NCBI GenBank assembly: GCA_041662665.1
Contig: JBAZSC010000003.1
Coordinates: forward strand, 76,333-140,332
Origin: Patescibacteria group bacterium
GTDB taxonomy: Bacteria > Patescibacteriota > JABMPQ01 > JAQVVF01
Direction: 5' to 3'
DNA length: 64,000 bases
This document shows, in pieces, positions 1 through 64,000 of this stretch. The notes under the pieces are model-generated. The model was not told the origin of the DNA and made no database searches. It was given only the letters and a program-made list of their open reading frames with translations. The position numbers and the translations under genes are program-made. How positions within the stretch are numbered: the first letter of the stretch is position 1; every line of letters begins with the position of its first letter.

Positions 1-138
1 TTAATACTGTTGCAGAACTTCCTCAAGATAATAATGATTCGTCTGATAAGACAAATATGGAAAAATGGTGGAATTATTTCTTTTCAAACAATTAACAATT
101 AACTTTTAACAGTTAACACTAACAAATCATAAAAATAT

Positions 139-1236
139 ATGGAACAAAATTTTGAGAATCCTATCATGGAAAAACCAGTTGAAGAAAAAAAAGATGAAAT
201 GTTTTCGCAAATTCCAAAGCGTAAAACTAAAAAGATTTGGATTGTTTTGGGAGTTATTTTAGTTGTTGCTCTTTTAGGTTTTTTGGTTTGGAAATTTGGG
301 TTGTCTGGAAATATAGGTGGAAGAATTTCAAAAGTATTGCCAATACCAGCTGCGAGAGTAAATGGTGGATTTGTAATGTCGTCAAAATTAGATAAAAATT
401 ATCAAGCATTGAAATTTTTTTATGATTCTCAACAAGGACAAACAGAAGAAAAAATCAGTGATTTAGATATTAAGAAGATGGCGCTAGATCGTTTAATCGA
501 AGATGAAATGGTTAGTCAATTGTCAGAAAAATATGATATCAAAATTTCTAATGAAGATATTGATAAAGAATACAAATTAGTTTTGGAAGATTATGATTCT
601 GAGAATGAATTAAAAAAAGAAATAAAAAGTTTGTATGATATGGATATTACAGAATTTAAACAAGAAGTTTTAAAGCCTTCTTTAATGTATGATAAATTAC
701 AAAAGTCATATTTAATGGATGACAAGATTGATAAAGATCGAAAATCAAAAAGCGATGAAGCAAAGAAAAAAGCAGAAGATGCTTTGGCAAAATTGAAAAG
801 TGGAAAAGATTTTGCTGAATTAGCGAAAGAGATTAGTGAAGATAAATCAACAAAGAAAAATGGTGGTGATTTAGGTTTTTTTGGTAAGGATGAGATGGAG
901 CTAGAATTTGAAACAGCATCTTTTAAATTAAATGTTGGTGAGACAAGTGAAATTATTAGAACTATTGAAGGATTTCATATTATAAAAGTTGATAAGAAAA
1001 AAGGTTCTGGAGATGATGAACAAGTCAAAGCTTCGCATATCTTTTTTAAAGTGAAAGATGATTTTGATCAATGGTTTTTAGATCAAAAAAAGAAATTGAA
1101 AGTCAAGATTTATGTTAAAGATATAAAATGGAATAAAGAGCAGTCAACGATTGAAGGATTGGAACAACAAGGTACAGAAGATGTTTCTGCTGATGATGTT
1201 GAGATTGAAAACGTGGAAGTGGAGCCAGTCAAGTAA
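139..1236 (+). CDS. Membrane-anchored parvulin-type peptidyl-prolyl cis-trans isomerase (PrsA/SurA-like foldase)
   Basis: N-terminal TM segment; PpiC/parvulin domain motif GGDLGFFGKDEM...FHIIKV; acidic C-terminal tail. Confidence 0.75.
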   Translation: MEQNFENPIMEKPVEEKKDEMFSQIPKRKTKKIWIVLGVILVVALLGFLVWKFGLSGNIGGRISKVLPIPAARVNGGFVMSSKLDKNYQALKFFYDSQQGQTEEKISDLDIKKMALDRLIEDEMVSQLSEKYDIKISNEDIDKEYKLVLEDYDSENELKKEIKSLYDMDITEFKQEVLKPSLMYDKLQKSYLMDDKIDKDRKSKSDEAKKKAEDALAKLKSGKDFAELAKEISEDKSTKKNGGDLGFFGKDEMELEFETASFKLNVGETSEIIRTIEGFHIIKVDKKKGSGDDEQVKASHIFFKVKDDFDQWFLDQKKKLKVKIYVKDIKWNKEQSTIEGLEQQGTEDVSADDVEIENVEVEPVK

Positions 1237-1272
1237 AATAACAAAAATAACTAAATTATAAATAACAAAAAT

Positions 1273-1297
1273 AAAATCCGTCTGAATGACGGATTTT
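1273..1297 (+). terminator. Rho-independent terminator hairpin (aaaatccgtctgaatgacggatttt)
   Basis: GC-containing inverted repeat followed by a T-run directly after the stop at 1236. Confidence 0.6.
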
Positions 1298-1302
1298 GTG
1301 TT

Positions 1303-1353
1303 TCTACCTGGCTTTAGCCAAGGGGTCGTAGAGCTTTAGCTCTAGTTCGAAGG
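1303..1353 (+). repeat. Two-hairpin intergenic element, copy 1 (TCTACC-cctggc/ttta/gccaagg-GGT ... tagagc/ttta/gctcta)
   Basis: About 85% identical to 3437-3489; related copies at 34636, 57566 and 59907 have compensatory stem changes. Confidence 0.6.
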
Positions 1354-1426
1354 ATATTTGTAAATTAAGAAAAAAAATATAATTGATGTAATATTTTGTG
1401 CTCCTTATTTTTATCTGTGGATAACT

Positions 1427-1469
1427 TTCTTCTTCTTCTTCTTCTTCTTCTTCTTCTTCTTCTTCTTCT
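1427..1469 (+). repeat. (TTC)14 microsatellite directly upstream of an extended -10 element (TGgTATAAT) of the 1528 gene
   Basis: Perfect trinucleotide repeat of about 43 nt ending about 2 nt before 'tggttgTGgTATAATat'. Confidence 0.9.
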
Positions 1470-1470
1470 T

Positions 1471-1487
1471 TGGTTGTGGTATAATAT
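1471..1487 (+). promoter_or_regulatory. Putative extended -10 promoter (TGgTATAAT) for the 1528 surface-protein gene
   Basis: TGnTATAAT-like hexamer about 40 nt upstream of the ATG; no canonical -35 because the SSR occupies that position. Confidence 0.4.
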
Positions 1488-1527
1488 AATTAACTAAAAT
1501 TTTTTATACAATAATAAAATAAAAAAA

Positions 1528-3330
1528 ATGAAAAAATTAATCCGAAGAAACAGTTTAATGTTTTTAAGCGCTGTTTTTGTATTGGTACTTTCTTGCTTTG
1601 TTTTTTTGCAGAAAAATGTTCAGGCAGCAACTTGGCAGATTGAGACTGTGGATAATAGTTCGGATAATGTAGGTTCAGATAGTTCTTTGGCTTTGGATTC
1701 TTTTGGTAATCCAAGAATTAGTTATTTTGAAAATGAAAATAAAGCTCTTAAATATGCTTTTTGGAATGGATCTGCTTGGAATATACAAACGGTTGATGAT
1801 ACAGGTAGCGTTGGTCAATATACTTCTTTAGCATTAGATTCTTCTAACAATCCAAGGATTGCTTATCAAGATCTTTCGAATTATAGTCTCAAATACGCTT
1901 CTTGGAATGGCTCTGCTTGGGATATGCAGGCAGTTGATGAGACACATATTATTGCTCGCAGTATTTCTTTAGCATTGGATTCTTCTAACAATCCGAGAAT
2001 TAGTTATTATGATTGGTTTAATGATGATCTTAAATATGCTTCATGGGATGGTTTCGTGTGGGATATTCAGATAATTGATGTTGGTCAGCATCCTTCTCTA
2101 GCTCTAGATTCTTTTAATAACCCACATATTAGTTATTATGATGCTACTCTTGATGATCTCAAATATGCATCATGGAATGGATCTGCTTGGGTTATAGAGA
2201 CGATTGATTCAACAGGTGATGTTGGCGGAGATAATTCTTTAGCTTTGGATTCTTCTAATCACCCACATATTAGTTATTATGATGCTACTCTTGATGATCT
2301 CAAATATGAATCATGGAATGGATCTGCTTGGGTTATAGAGACGATTGATTCAACAGGTGATGTTGGCGGAGATAATTCTTTAGCTTTGGATTCTTCTAAT
2401 AACCCACATATTAGTTATTATGATGCTACTCTTGATGATCTTAAATATGCATCATGGAATGGATCTGCTTGGGTTATAGAAACAGTTGATTCAACAGGTG
2501 ATGTTGGCGGAGATAATTCTTTAGCTTTGGATTCTTCTAATAACCCACATATTAGTTATTATGATGCTACAAATGGTAATCTTAAATATGCTTTTGCTGA
2601 TGTTACTGCACCAATTACAACTGCAAGTCCAGCAGGTGGCATATATTCTTCAACACAATCAGTGGTATTAACAGCTGTTGATGATTCTGCATTTACAACA
2701 TATTATACAACTGACGGATCAGAGCCAACAACTTCTTCAACACAATATACTGTTCTAATTAGTATTTCTTCAGATACAACATTAAAATTCTTTTCCGTTG
2801 ATATTTATGGTAATGTTGAGAATGTAGAAACTGAAATTTATGAATTTGATCGTATTATTTTAACTTCAGAATTAAATAATCAAGCTGTCACTAGTTGTGG
2901 TTTAAAATTCAAGTTTAAGAAATTGCCTACAAAGTTAACTAAAGATAAAAAATACTGGATTAAATGTAAAAAGACTAAGAAGTATCCTAGAAAATGGCAG
3001 AATGCAAAAAAGACTGCCTTGAAGAAATATTGGAAGATAACTACTAATCTCAGAAAATACAAAGTTAAAAAATCTTCACAGAAATTTAAGATTAAAGTAG
3101 CTTTTAAGTATACTAAAGCAGAATTTAAGAAGTTGAGGAAAAGAAATAGATTGGCAAAAGAAAATAATTTGTTTTTGAAATTCAAGATTAAAAAAGGAAC
3201 TTGGAAATCATTATCTGATGTTTGGACTAATGCAAAGATCAAGCGTAATGTGAAAACGAATAGGTTCACTGTCACATATTTTACAAAGTTTCCTAAAAAG
3301 ATTTATTATTTTGGGATTGGATTGAAATAA
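1528..3330 (+). CDS. Secreted modular repeat protein: signal peptide, ~10 beta-propeller-type repeats (…SLALDSxNNPxISYYD…LKYASWNGSAW), chitobiase/beta-hexosaminidase C-terminal-like domain, lysine-rich C-terminal domain
   Basis: N-terminal hydrophobic signal; ~47-aa repeats; 'YYTTDGSEPTTSS…TLKFFSVDIYGN' CHB_HEX_C-like motif; about 160-aa tail with >30% Lys/Arg. Confidence 0.7.
   Translation: MKKLIRRNSLMFLSAVFVLVLSCFVFLQKNVQAATWQIETVDNSSDNVGSDSSLALDSFGNPRISYFENENKALKYAFWNGSAWNIQTVDDTGSVGQYTSLALDSSNNPRIAYQDLSNYSLKYASWNGSAWDMQAVDETHIIARSISLALDSSNNPRISYYDWFNDDLKYASWDGFVWDIQIIDVGQHPSLALDSFNNPHISYYDATLDDLKYASWNGSAWVIETIDSTGDVGGDNSLALDSSNHPHISYYDATLDDLKYESWNGSAWVIETIDSTGDVGGDNSLALDSSNNPHISYYDATLDDLKYASWNGSAWVIETVDSTGDVGGDNSLALDSSNNPHISYYDATNGNLKYAFADVTAPITTASPAGGIYSSTQSVVLTAVDDSAFTTYYTTDGSEPTTSSTQYTVLISISSDTTLKFFSVDIYGNVENVETEIYEFDRIILTSELNNQAVTSCGLKFKFKKLPTKLTKDKKYWIKCKKTKKYPRKWQNAKKTALKKYWKITTNLRKYKVKKSSQKFKIKVAFKYTKAEFKKLRKRNRLAKENNLFLKFKIKKGTWKSLSDVWTNAKIKRNVKTNRFTVTYFTKFPKKIYYFGIGLK
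2121..2575 (+). repeat. Intragenic 141-bp tandem repeat, about 3.2 near-identical copies (encodes 47-aa propeller repeats)
   Basis: Repeat starts at 2121, 2262, 2403 and 2544, giving a period of 141 bp; copies are almost identical at DNA level, unlike the upstream divergent repeats. Confidence 0.85.
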
Positions 3331-3407
3331 CTTTTCTCTAATATTAAAAATTTTGTATTCCAAGATTTTTAATTCTCTAATCGGCTTTTCGAATGTTATC
3401 TTTAATA

Positions 3408-3431
3408 AAAACCCGTCGAGTGACGGGTTTT
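3408..3431 (+). terminator. Rho-independent terminator hairpin (aaaacccgtcgagtgacgggtttt)
   Basis: Inverted repeat plus T-run after the stop at 3330. Confidence 0.6.
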
Positions 3432-3436
3432 GTGAT

Positions 3437-3489
3437 TTCTACCTGGCTTCAGCCAAGTGGTCGGAAAACTTTAGTTTTTAGTTCGAGAG
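3437..3489 (+). repeat. Two-hairpin intergenic element, copy 2
   Basis: TCTACC-cctggc/ttca/gccaagt-GGT…aaaac/tttag/tttt; paralogous to 1303-1353. Confidence 0.6.
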
Positions 3490-3509
3490 ATATTTAGATA
3501 TTGGATATT

Positions 3510-3582
3510 AGCCACTTCCCGGGATCGAACCGGGGACCTTTGCTTTACGAAAGCACTGCTCTACCAACTGAGCTAAAGTGGC
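3510..3582 (-). tRNA. tRNA-Thr (anticodon CGU)
   Basis: Reverse complement folds as a cloverleaf: acceptor GCCACTT/AAGTGGC, D-arm GCTC…GAGC, anticodon loop TTCGTAA, T-arm CCCGG-TTCGATC-CCGGG. Confidence 0.8.
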
Positions 3583-3584
3583 AT

Positions 3585-3655
3585 AGCGGGTAATGAGAAT
3601 CGAACTCACATATCTTGCTTGGGAAGCAAGCGCACTACCACTGTGCTATACTCGC
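3585..3655 (-). tRNA. tRNA-Gly (anticodon CCC)
   Basis: Reverse complement: D-arm GCAC…GTGC, anticodon stem CTTGC/GCAAG with loop TTCCCAA, T-loop TTCGATT, acceptor with one A-C mismatch. Confidence 0.75.
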
Positions 3656-3735
3656 TCATGATTCATTATTCTTAATTCATTATTCTTTAAGATTATACTT
3701 GATTTTTAAAATTTTGTAAATCATGCTAAAATGTA

Positions 3736-3801
3736 ACTAGTGAATAGTAATTAGTAACTAGATTCGACGTACTAATTACTAGTTACTTATTACTAGTTAA
3801 C
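3736..3801 (+). promoter_or_regulatory. Large imperfect palindrome (tagtaattagtaactag … ctagttacttattacta) immediately upstream of the 3812 gene; candidate operator
   Basis: About 16-nt arms around centre attcgacgtac, with iterated TAGTAA/TTACTA half-sites. Confidence 0.4.
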
Positions 3802-3811
3802 AAAAAATATT

Positions 3812-4894
3812 ATGTTGCAAAATAAAGACGTAACCAAACTTAACCGCTTACAAAGTGATAAAGAAGATGTTGTGACAATTTATTTGAATTGCGATCAAAG
3901 AAGATACAAGCCAGAAGAAATAGAAGAAAAATTAAAAGATTTATTGAAAATTGTTGGAGAAAAATTAGGTGCTGAAGAAACAAAGAAAATTGAAGAATGG
4001 ATTGATTTAAGATTAGATAAAAAAGTTAAAGGCATGGCATTTTATGCTAGTCCGTCTAAAAATTTTTGGTCGATTTATAAATTTCCTTGTCCAATTAAAA
4101 CAGGAGCTTATGTTGAAAAGAATGTTCATATCGAACAATTATTGCAAGTCTTGGATGAATTAGAAAGGTATTGTGTTGTAGTTTGTGACAAGGAAAAAGC
4201 AAAAATATTTACAGTTTTTTTGGGTGTCATTCAAGATTTTAGTTATATTTTTGATGAGTTTCCAGGAAAGCATGATCAAGGTGGATTAGCGCAACAAAAT
4301 CAGGCTTCGCATACTGAAGAACATGTTCGTCAGCATTTGAAAAAAATTAATGAACAATTATTTAAGTTCTGGAAAGAAAAAGGATTTGATAGATTAATTC
4401 TAGCTGGATCAAAAGAGGTCTTGCCGGAATTAAAAAAAGTTTTGCATACGGAATTAAAAAATAGAGTAGTCGGTGAATTTTTTACAGAATTATTTAAGCC
4501 TAACGAACATTTTTTGGAGCAGTCTTTAGTAGTTCAAGAAAAAGTAGAAAGACAGAATGAAAAAAAATTAGTTGATGAATTAAATAACAGCTTGAACGGT
4601 CAATTAGCAGTTGCTGGTTTGAAAAAAGTTTTAGATGCAATTCAAGAAAGAGATATAAAAGCTTTATTAGTGGATTCTAAATTAAGTACAACCGGCAAGA
4701 AATGTCCAAATTGTGATTTTTTGGGATTGGATGAAGTTGTTTGTCCTTATTGCAGTTTTAAAACTGAAGATGTGAAAGATGTTGTTGATGAATTAGTTCA
4801 AAAAGCATATAGCCATCGCGCGAAAATAGAGTTTGTTGAAAATAATGAAGTATTAGCGGGAATGGGTGGGATTGGAGCGATGCTACGGTTCTAG
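3812..4894 (+). CDS. Bacterial eRF1/Pelota-superfamily protein (baeRF1-like) with inserted zinc ribbon
   Basis: C-terminal 'LAGMGGIGAMLRF' matches the Pelota/eRF1 domain-3 ending (…GGIAAILRY); three-domain length of about 360 aa; CPNC…CPYC zinc-ribbon insert; 'HDQGG' in the central domain. Confidence 0.55.
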   Translation: MLQNKDVTKLNRLQSDKEDVVTIYLNCDQRRYKPEEIEEKLKDLLKIVGEKLGAEETKKIEEWIDLRLDKKVKGMAFYASPSKNFWSIYKFPCPIKTGAYVEKNVHIEQLLQVLDELERYCVVVCDKEKAKIFTVFLGVIQDFSYIFDEFPGKHDQGGLAQQNQASHTEEHVRQHLKKINEQLFKFWKEKGFDRLILAGSKEVLPELKKVLHTELKNRVVGEFFTELFKPNEHFLEQSLVVQEKVERQNEKKLVDELNNSLNGQLAVAGLKKVLDAIQERDIKALLVDSKLSTTGKKCPNCDFLGLDEVVCPYCSFKTEDVKDVVDELVQKAYSHRAKIEFVENNEVLAGMGGIGAMLRF

Positions 4895-5000
4895 TACTAA
4901 AGTTATAAAGTTTTTAAAGTTCATAAAGTAAAATTGTTAATTGCTAAATTGTTAGAATTATTTAACAATGGAACAATGGAACAATAAAACAATTTCGACT

Positions 5001-5900
5001 ATGAAACCTATCGAGCAAGATAAATTATTATTTCCAGAAATTCTAGCTCCCAGACCAAAAGAAGCTCACAAAAAATCTGTTGGCAGTGTGATGATTGTTG
5101 CTGGATCTGATGGGATGTCTGGAGCAGCAACTTTATGTTCTGAAGCAACAATGCGTGCTGGAGCTGGAATTGTGCTTTTGGCATTTCCAAAAAGTTTGTC
5201 TGAAATTTATACAAAATTAATTCCAGAAGTTTTGACATTGCCTTGCGATGAGACAAAAGAAAAAACTTTGGCATTGTCATCTTTAGATAAAATTTTGGAA
5301 GAAGCAAAAAAATACGATGTGATTTTGATTGGTCCAGGATTATCTCAAAATAATGAAACAAGAAAATTGATTTGTGAATTGTTTAAAAATCTAAAAAATT
5401 TGCATAAAAATGTGGTTTTAGATGCTGATGGATTAAACGCTATTGCTGGTCAAATAGAATTATTAGAAAAATTAGGTGATAACAAAACTATTTTATTGCC
5501 TCATGCTGGTGAGATGGCGAGATTAACAAATAAAGATGTTGATAATATTCAAAGAGATCGAGAATGGCTAGTTAGAAAAAAGGCAAAAGAATGGAAATGT
5601 GTTTTAGTGATAAAAGGTTATGAAACAGTTATTTCTGATGGTGAAAGAGTAATAATTAATAAATCTGGCGGACCGGAATTAGCAACTGCTGGAACTGGCG
5701 ATGCTTTGGCGGGCATGGTCGCTGCTCACTTTGCAGGAAATGTTAATCTGCCTTTTGAAGCAACTGCAACTGCTGTATATTTGCATGGTTTGGCTGGAGA
5801 TATGGTTAGCAAAAAGTTAGGTGAACGTTCTGTTTTGGCGACTGATGTGATAAATATGTTGCCTGAGGTAATAAAGAAAGTGTTAAATAAGTTAGACTAG
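5001..5900 (+). CDS. nnrD: ADP-dependent NAD(P)H-hydrate dehydratase (YjeF C-terminal / Nnr2 family)
   Basis: GSVMIVAGSDGMSGAA…GPGL…DADGLN…GGPELATAGTGDALAGMVAA motifs. The start is placed at an internal ATG (MKPIEQ) because the upstream part of the ORF overlaps an AACAATGG repeat array. Confidence 0.75.
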   Translation: MKPIEQDKLLFPEILAPRPKEAHKKSVGSVMIVAGSDGMSGAATLCSEATMRAGAGIVLLAFPKSLSEIYTKLIPEVLTLPCDETKEKTLALSSLDKILEEAKKYDVILIGPGLSQNNETRKLICELFKNLKNLHKNVVLDADGLNAIAGQIELLEKLGDNKTILLPHAGEMARLTNKDVDNIQRDREWLVRKKAKEWKCVLVIKGYETVISDGERVIINKSGGPELATAGTGDALAGMVAAHFAGNVNLPFEATATAVYLHGLAGDMVSKKLGERSVLATDVINMLPEVIKKVLNKLD

Positions 5901-5947
5901 TTAGATTGGTTAGACTTGTTATTAGTTAAATTGCTAAATTGTTAAAC
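5891..5947 (+). repeat. 9-bp-period GTTAGAYNN tandem array followed by an 8-bp ATTGYTAA array in the 3' intergenic region
   Basis: gttagacta gttagattg gttagactt gtta… attgctaa attgttaa. Confidence 0.7.
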
Positions 5948-5989
5948 TATTTTTTTGTTTCAATGTTTTAGTGTTTAAGTGTTTCTGTA

Positions 5990-6817
5990 ATGGCAAAGTT
6001 TTCAAAAACATTTTTTATTTATGAAGCTGTTTTATTTTTGATAACGCAGTTTTTGGGTTTGTATCTTGGCTGGCGGCTTTTTCAAATTGAAGAAGTAAAA
6101 GAATTAGTAGCGAAGCAGTCATATTCATTATGGCAATTTTTAATTGCATTTGCTGTTGGAACTGTAGTTGTTTTATTTGTAATAAAATATGCAAAAAGCA
6201 GAATAATATTTTCTGGCTTTTTTTATATTTTGATATTTTTGGGTTGTGTTGCTTTTTTTGATGTTTTTGCTTTAGGATATTTAGGATTGGGTTTGGCTTT
6301 GTTGGTTGTAATATTGCGAAGATTTATGCCTTCTGTTTTGACACATAATCTGGCAATTATTTTAGCAATTTCTGGAATTAGTTCGTATATTGGTTTGTCA
6401 TTTTTGCCTTTGCAAATAATTATTATGCTTGTTATTCTATCTATTTATGATTTTATTGCAGTTTTCAAAACTAAACATATGGTTTTGATGTTTAAAAAAA
6501 TGATGGAAAATGGCGCTAATTTGTCAATTATTGTACCTAATAAATTGATCGGTTTTTTGGCTGGAATGGATAAAGCAAAGCCAGGTCAAGATTTTATTTT
6601 TCTTGGAACTGGAGATTTGGCTTTTCCAATTATATTTGCTGTTTCAGTTTTAAGAAATAGTTTGTTAAGTTCGATTTTAGTGATTGCTGGAGCTTTGTTG
6701 GGAGTGATGGCAATAAATATCTATTTTTATTTTAAGAAAGAGAGAACTGCTTTTCCGGCATTGCCACCAATAACAATTGGCTGTATAATTGGATATCTGG
6801 TTTCATTATTTTTTTAG
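5990..6817 (+). CDS. Presenilin/signal-peptide-peptidase-like intramembrane aspartyl protease (A22 family homolog)
   Basis: Polytopic membrane protein with 'YD' (SIYDFIAV), 'GxGD' (LGTGDLAFP) and 'PAL' (FPALPPI) motifs in the canonical order and spacing (about 50 aa apart). Confidence 0.55.
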   Translation: MAKFSKTFFIYEAVLFLITQFLGLYLGWRLFQIEEVKELVAKQSYSLWQFLIAFAVGTVVVLFVIKYAKSRIIFSGFFYILIFLGCVAFFDVFALGYLGLGLALLVVILRRFMPSVLTHNLAIILAISGISSYIGLSFLPLQIIIMLVILSIYDFIAVFKTKHMVLMFKKMMENGANLSIIVPNKLIGFLAGMDKAKPGQDFIFLGTGDLAFPIIFAVSVLRNSLLSSILVIAGALLGVMAINIYFYFKKERTAFPALPPITIGCIIGYLVSLFF

Positions 6818-6826
6818 CTAAAAAAT

Positions 6827-7423
6827 ATGTTGAGAAAAATGCCTAGTTTGTTGCAGATAAAAAGCTTTATGAAGAAAGTGGCGAAAGAAAATGGAATTTC
6901 GGAACAAGTTGATGAAACTTGGGATCATGAGACTCGAGTTTGGAAATTTGCAGAAAAAATTGCAAAATTAGCAATTAAAAATGGCAATAAAGTTGATTTG
7001 GATTTTTTGAAGATTGCTTGTTATACTCATGATTTGGGCAGAATGGTTTCTGGAAGCAAAGCTTCAAAGGAATTAGAGCCAGCAATTTTTCATGGAATGC
7101 GAGGTTATAAATTGGCGAAAGAGCAAGGTTGGCCAGAGAAATTGGCAAGGGTTTGCATTCGGCATATGGGAGGTATCGGACAGACAAAGGAAGTGAATAA
7201 AAAAATAGGATTAGGAAACAAAGATACTTTGGCAAAAACAATTGAAGAAAAGATTTTAGCTTATGCTGATTGTCGGACTTTTTTTAATGTAGAAAAAGGT
7301 AGGGCAGACATTTATCCTTTTGATGTAACTTATCGCAGATTTAAAGTTTATCCTAGAGCAGGAGAATTATTGTTAAAAAATAAAAAGTTTATTGATAAAA
7401 TAACTGGTGGAAAATTGGATTAA
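6827..7423 (+). CDS. HD-domain phosphohydrolase
   Basis: H…HD motif (CYTHDLGR), downstream His (IRHMGGIG) and Asp. Confidence 0.55.
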   Translation: MLRKMPSLLQIKSFMKKVAKENGISEQVDETWDHETRVWKFAEKIAKLAIKNGNKVDLDFLKIACYTHDLGRMVSGSKASKELEPAIFHGMRGYKLAKEQGWPEKLARVCIRHMGGIGQTKEVNKKIGLGNKDTLAKTIEEKILAYADCRTFFNVEKGRADIYPFDVTYRRFKVYPRAGELLLKNKKFIDKITGGKLD

Positions 7424-7572
7424 AATGCGATAATATAAATGCGAGTTAAATAGATTAGACTGATTTGATAAAAAATAAAATTAATAAAATGTTTGATTGC
7501 TAGATTGTTGAATTGTTAAATTGTTAATAATTTAACAATGAAATAATTTAATAATTTATTGTAAATAATAAA

Positions 7573-9684
7573 ATGACAAAATTTAACAAAATTTTTATTT
7601 GGAGCGTTGTTTTTGTGTTAACAATTTTTGGCTTGGCTAATTTTAGCCAAGCTAGAACATGGACGCAAAGCGGGACAGATGGATTAGGAGATACAGCTAA
7701 TTGGAATTTCTATGGTTTTCAGACAATTGGCAATTCACTTTTTACGGGATCTTTGTATGTGGGTCCTGCTAATGGCGCTCAAGCTTTTACAACGTCAGAT
7801 GGATCAACTTGGGTTTCAGTTGATGCAACTGGTTTTGGAGATGGCAACAATTATTCTTATGGAGGCGGAAATACAACATTTAACAATAATGTTTATTTTT
7901 GTTTGAGAAATATTACAACTGGAGCAGAGGTTTGGTCAACATCAAATACTGGCGTTTTGTCTGCTTCACAAGTTAATGTGGATGGTTTTGGAGCTGGCAA
8001 TCAAAATGCTGATTGTTATTTCTTGAAAGAATATAAGGGTATTTTGTATGGCGGAACGGAAAATACAACTGCAGGAGGTCAAGTTTATGCTTATTCTAAT
8101 GGAACAACTTGGACACAAACAAATACTAATGGTTTTGGCAGTATTAATAACGATATTTTTTATTCAGGTGAGGTTTTTAAAAACTACTTATATGTTGGAA
8201 CACGCAATGCTACAACTGGCGGACAGATTTGGCGGACAGATGGAAGTACTTGGTCGCAGGTAACTGGCGATGCATTTGGAGTTGGCAATGCTAGTTATGG
8301 AATTATGACTCTGCAAACTTTTGGTAATTATCTTTATGCTGGTATTGCTAACAATGGCGGTGCGCAAATTTGGCGAACTAGCGATGGTGTTAACTGGACA
8401 AATACTGGTTTTAGCAGCACTTTTAGCTTGAGTATTCAAGGTATGTATGCAACTGACAATTTATTGTTTGCTGGGACCTCAAATCTTGGCAGTGGAGCAG
8501 GTGTTTTTGAAACAAGCGATGGTACAAATTGGATTCAAAATAATGTTGGAGGTTTTGGTACAAGCGGTATTATGGGCAATATTATAGTAAGGGGTATGGG
8601 GTTATTTGGCGATTATTTGTATGCTGGCGCATTTAAAGCTAATGGAGGTACAATTTGGAAAACCGATATAATTCCTCCGATTGTGACAGCTAGCCCAGAT
8701 AATAAAGCTTCTAGAAAAAAGATTAAAGTGACATTATCAAGCAATGACAGTTCAGGATCAATTTATTACACAACTGATGGTTCAATACCGACAACTGGAT
8801 CAAATTTGTATACTGGACAGATAACTTTTAAAAAGACTAAAATTTTAAAATTTATTGGTGTTGATACTGAAGGCAATGTGAGTTCAGTTCAAACGAAACA
8901 TTATGTTGTAACAAGCTATCCATATTTATATAATACTAACAAAGAATTGCGCGAGAAGAATGGGACAATAAAATTTTATAATATTTCAACTTCTAAATAT
9001 GGCAAGAAATTTAAGCCGTTTTCTTCTGGTTTGAAATATTTTACGGTTGCTGATCCAAATCAAGATAATAAGACAGAAATTATTGCAAATAATGGAAATG
9101 AAATTAAGTTTTATAATTCTAAAAGAAAGCTAAGATATACTTTGAAAAGTGCGAATGATTATTTAACATTTGGTGATATTAATAATAGCAAAAAAGAAAA
9201 AACTTTGATTGCAAAAGCTAAGACTTTAAAAATTTATAACAAGACAAGTTTAGAGAAAACATTTAATTTTTCAGAAAATATAAAAAGTATTGCAGTCGGC
9301 AGAGTATTGAAATATGATCAGCCTTTGATAATTGTTGGTTTTGATGATCAGATTAAATTATATAAATATAAAAATAAAAGTTTAGTTTTGAAAAAAACAA
9401 AGTCATTAAACTACAGTAAATTATTGGCTTATGATTTGGATACTAATGGAACTGATAACATTATTTATTCTAAAAACAAAAAAGTTTATGTATTAAATAA
9501 GAAGTTGAAGAAAAAGTTTTCTTTTAGCGCTGGCGGAAGTTTTTTAGCAGTAGCAGATGTCAATGATGACTATTTATTAGAAATTTTAGCAAGTACTGGA
9601 AAGAAATTAAAAACTTATTCAAATGAAGGAATTTTGTTGAATAGCAAAAAAGATAGCGGGAAATGGATTGGAGCAAGATTTTAA
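7573..9684 (+). CDS. Secreted modular repeat protein: signal peptide, Thr/Gly/Trp-rich beta-propeller-like repeats (…GGQIWRTxDGxxWTQ…GFG…), CHB_HEX_C-like domain, Lys-rich C-terminal region
   Basis: Signal peptide; iterated ~45-aa repeats; 'IYYTTDGSIPTTGSNLYTGQI…LKFIGVDTEGN' motif; basic C-terminal 300 aa. Confidence 0.65.
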   Translation: MTKFNKIFIWSVVFVLTIFGLANFSQARTWTQSGTDGLGDTANWNFYGFQTIGNSLFTGSLYVGPANGAQAFTTSDGSTWVSVDATGFGDGNNYSYGGGNTTFNNNVYFCLRNITTGAEVWSTSNTGVLSASQVNVDGFGAGNQNADCYFLKEYKGILYGGTENTTAGGQVYAYSNGTTWTQTNTNGFGSINNDIFYSGEVFKNYLYVGTRNATTGGQIWRTDGSTWSQVTGDAFGVGNASYGIMTLQTFGNYLYAGIANNGGAQIWRTSDGVNWTNTGFSSTFSLSIQGMYATDNLLFAGTSNLGSGAGVFETSDGTNWIQNNVGGFGTSGIMGNIIVRGMGLFGDYLYAGAFKANGGTIWKTDIIPPIVTASPDNKASRKKIKVTLSSNDSSGSIYYTTDGSIPTTGSNLYTGQITFKKTKILKFIGVDTEGNVSSVQTKHYVVTSYPYLYNTNKELREKNGTIKFYNISTSKYGKKFKPFSSGLKYFTVADPNQDNKTEIIANNGNEIKFYNSKRKLRYTLKSANDYLTFGDINNSKKEKTLIAKAKTLKIYNKTSLEKTFNFSENIKSIAVGRVLKYDQPLIIVGFDDQIKLYKYKNKSLVLKKTKSLNYSKLLAYDLDTNGTDNIIYSKNKKVYVLNKKLKKKFSFSAGGSFLAVADVNDDYLLEILASTGKKLKTYSNEGILLNSKKDSGKWIGARF

Positions 9685-9716
9685 GGAGTTATTAGTTTTT
9701 TGAGATTTATGAGAAT

Positions 9717-9741
9717 TAAAAGAGTACGAGAGTACTCTTTT
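9717..9741 (+). terminator. Terminator hairpin aaaagagtacgagagtactctttt
   Basis: Perfect 10-bp stem with flanking A/T runs after the stop at 9684. Confidence 0.55.
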
Positions 9742-9834
9742 AAAAATATTTAATTATATAATTGACAATAATGATTTAAAGATTTAAGATACTTTGAGAT
9801 GTTTTCCCCAGATTGGGAAGGAGAGGAGGGAGAA

Positions 9835-10845
9835 ATGACAGACAGAAAACAGGTAGTTCTTTCAGGAATTAGAGCGACAGGACAAATGCATTTGGGCAAT
9901 TACCTTGGAGCAATGCGTCATTTTGTGGAATTAAGCAGAGATCCTAGCAAGCGATGTTTTTTCTTTGTGGCTGATTTGCACACATTGACGACTTTGAAAG
10001 ATCGGCAACAAATGGCAAAGCATTTGCCAAATATCGTTTTGGATTATTTGGCTGCTGGAATTGATCCTAGGGTTGCAACTTTGTATGCTCAGTCATCTGT
10101 GCCAGAAATTTCCGAGCTTTTTTGGCTATTGTGCAATTTTATGCCAGTTGCTGATTTGTTGCTTTGTCCGTCTTACAAGGATAAGGCGTCCAAGAATCCT
10201 CAAATTGCTGGTTTGTTGAATTATCCAATTCTGATGGCTGCTGATATTTTGGCTCCCAGAGGCGAATTGATTCCTGTCGGCCATGATCAAATTCCGCACG
10301 TTGAAATGGCAAGACAGATTGCTCGTGATTTTAATCGAGAGGTTGAAGAAGAGCTTTTTGTAATTCCAGAACATTTGGGTGGCGAATCAATTACTGTGAA
10401 GGGGTTGCATGGTGAAGGAAAGATGGGTAAAAGTGAAAAGCCGGATTCAACTATTTTCTTGACTGATAGCTATGATATTGTTTGGGGTAAATTGCGGACA
10501 GCAACTACTGATCCAGATAGGAAAAGAAGAAATGATCCAGGAAATCCAGCAGTTTGCAATGTATTTACTTTGCACACACTTTTGTCTCCAGATGAGAAAT
10601 TCCGAGAAATGGCCGAAGGTTGTCGAACTGCTTCGATTGGATGCATTGATTGTAAGAAAGAATTGATGATTCATTTGTGGAAATTGTTGGCTGAATTTCA
10701 AGCAAATCGCCAGCGAATTTTGCAGAATGGAGGCATTGATTATGTTAGGAATGTTCTGATTGAAGGTGGAAAAAATGCAAGGTCTGTGATTCAGTTTACT
10801 GTGCAAAGAGCACAAGAATTGATGGGTGTAGCAACTTATCTTTGA
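9835..10845 (+). CDS. trpS: Tryptophanyl-tRNA synthetase
   Basis: Class-I aaRS motifs HLGNYLGA (HIGH-like) and KMGKS (KMSKS). Strong SD GGAGAGGAGGG upstream of ATG 9835. G+C visibly higher than flanking genes. Confidence 0.9.
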   Translation: MTDRKQVVLSGIRATGQMHLGNYLGAMRHFVELSRDPSKRCFFFVADLHTLTTLKDRQQMAKHLPNIVLDYLAAGIDPRVATLYAQSSVPEISELFWLLCNFMPVADLLLCPSYKDKASKNPQIAGLLNYPILMAADILAPRGELIPVGHDQIPHVEMARQIARDFNREVEEELFVIPEHLGGESITVKGLHGEGKMGKSEKPDSTIFLTDSYDIVWGKLRTATTDPDRKRRNDPGNPAVCNVFTLHTLLSPDEKFREMAEGCRTASIGCIDCKKELMIHLWKLLAEFQANRQRILQNGGIDYVRNVLIEGGKNARSVIQFTVQRAQELMGVATYL

Positions 10846-10857
10846 TCTTTTTTTAAA

Positions 10858-10884
10858 GCGTATACACGCTTTTTTTATTGACTA
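10858..10884 (+). terminator. Terminator hairpin (agcgtatacacgct + T7) fused to a TTGACT -35 box
   Basis: 'gcgtatacacgctttttttattgact'; the same terminator-TTTTTTTATTGACT arrangement recurs at 11957-11984. Confidence 0.6.
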
Positions 10885-10953
10885 AAAAAGCAGATAATAA
10901 TAGACTTAAATATAAAGTTGTACTTTGACAACCCGAAAAGGGAGGGAAGAGAA

Positions 10954-11622
10954 ATGCAAGAAGAAGCCGCGAAGTTTTATCAGCATTTGGAATATTTGAA
11001 CGTTTTTAAGCCTTATCTTGACGCGAAAGCATACAATGATGTTGTTAGTCAAGCATTAAGAAAAACTTTGGCTGATCCATTTTTTCATGGTAGAAGAATC
11101 AGAGTTTTGGATTGTGGAACTGGTACAGGAAGAGGATTGATTAGATTGATTAAAGATGGCTTTTTGAGGAATGCATATATTGAAGCTTTTGATGTAGACA
11201 GAGATTTGTTGATGGGTATGCCTCGCTTGTTTGAAGAGCATGCTGTTTTGAATGGTTGGTCATACAAGCCTTTAGATTGTAAGGACCCAGCTAATTTTCA
11301 GTTCAGTATTACTTGTGAAAAAGAAGGTATTGATATTGTAGTGCATGGTTTTGTTTGTTCTGTTTATGATATTGGGTCAGAAATACTGCTTGAGGAAGTG
11401 GATTTGGTAATTGGTCAGGCTTTTATTGAACATGTTAATTCTCAGCTTGCTTATGGCAGACTATTAGGATTGCTGAAAAGCGGTGGGTTTGTCTATTTTT
11501 CTATGAACTGTGATGGATGGTTTTGTTATACTCCTTGTCCTCGTGGTTCTGAAGATAGAGATACTAAAATTATGAATTTGTTTAATGATTTGGCAATGAA
11601 TGATCAGAACTATGGTAATTAA
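10954..11622 (+). CDS. Class I SAM-dependent methyltransferase
   Basis: Glycine-rich SAM motif VLDCGTGTGRG; strong SD AAAGGGAGGGAAG. Confidence 0.55.
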   Translation: MQEEAAKFYQHLEYLNVFKPYLDAKAYNDVVSQALRKTLADPFFHGRRIRVLDCGTGTGRGLIRLIKDGFLRNAYIEAFDVDRDLLMGMPRLFEEHAVLNGWSYKPLDCKDPANFQFSITCEKEGIDIVVHGFVCSVYDIGSEILLEEVDLVIGQAFIEHVNSQLAYGRLLGLLKSGGFVYFSMNCDGWFCYTPCPRGSEDRDTKIMNLFNDLAMNDQNYGN

Positions 11623-11664
11623 TCTGGTGCAATCTATGGTGGTAGAGCATTTTGCGGTCGAAAT

Positions 11665-11952
11665 TTGCCTTATGATTTTAAAAGAAGAGGTTTAAAAACT
11701 TTGGCTTATGGACCATCAGATTGGGTTGTAACTCCATATGATCAAGTAGATCAGGAATTGGGATTTTTGAGGCATACTTTGGCAGAAATAAAAGATATTT
11801 GTATTTCAGAAAAAGCATTGGAAATGAGGTCAAAGTGGAATGTTAGCGTTTCAGAAATTTTAGAATGGTATTTGGAAAAGTTTGCAGCAATTTCTGATAA
11901 AAGTATTGGTTTTACTTGCGTTCAGAAAGATATTTTAGGGAGGAAGATTTAG
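11665..11952 (+). other. ORF in the same frame as the upstream methyltransferase, separated from it by a single TAA (11620-11622); either a C-terminal continuation (pseudogene or recoding) or a separate small protein
   Basis: 10954 and 11665 are both in frame 1; the frame is open from 11623; there is no SD in front of ATG 11665. Confidence 0.3.
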
Positions 11953-12054
11953 TTCTTAGCGTGTGAATTGCACGCTTTTTTTATTGACTTGTTAAAATGA
12001 ATATACTAAATTAACTTAATGTTCTTTATTCCAACCAGAAAAGGAGGGAAGGAA

Positions 12055-12630
12055 ATGGGAGCTGTAAATAAAAATTTATTTGATGAAGCAGTTAGAAGAG
12101 CAAAATTGATTGCTCAAAATTGTTCTTCTGTTAATTTGATTTTTTTGGATCAATGGCGAAGATCAAGAGAAGAAGATAAATGGAGGTTGACATATTTAGG
12201 TGATGACATTGGTTGTTGTTCTAGTGATTGTTTAAATTGCCCTATCTTTTGGAGTTGTGGAGGAATGGATGATCCTTTTGATGAAAACAAACTTGTAACA
12301 ACTTTGGTCTTGGCAACGAAATCTGATTTACGAAATTATGATGGAAGACAAGTCTATCTTAATTGTAAATCGTTAGATCAATATGTTATTTCTTTTGTTA
12401 ATTGCTTTGTTGGAAGTTGTCATAATCGAGTAACAATGCTTGATGAATTAGATTATGTTGCGGGATTTAAAGTTGTTTATTCTCGAGACGAGATTGATTT
12501 AACAACTCTTGAAATGAGAATAAAGGAAAGAATTATAAAGGGATGTTTATTAAGATATTCAGAAAAAGAAAAAGAAATTTTTTCAGCTGCAGTGTTAGAG
12601 ATTGGATTTCCTAAATATTTTGTAATTTGA
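12055..12630 (+). CDS. Cys-rich hypothetical protein (CSSDCLNCPIFWSCGG…CFVGSCHN)
   Basis: Strong SD AAAAGGAGGGAAGG; own promoter (TTGACT) and terminator; no recognisable family. Confidence 0.45.
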   Translation: MGAVNKNLFDEAVRRAKLIAQNCSSVNLIFLDQWRRSREEDKWRLTYLGDDIGCCSSDCLNCPIFWSCGGMDDPFDENKLVTTLVLATKSDLRNYDGRQVYLNCKSLDQYVISFVNCFVGSCHNRVTMLDELDYVAGFKVVYSRDEIDLTTLEMRIKERIIKGCLLRYSEKEKEIFSAAVLEIGFPKYFVI

Positions 12631-12637
12631 ACATTGT

Positions 12638-12668
12638 GATCATACATGGATTGTATGATTTTTTTTAT
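12638..12668 (+). terminator. Terminator hairpin gatcatacatggattgtatgatc + T8
   Basis: Stem-loop plus T-run, followed by TTGACT(12677)…TATAAT(about 12703) promoter. Confidence 0.55.
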
Positions 12669-12711
12669 TTTCTCTTGACTTTAAAAATATTTTTGATAAT
12701 ATAATAAGTGA

Positions 12712-13093
12712 AACTTAAAACTTTAAAAATCGTTGACCTGGAAAAAGTAAGTTAGTTATTTTTAAAAGTCTGCTTTCGCTAAAGCTACAGCAGACGAAGC
12801 GAATAAGGGATAGTGAGAGCCTTATAAAAATACTAGCTGAAAATGGATCCAGCGAGATGATAAGTTAAATACTTATCCGGTTGCCTCCGTAACCATAGGC
12901 TAACTGATATCTTGAATCCACCTTTGCTAAAGCTTCGGTGGACAAAGGAGTCAGTAAGTGATCAGTGTTTTTGCACTGATAAACAAGGTGGTAACACGGG
13001 AAGACTTCTCGTCCTTGAATACTTTTTAGAAGTATTTTAGGATGAGAAGTTTTTTGTTATGATCGATCTTTCACAACGCAAGGAGGAGAGAAG
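12712..13093 (+). promoter_or_regulatory. About 380-nt structured 5' leader of the RPH-like gene, containing two copies of the CCGCC-hairpin element and several other stem-loops
   Basis: Promoter TTGACT-N17/18-TATAAT at 12677-12708. Hairpins at 12769-12801, 12858-12882 and 12916-12950; a weak terminator-like hairpin at 13018-13040; SD AAGGAGGAG at 13080. Confidence 0.45.
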
Positions 13094-15619
13094 ATGAAAG
13101 TTCTATACCTGAGAAATCTGATGGGTTTGGAAGTGTCGCAGATTGGTGGCAAAGCATTTAATTTGGGCAAGTTAATTATGGCTGGATTTAATGTACCAAG
13201 TAGAGGTTTTGTGTTAGATGTGGATGTTTTGGACAGTTGGCCAAGTGGACGTGAAGAAGTAGCAGATTTTTTTGTAGATTATTTTGGTGGACAAGTCGTA
13301 GCTGTGAGAAGTTCAGCAGTAGCAGAAGATTCTGGATCAGCTTCTTTTGCTGGTCAGTACAAAACTACCTTGCATGTTAGGACTAGGGAAGAATTTTTGC
13401 GAGCAGTTGATGATTTCGTTGCTGGTTTGCTTGATGATGGCATTCAAGCATATCAGACAGTAGTTAAGCAGAAAGATTCAGGTCGACGGCAGGCAGCTTT
13501 GATTGTTCAGGAAATGGTTGAAGCAGAAATTGCTGGTGTGCTTTTTACGGTTAACCCACTCGATGGTTTGGACGAGATGATGATTACAGCAGCTTCTGGT
13601 ATTGGTGAGGCATTGGTATCTGGTCAGGTGACTGGAGATACATATGTTGTTGATAGAGATGGGATGCTCAAAAAGATGGTTATCGGCGGTGTAAAAAAAG
13701 ATTTGCGAGATGGTGTTGGCTTGATGACAAATAGAGATGTTGCTGAGAGAATTTTGGATGATAGTTTGCTGATGTATTTAGTAAAAATTGGCAAGCGGGT
13801 TGAAGAACTATTCCAATGTCCGCAAGATATCGAATGGGCAATTGTTGGTTCGCAGATTTTTTTGCTGCAAGCTCGACCAATTACGGCAATGTCTACTTTG
13901 GGTTTGCAGCGTCAAAAAGTTATTGATGATCTTGGAAATTCTTTTGAAAAAGAGAGAGCGAGATTGGAAGAGTTAGGTGTTGTATTGGCAACTGATTGTT
14001 TTTCTGATCAAAATATTGCTGAGCTTTTGACTCGTCATCCTACGCCAATGGCTTTTGGAGCATTCTGTTATATTTTTGCTGATGGCGAAGCTGGAATCCG
14101 GCTTGGTCGCAATCAAATGGGTTATGAGATTGGGTCAGAACTTGATCATGGTTTTTTCAGATTAGTTGGTGGTCAACCTCGTTGTAGTATTGTTCATGAT
14201 GCTTTTACTTATCGGATTGCTGGAATTCCGTTGTCGGATTATGCGATTTTGGTGAGATATTATTTGGAGAAAATTGCTGAAGATTCTAAAATGGCAAATT
14301 ATCCAGAAGTAGTGCTCTATAAGCAAGATCCGAGTTTGGAATTTCTGACAGAATTGTTTGGAGCAGAAAAAGCACAGTTCTATCGAGTGGCTTTTGATCG
14401 ATTTTTTACTGGATTAGCAGTGTTGATTGAGCAAACGGTGTTGGAGATGAAGACATTCGAAGATGATTTTAGGGCTTATATTGCAAGAGAGAAAGTCAAG
14501 ATGGAAAGTTTGGACATGAATCTTCAAGCTAATATTGCTCTATGCATGGAAATGTTTGATCATCTGCGAACTGTTGCTTGTGTGATGTTTGTTAAAGTTG
14601 CACGTTTGGGATTTTTTGCTTATGCACGACTTCGAGAAAAAATGGCATTGCATTATGGTAAAGAAAAGGGCGAGCAGTTGTTAGCAACATTAACTAGTGG
14701 ATTGGATAATGATCCGTCTTTGCATTTCAATGTTTGTTTGGCACAGTATCGTGATGGTCAAATCACTTTTTCTGAACTTTTGGAAAGATATGGTCATTTG
14801 GGTGCGAATGAACTAGAGGTTTCAGGATTGCGTTATCATGAAGATTCAAGTTTGTTGGAGCGTTACGCAGAACAGATTGCTGGAGATCCTCGTGTTGAAT
14901 TGGCACGCAGAAAGGCAGAATGTGATAAGGTTCGTGCAACTGTGGCAACGGAATTGGGAGAAGAAGTGGCTAGCTGGGTTGAGGTAGCGCGACAGTATTT
15001 GGCTGGTAGAGAATTAATCAAATATCTTTATTTGATGGAATATGATTTAGTTCGGCAAATGTTACTTAGAATCGAAAAGATTTTACATTGGGAAGATGAT
15101 TTGGTCTTCTGTCTTTATCCAGGAGAGATTCCAATGTTGCAATATGATAGCGAACGTATCCATAGAAAAGCAGTTGCGCGTTTGCAGCGTAGGCGTGAGC
15201 AAATGAATATCTATGTTCCGCCAGTAATTTTCTCTGATGATTTGGAGAGGATCGGTCAATCTCCATATCAAGCATCTGATAAGATTTTGACTGGCTTTGG
15301 AGTGACAGATCAGGTGGTGACTGGAGAGGTAGTTAAAGTGGCTGATCCAAGGGATAGAAAACAAATTGCCAAGCTTTTTGCAGGTTGTGTTCTAGTGACA
15401 ATGACAACTGATCCTTCTTGGGCCCCATTGATTGCAGCGATTGGTAGTAACGGTGGTTTGGTGACTGAGATTGGAGGTCCTTTGGCGCATGGGGCAATTG
15501 TAGCTAGAGAATTGGGAATTGGCGCTGTCTTGGATGTTACTGGAGCAATGCAGATTTTGCAGGATGGAATGAGAGTAGAGGTTAATGGTCCTTTGGGAGT
15601 TGTGAAGATTTTGGATTGA
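13094..15619 (+). CDS. PEP-utilising-enzyme family protein with PPDK-N ATP-grasp domain and C-terminal swivelling His domain (rifampin-phosphotransferase / PEP-synthase-like)
   Basis: N-terminus 'QIGGKAFNLGKL…GFNVPSRGFVL'; C-terminus 'LVTEIGGPLAHGAIVARELGIGAVL' (PEP-utilisers mobile-domain His); no PEP-binding TIM barrel; about 840 aa like the Rph family. Confidence 0.7.
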   Translation: MKVLYLRNLMGLEVSQIGGKAFNLGKLIMAGFNVPSRGFVLDVDVLDSWPSGREEVADFFVDYFGGQVVAVRSSAVAEDSGSASFAGQYKTTLHVRTREEFLRAVDDFVAGLLDDGIQAYQTVVKQKDSGRRQAALIVQEMVEAEIAGVLFTVNPLDGLDEMMITAASGIGEALVSGQVTGDTYVVDRDGMLKKMVIGGVKKDLRDGVGLMTNRDVAERILDDSLLMYLVKIGKRVEELFQCPQDIEWAIVGSQIFLLQARPITAMSTLGLQRQKVIDDLGNSFEKERARLEELGVVLATDCFSDQNIAELLTRHPTPMAFGAFCYIFADGEAGIRLGRNQMGYEIGSELDHGFFRLVGGQPRCSIVHDAFTYRIAGIPLSDYAILVRYYLEKIAEDSKMANYPEVVLYKQDPSLEFLTELFGAEKAQFYRVAFDRFFTGLAVLIEQTVLEMKTFEDDFRAYIAREKVKMESLDMNLQANIALCMEMFDHLRTVACVMFVKVARLGFFAYARLREKMALHYGKEKGEQLLATLTSGLDNDPSLHFNVCLAQYRDGQITFSELLERYGHLGANELEVSGLRYHEDSSLLERYAEQIAGDPRVELARRKAECDKVRATVATELGEEVASWVEVARQYLAGRELIKYLYLMEYDLVRQMLLRIEKILHWEDDLVFCLYPGEIPMLQYDSERIHRKAVARLQRRREQMNIYVPPVIFSDDLERIGQSPYQASDKILTGFGVTDQVVTGEVVKVADPRDRKQIAKLFAGCVLVTMTTDPSWAPLIAAIGSNGGLVTEIGGPLAHGAIVARELGIGAVLDVTGAMQILQDGMRVEVNGPLGVVKILD

Positions 15620-15703
15620 TCTTTTTTGCGAGCAAGCAGATTTATCTGCTTTCTTTTTCTGTTTTGTTTTATTAAGATAATACAAAAGAGAAGAGGAAAT
15701 ATT

Positions 15704-16243
15704 ATGAAGAAAAAAATAATTTTATTTGTTTGTTCTGGAAACATGTTTCGGTCACCAATTGCTGAGGCATATTTTGATATGCTTTTAAAAAAGAATAACG
15801 ATCATAAATTTTTTGTTGCAAAATCAGCAGGAATTCAAGGTACTGGTGGAAAGATAAAATTAAAAGGACAAAATCCTCCAAAATTTAAAAATTTAAGAAA
15901 TTATGAATTAGAATGGAAGCATTCTGAGCCATTGTTAAAGTCGGCAAATATTGATATTTCTAAACATAATTTTGTTGCTATTAATAAGAAAATTATTTTA
16001 GAATCAAGTTTGATTATTGCAATGAGTAAAGATATATATCAAACAAGAACTAACTCTTTATTAAATCAATTTTTAGAAAACAAAGACAAGATTTTTTTAT
16101 TAAGCAATATAATAAACAAAAAAAGAGGAATACCTGATGTTTTTGGAAAAAGAAAAAGGAGAATGTATAAAGTTGCAATTGGACAAATACAAAATTATTT
16201 GGATTCTGGTTATAAGAAAATTATTAAATTAGCTAAAAACTAA
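15704..16243 (+). CDS. Low-molecular-weight protein-tyrosine-phosphatase / ArsC-like (LMWPc) protein
   Basis: P-loop CSGNMFRS (C-X5-R) at the N-terminus after ATG 15704. Confidence 0.65.
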   Translation: MKKKIILFVCSGNMFRSPIAEAYFDMLLKKNNDHKFFVAKSAGIQGTGGKIKLKGQNPPKFKNLRNYELEWKHSEPLLKSANIDISKHNFVAINKKIILESSLIIAMSKDIYQTRTNSLLNQFLENKDKIFLLSNIINKKRGIPDVFGKRKRRMYKVAIGQIQNYLDSGYKKIIKLAKN

Positions 16244-16295
16244 TAATATTTTGTTAAAAAACTGAACTTATTAGTTCGGTTTTTTTGTACAAAAA

Positions 16296-16320
16296 AAGAC
16301 CTCTCAGAGAGAAGGTCTAA
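16296..16320 (-). terminator. Terminator of tRNA-Trp (gaccttctctctgagaggtc + T7 on the minus strand)
   Basis: Hairpin plus T-run immediately 3' of the tRNA on the minus strand; convergent with the plus-strand terminator at 16244-16280. Confidence 0.5.
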
Positions 16321-16325
16321 AGGGG

Positions 16326-16398
16326 CGGGCCAGGAGGGATTCGAACCCACAGCATTCGGTTTTGGAGACCGACGCTCTACCATTAGAGCTACTGGCCC
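16326..16398 (-). tRNA. tRNA-Trp (anticodon CCA)
   Basis: Reverse-complement cloverleaf: acceptor GGGCCAG/CTGGCCC, D-arm GCTC-TAATGGTA-GAGC, anticodon stem TCGGT/ACCGA with loop CTCCAAA, T-loop TTCGAAT. Confidence 0.8.
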
Positions 16399-16482
16399 GC
16401 AAGGTGCAAGAAAAGTAAAGAACGTGTATTTATGATGTCATCATATATCTTTGATTTTGCTTTGTCAAATTTGACTTGTGGA

Positions 16483-17907
16483 TTACTGGTGAGCTTTTTT
16501 CCATTCTTGGTCAGCTAGGTCAAGATCAGAAACAAAACGTTTGATGAAAGGAATAGTGTGGGGCATAATACAAATCTTGTAGACAATCAATGGACAACTG
16601 AGTGGATCTAACGTATTTTTTGGAAAATAATCAGAACGAAGATGATAAGGCTGAAGAATTCCATGTTCTAGGATTTGTTTGGGGATTTCTCCACCTTCAA
16701 TGTCAATGACCATTGGAGCAAAGTTGACATGAGGTGAATACGGCATAATTTTGATCCAATTTAGATTAGCATTTTCCTTAATCAATCTAACTAGCTCATT
16801 TCTTGTTTCAAGACATTGTTGGACATATTTTCGTTGTCCATTCTGTCCTTCTGCCTGAAAGAGATATCGAGCTAAAACAGGAGAGAGGCAAGATCGTGAT
16901 CCAGAAACAGTGTCATGATCATGACCTCGGACGTATTGAACACGTCGAGCAACAAGTCTCATCAAATCTTTGCGACAGAGAAAAACTCCAGCAGGATAAG
17001 GTAGTCTTCCCATTTTGTCGCCGTCAATGGTTACTGACATGACATTAGGAACATTGAATCCAATTTTAGGTGCATTAATGTTGCAAAAAGGAATTGTAAA
17101 ACCGCCAAAGCTAGCATCAACATGCAAATAAAATCGGACATCTTGAGTAGTGTTGCGATCAATGAAATTACTGATCGCTTCGATTGGATCAATTGAGCCA
17201 AGTACAGTTGTTCCAGCTGTTGCAATAATCAGAAATCTTCTGAAGCCTTCATGGATTTTTTGGTTAACAATTTCTTGTAATGATCCAATATCCATTTCGC
17301 CTCGTTCGTTCATGCCAACAAGATTGAGTCCGCAACCGCGATGATCTGGTGTAAACAGATGATCTTTGCTACAGTGAACGCAATGTAACCATTGCGGTTC
17401 GCCAAAATCGAGCATTTCTAAAGCTTGAGAAATAGAGAAGTGCTGCAAAGGAGTTGCTAATGCGACAATTCCGCGATTATTAGGATCTGGACATTGGCGC
17501 AAATATTGTCTGCCGATCCAGAGTCCTTCAATATTGGCTTCAGTACCACCTCCGCAAAAATATCCTTCGGTTGTTGCTGGTGTGCCACCGATAACTGATG
17601 CAAGCATCCAGATTGCTTCAGCTTCCATTCTTTGAACAACTTCAAAACCGCCTTCACCATCTTGGAATTTCAAATTTCCATTATCGTCAATTTCAATGTG
17701 GGTATGACTGCCAATAGCATTGATTTGTTTAGCGAGCAGACTTTTTGCACGACCAAGTACGCCTTTTGGCAGAGTTGTACCAGGATAACAAAATGGCGGA
17801 ATCTCTTGTTCATATGGTGAAGAAATGCTGGCTACGATTTTGGCAATACCTTGTTGATCATGTCCATTTTCTGGCCATTCCCAATCTTGTCTTTTGTTGA
17901 CGTTCAT
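16483..17907 (-). CDS. PLP-dependent group II amino-acid decarboxylase (glutamate/tyrosine decarboxylase-like)
   Basis: 'LHVDASFGGF' (compare GAD 'HVDAASGGF'), 'GTTVLGSIDPI', and Lys in 'IDGDKMG'; SD AAGGGAGGGAAAA upstream of ATG at 17907. Confidence 0.65.
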   Translation of the reverse strand: MNVNKRQDWEWPENGHDQQGIAKIVASISSPYEQEIPPFCYPGTTLPKGVLGRAKSLLAKQINAIGSHTHIEIDDNGNLKFQDGEGGFEVVQRMEAEAIWMLASVIGGTPATTEGYFCGGGTEANIEGLWIGRQYLRQCPDPNNRGIVALATPLQHFSISQALEMLDFGEPQWLHCVHCSKDHLFTPDHRGCGLNLVGMNERGEMDIGSLQEIVNQKIHEGFRRFLIIATAGTTVLGSIDPIEAISNFIDRNTTQDVRFYLHVDASFGGFTIPFCNINAPKIGFNVPNVMSVTIDGDKMGRLPYPAGVFLCRKDLMRLVARRVQYVRGHDHDTVSGSRSCLSPVLARYLFQAEGQNGQRKYVQQCLETRNELVRLIKENANLNWIKIMPYSPHVNFAPMVIDIEGGEIPKQILEHGILQPYHLRSDYFPKNTLDPLSCPLIVYKICIMPHTIPFIKRFVSDLDLADQEWKKAHQ

Positions 17908-18078
17908 TTTCTTTTTTCCCTCCCTTGTTGTGAAGGTGCTTCTGCGAAGTTTATAACAATAATTTGATTTTGGCAAGGGCAGGATTTATTTAAATGATAA
18001 TTTTGTTTTTGTCAAGATGTTCATAACTGCATTGACAAATATATTTAAGACGCTATTATTAGATAAACACTTAAATTT

Positions 18079-19014
18079 ATGATTAAGGTAGAAAATCTTA
18101 CAAAGTCATACGCAAATTTTAAAGCACTAGATGGTGTTTCTTTCGAGGTGCAAAAGGGCGAAATTATCGGTTTTCTAGGTCCTAATGGCGCTGGAAAGAC
18201 GACAACAATGAGGATTTTGACAGGTTTTTTTCCTCCAACATCAGGAAAAGTCGAAATCGATGGTTTTGATATTTTTAATGATTCGATTGAAGTTCGAAAG
18301 AGAATCGGCTATTTGCCAGAAAATACTCCATTATATCAAGACATGGAAGTTTATGCATTTTTACGATATATGGCAGAATTGAAGGATGTTGAGCCAGAAA
18401 AGAAAAATCAGCATATCAAGAATATTATGAAGCGTTGCGGAATTGAGCACATGAAAAATGAGATTATTTCTCGTCTTTCAAAAGGCTATAAACAAAGAGT
18501 TGGATTAGCCCAAGCTTTAATTGGTGATCCAAAAGTATTAATTTTGGATGAGCCAACTATTGGTTTGGATCCAAAACAGATTATTGAAATTAGGAATTTG
18601 ATTAAAGAATTAGGCAAAGAAAAAACAATTATTTTATCAACTCATATTTTACCAGAAGTAGCTGTGACTTGTACTAGAGTTATAATTATTAATGAAGGAA
18701 AGATTGTTGCTGAAGATACACCAGATAATTTGGAGAATAAAGTTTCAGGTGTTGCAAAAGTAATTGTAACTGTTCGAGGCGGATCTCCTGATTTGATAAA
18801 ATCAAGATTGGAAGGCGTACAGGGTGTCAGCAATGTAACTGTTTTGAAAAATCATGCTGGATTTACTGATTTAAGTATTCAATCTGAAAAAGATGTTGAT
18901 GTCAGAGATAAAGTTTCTTCAATTATAGTTCAAAATAATTGGGGATTGATTGAAATGCATCGCGAAACTTTAGGATTAGAGGAAATTTTCTTAAAACTTA
19001 CTAAAAAGGGTTAA
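18079..19014 (+). CDS. ABC transporter ATP-binding protein (GldA-like, ABC-2 subfamily)
   Basis: Walker A GPNGAGKTT, signature LSKGYKQRV, Walker B LILDEPT. Confidence 0.85.
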   Translation: MIKVENLTKSYANFKALDGVSFEVQKGEIIGFLGPNGAGKTTTMRILTGFFPPTSGKVEIDGFDIFNDSIEVRKRIGYLPENTPLYQDMEVYAFLRYMAELKDVEPEKKNQHIKNIMKRCGIEHMKNEIISRLSKGYKQRVGLAQALIGDPKVLILDEPTIGLDPKQIIEIRNLIKELGKEKTIILSTHILPEVAVTCTRVIIINEGKIVAEDTPDNLENKVSGVAKVIVTVRGGSPDLIKSRLEGVQGVSNVTVLKNHAGFTDLSIQSEKDVDVRDKVSSIIVQNNWGLIEMHRETLGLEEIFLKLTKKG

Positions 19015-19110
19015 TTTTCTCGAATAAAATCTCTAATAAAACTAATGTAACTCGAATTTGGGATTTATTAGAGAAAGAGTATTAGAAATAGTATTAGAGA
19101 AATCAATGTT

Positions 19111-19821
19111 ATGCATAATATTTTAACAATTGCGAAAAAAGAATTAAGATCATATTTTCTATCATCGATTGCTTATGTAGTATTTGCAATGTTTTTGCTT
19201 TTGGCAGGATATTTTTTCACAGTAATTTTGCTATATACTCAAGAAGCTTCATTACAAGGAGCAGCTTATAATATTGTAATTACTTTATTATTTTTGATTC
19301 CATTATTAACAATGAAATCATTTGCTGAAGAAAGACGACAAGGTACATTGGAATTGTTGATGACAAAACCAGTAACTGATTTAGAAGTTGCATTAGGCAA
19401 GTTCTTTGCAGCAGCAGGAATGTATTTGATAATGTTGTTATCAACAGTTGTGTACGTATTTATTTTAATTAAATATGGTAATCCTGATATGGGTCCAATT
19501 TATTCTGCCTATATTGGTTTGATTTTGGTTGGATTTGCTTTTATTGCTTTAGGAGTTTTTGCTTCAACTTTGACTGAAAATCAAATTGTTGCTGCAGTAA
19601 TTGGCTTTGCAATGATTTTATTATTATGGGTTTTGTCTTGGGCTTCTTCTCAATTTACAGGAAATATGGCTGAAATTATTTCGTATTTATCTTTATCTGG
19701 GCATTATGATAATTTCGTAAAAGGCGTTATTGATTTGAAGGACGTAGTTTACTATTTGAGTTTTATTATTTTCTGGTTGTTTGTAACTGTAAAATCAATT
19801 GAGGTTAGACGATGGAAGTAA
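19111..19821 (+). CDS. ABC-2 type transporter permease (GldF-like)
   Basis: Six predicted TM helices; positioned after the ATPase. Confidence 0.65.
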   Translation: MHNILTIAKKELRSYFLSSIAYVVFAMFLLLAGYFFTVILLYTQEASLQGAAYNIVITLLFLIPLLTMKSFAEERRQGTLELLMTKPVTDLEVALGKFFAAAGMYLIMLLSTVVYVFILIKYGNPDMGPIYSAYIGLILVGFAFIALGVFASTLTENQIVAAVIGFAMILLLWVLSWASSQFTGNMAEIISYLSLSGHYDNFVKGVIDLKDVVYYLSFIIFWLFVTVKSIEVRRWK

Positions 19822-19868
19822 ATAAGTTCTAAAGTTTATAAAGTTATAAAGTTCATAAAGTAAATATA

Positions 19869-21323
19869 ATGAAATTTGATAAGAAAAAAATTAGTGAAAA
19901 GATCAAAGGTGCAAGCAAAAAAGCTAGCAATGTTTTAGGTGCAAGACAAACAAAATTTGGCAGCAATACTTTAGTATTGATTTTGGCTTTGCTTGGTATT
20001 TTAATTCTTGTTAATTATATTGTTAGAAAAGAATCTGGAACTTTGCGATATGATATGACAAAGAACAAACAGTTTACTTTGTCTGATCAAACAAAAAAAG
20101 TTTTGCAGAATGTTAATGATGATGTAAATATTACAATTTTTTATCAGACTGATAATCCATCTCGTGCTCAATTGCAAAATTTATTATCTGAATATCAAGC
20201 GAAAAATTCTCGTATTAAATTTGAATTTGTTGATCCAGATAAAAATCCAACAAAGGCCAGAGAATTTGGAATTACAAGATATGGAACAATTATATTCAAA
20301 AAAGGAGATAAAACAGAACAAACGACTGGTTTTTCAGAAAGTGATATAACTTCAAGTATTTTAAAATTAAGCAAAGATGGCAAAAAAGTTGTTTACTTTA
20401 TGATTGGTCATAAAGAAAAAGATTTAAGCTTGACCTCAGAAAAAGGTTATAGCAGTATTAAAAATACTTTGGAAAAAGAAAATTTTGAAATAAAAAATTT
20501 AAATTTAACGACAGTTAGTAAAGTTCCTGATGATGCATCTGTTGTAATTTTGGCTGGACCGCAGAAAGCGCTTTTAGATAAAGAAAAAGAATCTTTAAAG
20601 AAATATTTGGATGAAAAAGATGGAAAACTATTTGCGTTGATTGATCCAAGAAAAGAAATAAAAGAAGACGTAAAAGTAAATGATCTTTTGAATAATTATG
20701 GAATTAATTTAACAGATGGCTTAGTAATTGATCCGACAAAAGCTTTTTTTGGCGATGTTGCTGCACCAGTTGTTGAAAAATGGGAAAGCCATCAAATTAC
20801 TGAAGGCTTGTCTGCTGCATTTTTTCCTGGTGTGCAGATGGTTTCTAAAGGAGACAAAACACCAGAAAATATTTTGGTCAATGATTTAGGAAAAAGCAGC
20901 AATGATTCTTGGTTAGAAAATAATTTAGATACTGAAAAAGTAAAATATGATGCAGGATCTGATAAAAAAGGACCAATTTCAATTGGTACTGCTGCTCATC
21001 AAACTAAAAAAGTAAAAGAAGGCGATCAGGAAGTTGCAAAAGAAGGATTGAGAATTGTTGTTATTGGAGATTCAGATTTTGCAGTAAATGGATATGAAAC
21101 TTTCTTAGGCAATCAAGATCTATTTGTTAATTCATTGCATTGGTTAGCTTCTGAAGAAGAATTAATTTCTATTCGTCCAAAAGAAGAAGAACAAAGAACT
21201 GTTGCTTTGACAGGTTCACAAGGCAGAATTATATTTTATTTGACTGTTGTTATTATGCCATTAACTGCAATTGGTGTTGGCATATATGTTTGGTCACGAA
21301 GAAGAAAAACAAGACGACAATAA
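19869..21323 (+). CDS. GldG-like ABC-transport auxiliary component
   Basis: N-terminal TM, large periplasmic domain, C-terminal TM plus basic tail; gene order follows the ATPase and permease. Confidence 0.55.
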   Translation: MKFDKKKISEKIKGASKKASNVLGARQTKFGSNTLVLILALLGILILVNYIVRKESGTLRYDMTKNKQFTLSDQTKKVLQNVNDDVNITIFYQTDNPSRAQLQNLLSEYQAKNSRIKFEFVDPDKNPTKAREFGITRYGTIIFKKGDKTEQTTGFSESDITSSILKLSKDGKKVVYFMIGHKEKDLSLTSEKGYSSIKNTLEKENFEIKNLNLTTVSKVPDDASVVILAGPQKALLDKEKESLKKYLDEKDGKLFALIDPRKEIKEDVKVNDLLNNYGINLTDGLVIDPTKAFFGDVAAPVVEKWESHQITEGLSAAFFPGVQMVSKGDKTPENILVNDLGKSSNDSWLENNLDTEKVKYDAGSDKKGPISIGTAAHQTKKVKEGDQEVAKEGLRIVVIGDSDFAVNGYETFLGNQDLFVNSLHWLASEEELISIRPKEEEQRTVALTGSQGRIIFYLTVVIMPLTAIGVGIYVWSRRRKTRRQ

Positions 21324-21405
21324 TTTGTATTAACGCAGAATCGAACGCAGAAAATGCAGAATTATACGAGAAAATTGTTTCAGAAATTATATTAAAAATA
21401 GTGAT

Positions 21406-21981
21406 ATGAAAAAACTTTGGGAAAAAATAATGAATTTCAGATTTAAAGGTGCATTTATTTTGACATTAATATTTATTTTATTGTTAGTTTTTGTTTTAGT
21501 ATTTGAACGAAATCGAGAAGTAAAATTGGATGAAGCTGGTCAAGAAACTTTTACAGTTTTGGATATTAAAAAAGATGATGTGCAAAAAGTTACATTTAAT
21601 AATGATGGCGAGAAATTAGTTTTGAATAAACAGGATGACGGATCTTGGAAAGGCAAGAAAGAAGTTATGAAAGATAATAAGAAAAGCACTGACTATTTCA
21701 AAGTTGATAGCACAAAACTTGATCCTATTTTAGATGAAATGATAAAAATTGAGGCAGCAGAAAAGATTGAAAATCCTAATCTAAAAGATTATGGTTTAGA
21801 GAATGCAAAATATTCTGCAATATTTGAATTAAAAAATAATAAGAAAAAAGAATTATTTGTTGGAGACAAAAATCCTGATGGATCTTCAGTTTATGCAAAA
21901 ATTTCTGATGAAGATTATGTTTTTTTAGCTCAAACTTCAATAAAAGCAAAAATTCAGACTAAAGAAAGCGATTTGAAATAA
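21406..21981 (+). CDS. Membrane-anchored hypothetical protein (DUF4340-like position after gldG)
   Basis: N-terminal TM; synteny. Confidence 0.35.
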   Translation: MKKLWEKIMNFRFKGAFILTLIFILLLVFVLVFERNREVKLDEAGQETFTVLDIKKDDVQKVTFNNDGEKLVLNKQDDGSWKGKKEVMKDNKKSTDYFKVDSTKLDPILDEMIKIEAAEKIENPNLKDYGLENAKYSAIFELKNNKKKELFVGDKNPDGSSVYAKISDEDYVFLAQTSIKAKIQTKESDLK

Positions 21982-22019
21982 TCGCGAATTTGTACAAATT
22001 TATCACTAATTTCACAAAT

Positions 22020-22042
22020 ACGGCGAAAGCCGTTTTTTGGTG
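22020..22042 (+). terminator. Terminator hairpin acggcgaaagccgt + T6, followed by the conserved GGTGCCTCACTCTAATA motif
   Basis: Stem-loop plus T-run. Confidence 0.5.
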
Positions 22043-22182
22043 CCTCACTCTAATAACTTTTCTAATAGAAATAGATAGTGCATATTGAGAAGAGTTAAAA
22101 TTTTTTGTTGACAAAAGTTATTATTTTTTGTATTCTATCCTATTGTTCTTTATAAATATTGTAGCCAGAGGAGGAAGAGGAA

Positions 22183-22872
22183 ATGGCACTACCAGAGTTG
22201 GTTGTTACCAGAAGTAATACAAAAGAAAAGATTACAAATGTATTAGTTATAGGATCACCTATGTTTGATAGTTTCGAAGTTGATTTAATGGAGACAAAAG
22301 ATGGAATGTTGGTGGTTGGTCATCCCAGTATTTTTCAGGCTCGTGATTATACTTTGATAGAGGCAAGAGCGCAAAGAGGAGCTTTAACTATTGATGAAAT
22401 GGCAGAAATTGTTTTGATGAATAATCTTCATGTTTTTTTGGACTTGAAGTATGAAGATATGGGCGAATTAGCAGCAAGCGAGATTAGAAGAGTTGGCTTG
22501 CAAAATCATTCGGTGTTGATTTCTTGGGGTCAGCAGAATTTGGTAGCTGTCAGACGAGTTGATAAAGAGCTTAAGACTGGTTGGATATTTAATGGCGCCT
22601 TGGAAGATCCAGCAGGTGAGATGGAAAGGTTGGGATGTAATTATTTTGTGACTTGTTTTTATTACATGACGACTGAATTTTGGGTGAAAATGCGTAATTT
22701 GCGCAGAAAATCTAAAGTTGGGCTTTGTTTGAGAAAAACTACTCATAAAAATGATTTAAAAATAGCCGCACATGAAGATGTAGAATTTATTTTTGTTGAT
22801 CCAGAAGTTAATTTAAATGAAATGCTTGTTACTTTTGCTCACGTGACAACTGAATTGATAGACGAACTTTGA
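22183..22872 (+). CDS. GDPD-like (glycerophosphodiester phosphodiesterase fold) protein, probably catalytically divergent
   Basis: 'FEVDLMETKDGMLVVGHP' resembles GDPD 'iElDvqlTkDgvlVvlHD', but the N-terminal HRG motif is replaced (GSP); strong SD GAGGAGGAAGAGG; higher G+C. Confidence 0.3.
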   Translation: MALPELVVTRSNTKEKITNVLVIGSPMFDSFEVDLMETKDGMLVVGHPSIFQARDYTLIEARAQRGALTIDEMAEIVLMNNLHVFLDLKYEDMGELAASEIRRVGLQNHSVLISWGQQNLVAVRRVDKELKTGWIFNGALEDPAGEMERLGCNYFVTCFYYMTTEFWVKMRNLRRKSKVGLCLRKTTHKNDLKIAAHEDVEFIFVDPEVNLNEMLVTFAHVTTELIDEL

Positions 22873-22987
22873 TACAGGCTTAGCCTGTTTTTTTATGTCT
22901 CACTTTAATATTTTTTCGAATAGAATGAATTAGTATGCTATCAGTTATATTAGAAAATCTATTAGAATGATAACAAAAAAACAGGAA

Positions 22988-23962
22988 TTAGATTCCTGTA
23001 GAGTTTAGACGAAGGTTCAATATTGGTACAGTTGGTCCAGCTGTTATTCTGATCAACCTGATATCTTTTTTGCGGTTTGAGAAAACATCGCCATCAATAA
23101 TGATATCTTCGTCAGTTTTAAGAATCAATTCTTTGGCATTGCCATTGATGACTTTTCGAGAAATAAGATCTCTTTTTACTTCTTTGCCCCAGAGATATCG
23201 AAATACATGGCTTAGAAGTTCATAGGCATTGAGAGAAAAAATACCAAGAAGAAATTGACCTTTTTGGATTCTTCCAGACAATGGTCTGAATGTTAGGACA
23301 ACATCTTTAATATTAGCAGCGATGATTCCAGCAAATTTTGTTCTTTCAAATTGCTGATTGTCATATGTTACTTTAGCTTGAGCATAATGGTAAATTCTGA
23401 ATCTGCTAAAAACAGTTCCAAGAATACAATGAAAGATTAAGCAAATCGCTGCCCAAAGACCCTTGCTTGTTTTTTCGTAATATTTCAAATAATCAACAAC
23501 AACTCCAATTGAAAAGAAAAATCCATAATAGATTTTTCCAGCATCATCAATTTGAATTAGCTCTTTTTGATAAATTGGATAATCTGGCTGAGATCTGATT
23601 TTTAAAACAGTTGCAAGATTTTCATGCGGATCTTTTTTGAAACCGAGAGCTTTGGCAACCATGGACATTGATCCGCCACCGATATGAGCGATAACTGGTA
23701 ATGCTTGCGTGCCATAAATTTTGAGAGTTTCTTGAATGATGTGGCGCAAAGCTCCATCTCCACCACAACAACAGATATAACGAACTTTTGCTTTTTTTAA
23801 CTTGCGAATAATACTTCTGACTTGTTCAGGACTTTGAGTAATAAAAACTTGGACATTTTCAACACTTGAGGCAACTTTTTTTATTCGATTGATGTATTTT
23901 AGTCCTTTTCTTCTAATCAGCATTGCATTGAGATTGATGATGACAGCAACTGGTGGTAGCAT
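22988..23962 (-). CDS. Diacylglycerol/lipid kinase catalytic-domain protein (YegS/BmrU family)
   Basis: DAGK_cat motif 'CCCGGDGALRHI'. Confidence 0.65.
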   Translation of the reverse strand: MLPPVAVIINLNAMLIRRKGLKYINRIKKVASSVENVQVFITQSPEQVRSIIRKLKKAKVRYICCCGGDGALRHIIQETLKIYGTQALPVIAHIGGGSMSMVAKALGFKKDPHENLATVLKIRSQPDYPIYQKELIQIDDAGKIYYGFFFSIGVVVDYLKYYEKTSKGLWAAICLIFHCILGTVFSRFRIYHYAQAKVTYDNQQFERTKFAGIIAANIKDVVLTFRPLSGRIQKGQFLLGIFSLNAYELLSHVFRYLWGKEVKRDLISRKVINGNAKELILKTDEDIIIDGDVFSNRKKDIRLIRITAGPTVPILNLRLNSTGI

Positions 23963-24199
23963 TTTGTCCTCCGTCTTTGTTTGTTAGGGTGCAATTTAGC
24001 TTAAATTAGCATAAAAATAAGTTATGCACAACAAAATTATTGATGTTTGGTTTTTGTTGTCCGTCACGCTAATGTTTTTGCGAATGACACTAATAAAAAC
24101 ACTAATAATTTGTTTATCCACAGCTTAAAGTATTGTTGTTTGGTTTTTGTTCGGTTATAATATAAATAACAAAATAACTAAATTATAAATAACAAAATT

Positions 24200-24811
24200 A
24201 TGAAAAAGCTAACAAAAAAACAAAAGATTTTATTAGATTTTTTGGCTAATTTTGAACAAGATAATGGCTATATGCCTTCGTATCAGGAAATCACAAGAGA
24301 GATGGGATTAAAATCAAAAGCAACTGTTTGGGAGCATTTGAAAAATTTGAAAGATAAAGGTTATTTGGATTTTGTAAAAGGAGCAGCTCGAGCGATAAAG
24401 TTAGAAGAAAAATTTAGATTATTTGCAAAAGCAGTCCAAGTACCTTTAGTTGGATTAATCGCAGCAGGCGAGCCAATAGAGGCCATAGAAGATAGAGAGA
24501 TGATGGATGTGCCAATTGGTTTTGTGAATGGCAAAAGAGTAGAAGATTGCTTTGCTTTGAAGGTAAGGGGTGATTCAATGATTGAAGATGGAATTTTAGA
24601 TGGCGATTATGTAATGGTGGAAAAAAATTATTATCCTAGTAATGGAGATGTCGTTGTAGCTTTATTAGGAAATGAATATGCAACTTTAAAAAGATATTAT
24701 CGAGAAAAAAAGCGAATTAGATTGCAACCAGCGAATTCAACGATGAAACCAATTTATGCAATTAATCCGGCGATACAAGGAGTGGTGAGGGCGGTGTTGA
24801 GAAAGTTCTAA
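24200..24811 (+). CDS. lexA: LexA repressor
   Basis: N-terminal wHTH; C-terminal S24 peptidase motifs 'VRGDSMIEDGILDGDYVMV', with Ala-Gly cleavage site and Lys in 'KRYYREKKRIRLQ'. Confidence 0.85.
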   Translation: MKKLTKKQKILLDFLANFEQDNGYMPSYQEITREMGLKSKATVWEHLKNLKDKGYLDFVKGAARAIKLEEKFRLFAKAVQVPLVGLIAAGEPIEAIEDREMMDVPIGFVNGKRVEDCFALKVRGDSMIEDGILDGDYVMVEKNYYPSNGDVVVALLGNEYATLKRYYREKKRIRLQPANSTMKPIYAINPAIQGVVRAVLRKF

Positions 24812-24998
24812 CTAATTTTCAATTTCTAATTTCTAATTTCTATTAAATTCTTAATGCTTAAATTTTCAAACCTATCTTTTGTCGTCGATGTTTAGAAATT
24901 AGTTTATTGAAAATTTAATAGAGTTAAAAGCGACCTTAGAAGCTTTTAACGGGCAGTAGCCCTTAGAAATTATTAATTAGAAATTTTTTTGTAAATTT

Positions 24999-25244
24999 AT
25001 GTACGAGCAAATAAATGATCCAATCGAAGTTTTAGCGGGTTTTAAAAGAGGACAAATAATTCCTTATCGTTTTAAATGGGGAATGCATCAATATGATGTA
25101 AAAAAGGTTAATTTAGTGCATGGAGAAATGCGAGGTAGGGATATGTTATATTATTTTTCTGTTTCCGATGAAGCGAATTATTTTAAATTATGTTTTGATG
25201 CTGGACGGATGGCTTGGAAGTTAGAAGAAATGATGGAAGCGTAA
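24999..25244 (+). CDS. Small hypothetical protein (81 aa) between lexA and dinB
   Basis: ORF with its own ATG and conserved-looking aromatic-rich sequence; location in an SOS cassette. Confidence 0.35.
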   Translation: MYEQINDPIEVLAGFKRGQIIPYRFKWGMHQYDVKKVNLVHGEMRGRDMLYYFSVSDEANYFKLCFDAGRMAWKLEEMMEA

Positions 25245-25294
25245 AAAATAAAAATTTAAAAATCAAAATGTAAAATGATAATTTAAAATTTAAA

Positions 25295-26647
25295 ATGAAT
25301 AAGATTATTCTGCATATTGATATGAATTCATATTTTGCGACTTGTGAACAACAAGCAAATCCTTTTTTACGTGGAAAACCAATTGCAGTCGGCGGCCCGC
25401 CTTCGTCTAGCACTTTTGCGAAAAGTTGCTGGACTTCGGCGGGTAAATCTGGTGGAGAATTTTCACGTAGGAATTTGCTTATTGTAGCTGCATCTAAAGA
25501 GGCGAAGCTAAGAGGTGTTAAATCAGTAATGCCATCTTGGGAGGCGGTAAAGATTTGTCCAGAATTAATTTTTGTACCAGGAGATCATATAAAATACAAA
25601 TGGATTACGGATAAATTTTTAGAAATATTTAAATCATATTCGCCAATTTTAGAAATTTTTAGTATTGATGAAGTCTTTTTAGAGCTCACGAATTTGCACG
25701 AATGCCTTACGGACACGAATTGCACGAATGAAGATAATGTTGATTGTGCGGTTAAAATTGCTAAAGAAATTAAATTAAGATTAAAAAAAGAGATTGGTGA
25801 ATGGATGACTTGTTCAATTGGAATTGCAAAAAATAAATTACTGGCAAAGTTGGCTTCGGATTTAAAAAAGCCAGATGGATTAATTATTATTAATGATGAA
25901 AATAAAGAGAAAATTTTAAATTCGATAGAGCTAACTGATTTTTGCGGAATTGGCAAGAGGATTGAAGCAAGATTAAATGGAATGGGAATTTTTACAGTAA
26001 AGCAACTTAAAAGTTGTTCATATATTAATTTAACTAAACAATTCAAATCTTATGGTCATAAATTATATTTGATGGCCCGAGGAGAAGATAATTCAGAAGT
26101 TTTACCTTATTATTTATTGCCAGACGAAAAATCAATGGGTCATAATTTTACTTTGCCAAAAGATGTTTGGGATTTGAAAGAAATAAAAAATGTGATTTTG
26201 CAGTTATCGGAAAAATTAGGTAGACGTTTAAGGCGAAAAAATTTTGTTGCGAAATGTGTAACGTTATTGTTGAGATACTCTTTTTATGAAAAAAATTCTG
26301 GATATGCTAGTTTTCATCATTTTCATAAGCAAAAAAAAGTCAGCTATTGGATTAATGATGGTTATGAAATTTATAAAGTTGCGGAAAAAATTTTAGAAAG
26401 TTGGAAAGATAATCAATCAGTTAGAATGATTGGCGTTTCAGTTTCTTGCCTTTCAAAAATGGATCAGATTTCATGTTTAGAAAAAGATAATAAATTAAAA
26501 AATGTTTTAAAAGCTTCGGATAAAATAAATAATAAATTTGGAGAAAATACAATTTTTCGTGGCGGTTATTTGCAAGCTGAAAAATCAAGAATTTTAATGC
26601 CAAAAGCTTTAAAATCTCCAGTAAGCTTTATGCGACGAAATGATTAA
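25295..26647 (+). CDS. dinB: Y-family translesion DNA polymerase IV (DinB-like) with internal insertions
   Basis: 'ILHIDMNSYFATCEQQANPFLRGKPIAVGG' motif I; 'SIDEVFLE' motif; about 450 aa with low-complexity inserts. Confidence 0.8.
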   Translation: MNKIILHIDMNSYFATCEQQANPFLRGKPIAVGGPPSSSTFAKSCWTSAGKSGGEFSRRNLLIVAASKEAKLRGVKSVMPSWEAVKICPELIFVPGDHIKYKWITDKFLEIFKSYSPILEIFSIDEVFLELTNLHECLTDTNCTNEDNVDCAVKIAKEIKLRLKKEIGEWMTCSIGIAKNKLLAKLASDLKKPDGLIIINDENKEKILNSIELTDFCGIGKRIEARLNGMGIFTVKQLKSCSYINLTKQFKSYGHKLYLMARGEDNSEVLPYYLLPDEKSMGHNFTLPKDVWDLKEIKNVILQLSEKLGRRLRRKNFVAKCVTLLLRYSFYEKNSGYASFHHFHKQKKVSYWINDGYEIYKVAEKILESWKDNQSVRMIGVSVSCLSKMDQISCLEKDNKLKNVLKASDKINNKFGENTIFRGGYLQAEKSRILMPKALKSPVSFMRRND

Positions 26648-26759
26648 AAATAAAAAAATTTAGTTTTAAAATAGCTACTTTTTTGGCTTGACGAAATTAT
26701 TGATTATGTTAAACTTGAAACTTGCTGCCCCAAAGGACAAAGGGGCTTGGAGGAAAAGG

Positions 26760-27389
26760 ATGAGAGGGACGAGAATGAGTGCTTTGTGTTTGATGCTGGT
26801 TCTTTGTGCATGTTCTGCAAATCCATTTGAAGGCAGGCATAATGTAAATTCAGGTAATGGCAATATTGATGGCAAGAAGGCGATCACAACAGACATGCAA
26901 TTTTCTGTTGGCGAGGTTGATCCGTTTGATGAAGGAAATTTGGAAGTTTTGGATATGTCTGGTCGTGAGATTTTGCGTGTTGATGCTGTTGCTAATGACA
27001 CAAAACGACAGTTGAAGGCACTGTCTTGGTCTAAGGATTCTTCCAGATTTGCTGCTCTTTATAGTGATTATCAAGGAACCGAAGCCATTGTACACTGTAC
27101 TAATGATGCTTCTTATCCTTGTGGAAGAGCTGAATTCAAGAACATCAAGGAAACTAATTTTCACTATTTGACATTTAGCAATAATTTGGGATTTGTCTTG
27201 ATTTCGACTGATGGAAGTGCTGTTGAAGAGTTGCCAATTATTCCAATTTCTCCCGCTGTAATTGTTTCGCCTCCTATTGTTAATGAAGTAGAACTTGATG
27301 GTGGGACTGTAGTCAGTGATTCTGAAATTGTTCCACAGGAAATGGATGGATTAGTAATTGAAGTAGATTCTTCAACCTTGAAAAATTAA
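26760..27389 (+). CDS. Secreted or lipoprotein hypothetical protein
   Basis: SD GGAGG 6 nt upstream of ATG 26760; signal-like 'MSALCLMLVLCACSANP'. Confidence 0.45.
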   Translation: MRGTRMSALCLMLVLCACSANPFEGRHNVNSGNGNIDGKKAITTDMQFSVGEVDPFDEGNLEVLDMSGREILRVDAVANDTKRQLKALSWSKDSSRFAALYSDYQGTEAIVHCTNDASYPCGRAEFKNIKETNFHYLTFSNNLGFVLISTDGSAVEELPIIPISPAVIVSPPIVNEVELDGGTVVSDSEIVPQEMDGLVIEVDSSTLKN

Positions 27390-27992
27390 TTGCACCTTTT
27401 TTAAAACCAATTCTGTTTGGTTTTTTTTATTTTTTTTAAAATTTTCTTGACAAATATTTTTTTAATAATATTATATAAGCTATGTTGTTCTTTTTTTAAA
27501 AATGCAAAGGTAATTGTGGAGTGAACATTTTTTTAAGCGCTCGTGCGCGTTTTTTGAAGCTTTGGCTTTTTATATTTTGGCCGCGAGGCCAAACAGCGGG
27601 AAGGATTGATTCAATATTAAAAATGCTAGCTTAGAAAAATGCTTTGTTGAAGAATTTTTTTTGATACAAAGTCAGAACATCATTTTTTTTATAATATTCT
27701 TGCTAAAATTCTCCCTCATTCTTATGACGGATTTTAGCTGGCTCCCATAACTTTGCCGGCAGATATCTTTGGAGGTTACGGCCTCTGAGGACTACCGTGA
27801 AACAGTCAAGTTTCATGCCATGTAATTTAACCACATTGATTTTCTTTAGATTCTTTTTTTCTCTTGATTCTCGATGTGGTTGTTTTATTTTTGTTGAATT
27901 TTTTAGATAATTGTATTATAATATATTAAAATATTTTGATTGTTCTTTGAAATTTAAGTAGTTATTTTAATAAAAAACGGGAGGAGAGAAAC

Positions 27993-28121
27993 ATGAAACT
28001 GATTTGGAACATTGTTTGTTTTCCATTTCGGTCTTTGAAATTTTGGTTGGATTTTTTTATTTCATTGTATAAAATTGCGAGAATTAGCAAAGAATTGGCT
28101 ATTCTAGTAATAGAAATTTGA
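27993..28121 (+). CDS. Small ORF (42 aa, hydrophobic: MKLIWNIVCFPFRSLKFWLDFFISLYKIARISKELAILVIEI) with strong SD
   Basis: ACGGGAGGAGAGAAAC-ATG; not in the ORF track (<60 aa); sits inside an otherwise ORF-free 0.8-kb region. Confidence 0.3.
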   Translation: MKLIWNIVCFPFRSLKFWLDFFISLYKIARISKELAILVIEI

Positions 28122-28198
28122 GATTATGTTTTTCATCTTGATTAATTCAAAATGTTGATGTATGCTTTGATGTTTACCTCAAGCAAGAGGAGGGGAGA

Positions 28199-28606
28199 AT
28201 GGAAGGACAGCAAATTGGAAAAAAGAATTGGATTAAGGTAAATTCTGGTTGGACAACTTTGAGTGTTTTTTGTCTTTTGACTGGTTTAGGAATTCTCTCT
28301 AATCTTCTTTTTGAATTCTGTGGCAATGTTTTTCTTGCTTGTCTTGCAACATATGGACTTGTAATTTGTGTGATCTGGTGGTTTGCTGGATTGGGTAGTT
28401 TCGTAATGATTGGCAAGAAGACTTGGAGTCGTGCACTTTTTGCATTGGTTGCAATTGTAGTTTGGGGTGGTGTTGGTATTGTTGTCTACTATATTTGGAA
28501 AGATCTTTTTTGGGCAATTTTCAGTGTTCCTATTGCATATTGCTTTATTGCTCTTTATGTTGATTCGATTGCTAATGCAAGCAAGGAACAGTTGCAGTGG
28601 GGATGA
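28199..28606 (+). CDS. Small integral membrane protein (4 predicted TM helices)
   Basis: SD GAGGAGGGGAGA; hydrophobic helices. Confidence 0.45.
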   Translation: MEGQQIGKKNWIKVNSGWTTLSVFCLLTGLGILSNLLFEFCGNVFLACLATYGLVICVIWWFAGLGSFVMIGKKTWSRALFALVAIVVWGGVGIVVYYIWKDLFWAIFSVPIAYCFIALYVDSIANASKEQLQWG

Positions 28607-29029
28607 TCTTTTTGGATTCTTAATTGAATCCTTTTTTATTTTAAAAAAAATAATAAACTTGAATTTTATGATTGAAAAGGTAAAATAAGAGTATTAGAAT
28701 TATTTAAATCTTTGTCATATATTTTTTTAGATGACAGTTATTACAAAATAATTAAAAATATAATTGTTGAAGAAAGTCCACTTTTTCCGTAAAACAAAAC
28801 CTCATACGTTGTTTTCGAGCAACCCTGCGGAAGCCCACGTATGAGGATTTACTTGTATTTTTAGCGTAGCATATTTTTAAAATTATTACAAATGTTATCT
28901 AGAATTTGTAATGGCGCTGTGTGGTTGAAAAAAATATAATAGATTCTATGTTCTTCGCAGCCTGGCTTTACTTATTATTTAGAAAGAATATAATATATTT
29001 TTCGTACCCTAGAAAAGGAGGGAAGGGAA

Positions 29030-29395
29030 ATGGGATTAGTCTGGATTCCAATTGTGAAAAAAGATGTTGATGGAAGAAGTGAAAGCTTTTTTGAAACTCC
29101 GAATTTTATGAATTTGGCGCAATTTGTTAAGATTTTTCTAATTGATGTTGGGGCAAGAGAATTAAAAAAGTTTACTGAGGGTTTTGAAACTCCGCATTGG
29201 AAATTGGATGAGGAAATTAAGCCTGGTGCAATTTTGAAACTTACTACTTCTCCTTATTCTCATGTTGATCATGTTGTTGTAGTTGCTGTGAGGGATGATC
29301 GAGCCGATTTTCTTATCGGCAATACTTTAGAGAGGGCAAGAGCTGAATCTGAGCAACTCAAAAAATGGAAGCTTGATAGAGTTCGAAAAGTTTAG
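29030..29395 (+). CDS. Hypothetical protein (121 aa)
   Basis: SD AAAAGGAGGGAAGGG; own terminator at 29406-29429. Confidence 0.4.
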   Translation: MGLVWIPIVKKDVDGRSESFFETPNFMNLAQFVKIFLIDVGARELKKFTEGFETPHWKLDEEIKPGAILKLTTSPYSHVDHVVVVAVRDDRADFLIGNTLERARAESEQLKKWKLDRVRKV

Positions 29396-29527
29396 TACTT
29401 TTTATAACCGAAGATATTTCGGTTTTTTTATGGTCTCACACTAATATCTCGCTAATAGCGCTAATGTGTCGCTAATAAATTGTTTTATTAAAATTTTTGT
29501 TGTAAGATATTAGTTAATAAGAATATT

Positions 29528-29746
29528 ATGTTGATAAAAGTAAAAGTATTTCCGAATGAAAAAAAAGATGAGATAATAAAGAAGTCAGAAGATAGCTTTA
29601 TTATAAAGGTAAAAGAAAAGGCAGAATTGGGTCAGGCAAATAGGGCTGTGATTTGGCTATTGTCTTTGTATTTTCAAATTCCAGGAAATAAATTCAGAAT
29701 AATCAAGGGAGGAAGAGAGAGAAACAAGATAATTGAAATATTATAA
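29528..29746 (+). CDS. DUF167/YggU (UPF0235) family protein
   Basis: 'KVKVFPNEKKDEI…LGQANRAVIWLLSLYFQIPGNKFRIIKGGRERNKIIEI' matches the YggU family signature. Confidence 0.55.
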   Translation: MLIKVKVFPNEKKDEIIKKSEDSFIIKVKEKAELGQANRAVIWLLSLYFQIPGNKFRIIKGGRERNKIIEIL

Positions 29747-29761
29747 TCTGTAATTATCAAA

Positions 29762-30919
29762 TTGGTTAAACAGATTAAAATTAAAATCATGCCTGTAAAT
29801 AAAATGAAAATTTTGATTAGCAGTATTTCGGCTACTCCAAGCCCTTTTTATTTGTTGCGAGAAATGATGTCGCGAAAATTTAAATCTTTGCAATTTTTGC
29901 AAAAAAAGAATATAGCTTTAAAAGAATTAAATAGCAAATTTTGGAATGAAGAATCATACGATGGTTTGGAGCTAAATTTTCCTGGTTTGGGTTTTTTTGA
30001 TGAAAATTGGAATATCAAAAAAGATAGAGTTATGGAATATAAAAAAAGCAATTATCCATTTTACTCATTTCATGGTTGTTTTGATTCCTTCCCAAAAAAT
30101 TTTAGAGGACTGTATTTAAATTTAGCATCTTCTGATAATTATATCGCAAAAGCTTTAAACTCGCAGATTGATGTTGCTGCTCGGCTAAGCAAAGATACTC
30201 CAATTTTAGTTTTGCATCCAGGCTTTGCTGATCGTTGCAGTAAGGAAAGAGCATTAGACAATTTACTTTTTAATTTGGAAGGTGCATTACCATATGCAAG
30301 AAGGAGAAATGTGATTTTGACATTGGAGAATATGAATTGGAATCCAGACAGAATGAATTTAGGATATCTTGCTGATGACTTTGATTATGTTTTTAGAAGA
30401 ATAGATGATCCAAATTTAAAAGTAACATTTGATATTGGGCACATGAATACTCAAGTTTTGAATAGAAAATTTAGAGTAAGTCATAATATTGAAAATCAGG
30501 CACATATATTAGAATTTATTGATAGAATGTCAAAGAAAATCATTCATGCTCATCTTCATTATAATAATTGTCATCGTTATTTTGATAATGTGTCAGGAAT
30601 GTTGAAACAAAGTATTTCAGCATGGTTCTATTTAGGTTTTATGACATGGATGAAAATTAATAGATCGATAATAACGAATAAAAACGACTTATTGGATGAA
30701 CATTTGCCTCTTAATAAAGCAGATAAAATGACAATGGATGCAATAAAAAATTTATTAGAAAAGACAGCTATAAAAGAATATGGAAAATTAACTTTTGAAT
30801 TTACGCCTAAAAAAATTTTTAAATTTGTGGCAATAAAAAATGGTGCTGAAATGAAAGATCATCTTGCTAGTTTAGAAATAATGAGAAATATATTGAAACC
30901 AAAAATATTAAATCTTTAA
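29762..30919 (+). CDS. Xylose-isomerase-like TIM-barrel (sugar phosphate isomerase/epimerase / AP-endonuclease-2 fold) protein
   Basis: 'LTLENMNW…FDIGHMNTQ…HAHLHYNN' metal-ligand pattern. Confidence 0.45.
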   Translation: MVKQIKIKIMPVNKMKILISSISATPSPFYLLREMMSRKFKSLQFLQKKNIALKELNSKFWNEESYDGLELNFPGLGFFDENWNIKKDRVMEYKKSNYPFYSFHGCFDSFPKNFRGLYLNLASSDNYIAKALNSQIDVAARLSKDTPILVLHPGFADRCSKERALDNLLFNLEGALPYARRRNVILTLENMNWNPDRMNLGYLADDFDYVFRRIDDPNLKVTFDIGHMNTQVLNRKFRVSHNIENQAHILEFIDRMSKKIIHAHLHYNNCHRYFDNVSGMLKQSISAWFYLGFMTWMKINRSIITNKNDLLDEHLPLNKADKMTMDAIKNLLEKTAIKEYGKLTFEFTPKKIFKFVAIKNGAEMKDHLASLEIMRNILKPKILNL

Positions 30920-30941
30920 ATTTATTAATTAAATAAAAATT

Positions 30942-31175
30942 ATGGCAAAAGTAAAAGTTTTTAGTACTCCAACTTGTCCTTATTGCGTTCAGGCAAAAGA
31001 ATATTTAAAAAGCAAGGGTGTTGAATATGAAGAAGTTGATGTTGCAGCTGATGAGGCAGGAAGAAATGAAATGGTAGAAAAAACAGAACAAATGGGAGTA
31101 CCTGTAATTTTGATTGGCGATGAATATATTGTTGGATTTGATCGTGCAAAAATTGACGAATTGCTTGCGAAATAA
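30942..31175 (+). CDS. Glutaredoxin-like small redox protein
   Basis: CPYC active site in 'VKVFSTPTCPYCVQAKEYL', 77 aa. Confidence 0.7.
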   Translation: MAKVKVFSTPTCPYCVQAKEYLKSKGVEYEEVDVAADEAGRNEMVEKTEQMGVPVILIGDEYIVGFDRAKIDELLAK

Positions 31176-31279
31176 TAAGTATCCTGAAAATCTAAGTTTG
31201 AGGTATTGAATACGAGTTAGACTAGTTAGATATGTTAGACTAGTTTTATATTTTTAGGTTTTTATATTTTTATGAAACG

Positions 31280-32164
31280 ATGAGTAAGATTTTGTTATTA
31301 TTGGCATTGTTAGCAGCTCAAATATCACCATTGTCTGGTGGAAGTTTTGATGTCCAAAAAAAGGTTGATGATTTAGGGCCAGTCAAAAAAACAGAAAGTT
31401 TAGGAATGCAGATAACTTCCAAATCAGCAATTGTTGTAGATAGAAAAACAAAGAAAGTTTTATATGAAAAAAATCCAAATCAAAGAATGGCAATGGCGAG
31501 TATGACAAAATTAATGACTGCAATTGTTTTTTTAGAAGAAAGCAAAAAGAATCTTAATGATCGTTTTTTAGTGCCATATGAAATTACAGTTTTAGATGGT
31601 GCTGGAATTGGTTTAGAATCAGGTGAAGAAATAACATATAAAGATTTACTTTGGGGTGCTTTGATTGGATCTGGAAATGATGCGGCAGAAGGATTAGCGT
31701 TAACGTTAGATAATCGTAAAGAATTTATTGATAAAATGAATGAAAAGGCAAAAGAATTAGGGTTATTAGATACTCATTTTGCTTGTGCTTCAGGACTTGA
31801 TACTGAAAATCATTATTCTACAGCTTCTGATATGGCAAAAATTTTGGATTATGCATTAGGTTTGAAGGAGATTAAAGAAGCAATAAAAGTTAAAGAATTT
31901 GATGTGAATTCTTTGAACACAGATCTTGTTCATCATATTTTGAATACAAATAGGCTATTAAGGTATGATTATCCGAAGATGGTTGGTGGTAAAACTGGTT
32001 ATACTGATGCTGCTGGTTTTTGTTTAGCTTCATTATCTTCTGATGAAAAAAATAATGATATTCTTACAGTTGTTATGAATTCTGATTTAGATGGAAATCA
32101 ATTTCAAGATACAAAGGCATTGGTTGATTGGACGTATAAGAATTATAAATGGGCAAAGCTCTAA
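31280..32164 (+). CDS. D-alanyl-D-alanine carboxypeptidase (S11, PBP5-like)
   Basis: Signal peptide; SxxK (ASMTK), SxN (GSGND), KTG (GGKTGYT). Confidence 0.8.
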   Translation: MSKILLLLALLAAQISPLSGGSFDVQKKVDDLGPVKKTESLGMQITSKSAIVVDRKTKKVLYEKNPNQRMAMASMTKLMTAIVFLEESKKNLNDRFLVPYEITVLDGAGIGLESGEEITYKDLLWGALIGSGNDAAEGLALTLDNRKEFIDKMNEKAKELGLLDTHFACASGLDTENHYSTASDMAKILDYALGLKEIKEAIKVKEFDVNSLNTDLVHHILNTNRLLRYDYPKMVGGKTGYTDAAGFCLASLSSDEKNNDILTVVMNSDLDGNQFQDTKALVDWTYKNYKWAKL

Positions 32165-32301
32165 ACTCTAAATTCTAAACTCTAAACAAATTCGAAATAC
32201 AAATGACTAAAATTTAAAAATAACGAAGTGTTTTGAAAATTTGAATTTTAAGCATTTAGATTTGTTTAGATTTTAGAATTTAGTGTTTAGGATTTTCTGA
32301 C

Positions 32302-33396
32302 TTGATTTTAAGTCGGAAACATTTTATTATAAATAATATGGAACACATCCAAGATATAAATTTAGTGACAAATGCAGCAAAAGTTTTGATTATGACAGCA
32401 ATAGCTTTTGTGACTGCAATTTTGTTGACTCCTGTTTTAACTCATTTCTTGTATAAATACAAAATGGGCAAAAGTATCAGAACTTCTGGAGCTCCAGTTT
32501 ATACAAAAATGCATAAAGGCAAGGAAGGAACGCCAACAATGGGCGGAATTTTAGTTTGGTTGACTGTATTAATTTTGGCTTTGCTTTTTTTGATTTTAAG
32601 TACTTTTTTTAACAATTACTTTGGTTGGATGAATTTTTTATCTAGATCGGAAACTTGGTTGCCTTTGTTTGCATTAGTTGTTACTGCTTTGATCGGACTT
32701 GTTGATGATATAATGAATGTTTTCAAAATTGGTCCAAATGGCGGAGGTTTGAGAATGAGATCTCGATTGTTGGTTTACACTATTATTGCGACTGTTGGTG
32801 CTTGGTGGTTTTATTTTAAATTAGGTTGGGATTCAATTCATATTCCTGGAGTTGGAGATTTCACGATTGGCTGGTGGTATTTTCCATTATTTATTTTAGT
32901 AATTGTGGCAACATCTTTTTCGGTTAATGAATCAGATGGATTGGATGGATTAGCTGGTGGAATTCTTTTAACTTGTTTTAGCGCATTTGCGGTTATTGCA
33001 TTTATGCAAGGTCAAGTTGATCTTGCAACTTTTTGTGGTGCAATTGTTGGCGCATTGTTAGCTTTTTTGTGGTTTAATATTTATCCTGCTAGATTTTTTA
33101 TGGGAGATACCGGAGCAATGGCTCTTGGTACTACTCTTGGAATTGTAGCAATGCTGACTAATTCCGTTTTCGTTTTGCCAATCATTGGATTGCCATTAGT
33201 AATGGAATCTGCGTCAGTACTAATTCAAGTATTTTCGAAAAAAGTTTTAAAACGAAAAGTTTTTATTTCAACTCCGATTCATCATCATTTTGAAGCTTTG
33301 GGTTGGCCAGAAACAAAAGTAACAATGAGATTTTGGATTATTGCTATTATATCAGCAGGGTTGGGGTTGATTATAGGACTGATTGGAAGAGGTTAA
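32302..33396 (+). CDS. mraY: Phospho-N-acetylmuramoyl-pentapeptide transferase
   Basis: 'GTPTMGGI', 'DDIMN', 'NESDGLDGLAGG' MraY motifs; 10 TM helices; the true start may be the ATG at 32338. Confidence 0.85.
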   Translation: MILSRKHFIINNMEHIQDINLVTNAAKVLIMTAIAFVTAILLTPVLTHFLYKYKMGKSIRTSGAPVYTKMHKGKEGTPTMGGILVWLTVLILALLFLILSTFFNNYFGWMNFLSRSETWLPLFALVVTALIGLVDDIMNVFKIGPNGGGLRMRSRLLVYTIIATVGAWWFYFKLGWDSIHIPGVGDFTIGWWYFPLFILVIVATSFSVNESDGLDGLAGGILLTCFSAFAVIAFMQGQVDLATFCGAIVGALLAFLWFNIYPARFFMGDTGAMALGTTLGIVAMLTNSVFVLPIIGLPLVMESASVLIQVFSKKVLKRKVFISTPIHHHFEALGWPETKVTMRFWIIAIISAGLGLIIGLIGRG

Positions 33397-33400
33397 AATT

Positions 33401-33505
33401 ACAAATCCCAAAATACAAACAAATCCCAAATTACAAATTGCAAACATTAAATATTCATTGTGTTTTGTAAATTGTAATTTGTTTGGGATTTGGAATTTGT
33501 TTTTT
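33401..33505 (+). repeat. About 100-bp intergenic palindrome built from ACAAATCCCAAA direct and inverted repeats
   Basis: acaaatcccaaaatacaaacaaatcccaaattacaaattgcaaac … gttttgtaaattgtaatttgtttgggatttgg. Confidence 0.6.
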
Positions 33506-33524
33506 TGGTAGTTTAAAATAAATT

Positions 33525-34634
33525 ATGCAAAAATTGACAATTGGTGTTTTATTTGGTGGCAGATCTGGTGAACATGAAGTTTCTTTGGTATCAGCGACTT
33601 CAGTAATTGAAAAACTAGATAAAGAAAAATATAATGTAGTAATGATTGGTATTTCTAAAGAGGGTCACTTTATTTCTGGTGAAAATGCAATGAAAAGATT
33701 AAAAAATAATGATAAAATTTCGGAAAGTGAAGTGATGATTTCTGCTGATCCTTTAGATTTTGGATTGATTGATTTGAAAAATCAAAAAAGGATTAAAATT
33801 GATTGCTTCTTTCCAGTTTTACATGGAACATATGGCGAGGATGGAACAATGCAAGGATTGTTGGATTTGAGCGGTGTTGCTTATGTTGGCGCAGGAATAA
33901 TTGGATCATCATGTGGAATGGATAAGGTTGTAATGAAAAGATTGTTTCGTGAAGCTGGCTTGAAAATCGTTAAAGATTTATATACTACAAAAAGAGAAAT
34001 TGATTTAGATAAACAATCTTTTGTTGAAAAGGTTGAAGCAGAAATTGGTTATCCAAATTTTATAAAGCCAGCAAATATGGGTTCAAGTGTTGGAATCAAT
34101 AAAGCACATAATAAAAAAGAATTAGAAAAATTTATTGATGAAGCTTTGATGTATGATAATAAAATTCTTGTTGAGCAAGGTGTTGAAAAGCCTCATGAAA
34201 TTGAATGTGCAGTATTAGGAAATGATGATTTGAAAGCATCAGTATTGGGTGAGGTTTTTCCAAATGAAGAATTTTATAGCTATGTAGCAAAATATGTTTC
34301 GGAATCAAAAACAGAAGCACCAGCAAAATTGCCAGAAAATATTGCAGAGGAAATTAAAAAACAAGCAATGGACGGTTTTAAAGCTGTTGATTGCAAGGGG
34401 TTAGCTCGTGTTGATTTTTTAATTAGTCAAGATCTATCAGAAATTTATATAAATGAAATAAATACTTTGCCTGGGTTTACATCTATTTCAATGTATCCAA
34501 AATTATGGGAGAAAACTGGATTAAGTTATACAAAATTGCTTGATGAATTGATTAAATTGGCAATTGATAGAAATAATGAAAAAAAGAGTTTGAAGACTAG
34601 CTTTGAAGAAGCAGGAACGTGGCATAAGAAGTGA
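33525..34634 (+). CDS. ddl: D-alanine--D-alanine ligase
   Basis: ATP-grasp; 'FPVLHGTYGEDGTMQGLLDL', 'GSSVGI', 'EINTLPGFT'. Confidence 0.9.
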   Translation: MQKLTIGVLFGGRSGEHEVSLVSATSVIEKLDKEKYNVVMIGISKEGHFISGENAMKRLKNNDKISESEVMISADPLDFGLIDLKNQKRIKIDCFFPVLHGTYGEDGTMQGLLDLSGVAYVGAGIIGSSCGMDKVVMKRLFREAGLKIVKDLYTTKREIDLDKQSFVEKVEAEIGYPNFIKPANMGSSVGINKAHNKKELEKFIDEALMYDNKILVEQGVEKPHEIECAVLGNDDLKASVLGEVFPNEEFYSYVAKYVSESKTEAPAKLPENIAEEIKKQAMDGFKAVDCKGLARVDFLISQDLSEIYINEINTLPGFTSISMYPKLWEKTGLSYTKLLDELIKLAIDRNNEKKSLKTSFEEAGTWHKK

Positions 34635-34635
34635 G

Positions 34636-34688
34636 TTAGGACCCAACTTTAAGTTGGGGTTCGAAGAACTTTAGTTCTAGTAGTAAGG
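34636..34688 (+). repeat. Two-hairpin intergenic element, copy 3 (…acccaac/ttta/gttgggGTtcgaag gaac/ttta/gttc)
   Basis: Same architecture as 1303 and 3437, with compensatory stem sequences. Confidence 0.55.
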
Positions 34689-34714
34689 TTTGTGATAAAA
34701 TAAAAAATAAATAA

Positions 34715-35401
34715 ATGCTGAGTGCTGAAATGGGTGGAAATTTGCAAAAAGATATTTCAGGTTCTGAAAAAGAAAAGCAGAAGCCTGGTTTGGAATTGGT
34801 GAAGGGTGAAGAGTTGGATAATGTTGCTAAGGCAATTGATGATTTATCAGGAAAAATTGAAGGTGATAAAAAAGTTACTGGTGATGATGTTCTGAAATTG
34901 GATGAGGCGTTGGGAAAAGTGAAAGTTGATTTTTATGGTGATGAAATGACTGTTGATGAAATAAAGAAAATTCCTGATTTGAAAGAAAACATGAAGCTAT
35001 GGAAGGGAATAGAGAAAGGTGAAGATAATACAAGTAAAGTTACTTATATTACGAAAAATATTGCGAGAAAACTTATGATAAAAGCGACGAGTAATTTTTA
35101 TAATAGTGCTATACGTTTTGATAAGTTAAAAATTTTACCTGATGATGTTGCTGAAGTAATAGCTGGTTTGACTCATAGATTTTTTAGTATGTATTTCAAT
35201 AGTCTGGATTTTTTGTCTGATAAAGCGATAGAATCTTTATGTTCATCAGAAGCTAAGGTATTGGGTTTAAAGTTTGTTAATAATTTATCTGAAAATGCAA
35301 TAAAAATGTTAGCTGAAAAAATGTTAGCTGAAGATGATAAAACTTTTTTACTTTCCGATGAAACTAAAAAAAGAGTTGAAGAATATTGGGCGAAAAAATA
35401 A
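34715..35401 (+). CDS. Acidic hypothetical protein (228 aa)
   Basis: Long ORF in the dcw region; no recognisable motifs. Confidence 0.4.
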   Translation: MLSAEMGGNLQKDISGSEKEKQKPGLELVKGEELDNVAKAIDDLSGKIEGDKKVTGDDVLKLDEALGKVKVDFYGDEMTVDEIKKIPDLKENMKLWKGIEKGEDNTSKVTYITKNIARKLMIKATSNFYNSAIRFDKLKILPDDVAEVIAGLTHRFFSMYFNSLDFLSDKAIESLCSSEAKVLGLKFVNNLSENAIKMLAEKMLAEDDKTFLLSDETKKRVEEYWAKK

Positions 35402-35486
35402 AAAATAAGTAGAAAAACAGTTGCTCAGCGCATCAGCGTAAGATCTGCGTTGGCATCAGTGTTTAATCTGCTTCTAAGAAATAAAA

Positions 35487-36362
35487 ATGCCGAATTTGGG
35501 AGGATATTATTATTCAAAAAAACGTGATAAAGGACTTTCGTCTTACGCAAAAAAAATGCGCAAGTCGAAAAAAAAGTCTGTACAAAGTTTAGGTAAAACT
35601 AAAACTAATTTTGGCGTTTCTTTGAGAGGTAAATCAACTTTGATCGTCTTGTTGATTGCAGCGATTATTTGCGCAGGAATATTATTTTTCAGCAATTTTT
35701 TTTCAGTAAAGAAAGCGGTATTAGTTGGAAATAATAATATTAAAAGCGAGGAAATAGAAAATATTTTAAAAGATGCAATTTCTGGAAAAAGATTTTTTAT
35801 TTTTCAAGCAAGCAATATTATATTGATTAATGATGGCATGATTAAAAATAAAATTATGGAGGAGATGCCATTGATTGATAAAATTGAGATAAAAAGAATG
35901 TTGCCAAATACTTTAAAATTAAATATTTCAGAAAGAGATCCATTTGCTGTTTGGGAGACAGGAGGAAAAAGATATCTTGTTGATTCAAGAGGAAAGGTTT
36001 GTTATGAAATTAAAGATGATGCTAAAATGGACTTGCCAACAATTTATGATAAACAAAATAAATCAGTAGAAGTGAAGGGCGAGGCAACTTTTCCTCAACA
36101 GATAAATATAATTAGAAACATTTTAAATTCGTTGAGAGATAAAACAAAATTAGAAGTTGAATCTGTTTCTTTGCCGAATTCATTAGGTTTTGAAGTTGAT
36201 GTAAAAACAAAAGATGGATTTATGATATACTTTAATACAGAGAGAAGTGTTGATTCGCAAATCAGAGATTTGAAAAGTGTTTTAGATAAACAAGTTGCTG
36301 ACCAAAAAGGATCTTTGCAGTATATTGATTTGCGAGTTGAGAATTGGGTTTACTACAAGTAG
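35487..36362 (+). CDS. ftsQ: Cell-division protein FtsQ/DivIB-like (POTRA)
   Basis: Basic N-terminus, single TM, POTRA-like domain; synteny after ddl. Confidence 0.65.
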   Translation: MPNLGGYYYSKKRDKGLSSYAKKMRKSKKKSVQSLGKTKTNFGVSLRGKSTLIVLLIAAIICAGILFFSNFFSVKKAVLVGNNNIKSEEIENILKDAISGKRFFIFQASNIILINDGMIKNKIMEEMPLIDKIEIKRMLPNTLKLNISERDPFAVWETGGKRYLVDSRGKVCYEIKDDAKMDLPTIYDKQNKSVEVKGEATFPQQINIIRNILNSLRDKTKLEVESVSLPNSLGFEVDVKTKDGFMIYFNTERSVDSQIRDLKSVLDKQVADQKGSLQYIDLRVENWVYYK

Positions 36363-36381
36363 TTATAAAGTTTTTAAAGTT

Positions 36382-36423
36382 ATCCGCCTTCGCTTCTGCT
36401 GAAGCTACGGCGGACAAGTAAAG
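36382..36423 (+). repeat. CCGCC-hairpin element (ATCCGCCTTCGC-ttctgctgaagctac-GGCGGACAAGTAAAG) inserted in a TAAAGTTNN 9-bp array
   Basis: Stem CCGCC/GGCGG; paralogs at 12769, 12916 and 41447 with covarying stems. Confidence 0.6.
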
Positions 36424-36434
36424 TTCATAAAGTT

Positions 36435-36809
36435 GTGAAAATTAAAGAAAAAATTAGAATATTCAAACAACATCCATACTTCAGATCTAAATTTAGTATT
36501 ATTATGCTTTTTAATAGTTTGCTCTTGAATTTTGCTCTGTGGATGTTATTATATTTTAGAATAAAGCCTTCTAATTTTCCCATACCTTTGCATTATTCAG
36601 TTTATTTTGGAATTGATAATATAGATTATTGGTACAAAGTATTTTTTGTACCTGGAATTGGAATAGCTTTTTTGCTATTGAATTTGTTCTTATGTATTTG
36701 GTTTTATAATAAAGAAAGATTTATTACTCATTTTTTGACAATTAATAATTTTGTCATTCAGCTGATTTTATTTGGGTTTGTTGTGCCATTGGTATTTATG
36801 CAGACATAA
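36435..36809 (+). CDS. Small membrane protein (hypothetical)
   Basis: 3-4 TM helices; the start is uncertain (alternative ATG at about 36504). Confidence 0.3.
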   Translation: MKIKEKIRIFKQHPYFRSKFSIIMLFNSLLLNFALWMLLYFRIKPSNFPIPLHYSVYFGIDNIDYWYKVFFVPGIGIAFLLLNLFLCIWFYNKERFITHFLTINNFVIQLILFGFVVPLVFMQT

Positions 36810-36938
36810 TACAAATATACGAATTTATACAAATCTACGAATATGCGAATTAGCGAATTCGTACATTAGTATATTTGTAAAGTGGCATTAATTTGTTTCT
36901 AAGGTCACAAATTAATTTTGTAGATTGGTATCATATTT

Positions 36939-38516
36939 ATGCGGGCAGATCAAATTAAGAATAGAAAAGATAGAACTATTTATAGATTACTGGAAATATT
37001 GCCGGGCTTTTTGTCTTGGGGAGTTTTATTAGGAAGTACTATCTTGTCTTTTGTTGAGCCTGTTTGGGTAGCAATTTTTATTATTTGTTTTGATGTCTAT
37101 TGGTTAATAAAAGTACTTTATTTAGCAGTATATTTATTGGTTTCTTATCGCAGATTAAAAAAGAATGAAAAAGAGCCATGGCTTAAAAATTGTAATAAAA
37201 TTAAAGTTACAGATCTACCTTCGTCTTCTGACTCCGGTAGACAAAGCAGGCCGAAATTTGAAGAGATTCATCATTTGGTAATTATACCGATGGTTTTTGA
37301 AGATGTTGATATTGTAAGACAGACTTTTCAAGCATTAATTAATTCTAATTATCCGAAAGATAAAATGATTGTTGTTTTAGCAACTGAAGAAAGAGCTGGA
37401 GTTTGGGCAGAAAAAGTTGCTGATCAAATTCGTGGTGAGTTTGGTGATAAATTTTTTCATTTTGCAGTGACTAAGCATCCTGATAATATTGTTGGCGAAT
37501 TAAAGGGTAAGGGCTCTAATGAAACTTGGGCAGCAAAAGAAATTAGGAAATTTATTGATGAAAAAGGATTTACATACGAAAGCGTTATTACTTCAGTTTT
37601 TGATGTTGATACTTGTGTTCATCCTGAATATTTTGGTATATTAACTTATAAATTTTTGACTGTCGAAGATCATTTGCATGCTTCTTTTCAGCCTGTGCCG
37701 ATGTTTTTTAATAATCTTTGGGATTCTCCAGCTTTAATGAGAATTGTGGCAATGAGCACGACTTTTTGGATGTTAATGGAACAAGGTAGGCCAGAGAAAT
37801 TATATACGTTTTCTAGCCATAGCATGAATTTTAAAACTCTTGTTGAAGTTGGTTATTGGGAGACTGATGTTGTTTCTGAAGATTCAAGAATTTTTTGGCA
37901 ATGCTTTAATTTTTATAATGGCAATTATCGTTGTGAGCCTTTGTTGATTCCTGTTTATATGGATACTGTTTTGGCTGGAACTTTTTGGCAAAGTGTAGTT
38001 AATCAATACAAGCAACAGCGAAGATGGGCTTATGGAGCAGAAAATATTCCTTATGTATTAACGAGATTCGCAAAGAATAAAAAGATGTCTTTTTTTAAAA
38101 AGATTGATCATGGTTTTTGGGTAGTTGAAGGCATGCTTTCTTGGGCAACAAATTCAATAATAATTTTCTTGGCTGGCTGGTTGCCTTTGTTTGTTGGCGG
38201 AGAAGCTTTTTCAAAATCTTTATTAGCACAAAATTTGCCATATGTAACGCAGATATTAATGACATTAGCAATGTTGGGAATGATTGTTTCAGCAACTTTA
38301 AGTATGTTCATGTTGCCACCAAGACCAAAAAGACATGGTCAGCACAAAATATTGTTTATGCTTTTGCAATGGATCTTATTGCCTATTTCAACAATTTGCT
38401 TAGGTTCTTTTCCGGCATTAGATGCGCAAACAAGATTAATGTTTGGAAAATATATGGGATTTTGGGTGACTGAGAAGGCGAGGAAGCGCGACGATGATGT
38501 TAAAAAACAAAATTAA
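36939..38516 (+). CDS. Membrane-embedded processive family-2 glycosyltransferase (cellulose/chitin-synthase-like)
   Basis: N- and C-terminal TM bundles; D, DxD and 'QQRRW' (QxxRW) motifs. Confidence 0.6.
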   Translation: MRADQIKNRKDRTIYRLLEILPGFLSWGVLLGSTILSFVEPVWVAIFIICFDVYWLIKVLYLAVYLLVSYRRLKKNEKEPWLKNCNKIKVTDLPSSSDSGRQSRPKFEEIHHLVIIPMVFEDVDIVRQTFQALINSNYPKDKMIVVLATEERAGVWAEKVADQIRGEFGDKFFHFAVTKHPDNIVGELKGKGSNETWAAKEIRKFIDEKGFTYESVITSVFDVDTCVHPEYFGILTYKFLTVEDHLHASFQPVPMFFNNLWDSPALMRIVAMSTTFWMLMEQGRPEKLYTFSSHSMNFKTLVEVGYWETDVVSEDSRIFWQCFNFYNGNYRCEPLLIPVYMDTVLAGTFWQSVVNQYKQQRRWAYGAENIPYVLTRFAKNKKMSFFKKIDHGFWVVEGMLSWATNSIIIFLAGWLPLFVGGEAFSKSLLAQNLPYVTQILMTLAMLGMIVSATLSMFMLPPRPKRHGQHKILFMLLQWILLPISTICLGSFPALDAQTRLMFGKYMGFWVTEKARKRDDDVKKQN

Positions 38517-38545
38517 AAATTGTGGTTTTGAAGGTGAGTTAAATA

Positions 38546-38605
38546 GGTTAGATAAGTTAGACTGGTTAGATTTGTTAACGCTAACTAGTTTAACTTATCT
38601 AACTA
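38546..38605 (+). repeat. GTTAGAYNN 9-bp array forming an inverted repeat (ggttagataagttagactgg … ctagtttaacttatctaac)
   Basis: Tandem heptamer cores plus a 19-nt palindromic arm. Confidence 0.6.
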
Positions 38606-38620
38606 ATTTAATTAATTTCT

Positions 38621-40264
38621 ATGTTTGATATTATTATTAAAAATGGCACAATTGTCGATGGTACTGGCAAAGAAAAATATCAGGCTGATATTGGAATTAA
38701 TCGAGATACAATTTCAGAAATTGGAAATTTAGAAAATGCCAAAGCTTTAAAACAAATTGATGCTAAAGGTTTTTTTGTTTGTCCTGGATTTGTTGATGTC
38801 TTAAATCATTCTGACAGCTATTTTAAAATTTTTTCAAATCCGACTTTAGATAGTTTGGCTTTGCAAGGAATTACAACTATAATTGGAGGAAATTGTGGAG
38901 CATCTTTGGCACCTTTGGCTTCTAGTTTTACAATGTCTGATTTAAATAAGAGAATGGGTTTTAAAGCAAATGTAATCACAAATCCATCAAAAAGTGAGAC
39001 ATTATTAAAGTCAATGAGAAAATGGATTGATGTTTCAGGTATTAATATTAATTGGTCTACTTTGGATGAGTTTCTAGATGTTTTAGGCACTCAAGGAATT
39101 TCTTTAAATTTTGGGACTTTGATTGGTCATAGTTCAATGAGGCGAAATTTAGTTGGTGAGAGAATTTCTGATTTAACTTCTGACGAGATGACTTTTTTTA
39201 AAGAAATGATTGCTGATTCAATGCAACAAGGCGCTTTGGGAATGTCTTGCGGACTTTCTTTTAGCCATGAAAATTTTGTTGAAACAAGCGAGCTTTTAGA
39301 TTTAGCTTCTGTTTTGCATGATAGTGATTCGATAATGGCTTTTCATCTGAGAAATGAATCAGGAAAAATTATTGAATCAGTGGCTGAAGTGATTGAAATT
39401 GCAAAAAGAAGCGGAGTGCGAATTGAAATTTCTCATTTCAAAATTAATGGCAAGGAAAACTGGAATAAAATTAATGAAGCCTTTTCTTTAATTGAAAAAG
39501 CTAATGAAAAAGGATTGGAAATTAATTTTGATTTTTATCCTTATGATTTTGGATGGACAGTTTTTTATCAATTTTTGCCAAGCTCATTATATATCGGTGG
39601 CAGAGAAAAAATGTTAAAAAGATTAATGGATGAAAAAGAAAAGCCAGAAATTTTGAAATCTCTCCAAAAAATTTCAGCAAGAGTTTCAGAAATGATAATT
39701 GCTTATAGCCCATTTAATAAATCTTTTGTTGGCAGGAGTTTTACTGATATTGCCCAATCTCAAGGTATTAGTTTGGAAGAAGCAATTATGATGGCGCTGA
39801 TTGGCTCTCGCGGACATTTGATTTGTTTTGATAAAAATTTAGATGAAAAGAATATTGTAAGACAAATTAAACATCCATTAGGAATTTTATCATCTGATGG
39901 AAGCGGTTTTTATGAAGAAGAAAGTAGAAATGGACAATTAGTTCACCCTAGATGTTTCGGTGCTTTTACGCGTTTTCTAGGAAAATATATTAGAGAAGGA
40001 AAATTCTTGGAATGGGAAAAAGCAATTCAAAAAATTACTTCAATGCCAGCTTTAAAATATGGAATCAATAATCGTGGTTTTTTGCAAGCTGGATTAAAAG
40101 CTGATATTACAATTTTTGATCCAAATAAAATTGCTGGTTTAGCAACAATTGATAATCCATTTCAATATTCTCGTGGTGTAAAATATGTTTTGGTAAACGG
40201 AAAGTTTGTTGTTAATGATTCTAAGCATACAAAAGAACTTGCTGGAGAAATAATTAGAAAATAA
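38621..40264 (+). CDS. Amidohydrolase-3 family, N-acyl-D-amino-acid deacylase (D-aminoacylase)-like
   Basis: 'MFDIIIKNGTIVDGTGKEKYQADIGI…IDAKGFFVCPGFVDVLNHSD' N-terminal signature. Confidence 0.7.
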   Translation: MFDIIIKNGTIVDGTGKEKYQADIGINRDTISEIGNLENAKALKQIDAKGFFVCPGFVDVLNHSDSYFKIFSNPTLDSLALQGITTIIGGNCGASLAPLASSFTMSDLNKRMGFKANVITNPSKSETLLKSMRKWIDVSGININWSTLDEFLDVLGTQGISLNFGTLIGHSSMRRNLVGERISDLTSDEMTFFKEMIADSMQQGALGMSCGLSFSHENFVETSELLDLASVLHDSDSIMAFHLRNESGKIIESVAEVIEIAKRSGVRIEISHFKINGKENWNKINEAFSLIEKANEKGLEINFDFYPYDFGWTVFYQFLPSSLYIGGREKMLKRLMDEKEKPEILKSLQKISARVSEMIIAYSPFNKSFVGRSFTDIAQSQGISLEEAIMMALIGSRGHLICFDKNLDEKNIVRQIKHPLGILSSDGSGFYEEESRNGQLVHPRCFGAFTRFLGKYIREGKFLEWEKAIQKITSMPALKYGINNRGFLQAGLKADITIFDPNKIAGLATIDNPFQYSRGVKYVLVNGKFVVNDSKHTKELAGEIIRK

Positions 40265-40267
40265 ATT

Positions 40268-40345
40268 AGTTAGATTTGTTAGACTGGTTAGATAAGTTAG
40301 GCTAGTTAAACGATTGTAAAATTGATAAAATTGATAAAATTCTTA
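40268..40345 (+). repeat. GTTAGAYNN (five copies) then AATTGATAA arrays
   Basis: gttagattt gttagactg gttagataa gttaggcta gttaaac … attgtaaa attgataa aattgataa. Confidence 0.65.
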
Positions 40346-40376
40346 CCCTGCACTTAGCAGGGATTTTGGCAAAAAT

Positions 40377-41150
40377 ATGCAGAAAGTTGTATCTCAAAAA
40401 TTAAGTAAACATAATAATTTGATTCAAGGCTTGGCTATTGGTGATTTTGGGCATTTAAAATTTGGAGATGATGGGAGTGAAAATAATATTGAAAAAGTTG
40501 TTGAAAATAGAAAAAAATATTTTGATATTTTTGGGATTGATTTGAAAAAAGTTGTAATGCAAAATCAAGTTCATGGAACACATATTTCTTTAGTTTCAAA
40601 AAAAGATTGTGGGAAAGGAGTTTTTAGTCCGGATTCTTATATTGATAATAGCGATGGCTTAGTTACAAAAGATAAAAATGTATTTTTAGTTTGCTATACT
40701 GCTGATTGTTTGCCAGTAACTTTTTTTGATCCAAAATTAAAAATTTGTGGAATTGCTCATTCTGGCTGGAAAGGAACTTTGGGAAATATTTCTGGTAAAA
40801 TGATTGGTGAATTTAAGAAAATGGGTAGTAATGTTTTAGACATTATTGTTTATATCGGTCCAGCAATTGGTAAATGCTGTTACGAAGTAAGTGAAGCAAA
40901 AGATGACAGGATTAAACTTTTTGAAAATTTGGCGAAAGAATTTAAAGCTGATAATTTTGTCGTAAAAGAAAATGATAAAATTTATTTGGATTTAAAAAGG
41001 ATAGTAAAAACGGAATTGTTGGATTCTGGTGTTAAAAATGAAAACATTGAGATTTCAAAAATTTGTACAAGTTGTGATGATAAATTTCCGTCATATCATA
41101 GAGATAAAGATTTTAAGTCTGATTTGTTAAGCGTAATAGGTATGAAATAG
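40377..41150 (+). CDS. pgeF: Peptidoglycan editing factor PgeF (YfiH/DUF152 purine-nucleoside-phosphorylase-like)
   Basis: 'HSGWKGT', 'CYTADC', 'CTSC' conserved Cys/His pattern. Confidence 0.75.
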   Translation: MQKVVSQKLSKHNNLIQGLAIGDFGHLKFGDDGSENNIEKVVENRKKYFDIFGIDLKKVVMQNQVHGTHISLVSKKDCGKGVFSPDSYIDNSDGLVTKDKNVFLVCYTADCLPVTFFDPKLKICGIAHSGWKGTLGNISGKMIGEFKKMGSNVLDIIVYIGPAIGKCCYEVSEAKDDRIKLFENLAKEFKADNFVVKENDKIYLDLKRIVKTELLDSGVKNENIEISKICTSCDDKFPSYHRDKDFKSDLLSVIGMK

Positions 41151-41221
41151 CTTGCGAAAAGCTTGATATTCGGATATTATGATATTAAGCGGAAAGTTGT
41201 TTTTGTGTTTTTAGTGTTTAA

Positions 41222-42721
41222 GTGTTCGAGTGTTTTATGACAATAGAAGATCTAAAAAAGAAAAATATTCATGTCTTAGGCGTTTCTGGAGCTGAAGGAA
41301 GCGCGGTTTTGGAATTTTTGGCTGATAATGGAGTTAAAAATATTACTGCTCATGATTTTTGCGATCAAGATAAATTTAAAGAAAGTTTTTTTTCTTTTCA
41401 TGACAAAATGACAAAAAAAGAAAAAGAAGAAACATATAATGAGATTATCCGCCTTCGCCAAGGCTCCGGCGGACAAGGAAAGGTTAAGTTTAATTATAAA
41501 GATACTTATCTTGACCAAATTGAAAAGGCAGATTTGATTTTTGTGCCTCAATCTTGGTTTAGATATGCGCAAAATGATTTATTGAACCAGCATAAAGGAA
41601 AAATCGAATTTTCTAATATTACAAAATTATATTTTCAATTTTGCAAAGGCAAAATAATTGCAATAACTGGAACATCTGGAAAATCAACGACTTCAGCATT
41701 AGTAAATGATATAATGAAGCGAGGATATAAATTAGGCAAGGTCTATTTTACTGGCAATGATCGTGAGAATGTACAGATTCTAAAAAATATTTTTGAAATT
41801 AAAGAAAATGATATTTTAGTTGTTGAAGTAAGCAACAGGCAATTAATGATTGATTTGAAAAAAAGTCCGTATATTGGCATTATTACGAATATCTCGCCGA
41901 ATCACATGGATGATCATAAGACTTTTACTGATTATATTACAACAAAGAGAAGTTTGATCAGATATCAAAAAAAAGGTGATTTTGCAATTTTGAATTTTGA
42001 TAATGATATTACAAAGGATATTGGCTTAGATATTGATTCAACAGTTTATTATTTTTCTAGAAAAGGCAGAGTTGATCGAGGCGCTTATGTAAAATTCAAT
42101 GAAATAATAATTCAAGATTTTGAAAGAGAAAGAAAAATTTGTTCAGTTTTGGATTTAAAAATTCCTGGACCACATAACATTGAAAATGCTTTGGCAGCAA
42201 GTTTGGCTGGATATTTGATGAAAATTAATACGAAAGATATCAGAGAAGCATTGTTAAATTTTAAGGGTATAAAATCGAGATTAGAATTAGTAAGAGAAGT
42301 TGATGGCGTTTCATATATTGAAGATTCTTCAGCTTGCAATCCTGATGGGACTGCTGTTGCTGTTTCATCATTTAAAAAACCAATGATTTTAATTGCTGGA
42401 GGATCAAGGAAAAAACCATATCCAGGAGAATTCGATAGAATGGCTGATTCAATAATAAATTCAAAAGTAAAAATTGTTTTTTTGATTGGAGAGAGAGCAG
42501 AAACAATTAAATTAGCTTTAAAAAATTCGAGTATAAGATTTCAAAAAACTAGTCCAATAATTAAAATATCTGAAAATTTGGAGGATGCAGTTATTTCTGC
42601 CAATAAATCAGCAAAAAGAGGTGATATCGTAATTTTATCGCCTGGTTGTGAAAGCTTTGGTCTCTTTATTGATTATCGCGATCGAGCGAGACAGTTTAAA
42701 AAATTAGTGAAAAGTTTATAA
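41222..42721 (+). CDS. murD: UDP-N-acetylmuramoylalanine--D-glutamate ligase carrying an in-frame CCGCC-hairpin element insertion
   Basis: 'HVLGVSGAEGSA', 'GTSGKSTT' Mur-ligase motifs; element at 41447-41482 encodes 'RLRQGSGGQGKV'. Confidence 0.75.
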   Translation: MFECFMTIEDLKKKNIHVLGVSGAEGSAVLEFLADNGVKNITAHDFCDQDKFKESFFSFHDKMTKKEKEETYNEIIRLRQGSGGQGKVKFNYKDTYLDQIEKADLIFVPQSWFRYAQNDLLNQHKGKIEFSNITKLYFQFCKGKIIAITGTSGKSTTSALVNDIMKRGYKLGKVYFTGNDRENVQILKNIFEIKENDILVVEVSNRQLMIDLKKSPYIGIITNISPNHMDDHKTFTDYITTKRSLIRYQKKGDFAILNFDNDITKDIGLDIDSTVYYFSRKGRVDRGAYVKFNEIIIQDFERERKICSVLDLKIPGPHNIENALAASLAGYLMKINTKDIREALLNFKGIKSRLELVREVDGVSYIEDSSACNPDGTAVAVSSFKKPMILIAGGSRKKPYPGEFDRMADSIINSKVKIVFLIGERAETIKLALKNSSIRFQKTSPIIKISENLEDAVISANKSAKRGDIVILSPGCESFGLFIDYRDRARQFKKLVKSL

Positions 42722-42740
42722 TGTATAAACGCGATTAATT

Positions 42741-43877
42741 GTGTTTATACTAAATTATTATAAAGTGGCTTTAAAACAAAAACCAGATTATGTATTTTTA
42801 GTTGTGACTTTAATTCTTGTTGTTTTTGGATTAATTATGTTATCTTCAGCAAGTGTTGTTTTGTCGTACCAAAATTTTGCGAATAATTATTATTATTTTA
42901 CACACCAACTATTATTTGGAGTACTGATTGGTTTAGTAGCGATGTTTGTTTGCTACAAAATTGATTATCATAATTGGAAAAAATTTGCAGCATTAATGTT
43001 AGTTTTAACTTTAGTCTTGTTGGTCCTAGTTTTTATTCCTGGACTTGGCTTTGAGTATGGAGGTGCAAAAAGGTGGGTTAATCTTGGTCCGTTAGGCACA
43101 ATTCAGCCTACAGAAATTGCAAAATTGACTTTTCTTTTATATTTAGCAACATGGCTAGACAAAAGGTCTCAAGGTATAAAAGATTGGAAATATAGTTTTG
43201 CACCATTTTTATTTATGTTGGCTGTTGTCGGAACTTTGACAGTGTTGCAACCTGATGTTGGGACGATGTCAGTAATTATGTTGATGTCGATAATTGTTTA
43301 TTTTGTGGCAGGTGGAAAATTAACGCATCTGGGAATTTTGGGAGTTGGCGCTGTTTTGATGATGATGCTTTTAATAAAAATAGCGCCATATAGAATGTCT
43401 CGTTTTACAGTATTTTTGAATCCTGAATTGGATCCACAAGGAATTGGCTATCAAATTAATCAATCTTTGCTGGCAGTTGGATCTGGTGGAATTTTGGGAC
43501 GAGGTTTAGGCAAGAGTATTCAGAAACACAATTATCTCCCAGAAGCATCAGGTGATTCGATTTTTGCTGTTATTGCTGAAGAAATGGGTTTTGTGAGAAT
43601 TATCTTTTTGTTATTGTTATTTTTATTTTTTGCCTATCTTGGATTTAGAATTGCGAAGAGAGCGCCAGATATGTATGGAAAATTAATTGCAACAGGAATT
43701 ACATCTTGGGTGATTTTGCAAGCTTTAATTAATATTTCAGCAATGATTTCTTTAATTCCTCTAACTGGTATTCCTTTACCTTTTATATCATATGGCGGTT
43801 CGGCAATTATCGCTTTGCTGGCTGCTTGTGGGATCATGCTAAATATTTCAAAACAATCTCTAATTAAAAATGACTGA
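42741..43877 (+). CDS. ftsW: SEDS-family peptidoglycan glycosyltransferase (FtsW-like)
   Basis: 10 TM helices; 'PEASGDSIFAVIAEE', 'GGSAII' SEDS motifs; dcw synteny after murD. Confidence 0.8.
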   Translation: MFILNYYKVALKQKPDYVFLVVTLILVVFGLIMLSSASVVLSYQNFANNYYYFTHQLLFGVLIGLVAMFVCYKIDYHNWKKFAALMLVLTLVLLVLVFIPGLGFEYGGAKRWVNLGPLGTIQPTEIAKLTFLLYLATWLDKRSQGIKDWKYSFAPFLFMLAVVGTLTVLQPDVGTMSVIMLMSIIVYFVAGGKLTHLGILGVGAVLMMMLLIKIAPYRMSRFTVFLNPELDPQGIGYQINQSLLAVGSGGILGRGLGKSIQKHNYLPEASGDSIFAVIAEEMGFVRIIFLLLLFLFFAYLGFRIAKRAPDMYGKLIATGITSWVILQALINISAMISLIPLTGIPLPFISYGGSAIIALLAACGIMLNISKQSLIKND

Positions 43878-43905
43878 TATTCTATTTGATTTAATATAAA
43901 AATAC

Positions 43906-46860
43906 ATGAAAAAAATATTTGTATTTGGAGCAGTATTTATTGCTTTAATTTTGTTTTGTTTTTTTAATTTCATACCTATTAAAAATGTATTGGCTTCGGA
44001 ATCATGGAAAGCAATGGATGGTGGTACAAACAATGAAATAACTTCTTTTGCTGTTTATAATAACGAATTGTACGTTGGAGGAAGTTTTACAGAAGTTGGT
44101 GGAATTAGTGCAGATTATATTGCCAAATGGAATGGTTCAACTTGGAGTGATGTAGGGGGTGGAACGGATAGTGATGTTTTAGCAATGGCTGTTTATAATG
44201 GCGAACTTTACGTAGGTGGTTATTTTTCAGTGGTAGGAAGTGTTAGTGCTAATTATATAGCAAAATGGGATGGCAACACTTGGAGCGCTATTGGTACTGA
44301 ATCGATGGATAGCAATGTGTATGCTCTTACAGTGTTCAATAATAAACTTTATGTAGGCGGAGATTTTACTACAATTGATGGGGTAAATCCTGTATTATAT
44401 ATTGCATATTGGGATGGTAATACTTGGAGTGCTGTTGGAGCTGGAGTAGACTATGATATTTATGTTTTGGCTGTATATAATAATGAGTTGTATGCTGGAG
44501 GAGATTTTTTGAATGCTGGTGGGGCTAGCGCAAATTATATTGCAAAATGGGATGGTAATACTTGGAGTGCTATTGGTACTGGAACTGATAATACAGTTTA
44601 TACAATGGCAGAATATGATGGAGAACTTTATGTAGGCGGGAGATTTGATACAGCTGGTGGAGTGAGTGCCGCAAAAATTGCAAAGTGGGATGGCAATACT
44701 TGGAGTGTTGTTAGTACTGGTTTTGACAACACTGTACTAGTGCTTTCTGTTTATAATAATAAGCTTTATGCAGGAGGATATTTTAAAAATGCTGGTGGTG
44801 CTAATGCTAATTATGTTGCAAAATGGGATGGTGATGCTTGGAGCGGAGTCGGAACAGGTATGAATAGCTACATAAATGCATTTGTTATTTTTAACAATGC
44901 TTTATATGCTGGAGGTAATTTTGAGTTTATTAATGTTTTAAAAGCTGATTTTGTTGCAAAATGGGATAGTGATACTGCTGATTGGAGCTCAGTTGGTACA
45001 GGTATGAATGGTGCTATATATGATTTTGTTGTATATAATGCTGAGCTTTATGCAGCTGGTACTTTTTCTAATGCTGGAGGCGTAGTTGCACATTATATTG
45101 CAAAATGGGATGGTAATACGTGGACTGCATTGGCTTCAGAGGTAAATAACATTGTTTATACGTTAGTTGTTTATAATAACGAGCTTTACGCTGGTGGATA
45201 TTTTACCCAAGCTGGTGGGGGTAGCGCAAATTATATTGCAAAATGGGATGGAAATTCTTGGAGTGCACTTGGAACAGGAATGAATCAATATGTATACACA
45301 ATGGCTGTTTATAATGACGAGCTTTATGCTGGTGGAACTTTTGCTACCGCTGGCGGAGTTAGTGTTAACTATATTGCAAAATGGGATGGTAATGCTTGGA
45401 GTGCGCTTGGAACAGGAATGAACAGTTATGGTTTCGTAAATACTTTGGCAGTTTATAATAGTGAACTTTATGCAGGAGGAAATTTTACTACTGCAGGCGG
45501 TATTAGTGCTTTGCGTATTGCAAAATGGGACGGTGATTCCTGGAGCGCACTTGGAGTCGCGGGTACTGGGATGAATTCTTCTGTTGGTGCTTTAATCGTT
45601 CATAACAATGAACTTTATATTGGAGGTTATTTTACTACCGCTGGAACTGTTAATCCAGCTAATCGTATTGTGAAATGGGATGGTAATAATTGGTTTGCTT
45701 TAGGAAGCGGGGTAGAAGGACAAGGCGGTGCTGGGGTATCTAATCTTGATATCTATAATGATCAACTTTATGTAGCAGGAAATTTTACTTCTGCAGGTGG
45801 TATTGATGCATTTCGTATTGCAAAATGGGACGGTAATTCCTGGAGCGCAGTTGGAAATGGAGCAACTGATAGTGTGGCAGCAATGACTGATTACGATGGA
45901 GAGCTTTATGTTGGTGGTTTGTTTTACTATGTTGATGGTGAATCGGTACTACATATTGCATATACTGATAGTATTGTCCCAGTTACGACTGCTACTCCAG
46001 CAGGTGGAACTTATGATGATTCTGTGTCAGTAACTTTGGCATCCGATGAGACAGCAACAACTTATTATACTATTGATGGGTCTACTCCAAGCACATCTTC
46101 TTTAGTTTATTCTGATCCAATTGTGATTTCTCAAGATACAACGCTTAAATTTTTTTCTGCAGATTCCTTTGGTAATGAAGAAGTTGTGAAAACAGAGAAT
46201 TATGTTATAAATATAACACCAACTCCTACTCCAGAGCCGACTCCTACACCAACGCCAACAATATTATTTAATGAAAAAATAAATTTAAAGAATATTACAT
46301 TAAATACTATTTATCGAAGCCCAATTGATAATGCTGATCTTTTATTTTATAGGTTGCCTAAACAAGGATCGATAAAAGATTTGTATATAAAATTGATTCG
46401 AAATAAAACAAAATATATTAATGGTTTTACAAAAAAGAATAGTCATCCAGGTTATTTAAAGTTGTTATCAAATATAGGTACAGTTGACAAAGCATATTAC
46501 AATAAAGTTGATAAGCATATTAAATTTAGAATTTCAATTCGTTATTCAAAAAATAAATTAAACAAAGCAAATATCAAAGAAAAAGATTTGAGACTATTTA
46601 TAAAAGATAGAGATAATAATTGGCGAGGACCATTTACGATATATCAAAATAGAACTACTCATATAATAAAATTTAAGATCAGAAATTATTTGGTTAAAAT
46701 TCCAAATACAGCTACTTTGGCAAATGAAAATAGGACTTTTGCTCCATGTTTTTATTTTAAGACAATTGAAAAAATAAAATTTGTGATTGCGAAGAAAAAT
46801 GCATTGTCTAAATTAAGCAAGCTTGAGACTGTAGAAGATAAAAATTTGATTTTTGAATAG
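43906..46860 (+). CDS. Giant secreted modular protein: signal peptide, ~17 'YIAKWDGNTWS…NELYAGG.F..AGG' beta-propeller repeats, CHB_HEX_C-like domain, (PT)n linker, Lys-rich C-terminal domain
   Basis: Repeats of about 50 aa; 'TTYYTIDGSTPSTSS…TLKFFSADSFGN'; 'PTPTPEPTPTPTPT'; basic C-terminal domain of about 200 aa. Confidence 0.7.
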   Translation: MKKIFVFGAVFIALILFCFFNFIPIKNVLASESWKAMDGGTNNEITSFAVYNNELYVGGSFTEVGGISADYIAKWNGSTWSDVGGGTDSDVLAMAVYNGELYVGGYFSVVGSVSANYIAKWDGNTWSAIGTESMDSNVYALTVFNNKLYVGGDFTTIDGVNPVLYIAYWDGNTWSAVGAGVDYDIYVLAVYNNELYAGGDFLNAGGASANYIAKWDGNTWSAIGTGTDNTVYTMAEYDGELYVGGRFDTAGGVSAAKIAKWDGNTWSVVSTGFDNTVLVLSVYNNKLYAGGYFKNAGGANANYVAKWDGDAWSGVGTGMNSYINAFVIFNNALYAGGNFEFINVLKADFVAKWDSDTADWSSVGTGMNGAIYDFVVYNAELYAAGTFSNAGGVVAHYIAKWDGNTWTALASEVNNIVYTLVVYNNELYAGGYFTQAGGGSANYIAKWDGNSWSALGTGMNQYVYTMAVYNDELYAGGTFATAGGVSVNYIAKWDGNAWSALGTGMNSYGFVNTLAVYNSELYAGGNFTTAGGISALRIAKWDGDSWSALGVAGTGMNSSVGALIVHNNELYIGGYFTTAGTVNPANRIVKWDGNNWFALGSGVEGQGGAGVSNLDIYNDQLYVAGNFTSAGGIDAFRIAKWDGNSWSAVGNGATDSVAAMTDYDGELYVGGLFYYVDGESVLHIAYTDSIVPVTTATPAGGTYDDSVSVTLASDETATTYYTIDGSTPSTSSLVYSDPIVISQDTTLKFFSADSFGNEEVVKTENYVINITPTPTPEPTPTPTPTILFNEKINLKNITLNTIYRSPIDNADLLFYRLPKQGSIKDLYIKLIRNKTKYINGFTKKNSHPGYLKLLSNIGTVDKAYYNKVDKHIKFRISIRYSKNKLNKANIKEKDLRLFIKDRDNNWRGPFTIYQNRTTHIIKFKIRNYLVKIPNTATLANENRTFAPCFYFKTIEKIKFVIAKKNALSKLSKLETVEDKNLIFE

Positions 46861-46950
46861 ATTATCATTCGTTTTATTTTTGATTTTTAGATTATTTTGT
46901 TATATATTTTAAGTAGGATGTTCTTTCCTAAAGAGGAGGAGGGAGACGAA

Positions 46951-47550
46951 ATGGATCAACAAGTTGGACTTTGTGTTGGAGATTTACATAGAATCATCAA
47001 AACAAGAAAAGAAAATATTGAGCAACGAGACAGAATTTTGAAAGAAAAAGAAGAGGCAGAAAGACTAGAAAGTGTTAGATTGCATGAAGAATTGAAAGCA
47101 AGAAGCATGCATTTCCTTGGTGACTTTTTTGTAAAAGCATTAGATGCGATTTTGTTAAGAGCTGCTAGAGCTGGAAAAATGGAAGTTGAAATGTTTGGAT
47201 GCGGTGGACTTAAAACTTCGCTAGGATATTATTTCCATACTAGTAGTGAAACGGAAATTGGAGTTTTTAAGGAAACCTGGAAAGACGTAGTAGTTCTTAG
47301 AAGTGGTTCTTGTTGTGTGTATCTTTTTGGTGATGGCGGATATGTATCTGAGGATCGTTTTTTGTTCGATATATCTCTGCCTAGATTTGCTGGTTCTACT
47401 GGATATCTTTTTCCTGGGTATCCTAATGAGGCATGCTATTGGACGACTTTGAAATGTTTTATGAGATCTGATGCAAGTGAAGCATTCAGAGATCTAGTGA
47501 ATGCAAAGGGTTTGACTTTGTCTAAAAATTTTTGCACTATAAGTTGGTAA
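46951..47550 (+). CDS. Hypothetical protein (200 aa), high-GC strong-SD orphan cassette
   Basis: SD AAGAGGAGGAGGGAG; own terminator 47549-47570. Confidence 0.4.
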   Translation: MDQQVGLCVGDLHRIIKTRKENIEQRDRILKEKEEAERLESVRLHEELKARSMHFLGDFFVKALDAILLRAARAGKMEVEMFGCGGLKTSLGYYFHTSSETEIGVFKETWKDVVVLRSGSCCVYLFGDGGYVSEDRFLFDISLPRFAGSTGYLFPGYPNEACYWTTLKCFMRSDASEAFRDLVNAKGLTLSKNFCTISW

Positions 47551-47675
47551 TCGCATAAGCGATTTTTTTTGACTTAAATTTTATTTATTCTCAAACAATA
47601 TGGTTTCTATTGATTCGATTGGTTATCTGTGATATTATTTTTTTGGACTAGAAAACAGAAGAAGAGGAGGACGGC

Positions 47676-48083
47676 ATGCTGTTTTTGAGACTTTTGATGG
47701 GTAAAGATTTAGCAGACTTGACTAATGGCGAAAGTTATATTGTTGGATTGGAGATTGCTTGTTCTAAGGGAGATTTGAGTGCGGTTGAAGAAAGCTGGGT
47801 TCTTAGACTAAAGAAAGAGATTGAAACGTACGCTGAATGCCAGCTTGGATATTTGAATGAAGATGATCCGACTCTTGATGATATCGGAAGATCTTCATTT
47901 GAAATGTCTGGATTTACGGATAAAGATTGTATTTTTGGAAAGTCGAAAAAAAGTAGAGAAGTTCTTTTATCTGTTTTTAGTGAGCACTTTGACAAGAATC
48001 ATATTAAAGGTATTGCTGCTGATGCGATTAGTGATTACAATGTATCAATGATGGGACAATGGTATATCGAACATTTGACATGA
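47676..48083 (+). CDS. Hypothetical protein (135 aa), high-GC strong-SD orphan cassette
   Basis: SD GAAGAGGAGGACGG; own terminator 48081-48104. Confidence 0.4.
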   Translation: MLFLRLLMGKDLADLTNGESYIVGLEIACSKGDLSAVEESWVLRLKKEIETYAECQLGYLNEDDPTLDDIGRSSFEMSGFTDKDCIFGKSKKSREVLLSVFSEHFDKNHIKGIAADAISDYNVSMMGQWYIEHLT

Positions 48084-48143
48084 CCTATTTCGGGTCTTTT
48101 TTTATTTTTTGACTTGAGTCTTTTTTTGTAGTATATTTGAGTC

Positions 48144-49751
48144 ATGAAAATACTTTTAGCAGGCGGAGGAACAGGTGGGCATATTATGCCTATTTTGGCT
48201 GTAGTAAAGCAAATTGTAAGATTAAATCTCGAAGCCCAATTTTTGTGGATTGGAACAAAAAAAGGTCCGGAAGCCAAAATTGCACGTGAGAATAAAATTG
48301 AATTTAAAGCTGTCTTAGCTGGAAAAATGAGACGGTATGTTTCGTTTTGGAATTTTGTTGATATGGTTAAATTGCCTCTTGGTGTTGTACAAGCTTATTT
48401 TAAAGTAAAAAAATTCAAGCCTGATGTTTGTTTCAGCAAAGGCGGATATGTCAGTGTGCCAACTGTTATAGTTTGCAATCATTTTAAAATTCCAGTTTTG
48501 TTGCATGAATCAGATGTGATTGCTGGCAAGGCAAATTTGTTTATGGCAAAATATGCAAGTAAAATTGCATTAGGATTTGAAGAAGGAAAAAATAGTTTTA
48601 AAGATTTTTCTGACAAAATAATCATTACAGGCAATCCTGTTCGCGAGGAAATTTTATTAGCAAAAAAAGAAGATGGCATTAAAGATTTAAATTTAAATAA
48701 TAAAAAACCTGTATTATTAATAATTGGTGGAAGCCAAGGAGCGCAAAAAATTAATGATTTGATTGGCTTAGTTCTCCATAAATTATTAGAAAAATGGCAG
48801 ATTATTCATGTTGTTGGGCCATCACATGGCAATCAGATTTTAGGTAATGTAAAAGCATTAGAAAATGATTATCATATATTCCAATTTTTGGATGGCAAGA
48901 AAATGGGCGAGGCATTGTCAGTTTCTGATTTAATTATTTCTCGAGCTGGAGCAAATAGCTTGGCTGAAATTTCAGCATTAGGCAAGCCAGCAATTTTGAT
49001 TCCTTATCCTTTTGCATCATCTGATCATCAAAAAGCTAATGCAGAAATTTATGCAAAAAATAATGCAGCTGTAATTATAAACGAAAAAGATTTGACTTCA
49101 GAAAAATTATTGACTGATATAACAAGTTTGCAAGCTGATAAAGAAAAATTAGAAACAATGCATTTGGCAATGCTTAAGATGTTCAATAAAGATGCAAATA
49201 ATAAATTAGCAACTGAAATTTTAGGTCTAGCAAAATCAAAAAATGTTTTTGCAAAGAAAAATAAAAAAATATTAGTATTTGTTGAAGGTACGATTTTGAT
49301 GCACAAAAAAGGTTTAGGCGAAAGTCAAGAAAAAATTGTTTTGCAAGTTAAAAATAATGAGCCATCTGTGAAAGACTTTGCTAATTATATTATGATTGGT
49401 CACGCAAATGAAAAGCTAAAAAAATGGCAAGAACAAGGTGCAAAAATTTTATATTTAACTTCAAGAATTTCAATGGATGAAGTGTCGCAGATTGGCGAGG
49501 TTTTGGCAAAAAATAATTTTCCAGAAGGTGATTTATATTATCGAAAAGAAAATCAAAAATATAATAATATTATAGAATATGTAAAGCCTGATATTTTGAT
49601 TGAAGATGATTGTGAGAGTAACGGAGGTCAGAAAGAGATGGCGATTACATTAGTTAAGCCAGAAATAAAGAATAGTATTAAGTCAATTGTTGTTAAAGAA
49701 TTTCAGGGAATTGATAGTTTGTCGGACGATGTTAAATTGTTGAATGGTTAA
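48144..49751 (+). CDS. murG: MurG glycosyltransferase fused to a ~170-aa C-terminal extension domain
   Basis: GT28 motifs (GGGTGGH, 'IGGSQGA'); typical MurG is about 360 aa but this ORF is 535 aa; TTGACT-N17-TATATT promoter ends 6 nt before the ATG. Confidence 0.8.
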   Translation: MKILLAGGGTGGHIMPILAVVKQIVRLNLEAQFLWIGTKKGPEAKIARENKIEFKAVLAGKMRRYVSFWNFVDMVKLPLGVVQAYFKVKKFKPDVCFSKGGYVSVPTVIVCNHFKIPVLLHESDVIAGKANLFMAKYASKIALGFEEGKNSFKDFSDKIIITGNPVREEILLAKKEDGIKDLNLNNKKPVLLIIGGSQGAQKINDLIGLVLHKLLEKWQIIHVVGPSHGNQILGNVKALENDYHIFQFLDGKKMGEALSVSDLIISRAGANSLAEISALGKPAILIPYPFASSDHQKANAEIYAKNNAAVIINEKDLTSEKLLTDITSLQADKEKLETMHLAMLKMFNKDANNKLATEILGLAKSKNVFAKKNKKILVFVEGTILMHKKGLGESQEKIVLQVKNNEPSVKDFANYIMIGHANEKLKKWQEQGAKILYLTSRISMDEVSQIGEVLAKNNFPEGDLYYRKENQKYNNIIEYVKPDILIEDDCESNGGQKEMAITLVKPEIKNSIKSIVVKEFQGIDSLSDDVKLLNG

Positions 49752-49823
49752 ATTGTTGCTAAACTGTTAGTTTTTAAAATTTGGGAAATAAAAAAATCCA
49801 CATTAGTAGTGGATGAAAATGAA

Positions 49824-50069
49824 CTATTCTTTTTCTGTTGGAACGAACTGAAGTTGTTCTCCTGAATCAGGATCTGGCAAACAGATTTTGATTTTTGTAG
49901 GAGTCGCGTATGTACCTTCTGGATCATTGACGCCTTGCATCACACCTTGAATTTCCGTAAGTGACCATTTGGGAGGACATTTTCTTTCTTCAGAATGTTT
50001 GACAATTTCTTGATTTGAGGCACATCCGAGCAATATGATTGATGCAACAACAAGAATTGTTCTTCTCAC
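49824..50069 (-). CDS. Small lipoprotein (lipobox LLGC)
   Basis: GTG start preceded by AAAGGAGGGAAAAG; signal 'MRRTILVVASIILLGCAS'. Confidence 0.45.
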   Translation of the reverse strand: MRRTILVVASIILLGCASNQEIVKHSEERKCPPKWSLTEIQGVMQGVNDPEGTYATPTKIKICLPDPDSGEQLQFVPTEKE

Positions 50070-50118
50070 TTTTCCCTCCTTTGTGGACGGTTTATTAGTA
50101 TAATAGAAATGTTATCTT

Positions 50119-51384
50119 ATGTCAATAAATTTACAAAAATTTAAAAAAGTATATTTTATTGGTATTGGTGGAATTGGTGTTTCTGCTGTTGCTAGAATTT
50201 TTTTGCAAAAAAATATTGAAGTTGTTGGATCTGATCTGGTTGAAAGTGTTGTGACAAAAGATTTAATTAAAAAAGGAGCAAAGATTTTTGTTGGCAAACA
50301 TGATGCAAAGAATTTGCCTGATGATGTTGATTTAGTTGTGCATACTGTTGCTGCAACATCCGATAATCCAGAATTAGTTAAGGCAAAGAAGTCGGGAATT
50401 AAGACGATGAGCTATCCTGAAGTTTTGGGTGAATTAACAAAAAATAAATATTTGATTGCAGTTTCTGGAACACATGGAAAGACAACAACAACAGCGATGA
50501 TTGGATTAATGTTAGTTGACGCTGGTCTTGATCCAACTGTGATTGTTGGATCTAACATTAAAGAATTTGATGGCAATGCAAGATTAGGAAAAAGCGATTA
50601 TTATGTTATTGAGGCAGATGAATATCGCCGAGCATTTTTAAATTATAAGCCAAAAATTGCAGTGGTATTAAATATTGAATTTGATCATCCGGATTGTTAT
50701 AAAGATTTAGATGATGTAAAAGATGCATTTAATCTTTTTATTGCTAGGGCAGATTATATTGTTGATCATCCAGAAAATTTGATGAATGATTTGAATTTAA
50801 AATTAAAAGTTCCAGGAAAAGGTTTTTTACTTGATGCTCTTGCTGCTCGAGAAGTTGGCAGAATTCTGGAAATTGATGATAAAATTATTAAAGAGAGCTT
50901 GGAAAATTATCAAGGATCTTGGCGGAGATTTGAAATAAAAGGAGAGATTAATGGAGTAATTGTCGTTGATGATTATGCTCATCATCCAACAGAAGTAAAA
51001 TCAACTTTGCAGGCAGCGAAAGAAAAATATCCTGATAAAAATATTGTTTGTGTTTTTCAACCGCATCATCAAGATAGATTTAATGCTTTGTTTGATGAAT
51101 TTGTCGGTGCTTTTAATGATTGTGATAGAGTGATTTTGACTGATGTGTATCATGTGGCTGGAAGAGAAGAAAACAGAAAACAGAAAACAGGAAACAGGAA
51201 AACTTCTGAGGATTTAGCAAAGAAAATTGGTCAAAAGGTAATCTATGTTGGTGGACTTGATGAAGCCTTTGAATGGCTGAAAAAAAATGTTAAACCTGGT
51301 GATGTGGTACTTACTATGGGAGCAGGGACAATAACAGAGGTAAGTGATAAATTGATTAAAAATTTAAAATTAAAAAATAAATAA
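50119..51384 (+). CDS. murC: UDP-N-acetylmuramate--L-alanine ligase
   Basis: 'YFIGIGGIGVSAVA', 'GTHGKTTTT'; contains the low-complexity insert at 51164-51204. Confidence 0.85.
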   Translation: MSINLQKFKKVYFIGIGGIGVSAVARIFLQKNIEVVGSDLVESVVTKDLIKKGAKIFVGKHDAKNLPDDVDLVVHTVAATSDNPELVKAKKSGIKTMSYPEVLGELTKNKYLIAVSGTHGKTTTTAMIGLMLVDAGLDPTVIVGSNIKEFDGNARLGKSDYYVIEADEYRRAFLNYKPKIAVVLNIEFDHPDCYKDLDDVKDAFNLFIARADYIVDHPENLMNDLNLKLKVPGKGFLLDALAAREVGRILEIDDKIIKESLENYQGSWRRFEIKGEINGVIVVDDYAHHPTEVKSTLQAAKEKYPDKNIVCVFQPHHQDRFNALFDEFVGAFNDCDRVILTDVYHVAGREENRKQKTGNRKTSEDLAKKIGQKVIYVGGLDEAFEWLKKNVKPGDVVLTMGAGTITEVSDKLIKNLKLKNK

Positions 51385-51391
51385 AAATAAA

Positions 51392-53218
51392 ATGAAAAAA
51401 CTATTTAGTTTGGGAGCGGTTTGTGGTGTGCTGGTATTTTTACTATTGGGACTAAATGTAAATGCAGCGACAATTCAGAATTATTTGAATGATTGGCAAT
51501 TTGATTTTGAGGCTTATGGTGATACGCGGACAGGTGATACTGCGCATCAAGAAGTGGTCAATCAAATGGTGCCATTAAATTCCGATTTCGTGCTGCACGT
51601 TGGAGATTTGGTCAATAGCGCTTCTTCATTACCTGAGTGGCAGACTTTTTTCAGTATCACAGCTAATTTAATGAATAAACCAATCAAAAATGGTTTGACT
51701 AGAAATTTCTATCCTGCAGTTGGTAATCATGAAGTGCCGGTGGCTGATTATCAAGCACAATTTAATAATATTCCGACTTATTATTCGTTTGATTATTTTG
51801 GTTGGCATTTTATATCGATTGATAATTATGAAGATTTTGCTACCGGCAGTACGCAGTATAATTGGCTAGTCAATGATTTGAGTGCTAATCAAAATAAAGA
51901 AATAATAGTTTGGTTTCATGAGCCGGCTTATAGCTCTGGTCATCATGGACCGAATGCTACTGTGCATGACTATTTGATTCCTTTATTTGAACAATATGGA
52001 GTAGCTGTTGTTTTCAATGGTCATGATCATATTTATGAACGAACTTATCCGATTTATCAAAATGCAGTTAATTATAATAATGGAATTGTTTATGTTGTGA
52101 CTGGTGGTGGGGGAGCACCATTGGGTAATTTTACAACTGGAAATTGGTGGACAGCGGCTGGAGGAAGTGAGTACGAATTTGTTTATTTACAAGCAACAAG
52201 TTCAAAGCTTTATGCTAATGTAGTAAATAATAATGGCACGCAGATAGATAATTTTACAGTTGATTTGAGAAAAAATAGCAAATATTTAATGACTTCTCTG
52301 GAACAGGATGGTCGAAAAAATATTAAGAAATTTAATACTTCAGGAAGTTTATTGAGTGATGGTTTTAAAGCTTATTCTAAAAAGGCTAAAAACGATGGAG
52401 TGAGAATCGCCAGCGGGGATGTAAATATGGATGGCAATGATGAATTAATTGTTGGTTCGGGTTCTAATTCTAAATCTTGGGTTAAAGTTTTTGATATAAA
52501 TGGAAATTTGTTGAAAAAAATTTATCCTTTTAAGAAAGATTATTTAGGAGGTGTTGATGTGGCAGCTGGTGATGTTAATGGTGATAATATTTCGGAAATT
52601 GCAGTGTCAAAATTTACAGGAGAAAGTTCAAAGGTTAAAATTTTTAAATATCTTGATAAATCAGTAATTTTTGATAGAATTATTTATCCAAAACTCGAGT
52701 CCGCAGTAGCCATAACTTTAGGTGATGTCGATAATGATTGGACTGATGAATTGATTACTGGGACAGGAACAGGTGTAAGATCAAAAATTAGATTTTATAA
52801 TATTCTGACGACTAATAAAAAGGGTTCGAAGATTGATAAAGAAATTAAACCGTTCAAGAAAGATATTGTGGATGGTTTAGATGTTGCTTGTGGCGATATA
52901 AATAATGATGGTAATTTGGATATCGGTGTATCAAAATTAGCTGGTGATAAAGGTAAGGTCAAGGTTTTTGAATATAGCACCAAAGATTTAATTGAGGAGA
53001 TTAATGTTTTTCGTAAGGAGCATGTAAGTGGAGCCAATCTAGAGATGTTCGATGTTAATTCTGATGGCAAAGCCGAAGTAATTGCTAGCCAAAGATTAGC
53101 AGAAGATAGTCGGCCAACAGTTAAGATTTATGATAATAATAAAAGTTTATTAGAAAAGTTTTCTGCTTATAGTAAAAAAACTAGTGGAGGAGTAGTGGTA
53201 GTAGGTGTAAATTATTAA
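51392..53218 (+). CDS. Secreted calcineurin-like metallophosphoesterase fused to C-terminal FG-GAP/VCBS repeats
   Basis: Signal peptide; 'LHVGDLVN', 'GNHE', 'GHDHIYER'; four 'GDVNxDxxxEI' FG-GAP-type repeats. Confidence 0.65.
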   Translation: MKKLFSLGAVCGVLVFLLLGLNVNAATIQNYLNDWQFDFEAYGDTRTGDTAHQEVVNQMVPLNSDFVLHVGDLVNSASSLPEWQTFFSITANLMNKPIKNGLTRNFYPAVGNHEVPVADYQAQFNNIPTYYSFDYFGWHFISIDNYEDFATGSTQYNWLVNDLSANQNKEIIVWFHEPAYSSGHHGPNATVHDYLIPLFEQYGVAVVFNGHDHIYERTYPIYQNAVNYNNGIVYVVTGGGGAPLGNFTTGNWWTAAGGSEYEFVYLQATSSKLYANVVNNNGTQIDNFTVDLRKNSKYLMTSLEQDGRKNIKKFNTSGSLLSDGFKAYSKKAKNDGVRIASGDVNMDGNDELIVGSGSNSKSWVKVFDINGNLLKKIYPFKKDYLGGVDVAAGDVNGDNISEIAVSKFTGESSKVKIFKYLDKSVIFDRIIYPKLESAVAITLGDVDNDWTDELITGTGTGVRSKIRFYNILTTNKKGSKIDKEIKPFKKDIVDGLDVACGDINNDGNLDIGVSKLAGDKGKVKVFEYSTKDLIEEINVFRKEHVSGANLEMFDVNSDGKAEVIASQRLAEDSRPTVKIYDNNKSLLEKFSAYSKKTSGGVVVVGVNY

Positions 53219-53236
53219 ATTTTCAGAAAATAGGTT

Positions 53237-54184
53237 ATGAATAATTTTTTTGAAAAATGTGAGCGCGATATTAATTTGGCTGATCATACGACTTTCAAAA
53301 TTGGCGGGCCTGCTGATTATTTTTATATTGCAAAAAATCAAGAGGATTTGATTGAAGCTTTGAAATCAGTAAAAGAAGAAGGGATAAAATATTATGTTTT
53401 AGGAGGAGGAAGCAATGTTTTGGTTTCTGATGAAGGTTTTAGAGGATTAGTAATAAAAATAGAGCTAGATAATTTGGATATTAAAGAAAATATTATAATT
53501 GTCGGTGCTGGTGTTTCAGTTGGCAAAATTGTAAGCAAGGCTTTGGATAACAATTTGACTGGAATGGAATTTTTTACTGGCGTGCCTGGAACAATTGGTG
53601 GTGCGATTTTTGGCAATGCTGGAGCCTATGGAAGTGATGCTAGTAAAATTTTGAAAAGTGTCTCTTATTATGATGTAAATGCAGATAAGATAATTAAAAA
53701 AGAAATTAATAATCTTGATTTTTCTTATCGTTCAAGTGAATTTAAAAATGATAAAAATAAAATTGTTTTATCATGCGAAATTGAATTAAAAAAATCAGAT
53801 AGAAATAAAATTATTGCTGAAATGTCAGATATTGCAAAACAAAGAGGAACAAAGATTCCAAATGAGCCTAGCGCCGGTTCAGTTTTTAAAAATGTAACAA
53901 AAGATTTAACACAGATACTCAACAAATTAGACACAGATAACACAGATAAAATTAAATTTAAAAAGTATGGAAAAATTCCGGCTGCTTTATTGATTGAAAA
54001 AAGTGGATTAAAAGGAAGACAAGTTGGCGGAGCAAAAGTATCAGAAAAGCATACTAATTTTATTGTAAATATAGGTTTCGCAAAGGCAAAAGATGTGCTA
54101 GACTTAGTTGAAATAGTGAAAACTCAAGTTAAAATTAAATTTGGCGTTGAGTTAGAATTAGAGAATATATTGGTCGGGTTCTAA
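53237..54184 (+). CDS. murB: UDP-N-acetylenolpyruvoylglucosamine reductase
   Basis: 'TFKIGGPADYF', FAD-binding PCMH domain, 'GGGSN'. Confidence 0.85.
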   Translation: MNNFFEKCERDINLADHTTFKIGGPADYFYIAKNQEDLIEALKSVKEEGIKYYVLGGGSNVLVSDEGFRGLVIKIELDNLDIKENIIIVGAGVSVGKIVSKALDNNLTGMEFFTGVPGTIGGAIFGNAGAYGSDASKILKSVSYYDVNADKIIKKEINNLDFSYRSSEFKNDKNKIVLSCEIELKKSDRNKIIAEMSDIAKQRGTKIPNEPSAGSVFKNVTKDLTQILNKLDTDNTDKIKFKKYGKIPAALLIEKSGLKGRQVGGAKVSEKHTNFIVNIGFAKAKDVLDLVEIVKTQVKIKFGVELELENILVGF

Positions 54185-54200
54185 ATGTTGCATTAAATAA

Positions 54201-54265
54201 GTTAGATTAGTTAGATAGGTTAGACTGGTTATTTATAAATTGTTCAATTGTTAAATTGTTAATAT
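54201..54265 (+). repeat. GTTAGATNN array followed by ATTGTTAA array
   Basis: gttagatta gttagatag gttagactg gtta … attgttca attgttaa attgttaa. Confidence 0.65.
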
Positions 54266-54308
54266 TAATTTTGACAATTTAGCATTTTAACAATTAAACA
54301 ATTAAGTT

Positions 54309-54632
54309 ATGAAAATCACAATTTACCACAAAAAAATTGAATTAACGGACAAGCTTTATGATTATGTTCAGGAAAAAGTTGGCGGTTTAGAGCAATATAT
54401 TGACAATGTGATTGAATGCTTTGTAGAGTTAGACGAAGATACATCAATGAAATCAGGCAAAAAATTCAGATGCGAAGTGCAAATGAAAGTTCCAAGATCT
54501 TCCATTAGAGCTGAAGAAATTGCCTATGATATTTTTGAAGCAATTGATCTTGTAATTCCAAAATTAACTAAACAAATTGAAAAATACAAAGGTACTAGAA
54601 GTCATCCGAGGGGAATAAAAAGTTTGAATTAG
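54309..54632 (+). CDS. hpf: Ribosome hibernation promoting factor / RaiA family
   Basis: 'MKITIYHKKIELTDKLYDYVQEKV…' S30AE-family signature. Confidence 0.75.
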   Translation: MKITIYHKKIELTDKLYDYVQEKVGGLEQYIDNVIECFVELDEDTSMKSGKKFRCEVQMKVPRSSIRAEEIAYDIFEAIDLVIPKLTKQIEKYKGTRSHPRGIKSLN

Positions 54633-54654
54633 TTTTTATAAAAATATTTTAATT

Positions 54655-54775
54655 TTGAGAATTTAGAATTTAGAATCTGGAATCTAGAATAGAATAGAGA
54701 ATTTGGAATAAAATAATTCTCATTTTACTTTCTAATTCTATTCAAAATTCTAGATTCAAGATTCTAGATTCTTAA
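54655..54775 (+). repeat. About 120-bp imperfect palindrome of 7-bp AATYTAG units (tagaatctggaatctagaatagaatag … ctattcaaaattctagattcaagattctagattc)
   Basis: Inverted arrays directly upstream of the secA ATG. Confidence 0.6.
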
Positions 54776-54779
54776 TTTT

Positions 54780-57536
54780 ATGGCATTTGATTTTTTTAAA
54801 AAAATATTTGGTGATCCAAATAAACGAGTTGTTGATCAGCTCGCTCCAATAGTTTCGCAAATTAATTCTTTGGAATCAGGTTTGAAAGATTTGTCAGCTG
54901 AAGAATTAAAATCTAGAACAAAAAAATTAAAAGATGAATTAAAAAATGGCAAGACTTTAGACGATATTTTGCCTGAGGCTTTTGCTTTAGTTCGAGAGGC
55001 TTCCAGAAGAACGACAAAAATGAGACATTTTGATGTTCAGCTTTTGGGTGGAATTGTTCTTCATCAAGGAAAAATATCAGAAATGAAAACTGGTGAAGGA
55101 AAAACTTTGGTGGCAACATTGCCATTATATTTGAATGCATTGTCAGGCAAAGGCTCTCATTTAATTACTGTTAATGATTATTTGGCAAGAAGAGATACAG
55201 TATGGATGGGGCAGATTTATGATGCTCTTGGATTAAGTGTTGGTTGTATTCAGCATGAACAGGCTTTTGTTTACGATTCTCAATATAGCAAAAAGAATAA
55301 TGAATCAGGAATAATGAATAATGAAGAACTTGATGAAGAAAGAGATGAAATGGGAAGTTTTAAAGTATTCCATGAATATCTAAGACCAGTTTCTAGAAAA
55401 GAAGCATATAATGCTGATATTACTTACGGAACAAATAATGAATATGGTTTTGATTATTTGAAAGATAATATGGTTGCAGAGCTTGCTGAAAAAGTTCAAA
55501 GAAATTTGAATTTTGCAATTGTTGATGAAGTTGACTCTATTTTGATTGATGAAGCAAGAACTCCGTTGATTATTTCTGCTCCAGCAGAAGAAGCAGTTGA
55601 TATGTATAATCAATTTGCAAGCTTGATTCCAAAATTAAAAGAAAATGAAGATTACAATATTGATGAAAAAATGCGGGCAGCAACTTTGACAGATAAAGGA
55701 ATCGCAAAGCTTGAAAAAATGTTGGGATTGCAGAATATTTATGAAGAAAAAGGAATAGAAATTGTCCATCATATTGAACAAGCTTTGAAAGCGCATACTT
55801 TGTTTAAAAGAGACAAAGATTATGTTGTAAAAAATAATGAAGTAATAATTGTTGATGAATTTACTGGCAGATTAATGCCTGGCCGTAGATTTTCTGAAGG
55901 TTTGCATCAAGCGTTGGAAGCAAAAGAAAACGTGGCGATTCAGCGAGAATCAAGAACATTAGCAACAATTACATTTCAAAATTATTTTAGAATTTATAAA
56001 AAATTAGCTGGCATGACTGGAACTGCGGCAACATCAGCTGAAGAATTTTCAAAAGTTTATAAATTGGATGTTGTTATAATTCCAACCAATAAACCATTAA
56101 TACGTGAGGATTTAAATGATTTGGTTTATAAATCAGAATTAGGAAAATATATTGCTGTAGTTAAAGATGTAAAAGAAAGAAATAAAAAAGGTCAGCCAGT
56201 TTTGATTGGTACGATTTCAATTGAAAAAAATGAGAGATTAGGACAAATGTTGCAAGACGAAGGAATTATATGCAATGTTTTAAATGCAAAGAACCATGAA
56301 AAAGAAGGCGAGATAATTGCTCAAGCTGGTAGATTAAATGGCGTGACAGTTGCAACAAACATGGCAGGTCGCGGTGTTGATATTATTTTGGGTGGAGTGC
56401 CTTTGAATAAAGAAGAAGCAGAAAAAATTAAACAATTAGGTGGTCTTCATGTTATTGGAACAGAAAGGCATGAAGCAAGAAGAATAGATAATCAGCTTCG
56501 AGGTAGAGCTGGACGTCAAGGCGATCCTGGTTCTTCACAATTTTTTGTGTCAATGGAAGATGATTTGATGAGAATTTTTGGTTCTGACAGAATGAAAAAA
56601 ATGATGGATACTTTGAAATTGCCAGAAGATCAGCCAATTGAACATGGATTAATCTCAAAATCAATTGAAGCAGCTCAAAATAAAGTTGAAGGAAATAATT
56701 ATGATATTAGAAAACATGTTTTGGAATATGATGATGTGATGAATAAACATCGGGAAGTCATTTATAAAAAGCGTAATGCGATACTTGATGCTTGGGAACG
56801 AGAAAAAAGGGAAATAGGAAACAGAAAACAGGAAACAGGAAAAGAAATGCAAACTTTGAAAAGTATTATTTTAGAATATATTGAAGATGAAATTGAGCAA
56901 ATTGTAACAAATCATACTGGTACAGAAGATGTTGAGAATTGGAATTGTGAAGAAATTTATGAATCTGTAAAAACTATTTTTCCAGTATCGCAAGATATTC
57001 ATCTTGAATTGGAAAATTTAGCAAAAAAAGCTGGCAATGAAAAAAATGGAGCTGAAGCAAGAACGATAATTATTGATTATCTTTTTGATTTGGCAAGGAA
57101 AGCTTATGATGCGAAAGAAAAAGAAAATGGTGAGGAAGGAATGAGGCAAATCGAAAGAGCTGTTTTGCTTCGAACTATTGATTCTTTGTGGATGGATCAT
57201 TTGGATGCAATGGAATATATGAGAGAGGGAATTGGCTTGCGAGGTTTTGGACAAAGAGATCCATTAGTTGAATATAAAAAAGAAGCATTTGGAATGTTTG
57301 GTGCTTTGTTGGCAGAAATTCAAAATAGAGTTGTTTATACTATTTATAAAGTTGGAATTGTGACACAACAAGTATCGCCAATGCAAAAAGCAAAACAACA
57401 AATGCAAACTTCAGGCGCGGAAAAAGGTGAAGATTCTAAAACTTTGCCAGAGCACTCTAGCAAAATTGGAAGAAATGATCCGTGTATTTGTGGAAGTGGG
57501 AAAAAATACAAGCACTGTTGCGGAAAAAACAAATAG
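54780..57536 (+). CDS. secA: Preprotein translocase ATPase SecA (with C-terminal zinc-binding tail)
   Basis: DEAD-like motor motifs, 'MAGRGVDI', C-terminal [14 protein letters not shown]; contains the low-complexity insert at 56815-56844. Confidence 0.95.
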
Positions 57537-57565
57537 AAATTCGGAAATTATGAAATTCGGAAATT

Positions 57566-57660
57566 TCTACCCAACTTCAGTTGGGGTTAGGTGAACTTTA
57601 GTTCACGGACGACGAAAAACTAAAGTTTTTTTGACCCCAACTGAAGTTGGGTAGGGTACT
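57566..57660 (+). repeat. MITE-like inverted-pair version of the two-hairpin element (ctacccaacttcagttggggt … accccaactgaagttgggtag); likely also the secA terminator
   Basis: 21-nt perfect terminal inverted repeats flanking gtgaac/ttta/gttcac and an A/T run. Confidence 0.65.
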
Positions 57661-57697
57661 CTAAAAATCAAAATAAAAAAACGAACGTGGAAGTTCG

Positions 57698-58039
57698 TTA
57701 TGCGGAAAGTGCTTTGAAGACAATTCTTGCGTAGTAAGAGCAGACGATTGTAGGTGGAATATCATCTGTGCCATCATTTTTTGTAATTCTGCTATATCTT
57801 TCAAGCTGAACAGTAAAATGATTGAAGGGTGGACTGGAAAGTAAATCATTTGCTGTAGATTGGACCAGATTGCTACATTTTTCTATTCCTCTATCAGATC
57901 GTTCCATAAAACAGATTTCTGCAACTACTCGATTATTTGCAGAACAATTCTTAGCGTGGTTGGCAATTTTTGCAGCAGTTTCCATGATACGCCAAATAGG
58001 CATACCTTCGCAAACAATATAAGTTTTTTCCTCTTGCAT
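57698..58039 (-). CDS. Hypothetical protein (113 aa), high-GC strong-SD orphan
   Basis: AAGGAGGAGAAAAAG upstream of the minus-strand ATG at 58039. Confidence 0.4.
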   Translation of the reverse strand: MQEEKTYIVCEGMPIWRIMETAAKIANHAKNCSANNRVVAEICFMERSDRGIEKCSNLVQSTANDLLSSPPFNHFTVQLERYSRITKNDGTDDIPPTIVCSYYARIVFKALSA

Positions 58040-58155
58040 TTTTCTTTTTCTCCTCCTTGTTGTCCTCTTTCGAGGAAGGTGCGAATAATTTAGTATATTA
58101 TTTTATTACGAAAAGACAAGAGATTTTAAAAATCTAAACAACAAAATTAATATTT

Positions 58156-59874
58156 ATGTCAATACATGATCGGATATTGCGGATATTAGATATTCGGATA
58201 TTAGGTGGTTTGATTTTGGTTGTTTTTTTGTTTTCTTGTTTCTTTGTTTTGAATGCAAATGCGTCCAACTACATTCAGCCAGAAATAAAAGTTTATTCTG
58301 ATTATGGAGATAAAATAGATGCTGATTTTTTGGCATTTGACAAGAATTTTAAAGGCGGAGCATATCCAGCAATTGGCGATATTAATAATGATGGAAAAGA
58401 TGAAATTGTGATTGGCGCTGGATATGGTGGCGGGCCGCAAGTTAGAATTTTTGATAAATTGGGAAATTCAACTGGCATTAATTTCTATGCATTTGAAAAA
58501 GAATATACTTCAGGTGTTGATGTTGCTGTTTGTAATTTAGATAATAAAGGTAGAAATGAAATTGTTGTTGGCAAAGCACTTGAAGATAGAAGCGATATTG
58601 CAATCTATAAAATTAGTAAAAAAAATAAAATTAATAAGCTGACTTCTTTTACGGCTTATGATGAAAGTTTTGAAGGTGGAGTGAATATTTCATGTTCGGA
58701 TTTAAACAATGATAAAAGAGATGAAATTGTTACTTCACCTGGACCTTCTGGTCGTAGTCATATCAGAACTTTTAAATATTTGGCAAAGAAAAAAGAAGTT
58801 GTTGATTTTGGATTATCTTTTTTTGCATTCAATGACGATTTTGAAGGCGGAGCAACTGTCAGTGCTTATAATGGCAAAATAATTGTTGGACAAGCGACAG
58901 GAGGAAATTTGGTTTATGTCTATGAAGTGAATCGCAAAGATGTAAGAAAGTTTTCAAAATTAGGAATGCTTGATAAGTTAGCGCCGAAATTTGTTAGAAA
59001 AATTAATGCATTTAAAAATTTTAAAGGAGGAGTTAATGTTTCAATTGGAAAATTGGATTCTGGCAAGGCAAAAATTTTGGTATCGCCAGCTTCTAATGGC
59101 GGTCCAACAATTCAAATTTTTAATTTAAAAGGAAAGCTATTAAAAAATTTTAGCGCCTATTCAGGTGATTTTAAAGGCGGCGTAAGAATTGCGAATCTCA
59201 CGAATGGCAAGCCCACAAATAACTCAAATGATAAACAGAAGGATTATGATTTTGTTGTTGCTCCAGGATTTAAATTGGGAATTAAATGTGAAAGAAATTG
59301 CGTGGCTTTAACTCTTGATGACGGCTATACTTCAGCAAGTGGATCGTTCGATCGAATTTTGGATACATTAAAATATAAAAAAGTTCATGCGACATTTTTT
59401 ATGCTAGGTACTGTAATGCAACAATATCCAGACAGGATGAAAAGATTAAGTGATGAAGGGCATCAACTAGCAAATCATAGTTTTTCACACGCTGATTTTA
59501 CAAGATTATCAAGCGCACAAATTATTAATGAAATTACTTATACTAATCAAATAGGTGAAAGTATAACTGGCAAGCCGACAAAACCTTATTTTCGTTATCC
59601 TGGTGGCAGTCATAATGCTTCAACTGATGCAATTGTAAAAAATTTAGGTTATAAGTATTTTGGATGGACAGCATCTGCAGGAGATACAGGATCAAATGTT
59701 ACAGTACAATCAGCAACCTTTGGCATGCTTTGGAATTTGCATGATGGTTCAATAATTCTGGGACACACAATGAAAGATGCAACTGCAGGAGCTTTGCCAA
59801 CTGTTATTGATGCAATCAGAAATGCTGGATTTACATTAGCGACTCTTGATGAAATGAGTTCATATTGGAAATGA
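58156..59874 (+). CDS. Secreted FG-GAP-repeat protein with C-terminal NodB-type polysaccharide deacetylase (CE4) domain
   Basis: N-terminal TM/signal; 'GDINNDGKDEIV' FG-GAP repeats; CE4 motifs 'LTLDDGY', 'HATFFMLG', 'GHQLANHSFSH'. Confidence 0.7.
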   Translation: MSIHDRILRILDIRILGGLILVVFLFSCFFVLNANASNYIQPEIKVYSDYGDKIDADFLAFDKNFKGGAYPAIGDINNDGKDEIVIGAGYGGGPQVRIFDKLGNSTGINFYAFEKEYTSGVDVAVCNLDNKGRNEIVVGKALEDRSDIAIYKISKKNKINKLTSFTAYDESFEGGVNISCSDLNNDKRDEIVTSPGPSGRSHIRTFKYLAKKKEVVDFGLSFFAFNDDFEGGATVSAYNGKIIVGQATGGNLVYVYEVNRKDVRKFSKLGMLDKLAPKFVRKINAFKNFKGGVNVSIGKLDSGKAKILVSPASNGGPTIQIFNLKGKLLKNFSAYSGDFKGGVRIANLTNGKPTNNSNDKQKDYDFVVAPGFKLGIKCERNCVALTLDDGYTSASGSFDRILDTLKYKKVHATFFMLGTVMQQYPDRMKRLSDEGHQLANHSFSHADFTRLSSAQIINEITYTNQIGESITGKPTKPYFRYPGGSHNASTDAIVKNLGYKYFGWTASAGDTGSNVTVQSATFGMLWNLHDGSIILGHTMKDATAGALPTVIDAIRNAGFTLATLDEMSSYWK

Positions 59875-59906
59875 GAAATGGGATATGGGAAGTGAGAAAA
59901 TAGATA

Positions 59907-59983
59907 TTCTACCCTGCCCATGGCAGGGGTACGTGAATTTTTTGTAGTAACTTTTAAAAACCCTTGCCGTGGGCAAGGTAGAA
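59907..59983 (+). repeat. Inverted-pair two-hairpin element (tctaccctgcccatggcagggg … cccttgccgtgggcaaggtaga)
   Basis: Terminal inverted repeats of about 22 nt, each itself a hairpin. Confidence 0.6.
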
Positions 59984-60109
59984 GCTAACTATTGAATACT
60001 GAATATTTTTGTGCTATTATGATATTGTAAGAAAAAAGTTAGACTAGTTAGACTAGTTAACTATTTTCTGTTTTCTATTTACTATAAATTAATTAAATTA
60101 TAAATAACT

Positions 60110-61513
60110 ATGAAAAAAGGAGCTTGGTTATTTGCGTTAGCGTTAATTTTTGGATGCGGTTTTTTTGTTTCCAATGCAAAAGCTGATTTTACGTCTCCAG
60201 AAGTTAAAGTTTATAAAGGAAAGGGACAGATTAGTAATAGTTTCTTAGCATTTGAAAGCGCATTTCAAGGTGGTGGTTTTATTTCTACTGGTGATGTAAA
60301 TGATGATGGATTAGATGAAATTGTAATTGGTGCTGGAGTTGGCGGAGGACCAAGAGTCAGAGTTTTTAAGAAAAGTGGAAAATGTATTTTAGATTTTATG
60401 GCTTTTGAATCAACTTTCAAAGGCGGTGTTGATGTTGCAATTGGTAATATTGATGGAATAGGAAAAGAAGAAATTATTGTAACGAAAGCAACAGGCGGAC
60501 AGGCTTGGGTTAAAGTTTTTAGAGGAAAAAAACAAATTAGGAACTTTTTGGCATTAACATCTTTGCATACTGGTGGAGCTTCTGTAGCTTCTGGCGATGT
60601 AGATTCCGATAAAAAAGATGAAATTATTGTAGGCTCAGGATTAGGATCAAGATCACACGTAAAAGTTTTTAGCGGCAGAGGAAAAGAATCAGATAAAATT
60701 TTCTGGCCATTTGAAAATTCCTATAAGGGTGGAGTTGACGTAGCTGTTGGAGATTATGATGGAGGCAAAGATGAGGAAATTGCTATTTCTAAAGCTAGAT
60801 TTTCTAATGCAAGATTAAAAATTTATAAATTCGATCAAGAAAAAACAATCTTAGGTCAATTTGATGCTTATCCAACTTCTCATCAAGAAGGTGCTAATGT
60901 TGATGCTGGCGATATTGATAATGATGGTTTGGATGAAATTATTACTGGTGCTAATGGACAAACTTCTGAAGTGCGTGCTTTTAAGGTTAATGGCAGACAG
61001 CTTAAAGTGAGTTTGAAGCCTTATGGTAATTATATTAGTGGAGGTGCAAGAGTTGCGGTCGGAAGATTTATTAAAGATGTAAAATCAGAAAGAATTACGA
61101 CTATTCCTGGAAAAAAATATTATAGCGGAAGAAATGAATATCGTTATATCGAAGTGAGTTTGGCTAAACAAAGATTATATGTATATGAGCAAGGAAGAGT
61201 TGTTAAAGAGATGTTGATTTCTTCTGGAATTTCCAAATATCCAACACCGACTGGCGATTATTTTATTCAAGCTAAAGTATTGTCAACTCGAATGAAGCAT
61301 GAATATGGACCTAATCATCCAGATAATTATGATATTCCTAATGTACCGTACGCAATGCCTTTTGATGGAGGTTATACTATACATGGCGCGTTTTGGCATA
61401 ATAATTTTGGTTATCCAATGAGTCATGGATGTGTGAATTTATCAGTACCAGATTCTAAATGGCTTTTTGAATGGGCGTATTTAGGAGAGAGTGTACATGT
61501 AACTCCTTGGTAA
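60110..61513 (+). CDS. Secreted FG-GAP-repeat protein with C-terminal L,D-transpeptidase (YkuD) domain
   Basis: Signal peptide; 'GDVNDDGLDEIV', 'GDVDSDKKDEII' repeats; catalytic 'SHGCVNLS'. Confidence 0.75.
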   Translation: MKKGAWLFALALIFGCGFFVSNAKADFTSPEVKVYKGKGQISNSFLAFESAFQGGGFISTGDVNDDGLDEIVIGAGVGGGPRVRVFKKSGKCILDFMAFESTFKGGVDVAIGNIDGIGKEEIIVTKATGGQAWVKVFRGKKQIRNFLALTSLHTGGASVASGDVDSDKKDEIIVGSGLGSRSHVKVFSGRGKESDKIFWPFENSYKGGVDVAVGDYDGGKDEEIAISKARFSNARLKIYKFDQEKTILGQFDAYPTSHQEGANVDAGDIDNDGLDEIITGANGQTSEVRAFKVNGRQLKVSLKPYGNYISGGARVAVGRFIKDVKSERITTIPGKKYYSGRNEYRYIEVSLAKQRLYVYEQGRVVKEMLISSGISKYPTPTGDYFIQAKVLSTRMKHEYGPNHPDNYDIPNVPYAMPFDGGYTIHGAFWHNNFGYPMSHGCVNLSVPDSKWLFEWAYLGESVHVTPW

Positions 61514-61577
61514 TTAGAAAATTAAAAATAACTTGTTATTCAGTTAGGTAAGTTAAATAAAAAATAAATTAAACAAA

Positions 61578-63101
61578 ATGTCTATTAGGAAAAAAGTCTG
61601 GTTATCATTTTTGGGTATTATAGTTTTATCAGTTTTAGCTGGTATTGTTGATTGGCCAAAGGGTCCGAATATTGATTTTACGATTGGCGGTAAAAAAATC
61701 TTTAGAGAATTAAAGGTTCATTTAGGTTTGGATTTGCAAGGAGGAACTCAATTGGTTTATCAAGCTGATTTGAAGAACGTTGAAAATAGTGAATATGAAA
61801 ATGCGATGTCAGGTGTTCGAGATGTTATTGAAAGAAGAGTCAATGGCTTAGGTGTTTCTGAGCCAGTTGTTCAAACTAATAAAGTTGATAATAATTGGAG
61901 GGTTATTGTTGAATTGCCTGGCGTAACAGATATTAATGAAGCAGTTAAAACAATTGGTGAAACTCCATCATTAGATTTTAGAGAATTGCCGCCAAGCACA
62001 CAGCCTGTAAAGGAACCAGCAAGTGGTGGAGCTGATAGTCTCATTAGCAAAAAAACTAAAGAATTAAAAAACAAAGCAACTACTAGTCAAGAAGTTATTG
62101 ATACGAATAGTTTAAAAATTGTTGGTGAGGGAAATGATGCAAAAGTAGTTGATGAAAGTGGTAAGGAAATTGACATTAATGCTTTAACAGAGCAATTAAA
62201 GCAACAAGAATCTGGTTTGGATTCTGGCAGTTGGGTAATGACAAAATTGACTGGAAGTCATTTGAAAAAAGCACAATTGCAATTTGATCCACAAACAAAT
62301 CAGCCAGTTGTGGCAATAGAATTTGATAATGAAGGCAAGAAATTATTTGCTGATATAACAGAAAAAAATGTTGGCAAGCGTTTAGCAATATTTTTAGATG
62401 GTCAAATGATTTCTGATCCAGTTGTTAATGAAAGAATAGGCGAAGGACAAGCTGTTATTTCTGGTAAATTTACTATTGATGAAGCAAAACAATTAGCAAT
62501 CAGATTAAATGCTGGAGCATTGCCTGTTCCTGTATCTTTGATTTCTCAAACTAACATTGGTCCTTCAATAGGAAAAATTGCAATTGAAAAAAGTTTTATC
62601 GCTGGATTATTTGGACTCTTACTTGTTGCATTATTCATGATAGTGATGTATCGCTTGCCTGGATTAGTTGCGATTATTGCATTATTTATTTATGCATTAT
62701 TATCTTTAGCGATATTTAAGCTTATTCCAGTAACAATGACTTTGGCAGGTGTCGCTGGTTTTATTATATCTATTGGTATGGCTCTTGATGCAAATATTTT
62801 GATTTTTGAAAGAATGAAAGAAGAGCTATATTCTGGCAAAAGCTTGGGAGTGGCGGTTGATGATGGATTTAAACACGCTTGGTTGTCGATTAGAGATTCT
62901 CAGGTTTCAACATTGATTACTTGTTTTATATTAGCTTGGTTTGGTACATCAATGATCAAAGGCTTTGCAATAACTTTAGGTATTGGAACTATATTAAGTT
63001 TATTTTCAGCCTTGACTGTAACAAGAACATTATTGAAATTAATTTTAATGATTAATGGTTTGAAAGATAAATTATGGTTATTTAATATAAGAAAATCTTA
63101 A
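61578..63101 (+). CDS. secD: Protein-export membrane protein SecD
   Basis: N-terminal TM, large periplasmic domain, C-terminal 6-TM bundle. Confidence 0.85.
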   Translation: MSIRKKVWLSFLGIIVLSVLAGIVDWPKGPNIDFTIGGKKIFRELKVHLGLDLQGGTQLVYQADLKNVENSEYENAMSGVRDVIERRVNGLGVSEPVVQTNKVDNNWRVIVELPGVTDINEAVKTIGETPSLDFRELPPSTQPVKEPASGGADSLISKKTKELKNKATTSQEVIDTNSLKIVGEGNDAKVVDESGKEIDINALTEQLKQQESGLDSGSWVMTKLTGSHLKKAQLQFDPQTNQPVVAIEFDNEGKKLFADITEKNVGKRLAIFLDGQMISDPVVNERIGEGQAVISGKFTIDEAKQLAIRLNAGALPVPVSLISQTNIGPSIGKIAIEKSFIAGLFGLLLVALFMIVMYRLPGLVAIIALFIYALLSLAIFKLIPVTMTLAGVAGFIISIGMALDANILIFERMKEELYSGKSLGVAVDDGFKHAWLSIRDSQVSTLITCFILAWFGTSMIKGFAITLGIGTILSLFSALTVTRTLLKLILMINGLKDKLWLFNIRKS

Positions 63102-63147
63102 ATTAATTTAAAAACAGCAGGATAATTAAACTAATAAACTAAATATA

Positions 63148-64000
63148 ATGATAAGAATTATAAAATACAGAAGAATATTTTTGACGATTTCAGCACTTTT
63201 AGTTTTGACATCAATTTTAAGTTTGATTTTTATTGGTTTTAAGCCAGGTATTGATTTTACTGGCGGTACATTGATGGAAATTGAATTTAAAAAAAGCAGA
63301 CCAGATATTGTTTTGATAAGAGAAAAATTAGATTCTTTAGATTTGGGTATTGCATCAGTTCAACCAGCTGCTGAAAAAGGAATAATAATAAGAGCAAAAG
63401 ATTTAAATAATGAACAGAGAAATAAGATTCTGAAAACTTTAGAGAAAGATTTTAAGGATACTGGCAAAGTTACAGAATTGCGTTTTGAATCAATCGGTCC
63501 AAGTGTTGGAAAAGATTTAAAAAATAAAGCAATCATTGCTGTTGTCCTCGCATCAATCTGCATGATTTTATATATTGCTTATGTTTTTAGAAAAATGTCG
63601 TCAACAGTTTCTTCTTGGAAAATGGCTGCTTGCGCAATTTTGGCTTTAGTTCATGATATTTTGATTGTCTGTGGTATTTTCGTACTTTTGGGATATTTTA
63701 TGGGCGTTGAAATTGATGTTCTATTTGTTTCTGCATTATTGGTTGTGTTAGGTTATTCAGTAAATGATACAATTGTGGTTTTTGATAGAATTAGAGATAA
63801 TGTTTTAAAAGATCCATCAATAGATTTGGAAGTTAATGCCGAATTAAGTATTAATCAAACCTTAGTTAGATCTTTGGCAACAGGTATGACGACCTTATTA
63901 GTTTTGTTGTCATTGTATCTATTTGGCGGTCAAACAATTCAATGGTTCATTTTTGCATTAATTATTGGTATTATAATTGGTTCTTATTCTTCAATTTTTG
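63148..64000 (+). CDS. secF: Protein-export membrane protein SecF (3' end beyond window)
   Basis: 'FKPGIDFTGGTLMEI', C-terminal TM bundle 'LVHDILIVCGIF'; ORF runs off the window. Confidence 0.8.
   Translation, partial: MIRIIKYRRIFLTISALLVLTSILSLIFIGFKPGIDFTGGTLMEIEFKKSRPDIVLIREKLDSLDLGIASVQPAAEKGIIIRAKDLNNEQRNKILKTLEKDFKDTGKVTELRFESIGPSVGKDLKNKAIIAVVLASICMILYIAYVFRKMSSTVSSWKMAACAILALVHDILIVCGIFVLLGYFMGVEIDVLFVSALLVVLGYSVNDTIVVFDRIRDNVLKDPSIDLEVNAELSINQTLVRSLATGMTTLLVLLSLYLFGGQTIQWFIFALIIGIIIGSYSSIF

Follow-up and report, generated by a model that had tools for sequence, protein, structure and literature searches.

Strong Shine-Dalgarno sites mark a class of variable, probably moron-like gene units within a largely SD-less Patescibacteria genome segment

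Introduction

Integron cassettes have no promoter of their own and are expressed from a common Pc promoter. Shine-Dalgarno (SD) sequences of the GGAGG type, intrinsic terminators and T-box leaders are hallmarks of Firmicutes, and SD-sequestering leaders (translational T-boxes and RNA thermometers) as well as 5' stabiliser SDs are likewise Firmicute systems. The criteria for phage morons, from the work of Hendrix and colleagues, are summarised in PMC2920897, and Bacteroidia are described as having SD-'blind' ribosomes together with an SD-regulated rpsU (PMC7797042, PMC9976891, PMC13000453). In Parcubacteria, the anti-SD motif was found in only 48% of 16S genes (PMC9297842). The locus analysed here, a 64-kb stretch of DNA (the window) from a Patescibacteria group bacterium, had been read as carrying scattered single-gene cassettes with Firmicute-style SDs, two of them wedged into the dcw cluster, and this original prediction is followed up below.

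Two classes of genes separated by SD strength

The predicted SD/anti-SD pairing energy was strictly bimodal over 55 genes, with 15 (approximately 27%) at -9.3 kcal/mol or lower, 40 at -4.7 kcal/mol or higher and none in between, as scored against an assumed canonical anti-SD, ACCUCCUUU, from which the 3' end of this genome's own 16S rRNA may differ. The backbone was thus found to lack such SDs, as predicted: these 40 genes have no SD of any kind, and GGAGG sites with correct spacing occurred only at SD-class genes. Positions -20 to -1 were 85% A+T and 9% G in the backbone, compared to 41% G and only 2% T in the SD class. Moreover, the first 40 nt of the coding sequences were richer in GC in the SD class (0.37 vs 0.27), and the start regions were predicted to fold more stably (-5.0 vs -2.5 kcal/mol, p = 4e-4). 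What defines the class is the way in which translation is initiated, and to this extent the suggestion of a distinct expression class, offered originally as an alternative to insertion, stands. The core consists of co-directional operons comprising dcw/mur genes, secA, secD, an ABC transporter, lexA/dinB and others.

All eight ORFs listed originally were present at their stated coordinates, each preceded by a purine-rich SD (a GGAGG-type tract with its core ending 5–12 nt before the start), and the start proposed for the gene at 46951 was correct (46897 in the mechanical ORF list). The class itself is about twice as large, with seven genes added (Table 1). Five of the added genes had been masked in the mechanical ORF list because the calls began upstream of the SD-led ATG. 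For TrpRS, the SD-led start gives 336 aa, the same length as in an independent ENA record; the other four re-set starts were picked on account of the SD itself. No rRNA or ribosomal-protein genes lie within the 64-kb window. The conserved, correctly spaced SDs argue that the lineage keeps a working anti-SD, and the SDs would presumably be used by an anti-SD-bearing ribosome in this genome.

Table 1. Coordinates of the SD-led units and of the ftsW–murG block in the window (listed, gene of the original prediction; added, gene assigned to the class here)
Feature	Span	Strand	CDS	Associated elements	Assignment
TrpRS	9762..10880	+	9835-10845	TTGACA-17-TAAGAT promoter-like site 9762-9790; purine SD 9818-9834; terminator 10855-10880	added
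Methyltransferase-like gene	10878..11985	+	10954-11952, split as 10954-11622 + 11665-11952	promoter-like site; SD; terminator 11958-11983	added
Orphan, 191 aa	11984..12667	+	12055-12630	promoter-like site; TGTTCTTT leader motif; SD; terminator	added
PPDK_N/PEP-utilizers enzyme	12675..15660	+	13094-15619	promoter-like site; T-box leader 12724-13019; SD; hairpin 15634-15651	added
PLP-dependent decarboxylase	16483..17976	-	16483-17907	leader GCACCTTCACAACAAGGGAGGG; promoter-like site 17976-17948	added
Orphan, 229 aa	22108..22895	+	22183-22872	TTGACA-17-TATTCT; TGTTCTTT leader motif; SD; terminator 22874-22895	listed
DAGK_cat lipid-kinase-like gene	22981..24005	-	22988-23962	terminator 22999-22981	added
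Putative lipoprotein	26722..27425	+	26760-27389	GC-rich leader hairpin; SD; terminator	added
Two SD-led ORFs	27894..28640	+	27993-28121 (sORF, 42 aa, doubtful); 28199-28606 (135 aa)	TTGAAT-17-TATAAT; terminator 28614-28640	listed
Orphan, 121 aa	28967..29432	+	29030-29395	TTTACT-16-TATAAT; SD; terminator 29406-29432	listed
Orphan, 199 aa	46880..47572	+	46951-47550	TTGATT-17-TATATT; TGTTCTTT leader pairing with SD; terminator 47549-47572	listed
Orphan, 135 aa	47610..48105	+	47676-48083	TG-extended promoter-like site; SD; terminator 48082-48105	listed
Putative lipoprotein, 81 aa, murG–murC slot	49796..50125	-	49824-50069	terminator 49814-49796	listed
Orphan, 113 aa, secA–deacetylase slot	57680..58119	-	57698-58039	anti-SD-like leader hairpin CCTTCCTCGAAAGAGG; terminator AACGAACTTCCACGTTCGTT	listed
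Block between ftsW and murG, missing in L001 and L002	43859..48105	+	43906-46860 (984 aa)	units 46951 and 47676		

Content and composition of the SD class

Orphans and small envelope-type proteins make up the SD class together with a tryptophan-related gene cluster. The expectation that every member would be an orphan or small protein without a family held for the orphans, which had no homologs in protein sets of 5.8e9 or 1.84e9 sequences, Firmicutes included (the larger of the two checks, against 5.8e9, and that against the 1.84e9 representatives, which covered one orphan, the 199-aa product of 46951-47550), but not for the class as a whole, which also contains TrpRS, a T-box-controlled PEP-utilising enzyme, a PLP decarboxylase and a lipid-kinase-like gene. 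TrpRS (TIGR00233, 262 bits against a cut-off of 176.75; GC 0.405, GC3 0.323) is the sole member placed by its matches, the best of which (50–57% identity) belong to Portnoy-, Falkow- and Parcubacteria MAGs and one MAG labelled Planctomycetota (56%); none of the named relatives is a Firmicute. The product of 28199-28606 is hydrophobic and membrane-like, and the lipoprotein call for 26760-27389 is a reading of the N-terminal sequence by eye. AF2 models of two orphans were of low confidence, one of them, that of 46951-47550, with a pLDDT of 46. The order GC1 > GC2 > GC3 was observed in seven of the originally listed ORFs, the exception being the 42-aa sORF, which has an SD but lacks this signature and is doubtful as a coding sequence.

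The higher GC content attributed to these genes is real at the level of the class (mean 0.364 vs 0.313 in the backbone, Mann-Whitney p = 9e-6), though not for the 42-aa sORF (0.27). The difference extends to GC3 (0.265 vs 0.211, p = 2e-5) and to codon and amino-acid usage, with C/(C+T) at 0.175 vs 0.117 and G/(G+A) at 0.377 vs 0.272 in codons, less Lys (5.5% vs 9.6%) and Asn, and more Arg (5.7% vs 3.2%) and Cys (2.3% vs 0.8%) in the SD class. Similarly, TGA stops were more frequent (7/15 vs 3/40, p = 0.002), and every protein gene on the minus strand, four in all, is of the SD class (4/15 vs 0/40, p = 0.004).

Terminators and promoters of their own had also been proposed for these genes. A hairpin with a T-run within 70 nt of the stop was found for 11 of the 15 SD genes, compared to 5 of the 40 backbone genes (Fisher p = 3e-5), and two of those five in fact close SD-class units; the hairpins 3' of SD-class ORFs were exclusively terminator hairpins of 5–9 bp. 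Promoter-like hexamers were located upstream of most units, 12 by a scan and the rest by eye. Because the overall number of such hexamers in this AT-rich DNA barely exceeds that in shuffles (95 vs 77±10 and 100 vs 93±10), the private promoters are defined by position and consensus only, and the units may be transcribed from them.

Leader sequences

The T-box leader of the PEP-utilising enzyme is a full-length match to RF00230 (99.8 bits vs a gathering score of 93), and its specifier, read by eye, is probably UGG. It was the only Rfam family found among the SD-unit leaders. In the minimum-energy folds of approximately 12 of the 15 leaders, the SD core was partly paired with an upstream pyrimidine run, with z-scores from -2.8 to +1.5, and the predicted SD-pairing hairpins are short and weak. 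One compensatory pair was present among three paralogs of the 57698 family. Leader modules were common to unrelated genes above the level in shuffles (p = 0.03, 0.003 and < 0.003), and the leader of 29030 is near-identical to that of 12055. A 'hairpin-T7-A-TTGACT' junction recurs between units. Examples of conserved unit ends are this terminator/-35 junction, the leaders common to unrelated genes, and the leader and terminator of the 57698 family.

Variation between close relatives

The units were compared with three close relatives (L001, L002 and L007), over 10–24 kb each. Backbone DNA identity between the window and L001 or L002 was approximately 80–84%. In both of these, ftsW adjoins murG with a gap of 75–140 bp, where the window has a 4.2-kb block (window positions 43858 and 48106 align to 9887 and 9963 of L001), which bears out the claim that 46951 and 47676 interrupt the dcw cluster. 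The remaining gene of the block, encoding a 984-aa beta-propeller repeat protein, is variable between genomes yet SD-less. Over the 24 kb compared, sequence orthologs in L001/L002 were found for none of four SD units but for 14 of 15 backbone genes (Fisher p = 0.001), and the corresponding intergenic slots were empty or contained unrelated or duplicated SD units. In the murG–murC slot, L001 and L002 have an SD-led 77-aa ORF unrelated to the 81-aa one of the window, and a promoter-like site stands at the same position across the genomes, with the -35 (TTGACA in the window) overlapping the murC start codon. The secA–deacetylase slot holds one unit in the window, two tandem paralogs in L001 and none in L002; within this family the terminator and leader are invariant, while the ORFs are only 20–27% identical. 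L001 and L002 have minus-strand SD units of their own in the murB–HPF and amidohydrolase–yfiH slots. Insertion and turnover of single-gene units are thereby supported, whereas the foreign origin attached to it in the original prediction is not.

The units at 9.8–18 kb are kept in L007, all SD-led, at approximately 82% DNA identity, and part of the SD class is therefore not recent. Two of them are in swapped order, among these the 191-aa orphan (63% identical), and L007 has an extra SD-led peptidase unit. The split methyltransferase-like gene is a single 331-aa gene in L007, which also has the decarboxylase leader GCACCTTCACAACAAGGGAGGG. A tRNA-linked genomic island would be expected to have an integrase, flanking direct repeats and a tRNA at its border. 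In the 9.7–18 kb block, a tRNA-Trp lies in the interior, and no integrase was found among the window genes scanned; in L021, a phage-type integrase is located beside a comparable SD-rich block. Purifying selection acts on the ORFs and on the SD cores: dN/dS was 0.11 for the 77-aa ORF (L001/L002) and 0.28 for the 191-aa orphan of the window, so that orphans with orthologs are real genes, and the SD core was kept in all orthologous pairs despite a dS of 0.9–1.4.

Proposed explanation

On balance, the SD class probably consists of moron-like units, each self-sufficient in expression, that belong to a flexible genome with fast turnover and lie within an SD-less core, the two initiation regimes mapping onto two kinds of genes. 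Each unit is built from a putative sigma-70-like promoter, a 30–65-nt leader with a pyrimidine run able to pair with the SD, a purine-rich SD of maximal strength 5–12 nt from the start codon, an ORF and usually a hairpin and T-run terminator. The core genes instead start in A/T-rich, G-poor and weakly structured sequence, with no SD and almost no intrinsic terminators. A promoter and terminator of its own would uncouple a unit's expression from the core operon around it and insulate it, and the unit could therefore stand amid core genes or run antisense to them. The strong SD would bring the 30S subunit to a start more G+C-rich and more structured than the SD-independent core route tolerates. 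Among congeners, units would be gained, lost, replaced, tandem-duplicated and reordered at a limited number of intergenic slots; whether each between-genome difference is a gain or a loss, and by which route units are transferred, is something we infer. The GC3, the balance of Lys/Asn against Arg/Cys, the TGA stops and the random orientation point to a different or shorter history here than that of the core, and the units probably derive from exchange within the gene pool of Patescibacteria rather than from Firmicute imports.

A further, rather improbable idea is that Patescibacteria split their genome into an SD-independent, vertical core and SD-dependent, portable units (promoter, anti-SD leader, SD, ORF and terminator), the conserved ends being substrates for swapping. 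If true, units could be swapped or duplicated, and their ORFs replaced, through these ends at fixed slots, which would amount to a recombinase-free cassette-exchange system. The flexible genome might also have a ribosome state of its own for its translation.

Alternative explanations

It is also conceivable, though unlikely, that the SD class is a native expression or regulatory class, in which the SD route serves high or conditionally controlled expression, through SD-sequestering leaders (T-box-like or thermometer-like) or a ribosome sub-population, and composition reflects selection rather than history. In a distant locus from Parcubacteria (L023), strong SDs precede the core genes NusA, ClpB and GreA as well as dCMP deaminase, so that SD use may mark a native class rather than acquisition; the mostly CPR matches of TrpRS, the SDs conserved between orthologs, the member behind a T-box and the leader modules common to unrelated genes fit the same idea. 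The predicted pyrimidine run–SD pairing and the compensatory change in the 57698 family fit as well, but the z-scores of the folds are weak, at -1 to -2.8 with some above zero, and TGA-rich stops with a parallel rise of C- and G-ending codons suggest an overall rise in GC rather than selection on translation. A native class would also have to accommodate random orientation against a 100% co-directional core, slots with unrelated ORFs in place of orthologs, and a majority of members without any homolog. An artefact of spurious ORFs or chimeric assembly is scarcely credible: the sORF without coding signature and the low-confidence AF2 models would suit it, but a JGI contig contains the 20.2–24.3 kb segment at 99.98% identity, the 22183 gene is in the same context in three further assemblies (among them two contigs from other datasets, Logan and ENA, with the same neighbours), and the dN/dS values, the codon-position GC order and the consistent geometry of SD, start and terminator all speak against it.

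Recent horizontal import from SD-using and T-box-using Firmicutes, close to what was originally proposed, is highly improbable. The GGAGG SDs, the terminators, the T-box and a GC above that of the backbone would be expected from it, but the relatives of TrpRS are almost all CPR MAGs, the orphans match nothing even in sets that include Firmicutes, the GC of the class is still only 0.36, the uniform purine-only leaders look home-grown, and other Parcubacteria show the same mixture of SD-led and SD-less genes. Cassettes of a dedicated mobile system (integron-like, MITE or transposon, phage or prophage morons), moved by site-specific recombination or transposition, are very unlikely. Hot-spot slots with different units, the conserved ends around divergent ORFs in the 57698 family, the integrase in L021 and the recurrent junction would agree with such a system; against it, Pfam searches of nearly all window genes gave no integrase or transposase domain, the flanking direct repeats proposed as a check were not found, nor were attC-like sites or target-site duplications at the ftsW–murG and secA junctions, PHROGs gave no matches, the leader motifs had only chance matches in 2.9 M viral contigs, and integron cassettes lack the own promoter that SD units have.

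Comparison with known systems

Like integron cassettes, SD units are single-ORF modules that build up, and replace one another, at defined sites. They differ in having no integrase, attC or common Pc promoter, in each carrying its own promoter-like site, SD and terminator, and in being scattered rather than arrayed, several on the opposite strand. The resemblance to SD-sequestering leaders lies in a pyrimidine run located a few nt upstream of the SD and able to pair with it, and in one genuine T-box, whereas the remaining hairpins are predicted to be short and weak and only the T-box is in Rfam. As in Bacteroidia, most genes of the window are SD-less with A-rich upstream regions and a minority have a strong, extended SD, which would imply two initiation modes per cell. 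However, Flavobacterium johnsoniae has one strong-SD gene compared to 15/55 here, and strong SDs belong here to accessory or orphan genes, there to a ribosomal-protein autoregulation circuit. The loss of anti-SD in Parcubacteria (PMC9297842) concerns the same radiation, with reduced or variable SD use, but that work covers rRNA and ribosomal proteins, and the within-genome split into SD-led accessory units and an SD-less core is not described in it.

The likeness is closest to phage morons. An SD unit is a single gene that separates two genes adjoining each other in relatives, has its own terminator and promoter-like site (a consensus match), differs from its surroundings in GC and GC3 (p~1e-5), falls in hot spots that hold different genes in each genome (0, 1 or 2 units in the secA slot, unrelated ORFs between murG and murC), and encodes mostly hypothetical or surface proteins. 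Unlike morons, SD units lie in the chromosome of a cell, within core operons (dcw, for example) and with mur, fts and sec genes as neighbours, and no phage genes, PHROGs matches or related viral contigs link them to phages; moreover, SD units and the genes around them initiate translation in different ways (SD vs none), a contrast that lies outside the moron concept. This tiny-genome Patescibacteria bacterium would thus, as seems on the whole probable, combine a conserved SD-less core with about a quarter of genes, mostly orphans that vary between relatives, organised as self-contained units that resemble morons.

Two gene classes separated by Shine–Dalgarno strength

Shine–Dalgarno (SD) strength was expressed as the duplex energy of the 22 nt 5' of each start codon with ACCUCCUUU, an anti-SD assumed to be canonical, and on this scale the 55 genes of the window separated into 15 at ≤ −9.3 kcal/mol (the SD class) and 40 at ≥ −4.7 kcal/mol (the backbone), with none between. 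All eight ORFs described as SD-led cassettes in the original prediction were present, each with a GGAGG-containing purine tract upstream and a −35/−10-like pair farther up, and all except the 42-aa sORF were followed by a terminator of their own (a hairpin and T-run 3' of the stop codon). The class to which they belong turned out to be about twice as large as had been proposed, since listing every GGAGG in the window revealed an internal SD-led ATG as the start of five mechanically called ORFs (9835, 10954, 12055, 17907 on the minus strand, and 26760). The SD-led start of TrpRS is backed by an ENA record of equal length (336 aa), and the starts of 10954, 12055, 17907(−) and 26760 were chosen on account of the SD. 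The longest-ORF rule gives wrong starts for five of the 15 SD-led genes. The class also contains enzymes: TrpRS (TIGR00233 above cut-off), a methyltransferase-like protein, a PPDK_N/PEP-utilizers enzyme, a PLP decarboxylase and a DAGK-type kinase.

Composition and signals of the two gene classes in the window
Property	SD class	Backbone	p
GC	0.364	0.313	9 × 10⁻⁶
GC3	0.265	0.211	2 × 10⁻⁵
C/(C+T), two-fold sites	0.175	0.117	
G/(G+A), two-fold sites	0.377	0.272	
Lys	5.5%	9.6%	
Asn	3.9%	5.9%	
Arg	5.7%	3.2%	
Cys	2.3%	0.8%	
TGA stops	7/15	3/40	0.002
Minus strand	4/15	0/40	0.004
Terminator ≤ 70 nt from stop	11/15	5/40	3 × 10⁻⁵

The higher G+C that had been claimed for these genes was confirmed by calculation, for total GC as well as for GC3; the 42-aa sORF is of low GC and without a codon-position signature. 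The sequence upstream of backbone starts is 85% A+T, and the first 40 coding nt have a GC of 0.27 and a folding energy of −2.5 kcal/mol in the backbone, compared to 0.37 and −5.0 kcal/mol in the SD class (p = 4 × 10⁻⁴).

Anatomy of the SD-led units

The SD-led genes are laid out as units, in which the terminator of the gene or unit upstream is followed by a promoter-like site (TTGAC(A/T)-N16–18-TAnnnT), a 30–65-nt leader, a 13–20-nt all-purine tract with GGAGG, 5–12 nt, the start codon and ORF, and a 5–9-bp hairpin with T7–8. As promoter-like hexamers are hardly enriched in the AT-rich DNA of the window, the promoters of the units are assigned by position. A pyrimidine run in the leader (CCTTC, CCC or TTCTTT) pairs with the SD in approximately 12 of the 15 predicted minimum-energy folds, the predicted leader hairpins being weak (z-scores mostly −1 to −2.8). 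Four leaders open with TGTTCTTT near the predicted start site (composite pattern, 4 observed vs 0.15 expected); across the whole window the motif is not enriched (7 observed vs 6.8 expected), and it is exceptional only in lying upstream of SDs.

Near-identical leaders were found on unrelated genes. The sequence AGAAAAGGAGGGAAGG(G)AA before the ATG is common to 12055, 29030 and 10954, the first two of which also both start with ATGGGA, while the leaders of 17907 and 58039 have GCACCTTC..ACAACAAGG(G)AGG..AAAAAGAAAA in common; such sharing somewhat exceeded that in shuffled sequences (p = 0.03, 0.003 and < 0.003). In the 57698 family, comprising the unit in the secA slot of the window (ORF also called 58039) and two paralogs in the relative L001, the ORFs are 20–27% identical and recognisable only at the N-terminus. 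Across these three copies 24 of 25 terminator positions are invariant, as is the leader core ACCTTCCT.GAAA, with one compensatory change (CCTAG/CTGGG). A reading of this terminator (CGAAC-N6-GTTCG) as a LexA box was dropped, as neither lexA nor dinB has a comparable palindrome nearby.

Two ORF-free stretches, at 27440 and 28760, may be small RNAs. The former has a strong promoter-like TTGACA-16-TATTAT at 27447, the TGTTCTTT motif and several G+C-rich hairpins (GCGCTCGTGCGCGTTTTTT, TTGGCCGCGAGGCCAA), and the latter a long hairpin (CCTCATACGT...ACGTATGAGG). Rfam gave no match over 27380–29040 even at E ≤ 1, and over the whole window only the T-box and tRNAs.

Turnover of units in close relatives

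Scanning a genome collection with MurG yielded two relatives, L001 and L002, whose backbone DNA is 73–84% identical to 36–60 kb of the window. In both, ftsW and murG are adjacent (spacer 75–140 bp), while the window has a 4.2-kb block there, consisting of an SD-less 984-aa propeller protein, 46951 and 47676. The murG–murC slot holds a minus-strand SD-led putative lipoprotein of 81 aa in the window and an unrelated 77-aa protein in L001 and L002 (orthologs 62% identical, dN/dS 0.11); in all three genomes the promoter-like site has the same position, its −35 TTGACA overlapping the murC start codon. Between secA and the deacetylase there is one unit in the window, two in tandem in L001 and none in L002. 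The murB–HPF slot is empty in the window and in each relative carries a minus-strand SD-led gene of its own, and the amidohydrolase–yfiH slot, empty in the window and L001, carries one of its own in L002. Sequence orthologs in L001/L002 were found for 0 of 4 SD units, compared to 14 of 15 backbone genes (p = 0.001). Comparison of the same positions in related genomes, a check suggested in the original prediction, revealed slots vacant in one genome and filled by one, two or unrelated units in another. The flanking direct repeats that had been suggested as a check were not seen at the borders of the ftsW–murG block or the secA-slot unit, nor were target-site duplications.

The 984-aa protein is a beta-propeller (DUF5122/Rax2-like) surface protein with ~138-nt repeats and a CHB_HEX_C/Fn3_assoc domain, which also occurs in two further proteins of the window. 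It is absent from both L001 and L002, yet of backbone type (no SD, low GC3).

Proteins encoded by the orphan genes

The orphans had no above-threshold match in Pfam, NCBIfam, PHROGs or PADLOC and none in the PDB, and homolog searches retrieved nothing beyond the query, whether by word index (57698, 22183) or by exhaustive phmmer against 1.84 × 10⁹ representatives (46951). The JGI name of 22183, 'glycerophosphoryl diester phosphodiesterase', found no support in Pfam at E ≤ 10 or in a search of PDB sequences. Single-sequence AlphaFold2 models of 46951 and 22183 (pLDDT 46 and 37, respectively) were too poor to be used for fold searches. The codon-position pattern (GC1 > GC2 > GC3), together with dN/dS of 0.11–0.28 where orthologs exist, shows that the orphans are real coding genes. 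Read by eye, 49824 and 26760 appear to start with lipoprotein-type signal peptides, the hydrophobic product of 28199 is probably a multi-pass membrane protein, and the unit present only in L002 would encode a secreted coiled-coil-like protein.

The tryptophan-themed block

A third relative, L007, was found via the TrpRS homolog P0003 and spans 9.7–18.9 kb of the window at ~74–86% DNA identity. It retains TrpRS, a 191-aa orphan, the methyltransferase, the T-box enzyme and the decarboxylase, each preceded by an SD. Two of its units stand in the reverse order to those of the window, and it has one SD-led unit more, encoding a peptidase. The GGAGG core is kept in every orthologous pair despite dS of ~0.9–1.4, which constitutes our main argument that the SDs are likely functional. 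The methyltransferase-like gene, two ORFs in the window, is a single 331-aa gene in L007 (84–86% identity); the split is a frameshift, pseudogene or sequencing error.

The block comprises TrpRS, the T-box, the PPDK_N/PEP-utilizers enzyme, an LMW phosphatase, tRNA-Trp and the PLP decarboxylase. The specifier loop of the T-box, GAAAAUGGAU, probably reads UGG (Trp), and a T-box ahead of a PEP-utilising enzyme is an unusual pairing. In the more distant locus L021 the TrpRS/decarboxylase pair adjoins TrpG/TrpD and an integrase, and in L022 TrpRS lies within a Trp-dioxygenase/kynureninase operon.

The SD-less core and its repeats

The window has a G+C of 32% and a strong positive GC skew, with almost every gene on the plus strand. 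Pfam identified a loose cell-wall/division cluster (MraY, Ddl, FtsQ, Mur ligase, FtsW, MurG, MurC, MurB) as well as HPF, SecA, SecD, LexA/DinB, an ABC transporter and several FG-GAP or beta-propeller surface proteins. The nearest genomes are MAGs bearing the label Patescibacteria or 'Ca. Saccharibacteria'; one candidate protein is in the database as hypothetical protein WC663_05175, and a metagenome scan matched the same strain and two distant loci. The 20.2–24.3 kb segment is 99.98% identical to a JGI contig, and 22183 with the same neighbours is also found on contigs of two further datasets (Logan, ENA), so that the arrangement in that segment is no assembly artefact.

A baeRF family 10 protein, a bacterial eRF1-like release-factor homolog (eRF1 domains 2 and 3), lies among the core genes. 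The −10 element of the murG promoter-like site (TTGACT-17-TATATT) ends 6 nt upstream of the ATG, and this predicted position suggests a leaderless or near-leaderless mRNA; predicted leaders are also very short for the ABC ATPase (18079) and murC (50119). Tandem arrays of 8–9-nt units (GTTAGAYNN ×3–5, ATTGTTNA, AAAGTTNAT) lie just 3' of stop codons in backbone intergenic regions and belong to the SD-less core, not to the SD units; the ftsW–murG spacer of L001 contains a TCTCTAATT array. A REP-like palindromic element (CTACCCAACTTCAGTTGGGGT...) is repeated 3' of backbone operons, and a purine-rich 42-nt repeat, GAAAACAGAAAACAGGAAACAGGAAAA, occurs in two copies of 86% identity.

Coordinates of features in the window and, where stated, in L001
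Feature	Position	Remark
CHB_HEX_C/Fn3_assoc proteins	1528–3330; 7573–9684	
baeRF family 10 protein	3812–4894	
Tryptophan-themed block	9762–17976	
Methyltransferase-like gene	10954–11622; 11665–11952	
T-box leader	12724–13019	upstream of PPDK_N/PEP-utilizers enzyme (rifampicin-phosphotransferase/PEP-synthase-like); predicted control
tRNA-Trp	16323–16399	minus strand
ORF-free stretches	27440–27890; 28760–28870	
984-aa propeller protein	43906–46860	
murG promoter-like site	48109–48146	
42-nt repeat	51161–51202; 56802–56843	3' parts of murC and secA
57698 (58039)	57698–58039	minus strand
Tandem arrays, first group	5883–5923; 31208–31266; 38539–38588; 40252–40310; 54193–54233; 60030–60070	
Tandem arrays, second group	7488–7537; 49728–49761; 54231–54264	
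Tandem arrays, third group	4893–4932; 19817–19873	
REP-like element	1301–1339; 3436–3474; 34636–34674	
REP-like element	57561–57660	inverted pair, adjoining secA-slot unit
REP-like element, L001	6056–6100; 15075–15153	

Origin and organisation of the SD class

Within the window, the SD class maps onto the part of the genome that is variable, deviates in composition and has no fixed orientation. The Firmicute-style foreign origin ascribed to its members was not substantiated, as the best TrpRS hits are mostly CPR-type, those named (50–57%) being Portnoy-, Falkow- and Parcubacteria MAGs and one MAG labelled Planctomycetota. Moreover, in the Parcubacteria MAG L021 the TrpRS/PLP-decarboxylase pair lies in an SD-rich block beside a phage-type integrase, followed by 7 kb of SD-less genes only, and in the distant locus L023 strong SDs are found on NusA, ClpB and GreA and none on L19 and RNase HII. 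The mixture is therefore a trait of these Parcubacteria and indicates no Firmicute donor. The window yielded no integrase, attC site, target duplication or phage gene. A viral origin of the leader modules was rejected after two leader patterns were scanned across 2.9 M viral contigs: the 13 matches of the first all lay in coding sequence of unrelated phages of 48–68% GC, at about the estimated chance level, and the second had none.

These data are best accounted for by a core without SDs into which the flexible genome is set as expression units, each sufficient in itself. With its promoter and terminator, a unit would have insulated transcription independent of context, the strong SD would allow translation of start regions too G+C-rich or structured for the SD-independent route of the core, and the units come and go at a small number of intergenic slots. 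The main rival, in which the SD genes are native and form an expression class under special regulation, is compatible with this organisation and remains credible, though less likely. The original interpretation had left a choice between foreign insertion and a distinct expression class; unit turnover is borne out, a Firmicute origin is not supported, and the expression class holds as to initiation mode.

CPR/Patescibacteria represent a large share of bacterial diversity, and orphan genes are abundant in their genomes. The flexible-unit organisation bears on the means by which lineage-specific genes, presumably for host interaction, are gained and expressed in these bacteria. Where a genome is AT-rich and SD-less, an incoming gene would be expressed and leave core operons undisturbed only if it brought a strong SD, promoter and terminator. 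Gene calling is affected, as some SD-led starts are missed by the longest-ORF rule. If the rule of an SD-less core and SD-led flexible genes holds genome-wide, the sequence of one genome would reveal its flexible part and candidate surface or effector proteins. The bacterium would also be a natural system in which to study initiation with and without an SD side by side on the reduced ribosomes of CPR. The significance would be greater with such a genome-wide partition, or if the conserved unit ends mediate cassette exchange.

Comparison with known systems

Phage morons are recognised by transcription signals of their own, a GC unlike that of their surroundings, insertion where two genes otherwise adjoin, and hot spots (PMC2920897). 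The SD units are functionally alike, with transcription signals (promoters predicted), deviant GC and insertion at hot spots, although morons sit in phage and the window units do not. The SD-less core recalls the SD-blind ribosomes of Bacteroidia, but in Flavobacterium johnsoniae just one gene has a strong SD (PMC13000453), compared to 27% of genes in the window. In Parcubacteria, detection of the anti-SD motif is reported to be reduced (PMC9297842). In literature searches on Shine–Dalgarno sequences in CPR, we found no description of SD-led accessory units set against an SD-less core within one genome. Moron-like units and dual initiation regimes are known kinds; what is new here is their form in an under-studied radiation.

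Follow-up and report, generated by a model that had tools for sequence, protein, structure and literature searches.

Heptanucleotide arrays and a shared 25-nt block in the murC and secA genes of a Patescibacteria group bacterium

Described repeats and how the murC and secA arrays compare

Ogata and colleagues, in 2000, reportedly described Rickettsia palindromic elements (RPEs) as in-frame selfish DNA in protein-coding genes. RPEs are about 100 - 150 bp long, palindromic, and present in dozens of copies. The arrays considered here, in murC and secA (genes that are essential in most bacteria), resemble RPEs as DNA-level repeats lying in frame in unrelated genes, essential ones included, at surface-exposed positions, but they are 35 - 45 nt long, unstructured, tandem-repetitive, and present in two copies. 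Within the window (the whole 64-kb stretch of DNA analysed), neither the many dispersed copies with conserved ends nor the hairpin potential of RPE- or MITE-like elements were found.

A translated heptanucleotide array is known from neuO of the E. coli K1 prophage CUS-3, a non-essential gene for surface modification whose 5' end carries 3 - 53 pure (AAGACTC)n units that act as an on/off phase switch (PMC13001214). The murC and secA arrays share with neuO that a coding heptanucleotide array from strand slippage is translated only if frame is kept and is read as a repeated heptapeptide; they differ in having 4 - 5 units, which are impure and encode loops in the interior of two essential proteins, with no length variation across three near-clonal assemblies (0 - 1 mismatch). 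Phase-variable loci carry a long, pure, frame-toggling array in a dispensable surface or host-interaction gene, whereas here the few units are broken by A/G and T variants and the hosts are murC and secA; a phase-switching role is not plausible.

Heptamer repeats of other kinds include the TAACTGA direct repeats of Beggiatoaceae, cyanobacteria, and Bacteroidetes (MacGregor 2015, PMC4679880) and the Geobacter heptanucleotide elements (PMC2700814). Intergenic repeats of this sort have 2 - 6 units, lie mostly just upstream of starts, and in a few cases are read through in ORFs as LSVISYQ, the long LSVISYQ arrays being in spurious ORFs (MacGregor 2015, PMC4679880). Short arrays of 7-nt units that recur in a genome are common to those families and the present one, and the non-coding DNA of the window has the same habit; however, in the TAACTGA and Geobacter families a single unit dominates each genome and most arrays are outside coding sequence, whereas here units vary by site, and the murC and secA arrays are not just upstream of starts but deep in their ORFs (codons ~351 and ~680). 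No TAACTGA repeats were found in the window. Finally, low-complexity protein regions have been attributed to replication slippage (e.g., PMC3523016), and the present loops would fit that description as hydrophilic, disordered segments encoded by A-rich DNA in a compositionally biased genome. Most such regions have 3-nt or 6-nt periods, whereas a 7-nt period gives a cyclic heptapeptide and makes a single-unit change a frameshift. Nothing specific on heptamer arrays in CPR proteins was found in the literature.

The arrays in murC and secA

The murC gene (UDP-N-acetylmuramate--L-alanine ligase, 421 aa; 50119..51384, + strand) is an ORF whose product is 100% identical to an NCBI-named MurC of a Patescibacteria MAG and contains the Pfam Mur_ligase N, M, and C domains; secA (preprotein translocase ATPase, 918 aa; 54780..57536, + strand) is an ORF whose product is identical to NCBI MFA6296720.1 and has the SecA Pfam domains. 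A first-pass annotation of this DNA had reported an identical 25-nt stretch inside both genes, and the exact match was confirmed at both sites: AAACAGAAAACAGGAAACAGGAAAA occupies 51178-51202 in murC, starting at codon position 1, and 56819-56843 in secA, starting at codon position 3, both on the + strand. The wider spans first assigned to it (51164-51204 and 56815-56844) were near but included flanks, and the peptides quoted for them (MurC E351-K361, SecA G680-E689) were right. The number of 25-mer matches expected by chance is 0, and none of 100 dinucleotide-preserving shuffles gave any; a chance product of the A-rich genome, for which a k-mer check had been proposed, was thereby ruled out. 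Similarity extends more widely over 42 nt (51161-51202 versus 56802-56843, 86% identity) and fades gradually into native codons, with no sharp ends. The arrays are on the same strand, 5,641 nt apart, and are the two copies of the 25-mer within the window, the source contig being at least 211 kb long. A candidate third copy on the minus strand (60061-60085) reads merely TAAATAG-AAAACAG-AAAATAG and was too weak to count. In 241 million metagenome records the exact 25-mer had three matches, all in unrelated organisms and within ordinary (RAAACAG)n arrays.

Each 25-mer is the core of a degenerate tandem RAAACAG array and not a discrete insert. The murC array (51167..51203, + strand) was detected by TRF with period 7 and 89% matches (51168-51203) and reads, in register, AAGAAAA CAGAAAA CAGAAAA CAGGAAA CAGGAAA AC, the first unit being the conserved Glu-Glu codons, which match the unit at six of seven positions. 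The secA array (56801..56845, + strand), encoding about K676-E689, was detected with period 7 at 56819-56847, plus period 14/21 rows at 56801-56847 (86 - 89% matches over both arrays). Its units are AGAAAAA AGGGAAA TAGGAAA CAGAAAA CAGGAAA CAGGAAA AGA, with degeneracy rising toward the 5' side, and the adjoining GAGAAAA codons also match the unit at six of seven positions, but one base out of register. With 5.0 (murC) and 4.3 (secA) head-to-tail copies, both arrays have the three or more that define a simple sequence repeat.

Because a 7-nt period is read in triplets, every frame gives the same cyclic heptapeptide; all three frames of the array are cyclic permutations of it, and since the unit (6/7 purine) contains no T, there is no stop codon in any sense frame. 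When murC and secA are compared with a shift of 7 nt, they align in frame over 20 of 21 nt, as NRKQKTG and NRKQETG. The annotation had stressed that the shared nucleotides are read in different frames, and the codon phase does differ (1 versus 3), but for a 7-nt period this is trivial. Its further statement that the identity is at the DNA and not the protein level does not hold, as both proteins share NRKQxTG and the cyclic peptide is equal in every frame. Purines are in excess on the coding strand (GC skew +0.1 to +0.4).

In MurC, residues E351-T362 encoded by the array make up the entire variable loop, and in the AF2 model pLDDT is <50 nowhere except at residues 352-357, which form a coil separating strand 337-341 from helix 363-370. 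In SecA, the array segment is a 19-residue insertion after RRRILEG relative to M. tuberculosis SecA1 (1nkt); in the AF2 model helices 643-680 and 693-712 are joined by coil (residues 681-692), whose pLDDT is <50 at 682-688. The MurC loop exceeds the family mode by just 3 aa, and the nearest relatives have a longer SecA loop than the one here, so that the loops have been rewritten and not simply enlarged, contrary to the initial description of an insert. Two further heptamer arrays were detected by TRF in the same genes. An (ATTAAAA)x3.9 array (51355..51381, + strand) constitutes the lineage-specific MurC C-terminal tail NLKLKNK, which is missing from relatives in the alignment, and an unrelated in-frame (GAATAAT)x4.4 array in secA (55295..55325, + strand) encodes a loop that is hypervariable across SecA homologues (pLDDT <50 at residues 173-178) and shows the same process at another hypervariable SecA loop.

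The same loops in relatives and the repeat content of the genome

Comparison with 120 MurC and 120 SecA homologues bore out the suggestion that the segments are lineage-specific: at those positions they are absent from every one, and both sites are hypervariable in length and sequence among the homologues. The arrays are not conserved even in the nearest relatives (the closest MurC homologue found is 81% identical, the closest SecA homologue 89%). In two relatives (L236 and L237) the MurC loop is instead a different six-unit heptamer array. The conserved codons GAA-CAG-TTA make up its last unit, which is direct evidence of in situ seeding by the gene's own codons. In L236 the unit is ATCAGTT, which when reverse-complemented gives a rotation of TAACTGA, and the peptide is SVISYQL. 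In the relative L124 the SecA loop that holds the array here contains a period-8 array, AAAAAACA x4.2, and in L121 another variable loop of secA contains (AAATCCT)4.4 and (ACAAATT)3.7. Apart from the murC/secA pair, the unit of coding arrays in the clade differs from site to site.

The genome is crowded with 7-9-base repeats. Five coding arrays of period 7 or 8 were found in the window versus 0.19 predicted by codon shuffles (~25-fold excess), and 19 non-coding arrays versus 0.08 predicted by nucleotide shuffles (>200-fold excess), counts reached in none of 100 shuffles; abundance is similar in L121 and L124. Other arrays of the window, unlike the murC/secA pair, do lie within a few nt upstream of start codons. 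A specially favoured AAAACAG unit was ruled out: in viral contigs composition-matched heptamer arrays occur at 31 and 59 loci versus 15 for AAAACAG, and being as common or commoner, they indicate that the unit is not intrinsically favoured.

Origin of the shared block

Together these findings make it probable that each 25-mer is the core of a short, impure (RAAACAG)n microsatellite in a hypervariable, solvent-exposed coil loop, produced by slippage and then by copying between arrays; the pair is judged to be unusual in its paralogous homogenisation but otherwise an ordinary coding microsatellite. The replication-slippage product named as one option at the outset fits the heptamer tandem arrays and the large period-7/8 excess. 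The comparative evidence supports slippage or tandem duplication of 7-8-nt units that is very frequent in the lineage and repeatedly rewrites these loops, with units growing from the gene's own A-rich codons. Each frame encodes the same hydrophilic cyclic heptapeptide, K-Q-(K/E)-T-(G/E)-N-R, and because the unit is stop-free and hydrophilic in every frame, it is tolerated in a flexible loop when the net length is a multiple of three. The block common to both arrays, CAGAAAA-CAGGAAA-CAGGAAA-A, would then have arisen by one array being copied onto the other, in either direction, through ectopic gene conversion over a short patch or a template switch during replication, in either case between similar A-rich arrays. 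The role proposed for the arrays is that of loop or linker only.

A scan of genome contigs for (RAAACAG)3 has generic arrays from many phyla, and not the source genome, among the matches listed. That the 25-nt identity reflects ectopic copying between slippage arrays 5.6 kb apart is considered most likely because, of 133 arrays of at least three RAAACAG units from 120 loci of other genomes, 113 (85%) are homogeneous and none contains the 25-mer. The same counts speak against independent convergence, in which each array would have grown by slippage from a native seed of its own (the similar AAGAAAA in murC and GAGAAAA in secA) and the identity would be coincidental, as do the derived C, the A-G-G order of unit variants, and the irregular GAAAA end common to both arrays, and the use of different units by the other coding arrays of the clade. 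Convergence is nevertheless helped by the conserved Glu/Lys codons, matching the unit at six of seven positions, that adjoin both arrays, by the restriction to T-free, purine-rich units as the ones open in all frames, which on a purine-rich coding strand leaves fewer tolerated units, and by the exact 25-mer having arisen in three unrelated organisms; on balance it is unlikely. Counting against copying, the native RAGAAAA-like codons beside both arrays raise the prior for a partly convergent origin, and with nearest relatives at 81% (MurC) and 89% (SecA), the order of events and the copying itself are not directly visible; nor do the three assemblies differ in array length, as ongoing slippage at the two sites might have made them do. 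With ~25-42 nt of similarity to work on across 5.6 kb, conversion or template switching would be at the lower limit of homologous recombination.

The small mobile sequence suggested by the first-pass annotation, a miniature element inserting in frame into genes in the manner of RPEs, would account for DNA-level identity in two unrelated essential genes with frame kept, and (AAAACAG)n is multi-copy and dispersed in some other genomes (e.g., inverted pairs in a Chthonomonadaceae MAG). It is very improbable, however, given two copies in 64 kb, exact metagenome matches confined to three unrelated taxa, the gradual decay into native codons with neither terminal repeats (inverted or direct) nor a target duplication seen, and the other tandem arrays, one of them host-codon-seeded, that relatives carry at the same loops; nor did the RNA fold of 51150-51215 give a hairpin signal (-6.1 kcal/mol, z=-0.27). 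Comparably poor odds attach to a selected nucleic-acid motif, either an internal SD-like AGGA acting in pausing or initiation at secA Met690 or a protein-binding, A-rich repeat of leader type. An in-frame ATG (Met690), preceded by AGGAAAAGAAATG, does follow the secA array at SD-like spacing, the same arrays are often directly upstream of ATG in other phyla, and TAACTGA repeats upstream of starts have been proposed as translational regulators (PMC4679880). However, Met690 is not conserved among SecA homologues, the arrays are not conserved in the 81-89% relatives, no ATG follows the murC copy, and Rfam 15 gave no match at E<=1 over either array (51160-51205, 56800-56850). Errors of assembly or sequencing are a concern in a metagenome-assembled genome, as they are in low-complexity sequence, but the probability of such an artefact is negligible: on both sides of the arrays the two genes keep their frame and their homology over the full length, an ENA assembly has both arrays identical (1 mismatch in 7412 nt), a Logan assembly has the murC array identical (11547/11547 nt), and neither has a frame-shifted allele. 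An assembly artefact was ruled out, as three assemblies built by different pipelines show the same bases throughout the arrays.

In summary, the probable copying between slippage arrays would put a puzzling match in the DNA of two essential genes down to microsatellites and not to a new mobile element. The arrays also yield a rule for annotators, that a 7-nt period gives one cyclic heptapeptide in all frames and is recognisable from the protein alone. More tentatively, a lineage-wide mutational regime of 7-9-nt array formation in this Patescibacteria clade, possibly caused by a missing repair function or a slippage-prone replisome, may write most 5' leaders, repeatedly rewrite surface loops of core proteins (MurC, SecA, MurB, a UvrD-like helicase), and allow exchange of arrays between genes. 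If so, the cyclic heptapeptides common in CPR proteins, NRKQKTE, PNPKSQI, KFQIPNS, and SVISYQL, would be its footprint, and the murC/secA pair an inter-gene array transfer caught in the act. Lineage-specific insertions in CPR core proteins are often noted and rarely explained, and several can here be followed back in the DNA to heptamer arrays with native codons as their seeds; if general, this would bear on protein-loop novelty in reduced genomes, on artefacts in alignments and phylogenies of CPR marker genes, and on what the abundant arrays abutting start codons do.

Repeat structure and reading frame of the shared block

The 25-mer AAACAGAAAACAGGAAACAGGAAAA occurs as exactly two exact copies in the window, at 51178-51202 (+) in murC (50119-51384, +; 421-aa MurC) and at 56819-56843 (+) in secA (54780-57536, +; 918-aa SecA), and was matched in 0/100 dinucleotide-preserving shuffles of the window, bearing out the first-pass annotation of an identical 25-mer in the two genes. 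In murC, an overlapping match with 2 mismatches lies one unit upstream of the exact copy. An NCBI Patescibacteria MAG contig is identical to the window (MurC, MFA6296716.1; SecA, MFA6296720.1), and the array sequence is real, since the ENA assembly L129, made independently, matches it base for base in both copies, and the Logan assembly L130 does so in the murC copy.

Tandem Repeats Finder reports period-7 arrays at 51168-51203 (+, 5.0 copies) in murC and 56819-56847 (+, 4.3 copies) in secA. In register, murC reads [AAGAAAA] CAGAAAA CAGAAAA CAGGAAA CAGGAAA AC and secA reads AGAAAAA AGGGAAA TAGGAAA CAGAAAA CAGGAAA CAGGAAA AG; the 25-mer consists of the block CAGAAAA-CAGGAAA-CAGGAAA-A and the three bases 5' of it, within 42 nt of gapless similarity at 86% identity. 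The 25-mer was earlier described as translated in different frames, and its first base does fall at different codon positions, 1 in murC and 3 in secA; sliding one array by one unit nevertheless aligns both in the same frame at 20/21 nt. Because 7 and 3 are coprime, a 7-nt repeat runs through one fixed cycle of seven codons whatever the frame (K-T-E-N-R-K-Q for (AAAACAG)n, E-T-G-N-R-K-Q for (GAAACAG)n), and because the unit has no T, all of its sense frames lack stops. MurC and SecA thus both read NRKQ(K/E)TG, and the proposal placing the identity in the DNA rather than the protein does not hold, although DNA identity is what drives it.

Variable loops of MurC and SecA

The entire loop that follows the conserved VAGRE strand and leads to the start of the S-E-D-L helix is encoded by the murC array; this stretch varies in sequence and length among 120 homologues (mode 30 residues; 33 in the window, 27 in the sister group). 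In an AlphaFold2 model of MurC (mean pLDDT 89.8), residues 352-357 (NRKQKT) are the sole segment with pLDDT <50, in a coil flanked by strand 337-341 and helix 363-370. The segment encoded by the secA array sits where a long helix ends, presumably the point at which the scaffold helix joins the helical wing domain, and is a 19-residue insertion relative to M. tuberculosis SecA1 (1nkt); among homologues it ranges from a two-residue turn to >40 residues. The AlphaFold2 model (mean pLDDT 69.6) has residues 681-692 as coil between helices 643-680 and 693-712, with pLDDT <50 at 682-688.

The closest homologues (MurC 81% and 79% identity, SecA 89% and 84%), at syntenic loci L124 and L121, differ wholly from the window in sequence at both array sites. 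At the SecA loop that holds the heptamer array in the window, L124 carries one of period 8, AAAAAACA x4.2. The other variable SecA loop contains (GAATAAT)4.4 in the window (55295-55325, +) and (AAATCCT)4.4 and (ACAAATT)3.7 in L121, and murC of the window ends 3' in an (ATTAAAA)3.9 tail. In the relative L236, the MurC loop is encoded by ATCTGTT ATCAGTT ATCAGTT GCCAGTT GCCAGTG AACAGTT, and L237 has an ACCAGTT version; the final unit is the conserved codons GAA-CAG-TTA, and this array has visibly grown out of native codons.

The peptides NPKSQI, IPNPKSQ, KFQIPNS and NSKSQ turn up repeatedly in the hypervariable loops of SecA across many Patescibacteria (P0124, P0125, P0132, P0141, P0146); they are what (AAATCCC)/(AAATTCC)-type arrays should yield as cyclic heptapeptides, and arrays of this type, the two just named, are seen in the DNA of L121 (15718-15773). 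In addition, L121 murC (GCA_964574655.1, 10001-11296) carries an in-frame GC-rich insert at ~10920-10960, CCGACCCGCCTTCGCCAAGGCTCCGGCGGGCAAGGT (PTRLRQGSGGQG), in an AT-rich genome; with inverted arms CCCGCC/GGCGGG it is palindromic and REP/RPE-like. MurG has 535 aa in the window (48144-49751), L121 and L124, with a C-terminal extension of ~175 residues fused to the glycosyltransferase, and 359 aa in L236 and L237.

Origin of the shared block

A small mobile sequence, as earlier suggested, is not supported: the 64-kb window holds no further 25-mer copies, the array has no fold (z=-0.27) and no Rfam match, and neither sharp boundaries nor target duplications were seen. The arrays do not qualify as an RPE/MITE-like element. 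A minus-strand array at 60061-60085 is a weak and unconvincing relative. Slippage, also raised earlier, accounts for the arrays but not for the shared heterogeneous block. Coincidental identity is argued against by RAAACAG-family arrays of other genomes, 85% of them homogeneous and 0/133 with the 25-mer among the matches listed, by the different unit of every other coding array within the clade, and by features common to both arrays: the derived C, unit variants ordered A-G-G and the irregular GAAAA end. These comparisons suggest that the block arose once, most probably by ectopic gene conversion of a short patch or by template switching during replication. The two partners would have been similar A-rich arrays that already existed; they lie on the same strand, 5,641 nt from each other. 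Either could be older, as both adjoin unit-like native codons, AAGAAAA in murC (6/7 match, in register) and GAGAAAA in secA (6/7 match, one base out of register).

The (AAGACTC)n coding VNTR of neuO, which is translated only if its units number a multiple of three (PMC13001214), is the closest analogue in mechanism. The murC and secA arrays do not have the traits that define a contingency locus: both are short and impure, both lie in essential genes, and neither shows variants. TAACTGA-type heptamer repeats (PMC4679880) resemble them, with units of equal length that are now and then read through as a cyclic heptapeptide, but the present arrays are internal to ORFs and have a different unit. 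SVISYQL, which the reverse strand of the TAACTGA repeat encodes, is the peptide found in the MurC loop of L236. The murC/secA feature is a coding microsatellite with a probable, unusual paralogous homogenisation.

Heptamer arrays elsewhere and across the window

The exact 25-mer was found in only three metagenome contigs (GC 0.69, 0.57, 0.41), each time embedded in a (RAAACAG)n array that is longer and appears not to be coding. (RAAACAG)3 occurs at >120 loci of many phyla, cultured isolates included, mostly intergenic and, among the matches listed, several directly 5' of an ATG. Occasionally (RAAACAG)n is in frame in real proteins, as in a Patescibacteria UvrD/PD-(D/E)XK helicase-nuclease (ENRKQKTENRKQK) and a Bacteroidetes DNA polymerase III delta' (KNRKQETGNRKQ). 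The AAAACAG unit is not special, because composition-matched control heptamers are as common or commoner in viral contigs (31 and 59 loci versus 15 for (AAAACAG)n).

A Chthonomonadaceae MAG, CBDFGA01, has inverted (AAAACAG)4 pairs ~95 nt apart at many loci (L012, L018, L042, L053, L087, L097, L109, L117) with conserved flanks …AAGAAAATGCCCGGTCTGCAAAC… / …AAGGGGGCTGTCAGAGTTTG…, which looks like a MITE-like repeat family with heptamer-array ends. In several Desulfobacterota genomes (loci including L027, L082, L092), (AAAACAG)3-4 directly precedes a conserved ORF start (…AAAACTATGCCTTCTGCTTCCA…), and also the ATG codons of other genes; heptamer arrays may serve as 5' leaders, perhaps for a repeated gene (IS-like?).

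Several structures stand in the spacers of the window. Tandem AGTTAGAYT-like 9-mers (3-4 copies), followed at several sites by TAAATTGT-like 8-mers, recur 5' of genes (5883-5923, 31208-31266, 38539-38588, 40252-40310, 54193-54233, 60030-60070; 7488-7537, 49728-49761, 54231-54264) and may be a common promoter, operator or leader element. The 5' leader of secA (54650-54782) is made up of two inverted heptamer arrays, (AGAATYT)n and (AGATTCT)n, folding to a ~60 bp hairpin (-47.9 kcal/mol, z=-7.8) that ends 3 nt 5' of the ATG; this could be the terminator of hpf or could control translation. Rfam models of microRNA precursors matched long hairpins at 57559-57662 (3' of secA) and 59897-59995 (3' of the ORF at 58156-59874) below threshold, which reflects hairpin shape only; the second region contains two GC-rich, terminator-like stem-loops. 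A perfect (TTC)14.7 run occupies 1427-1470, 5' of the 1528-3330 ORF.

Period-7/8 arrays of at least 3 copies number 5 coding and 19 non-coding in the window, against 0.19 and 0.08 expected when codons are permuted within genes and nucleotides within spacers; the observed counts were reached in 0/100 shuffles. The 19 are confined to 9.2 kb of non-coding DNA, and many stop no more than a few bases from the next start codon; the spacers also hold several 9-mer arrays, and the unit varies from spacer to spacer (e.g., 5956-5984, 7485-7558, 24164-24198, 38582-38618, 54193-54305, 54658-54772). They are similar to the TAACTGA leader repeats of Beggiatoaceae, but with many different units. Coding-strand units are purine-rich and T-poor, consistent with the nearly all + strand genes and strongly positive GC skew of the window. 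This striking excess of 7-9-nt arrays in the genome is a more interesting lead than the murC/secA pair.
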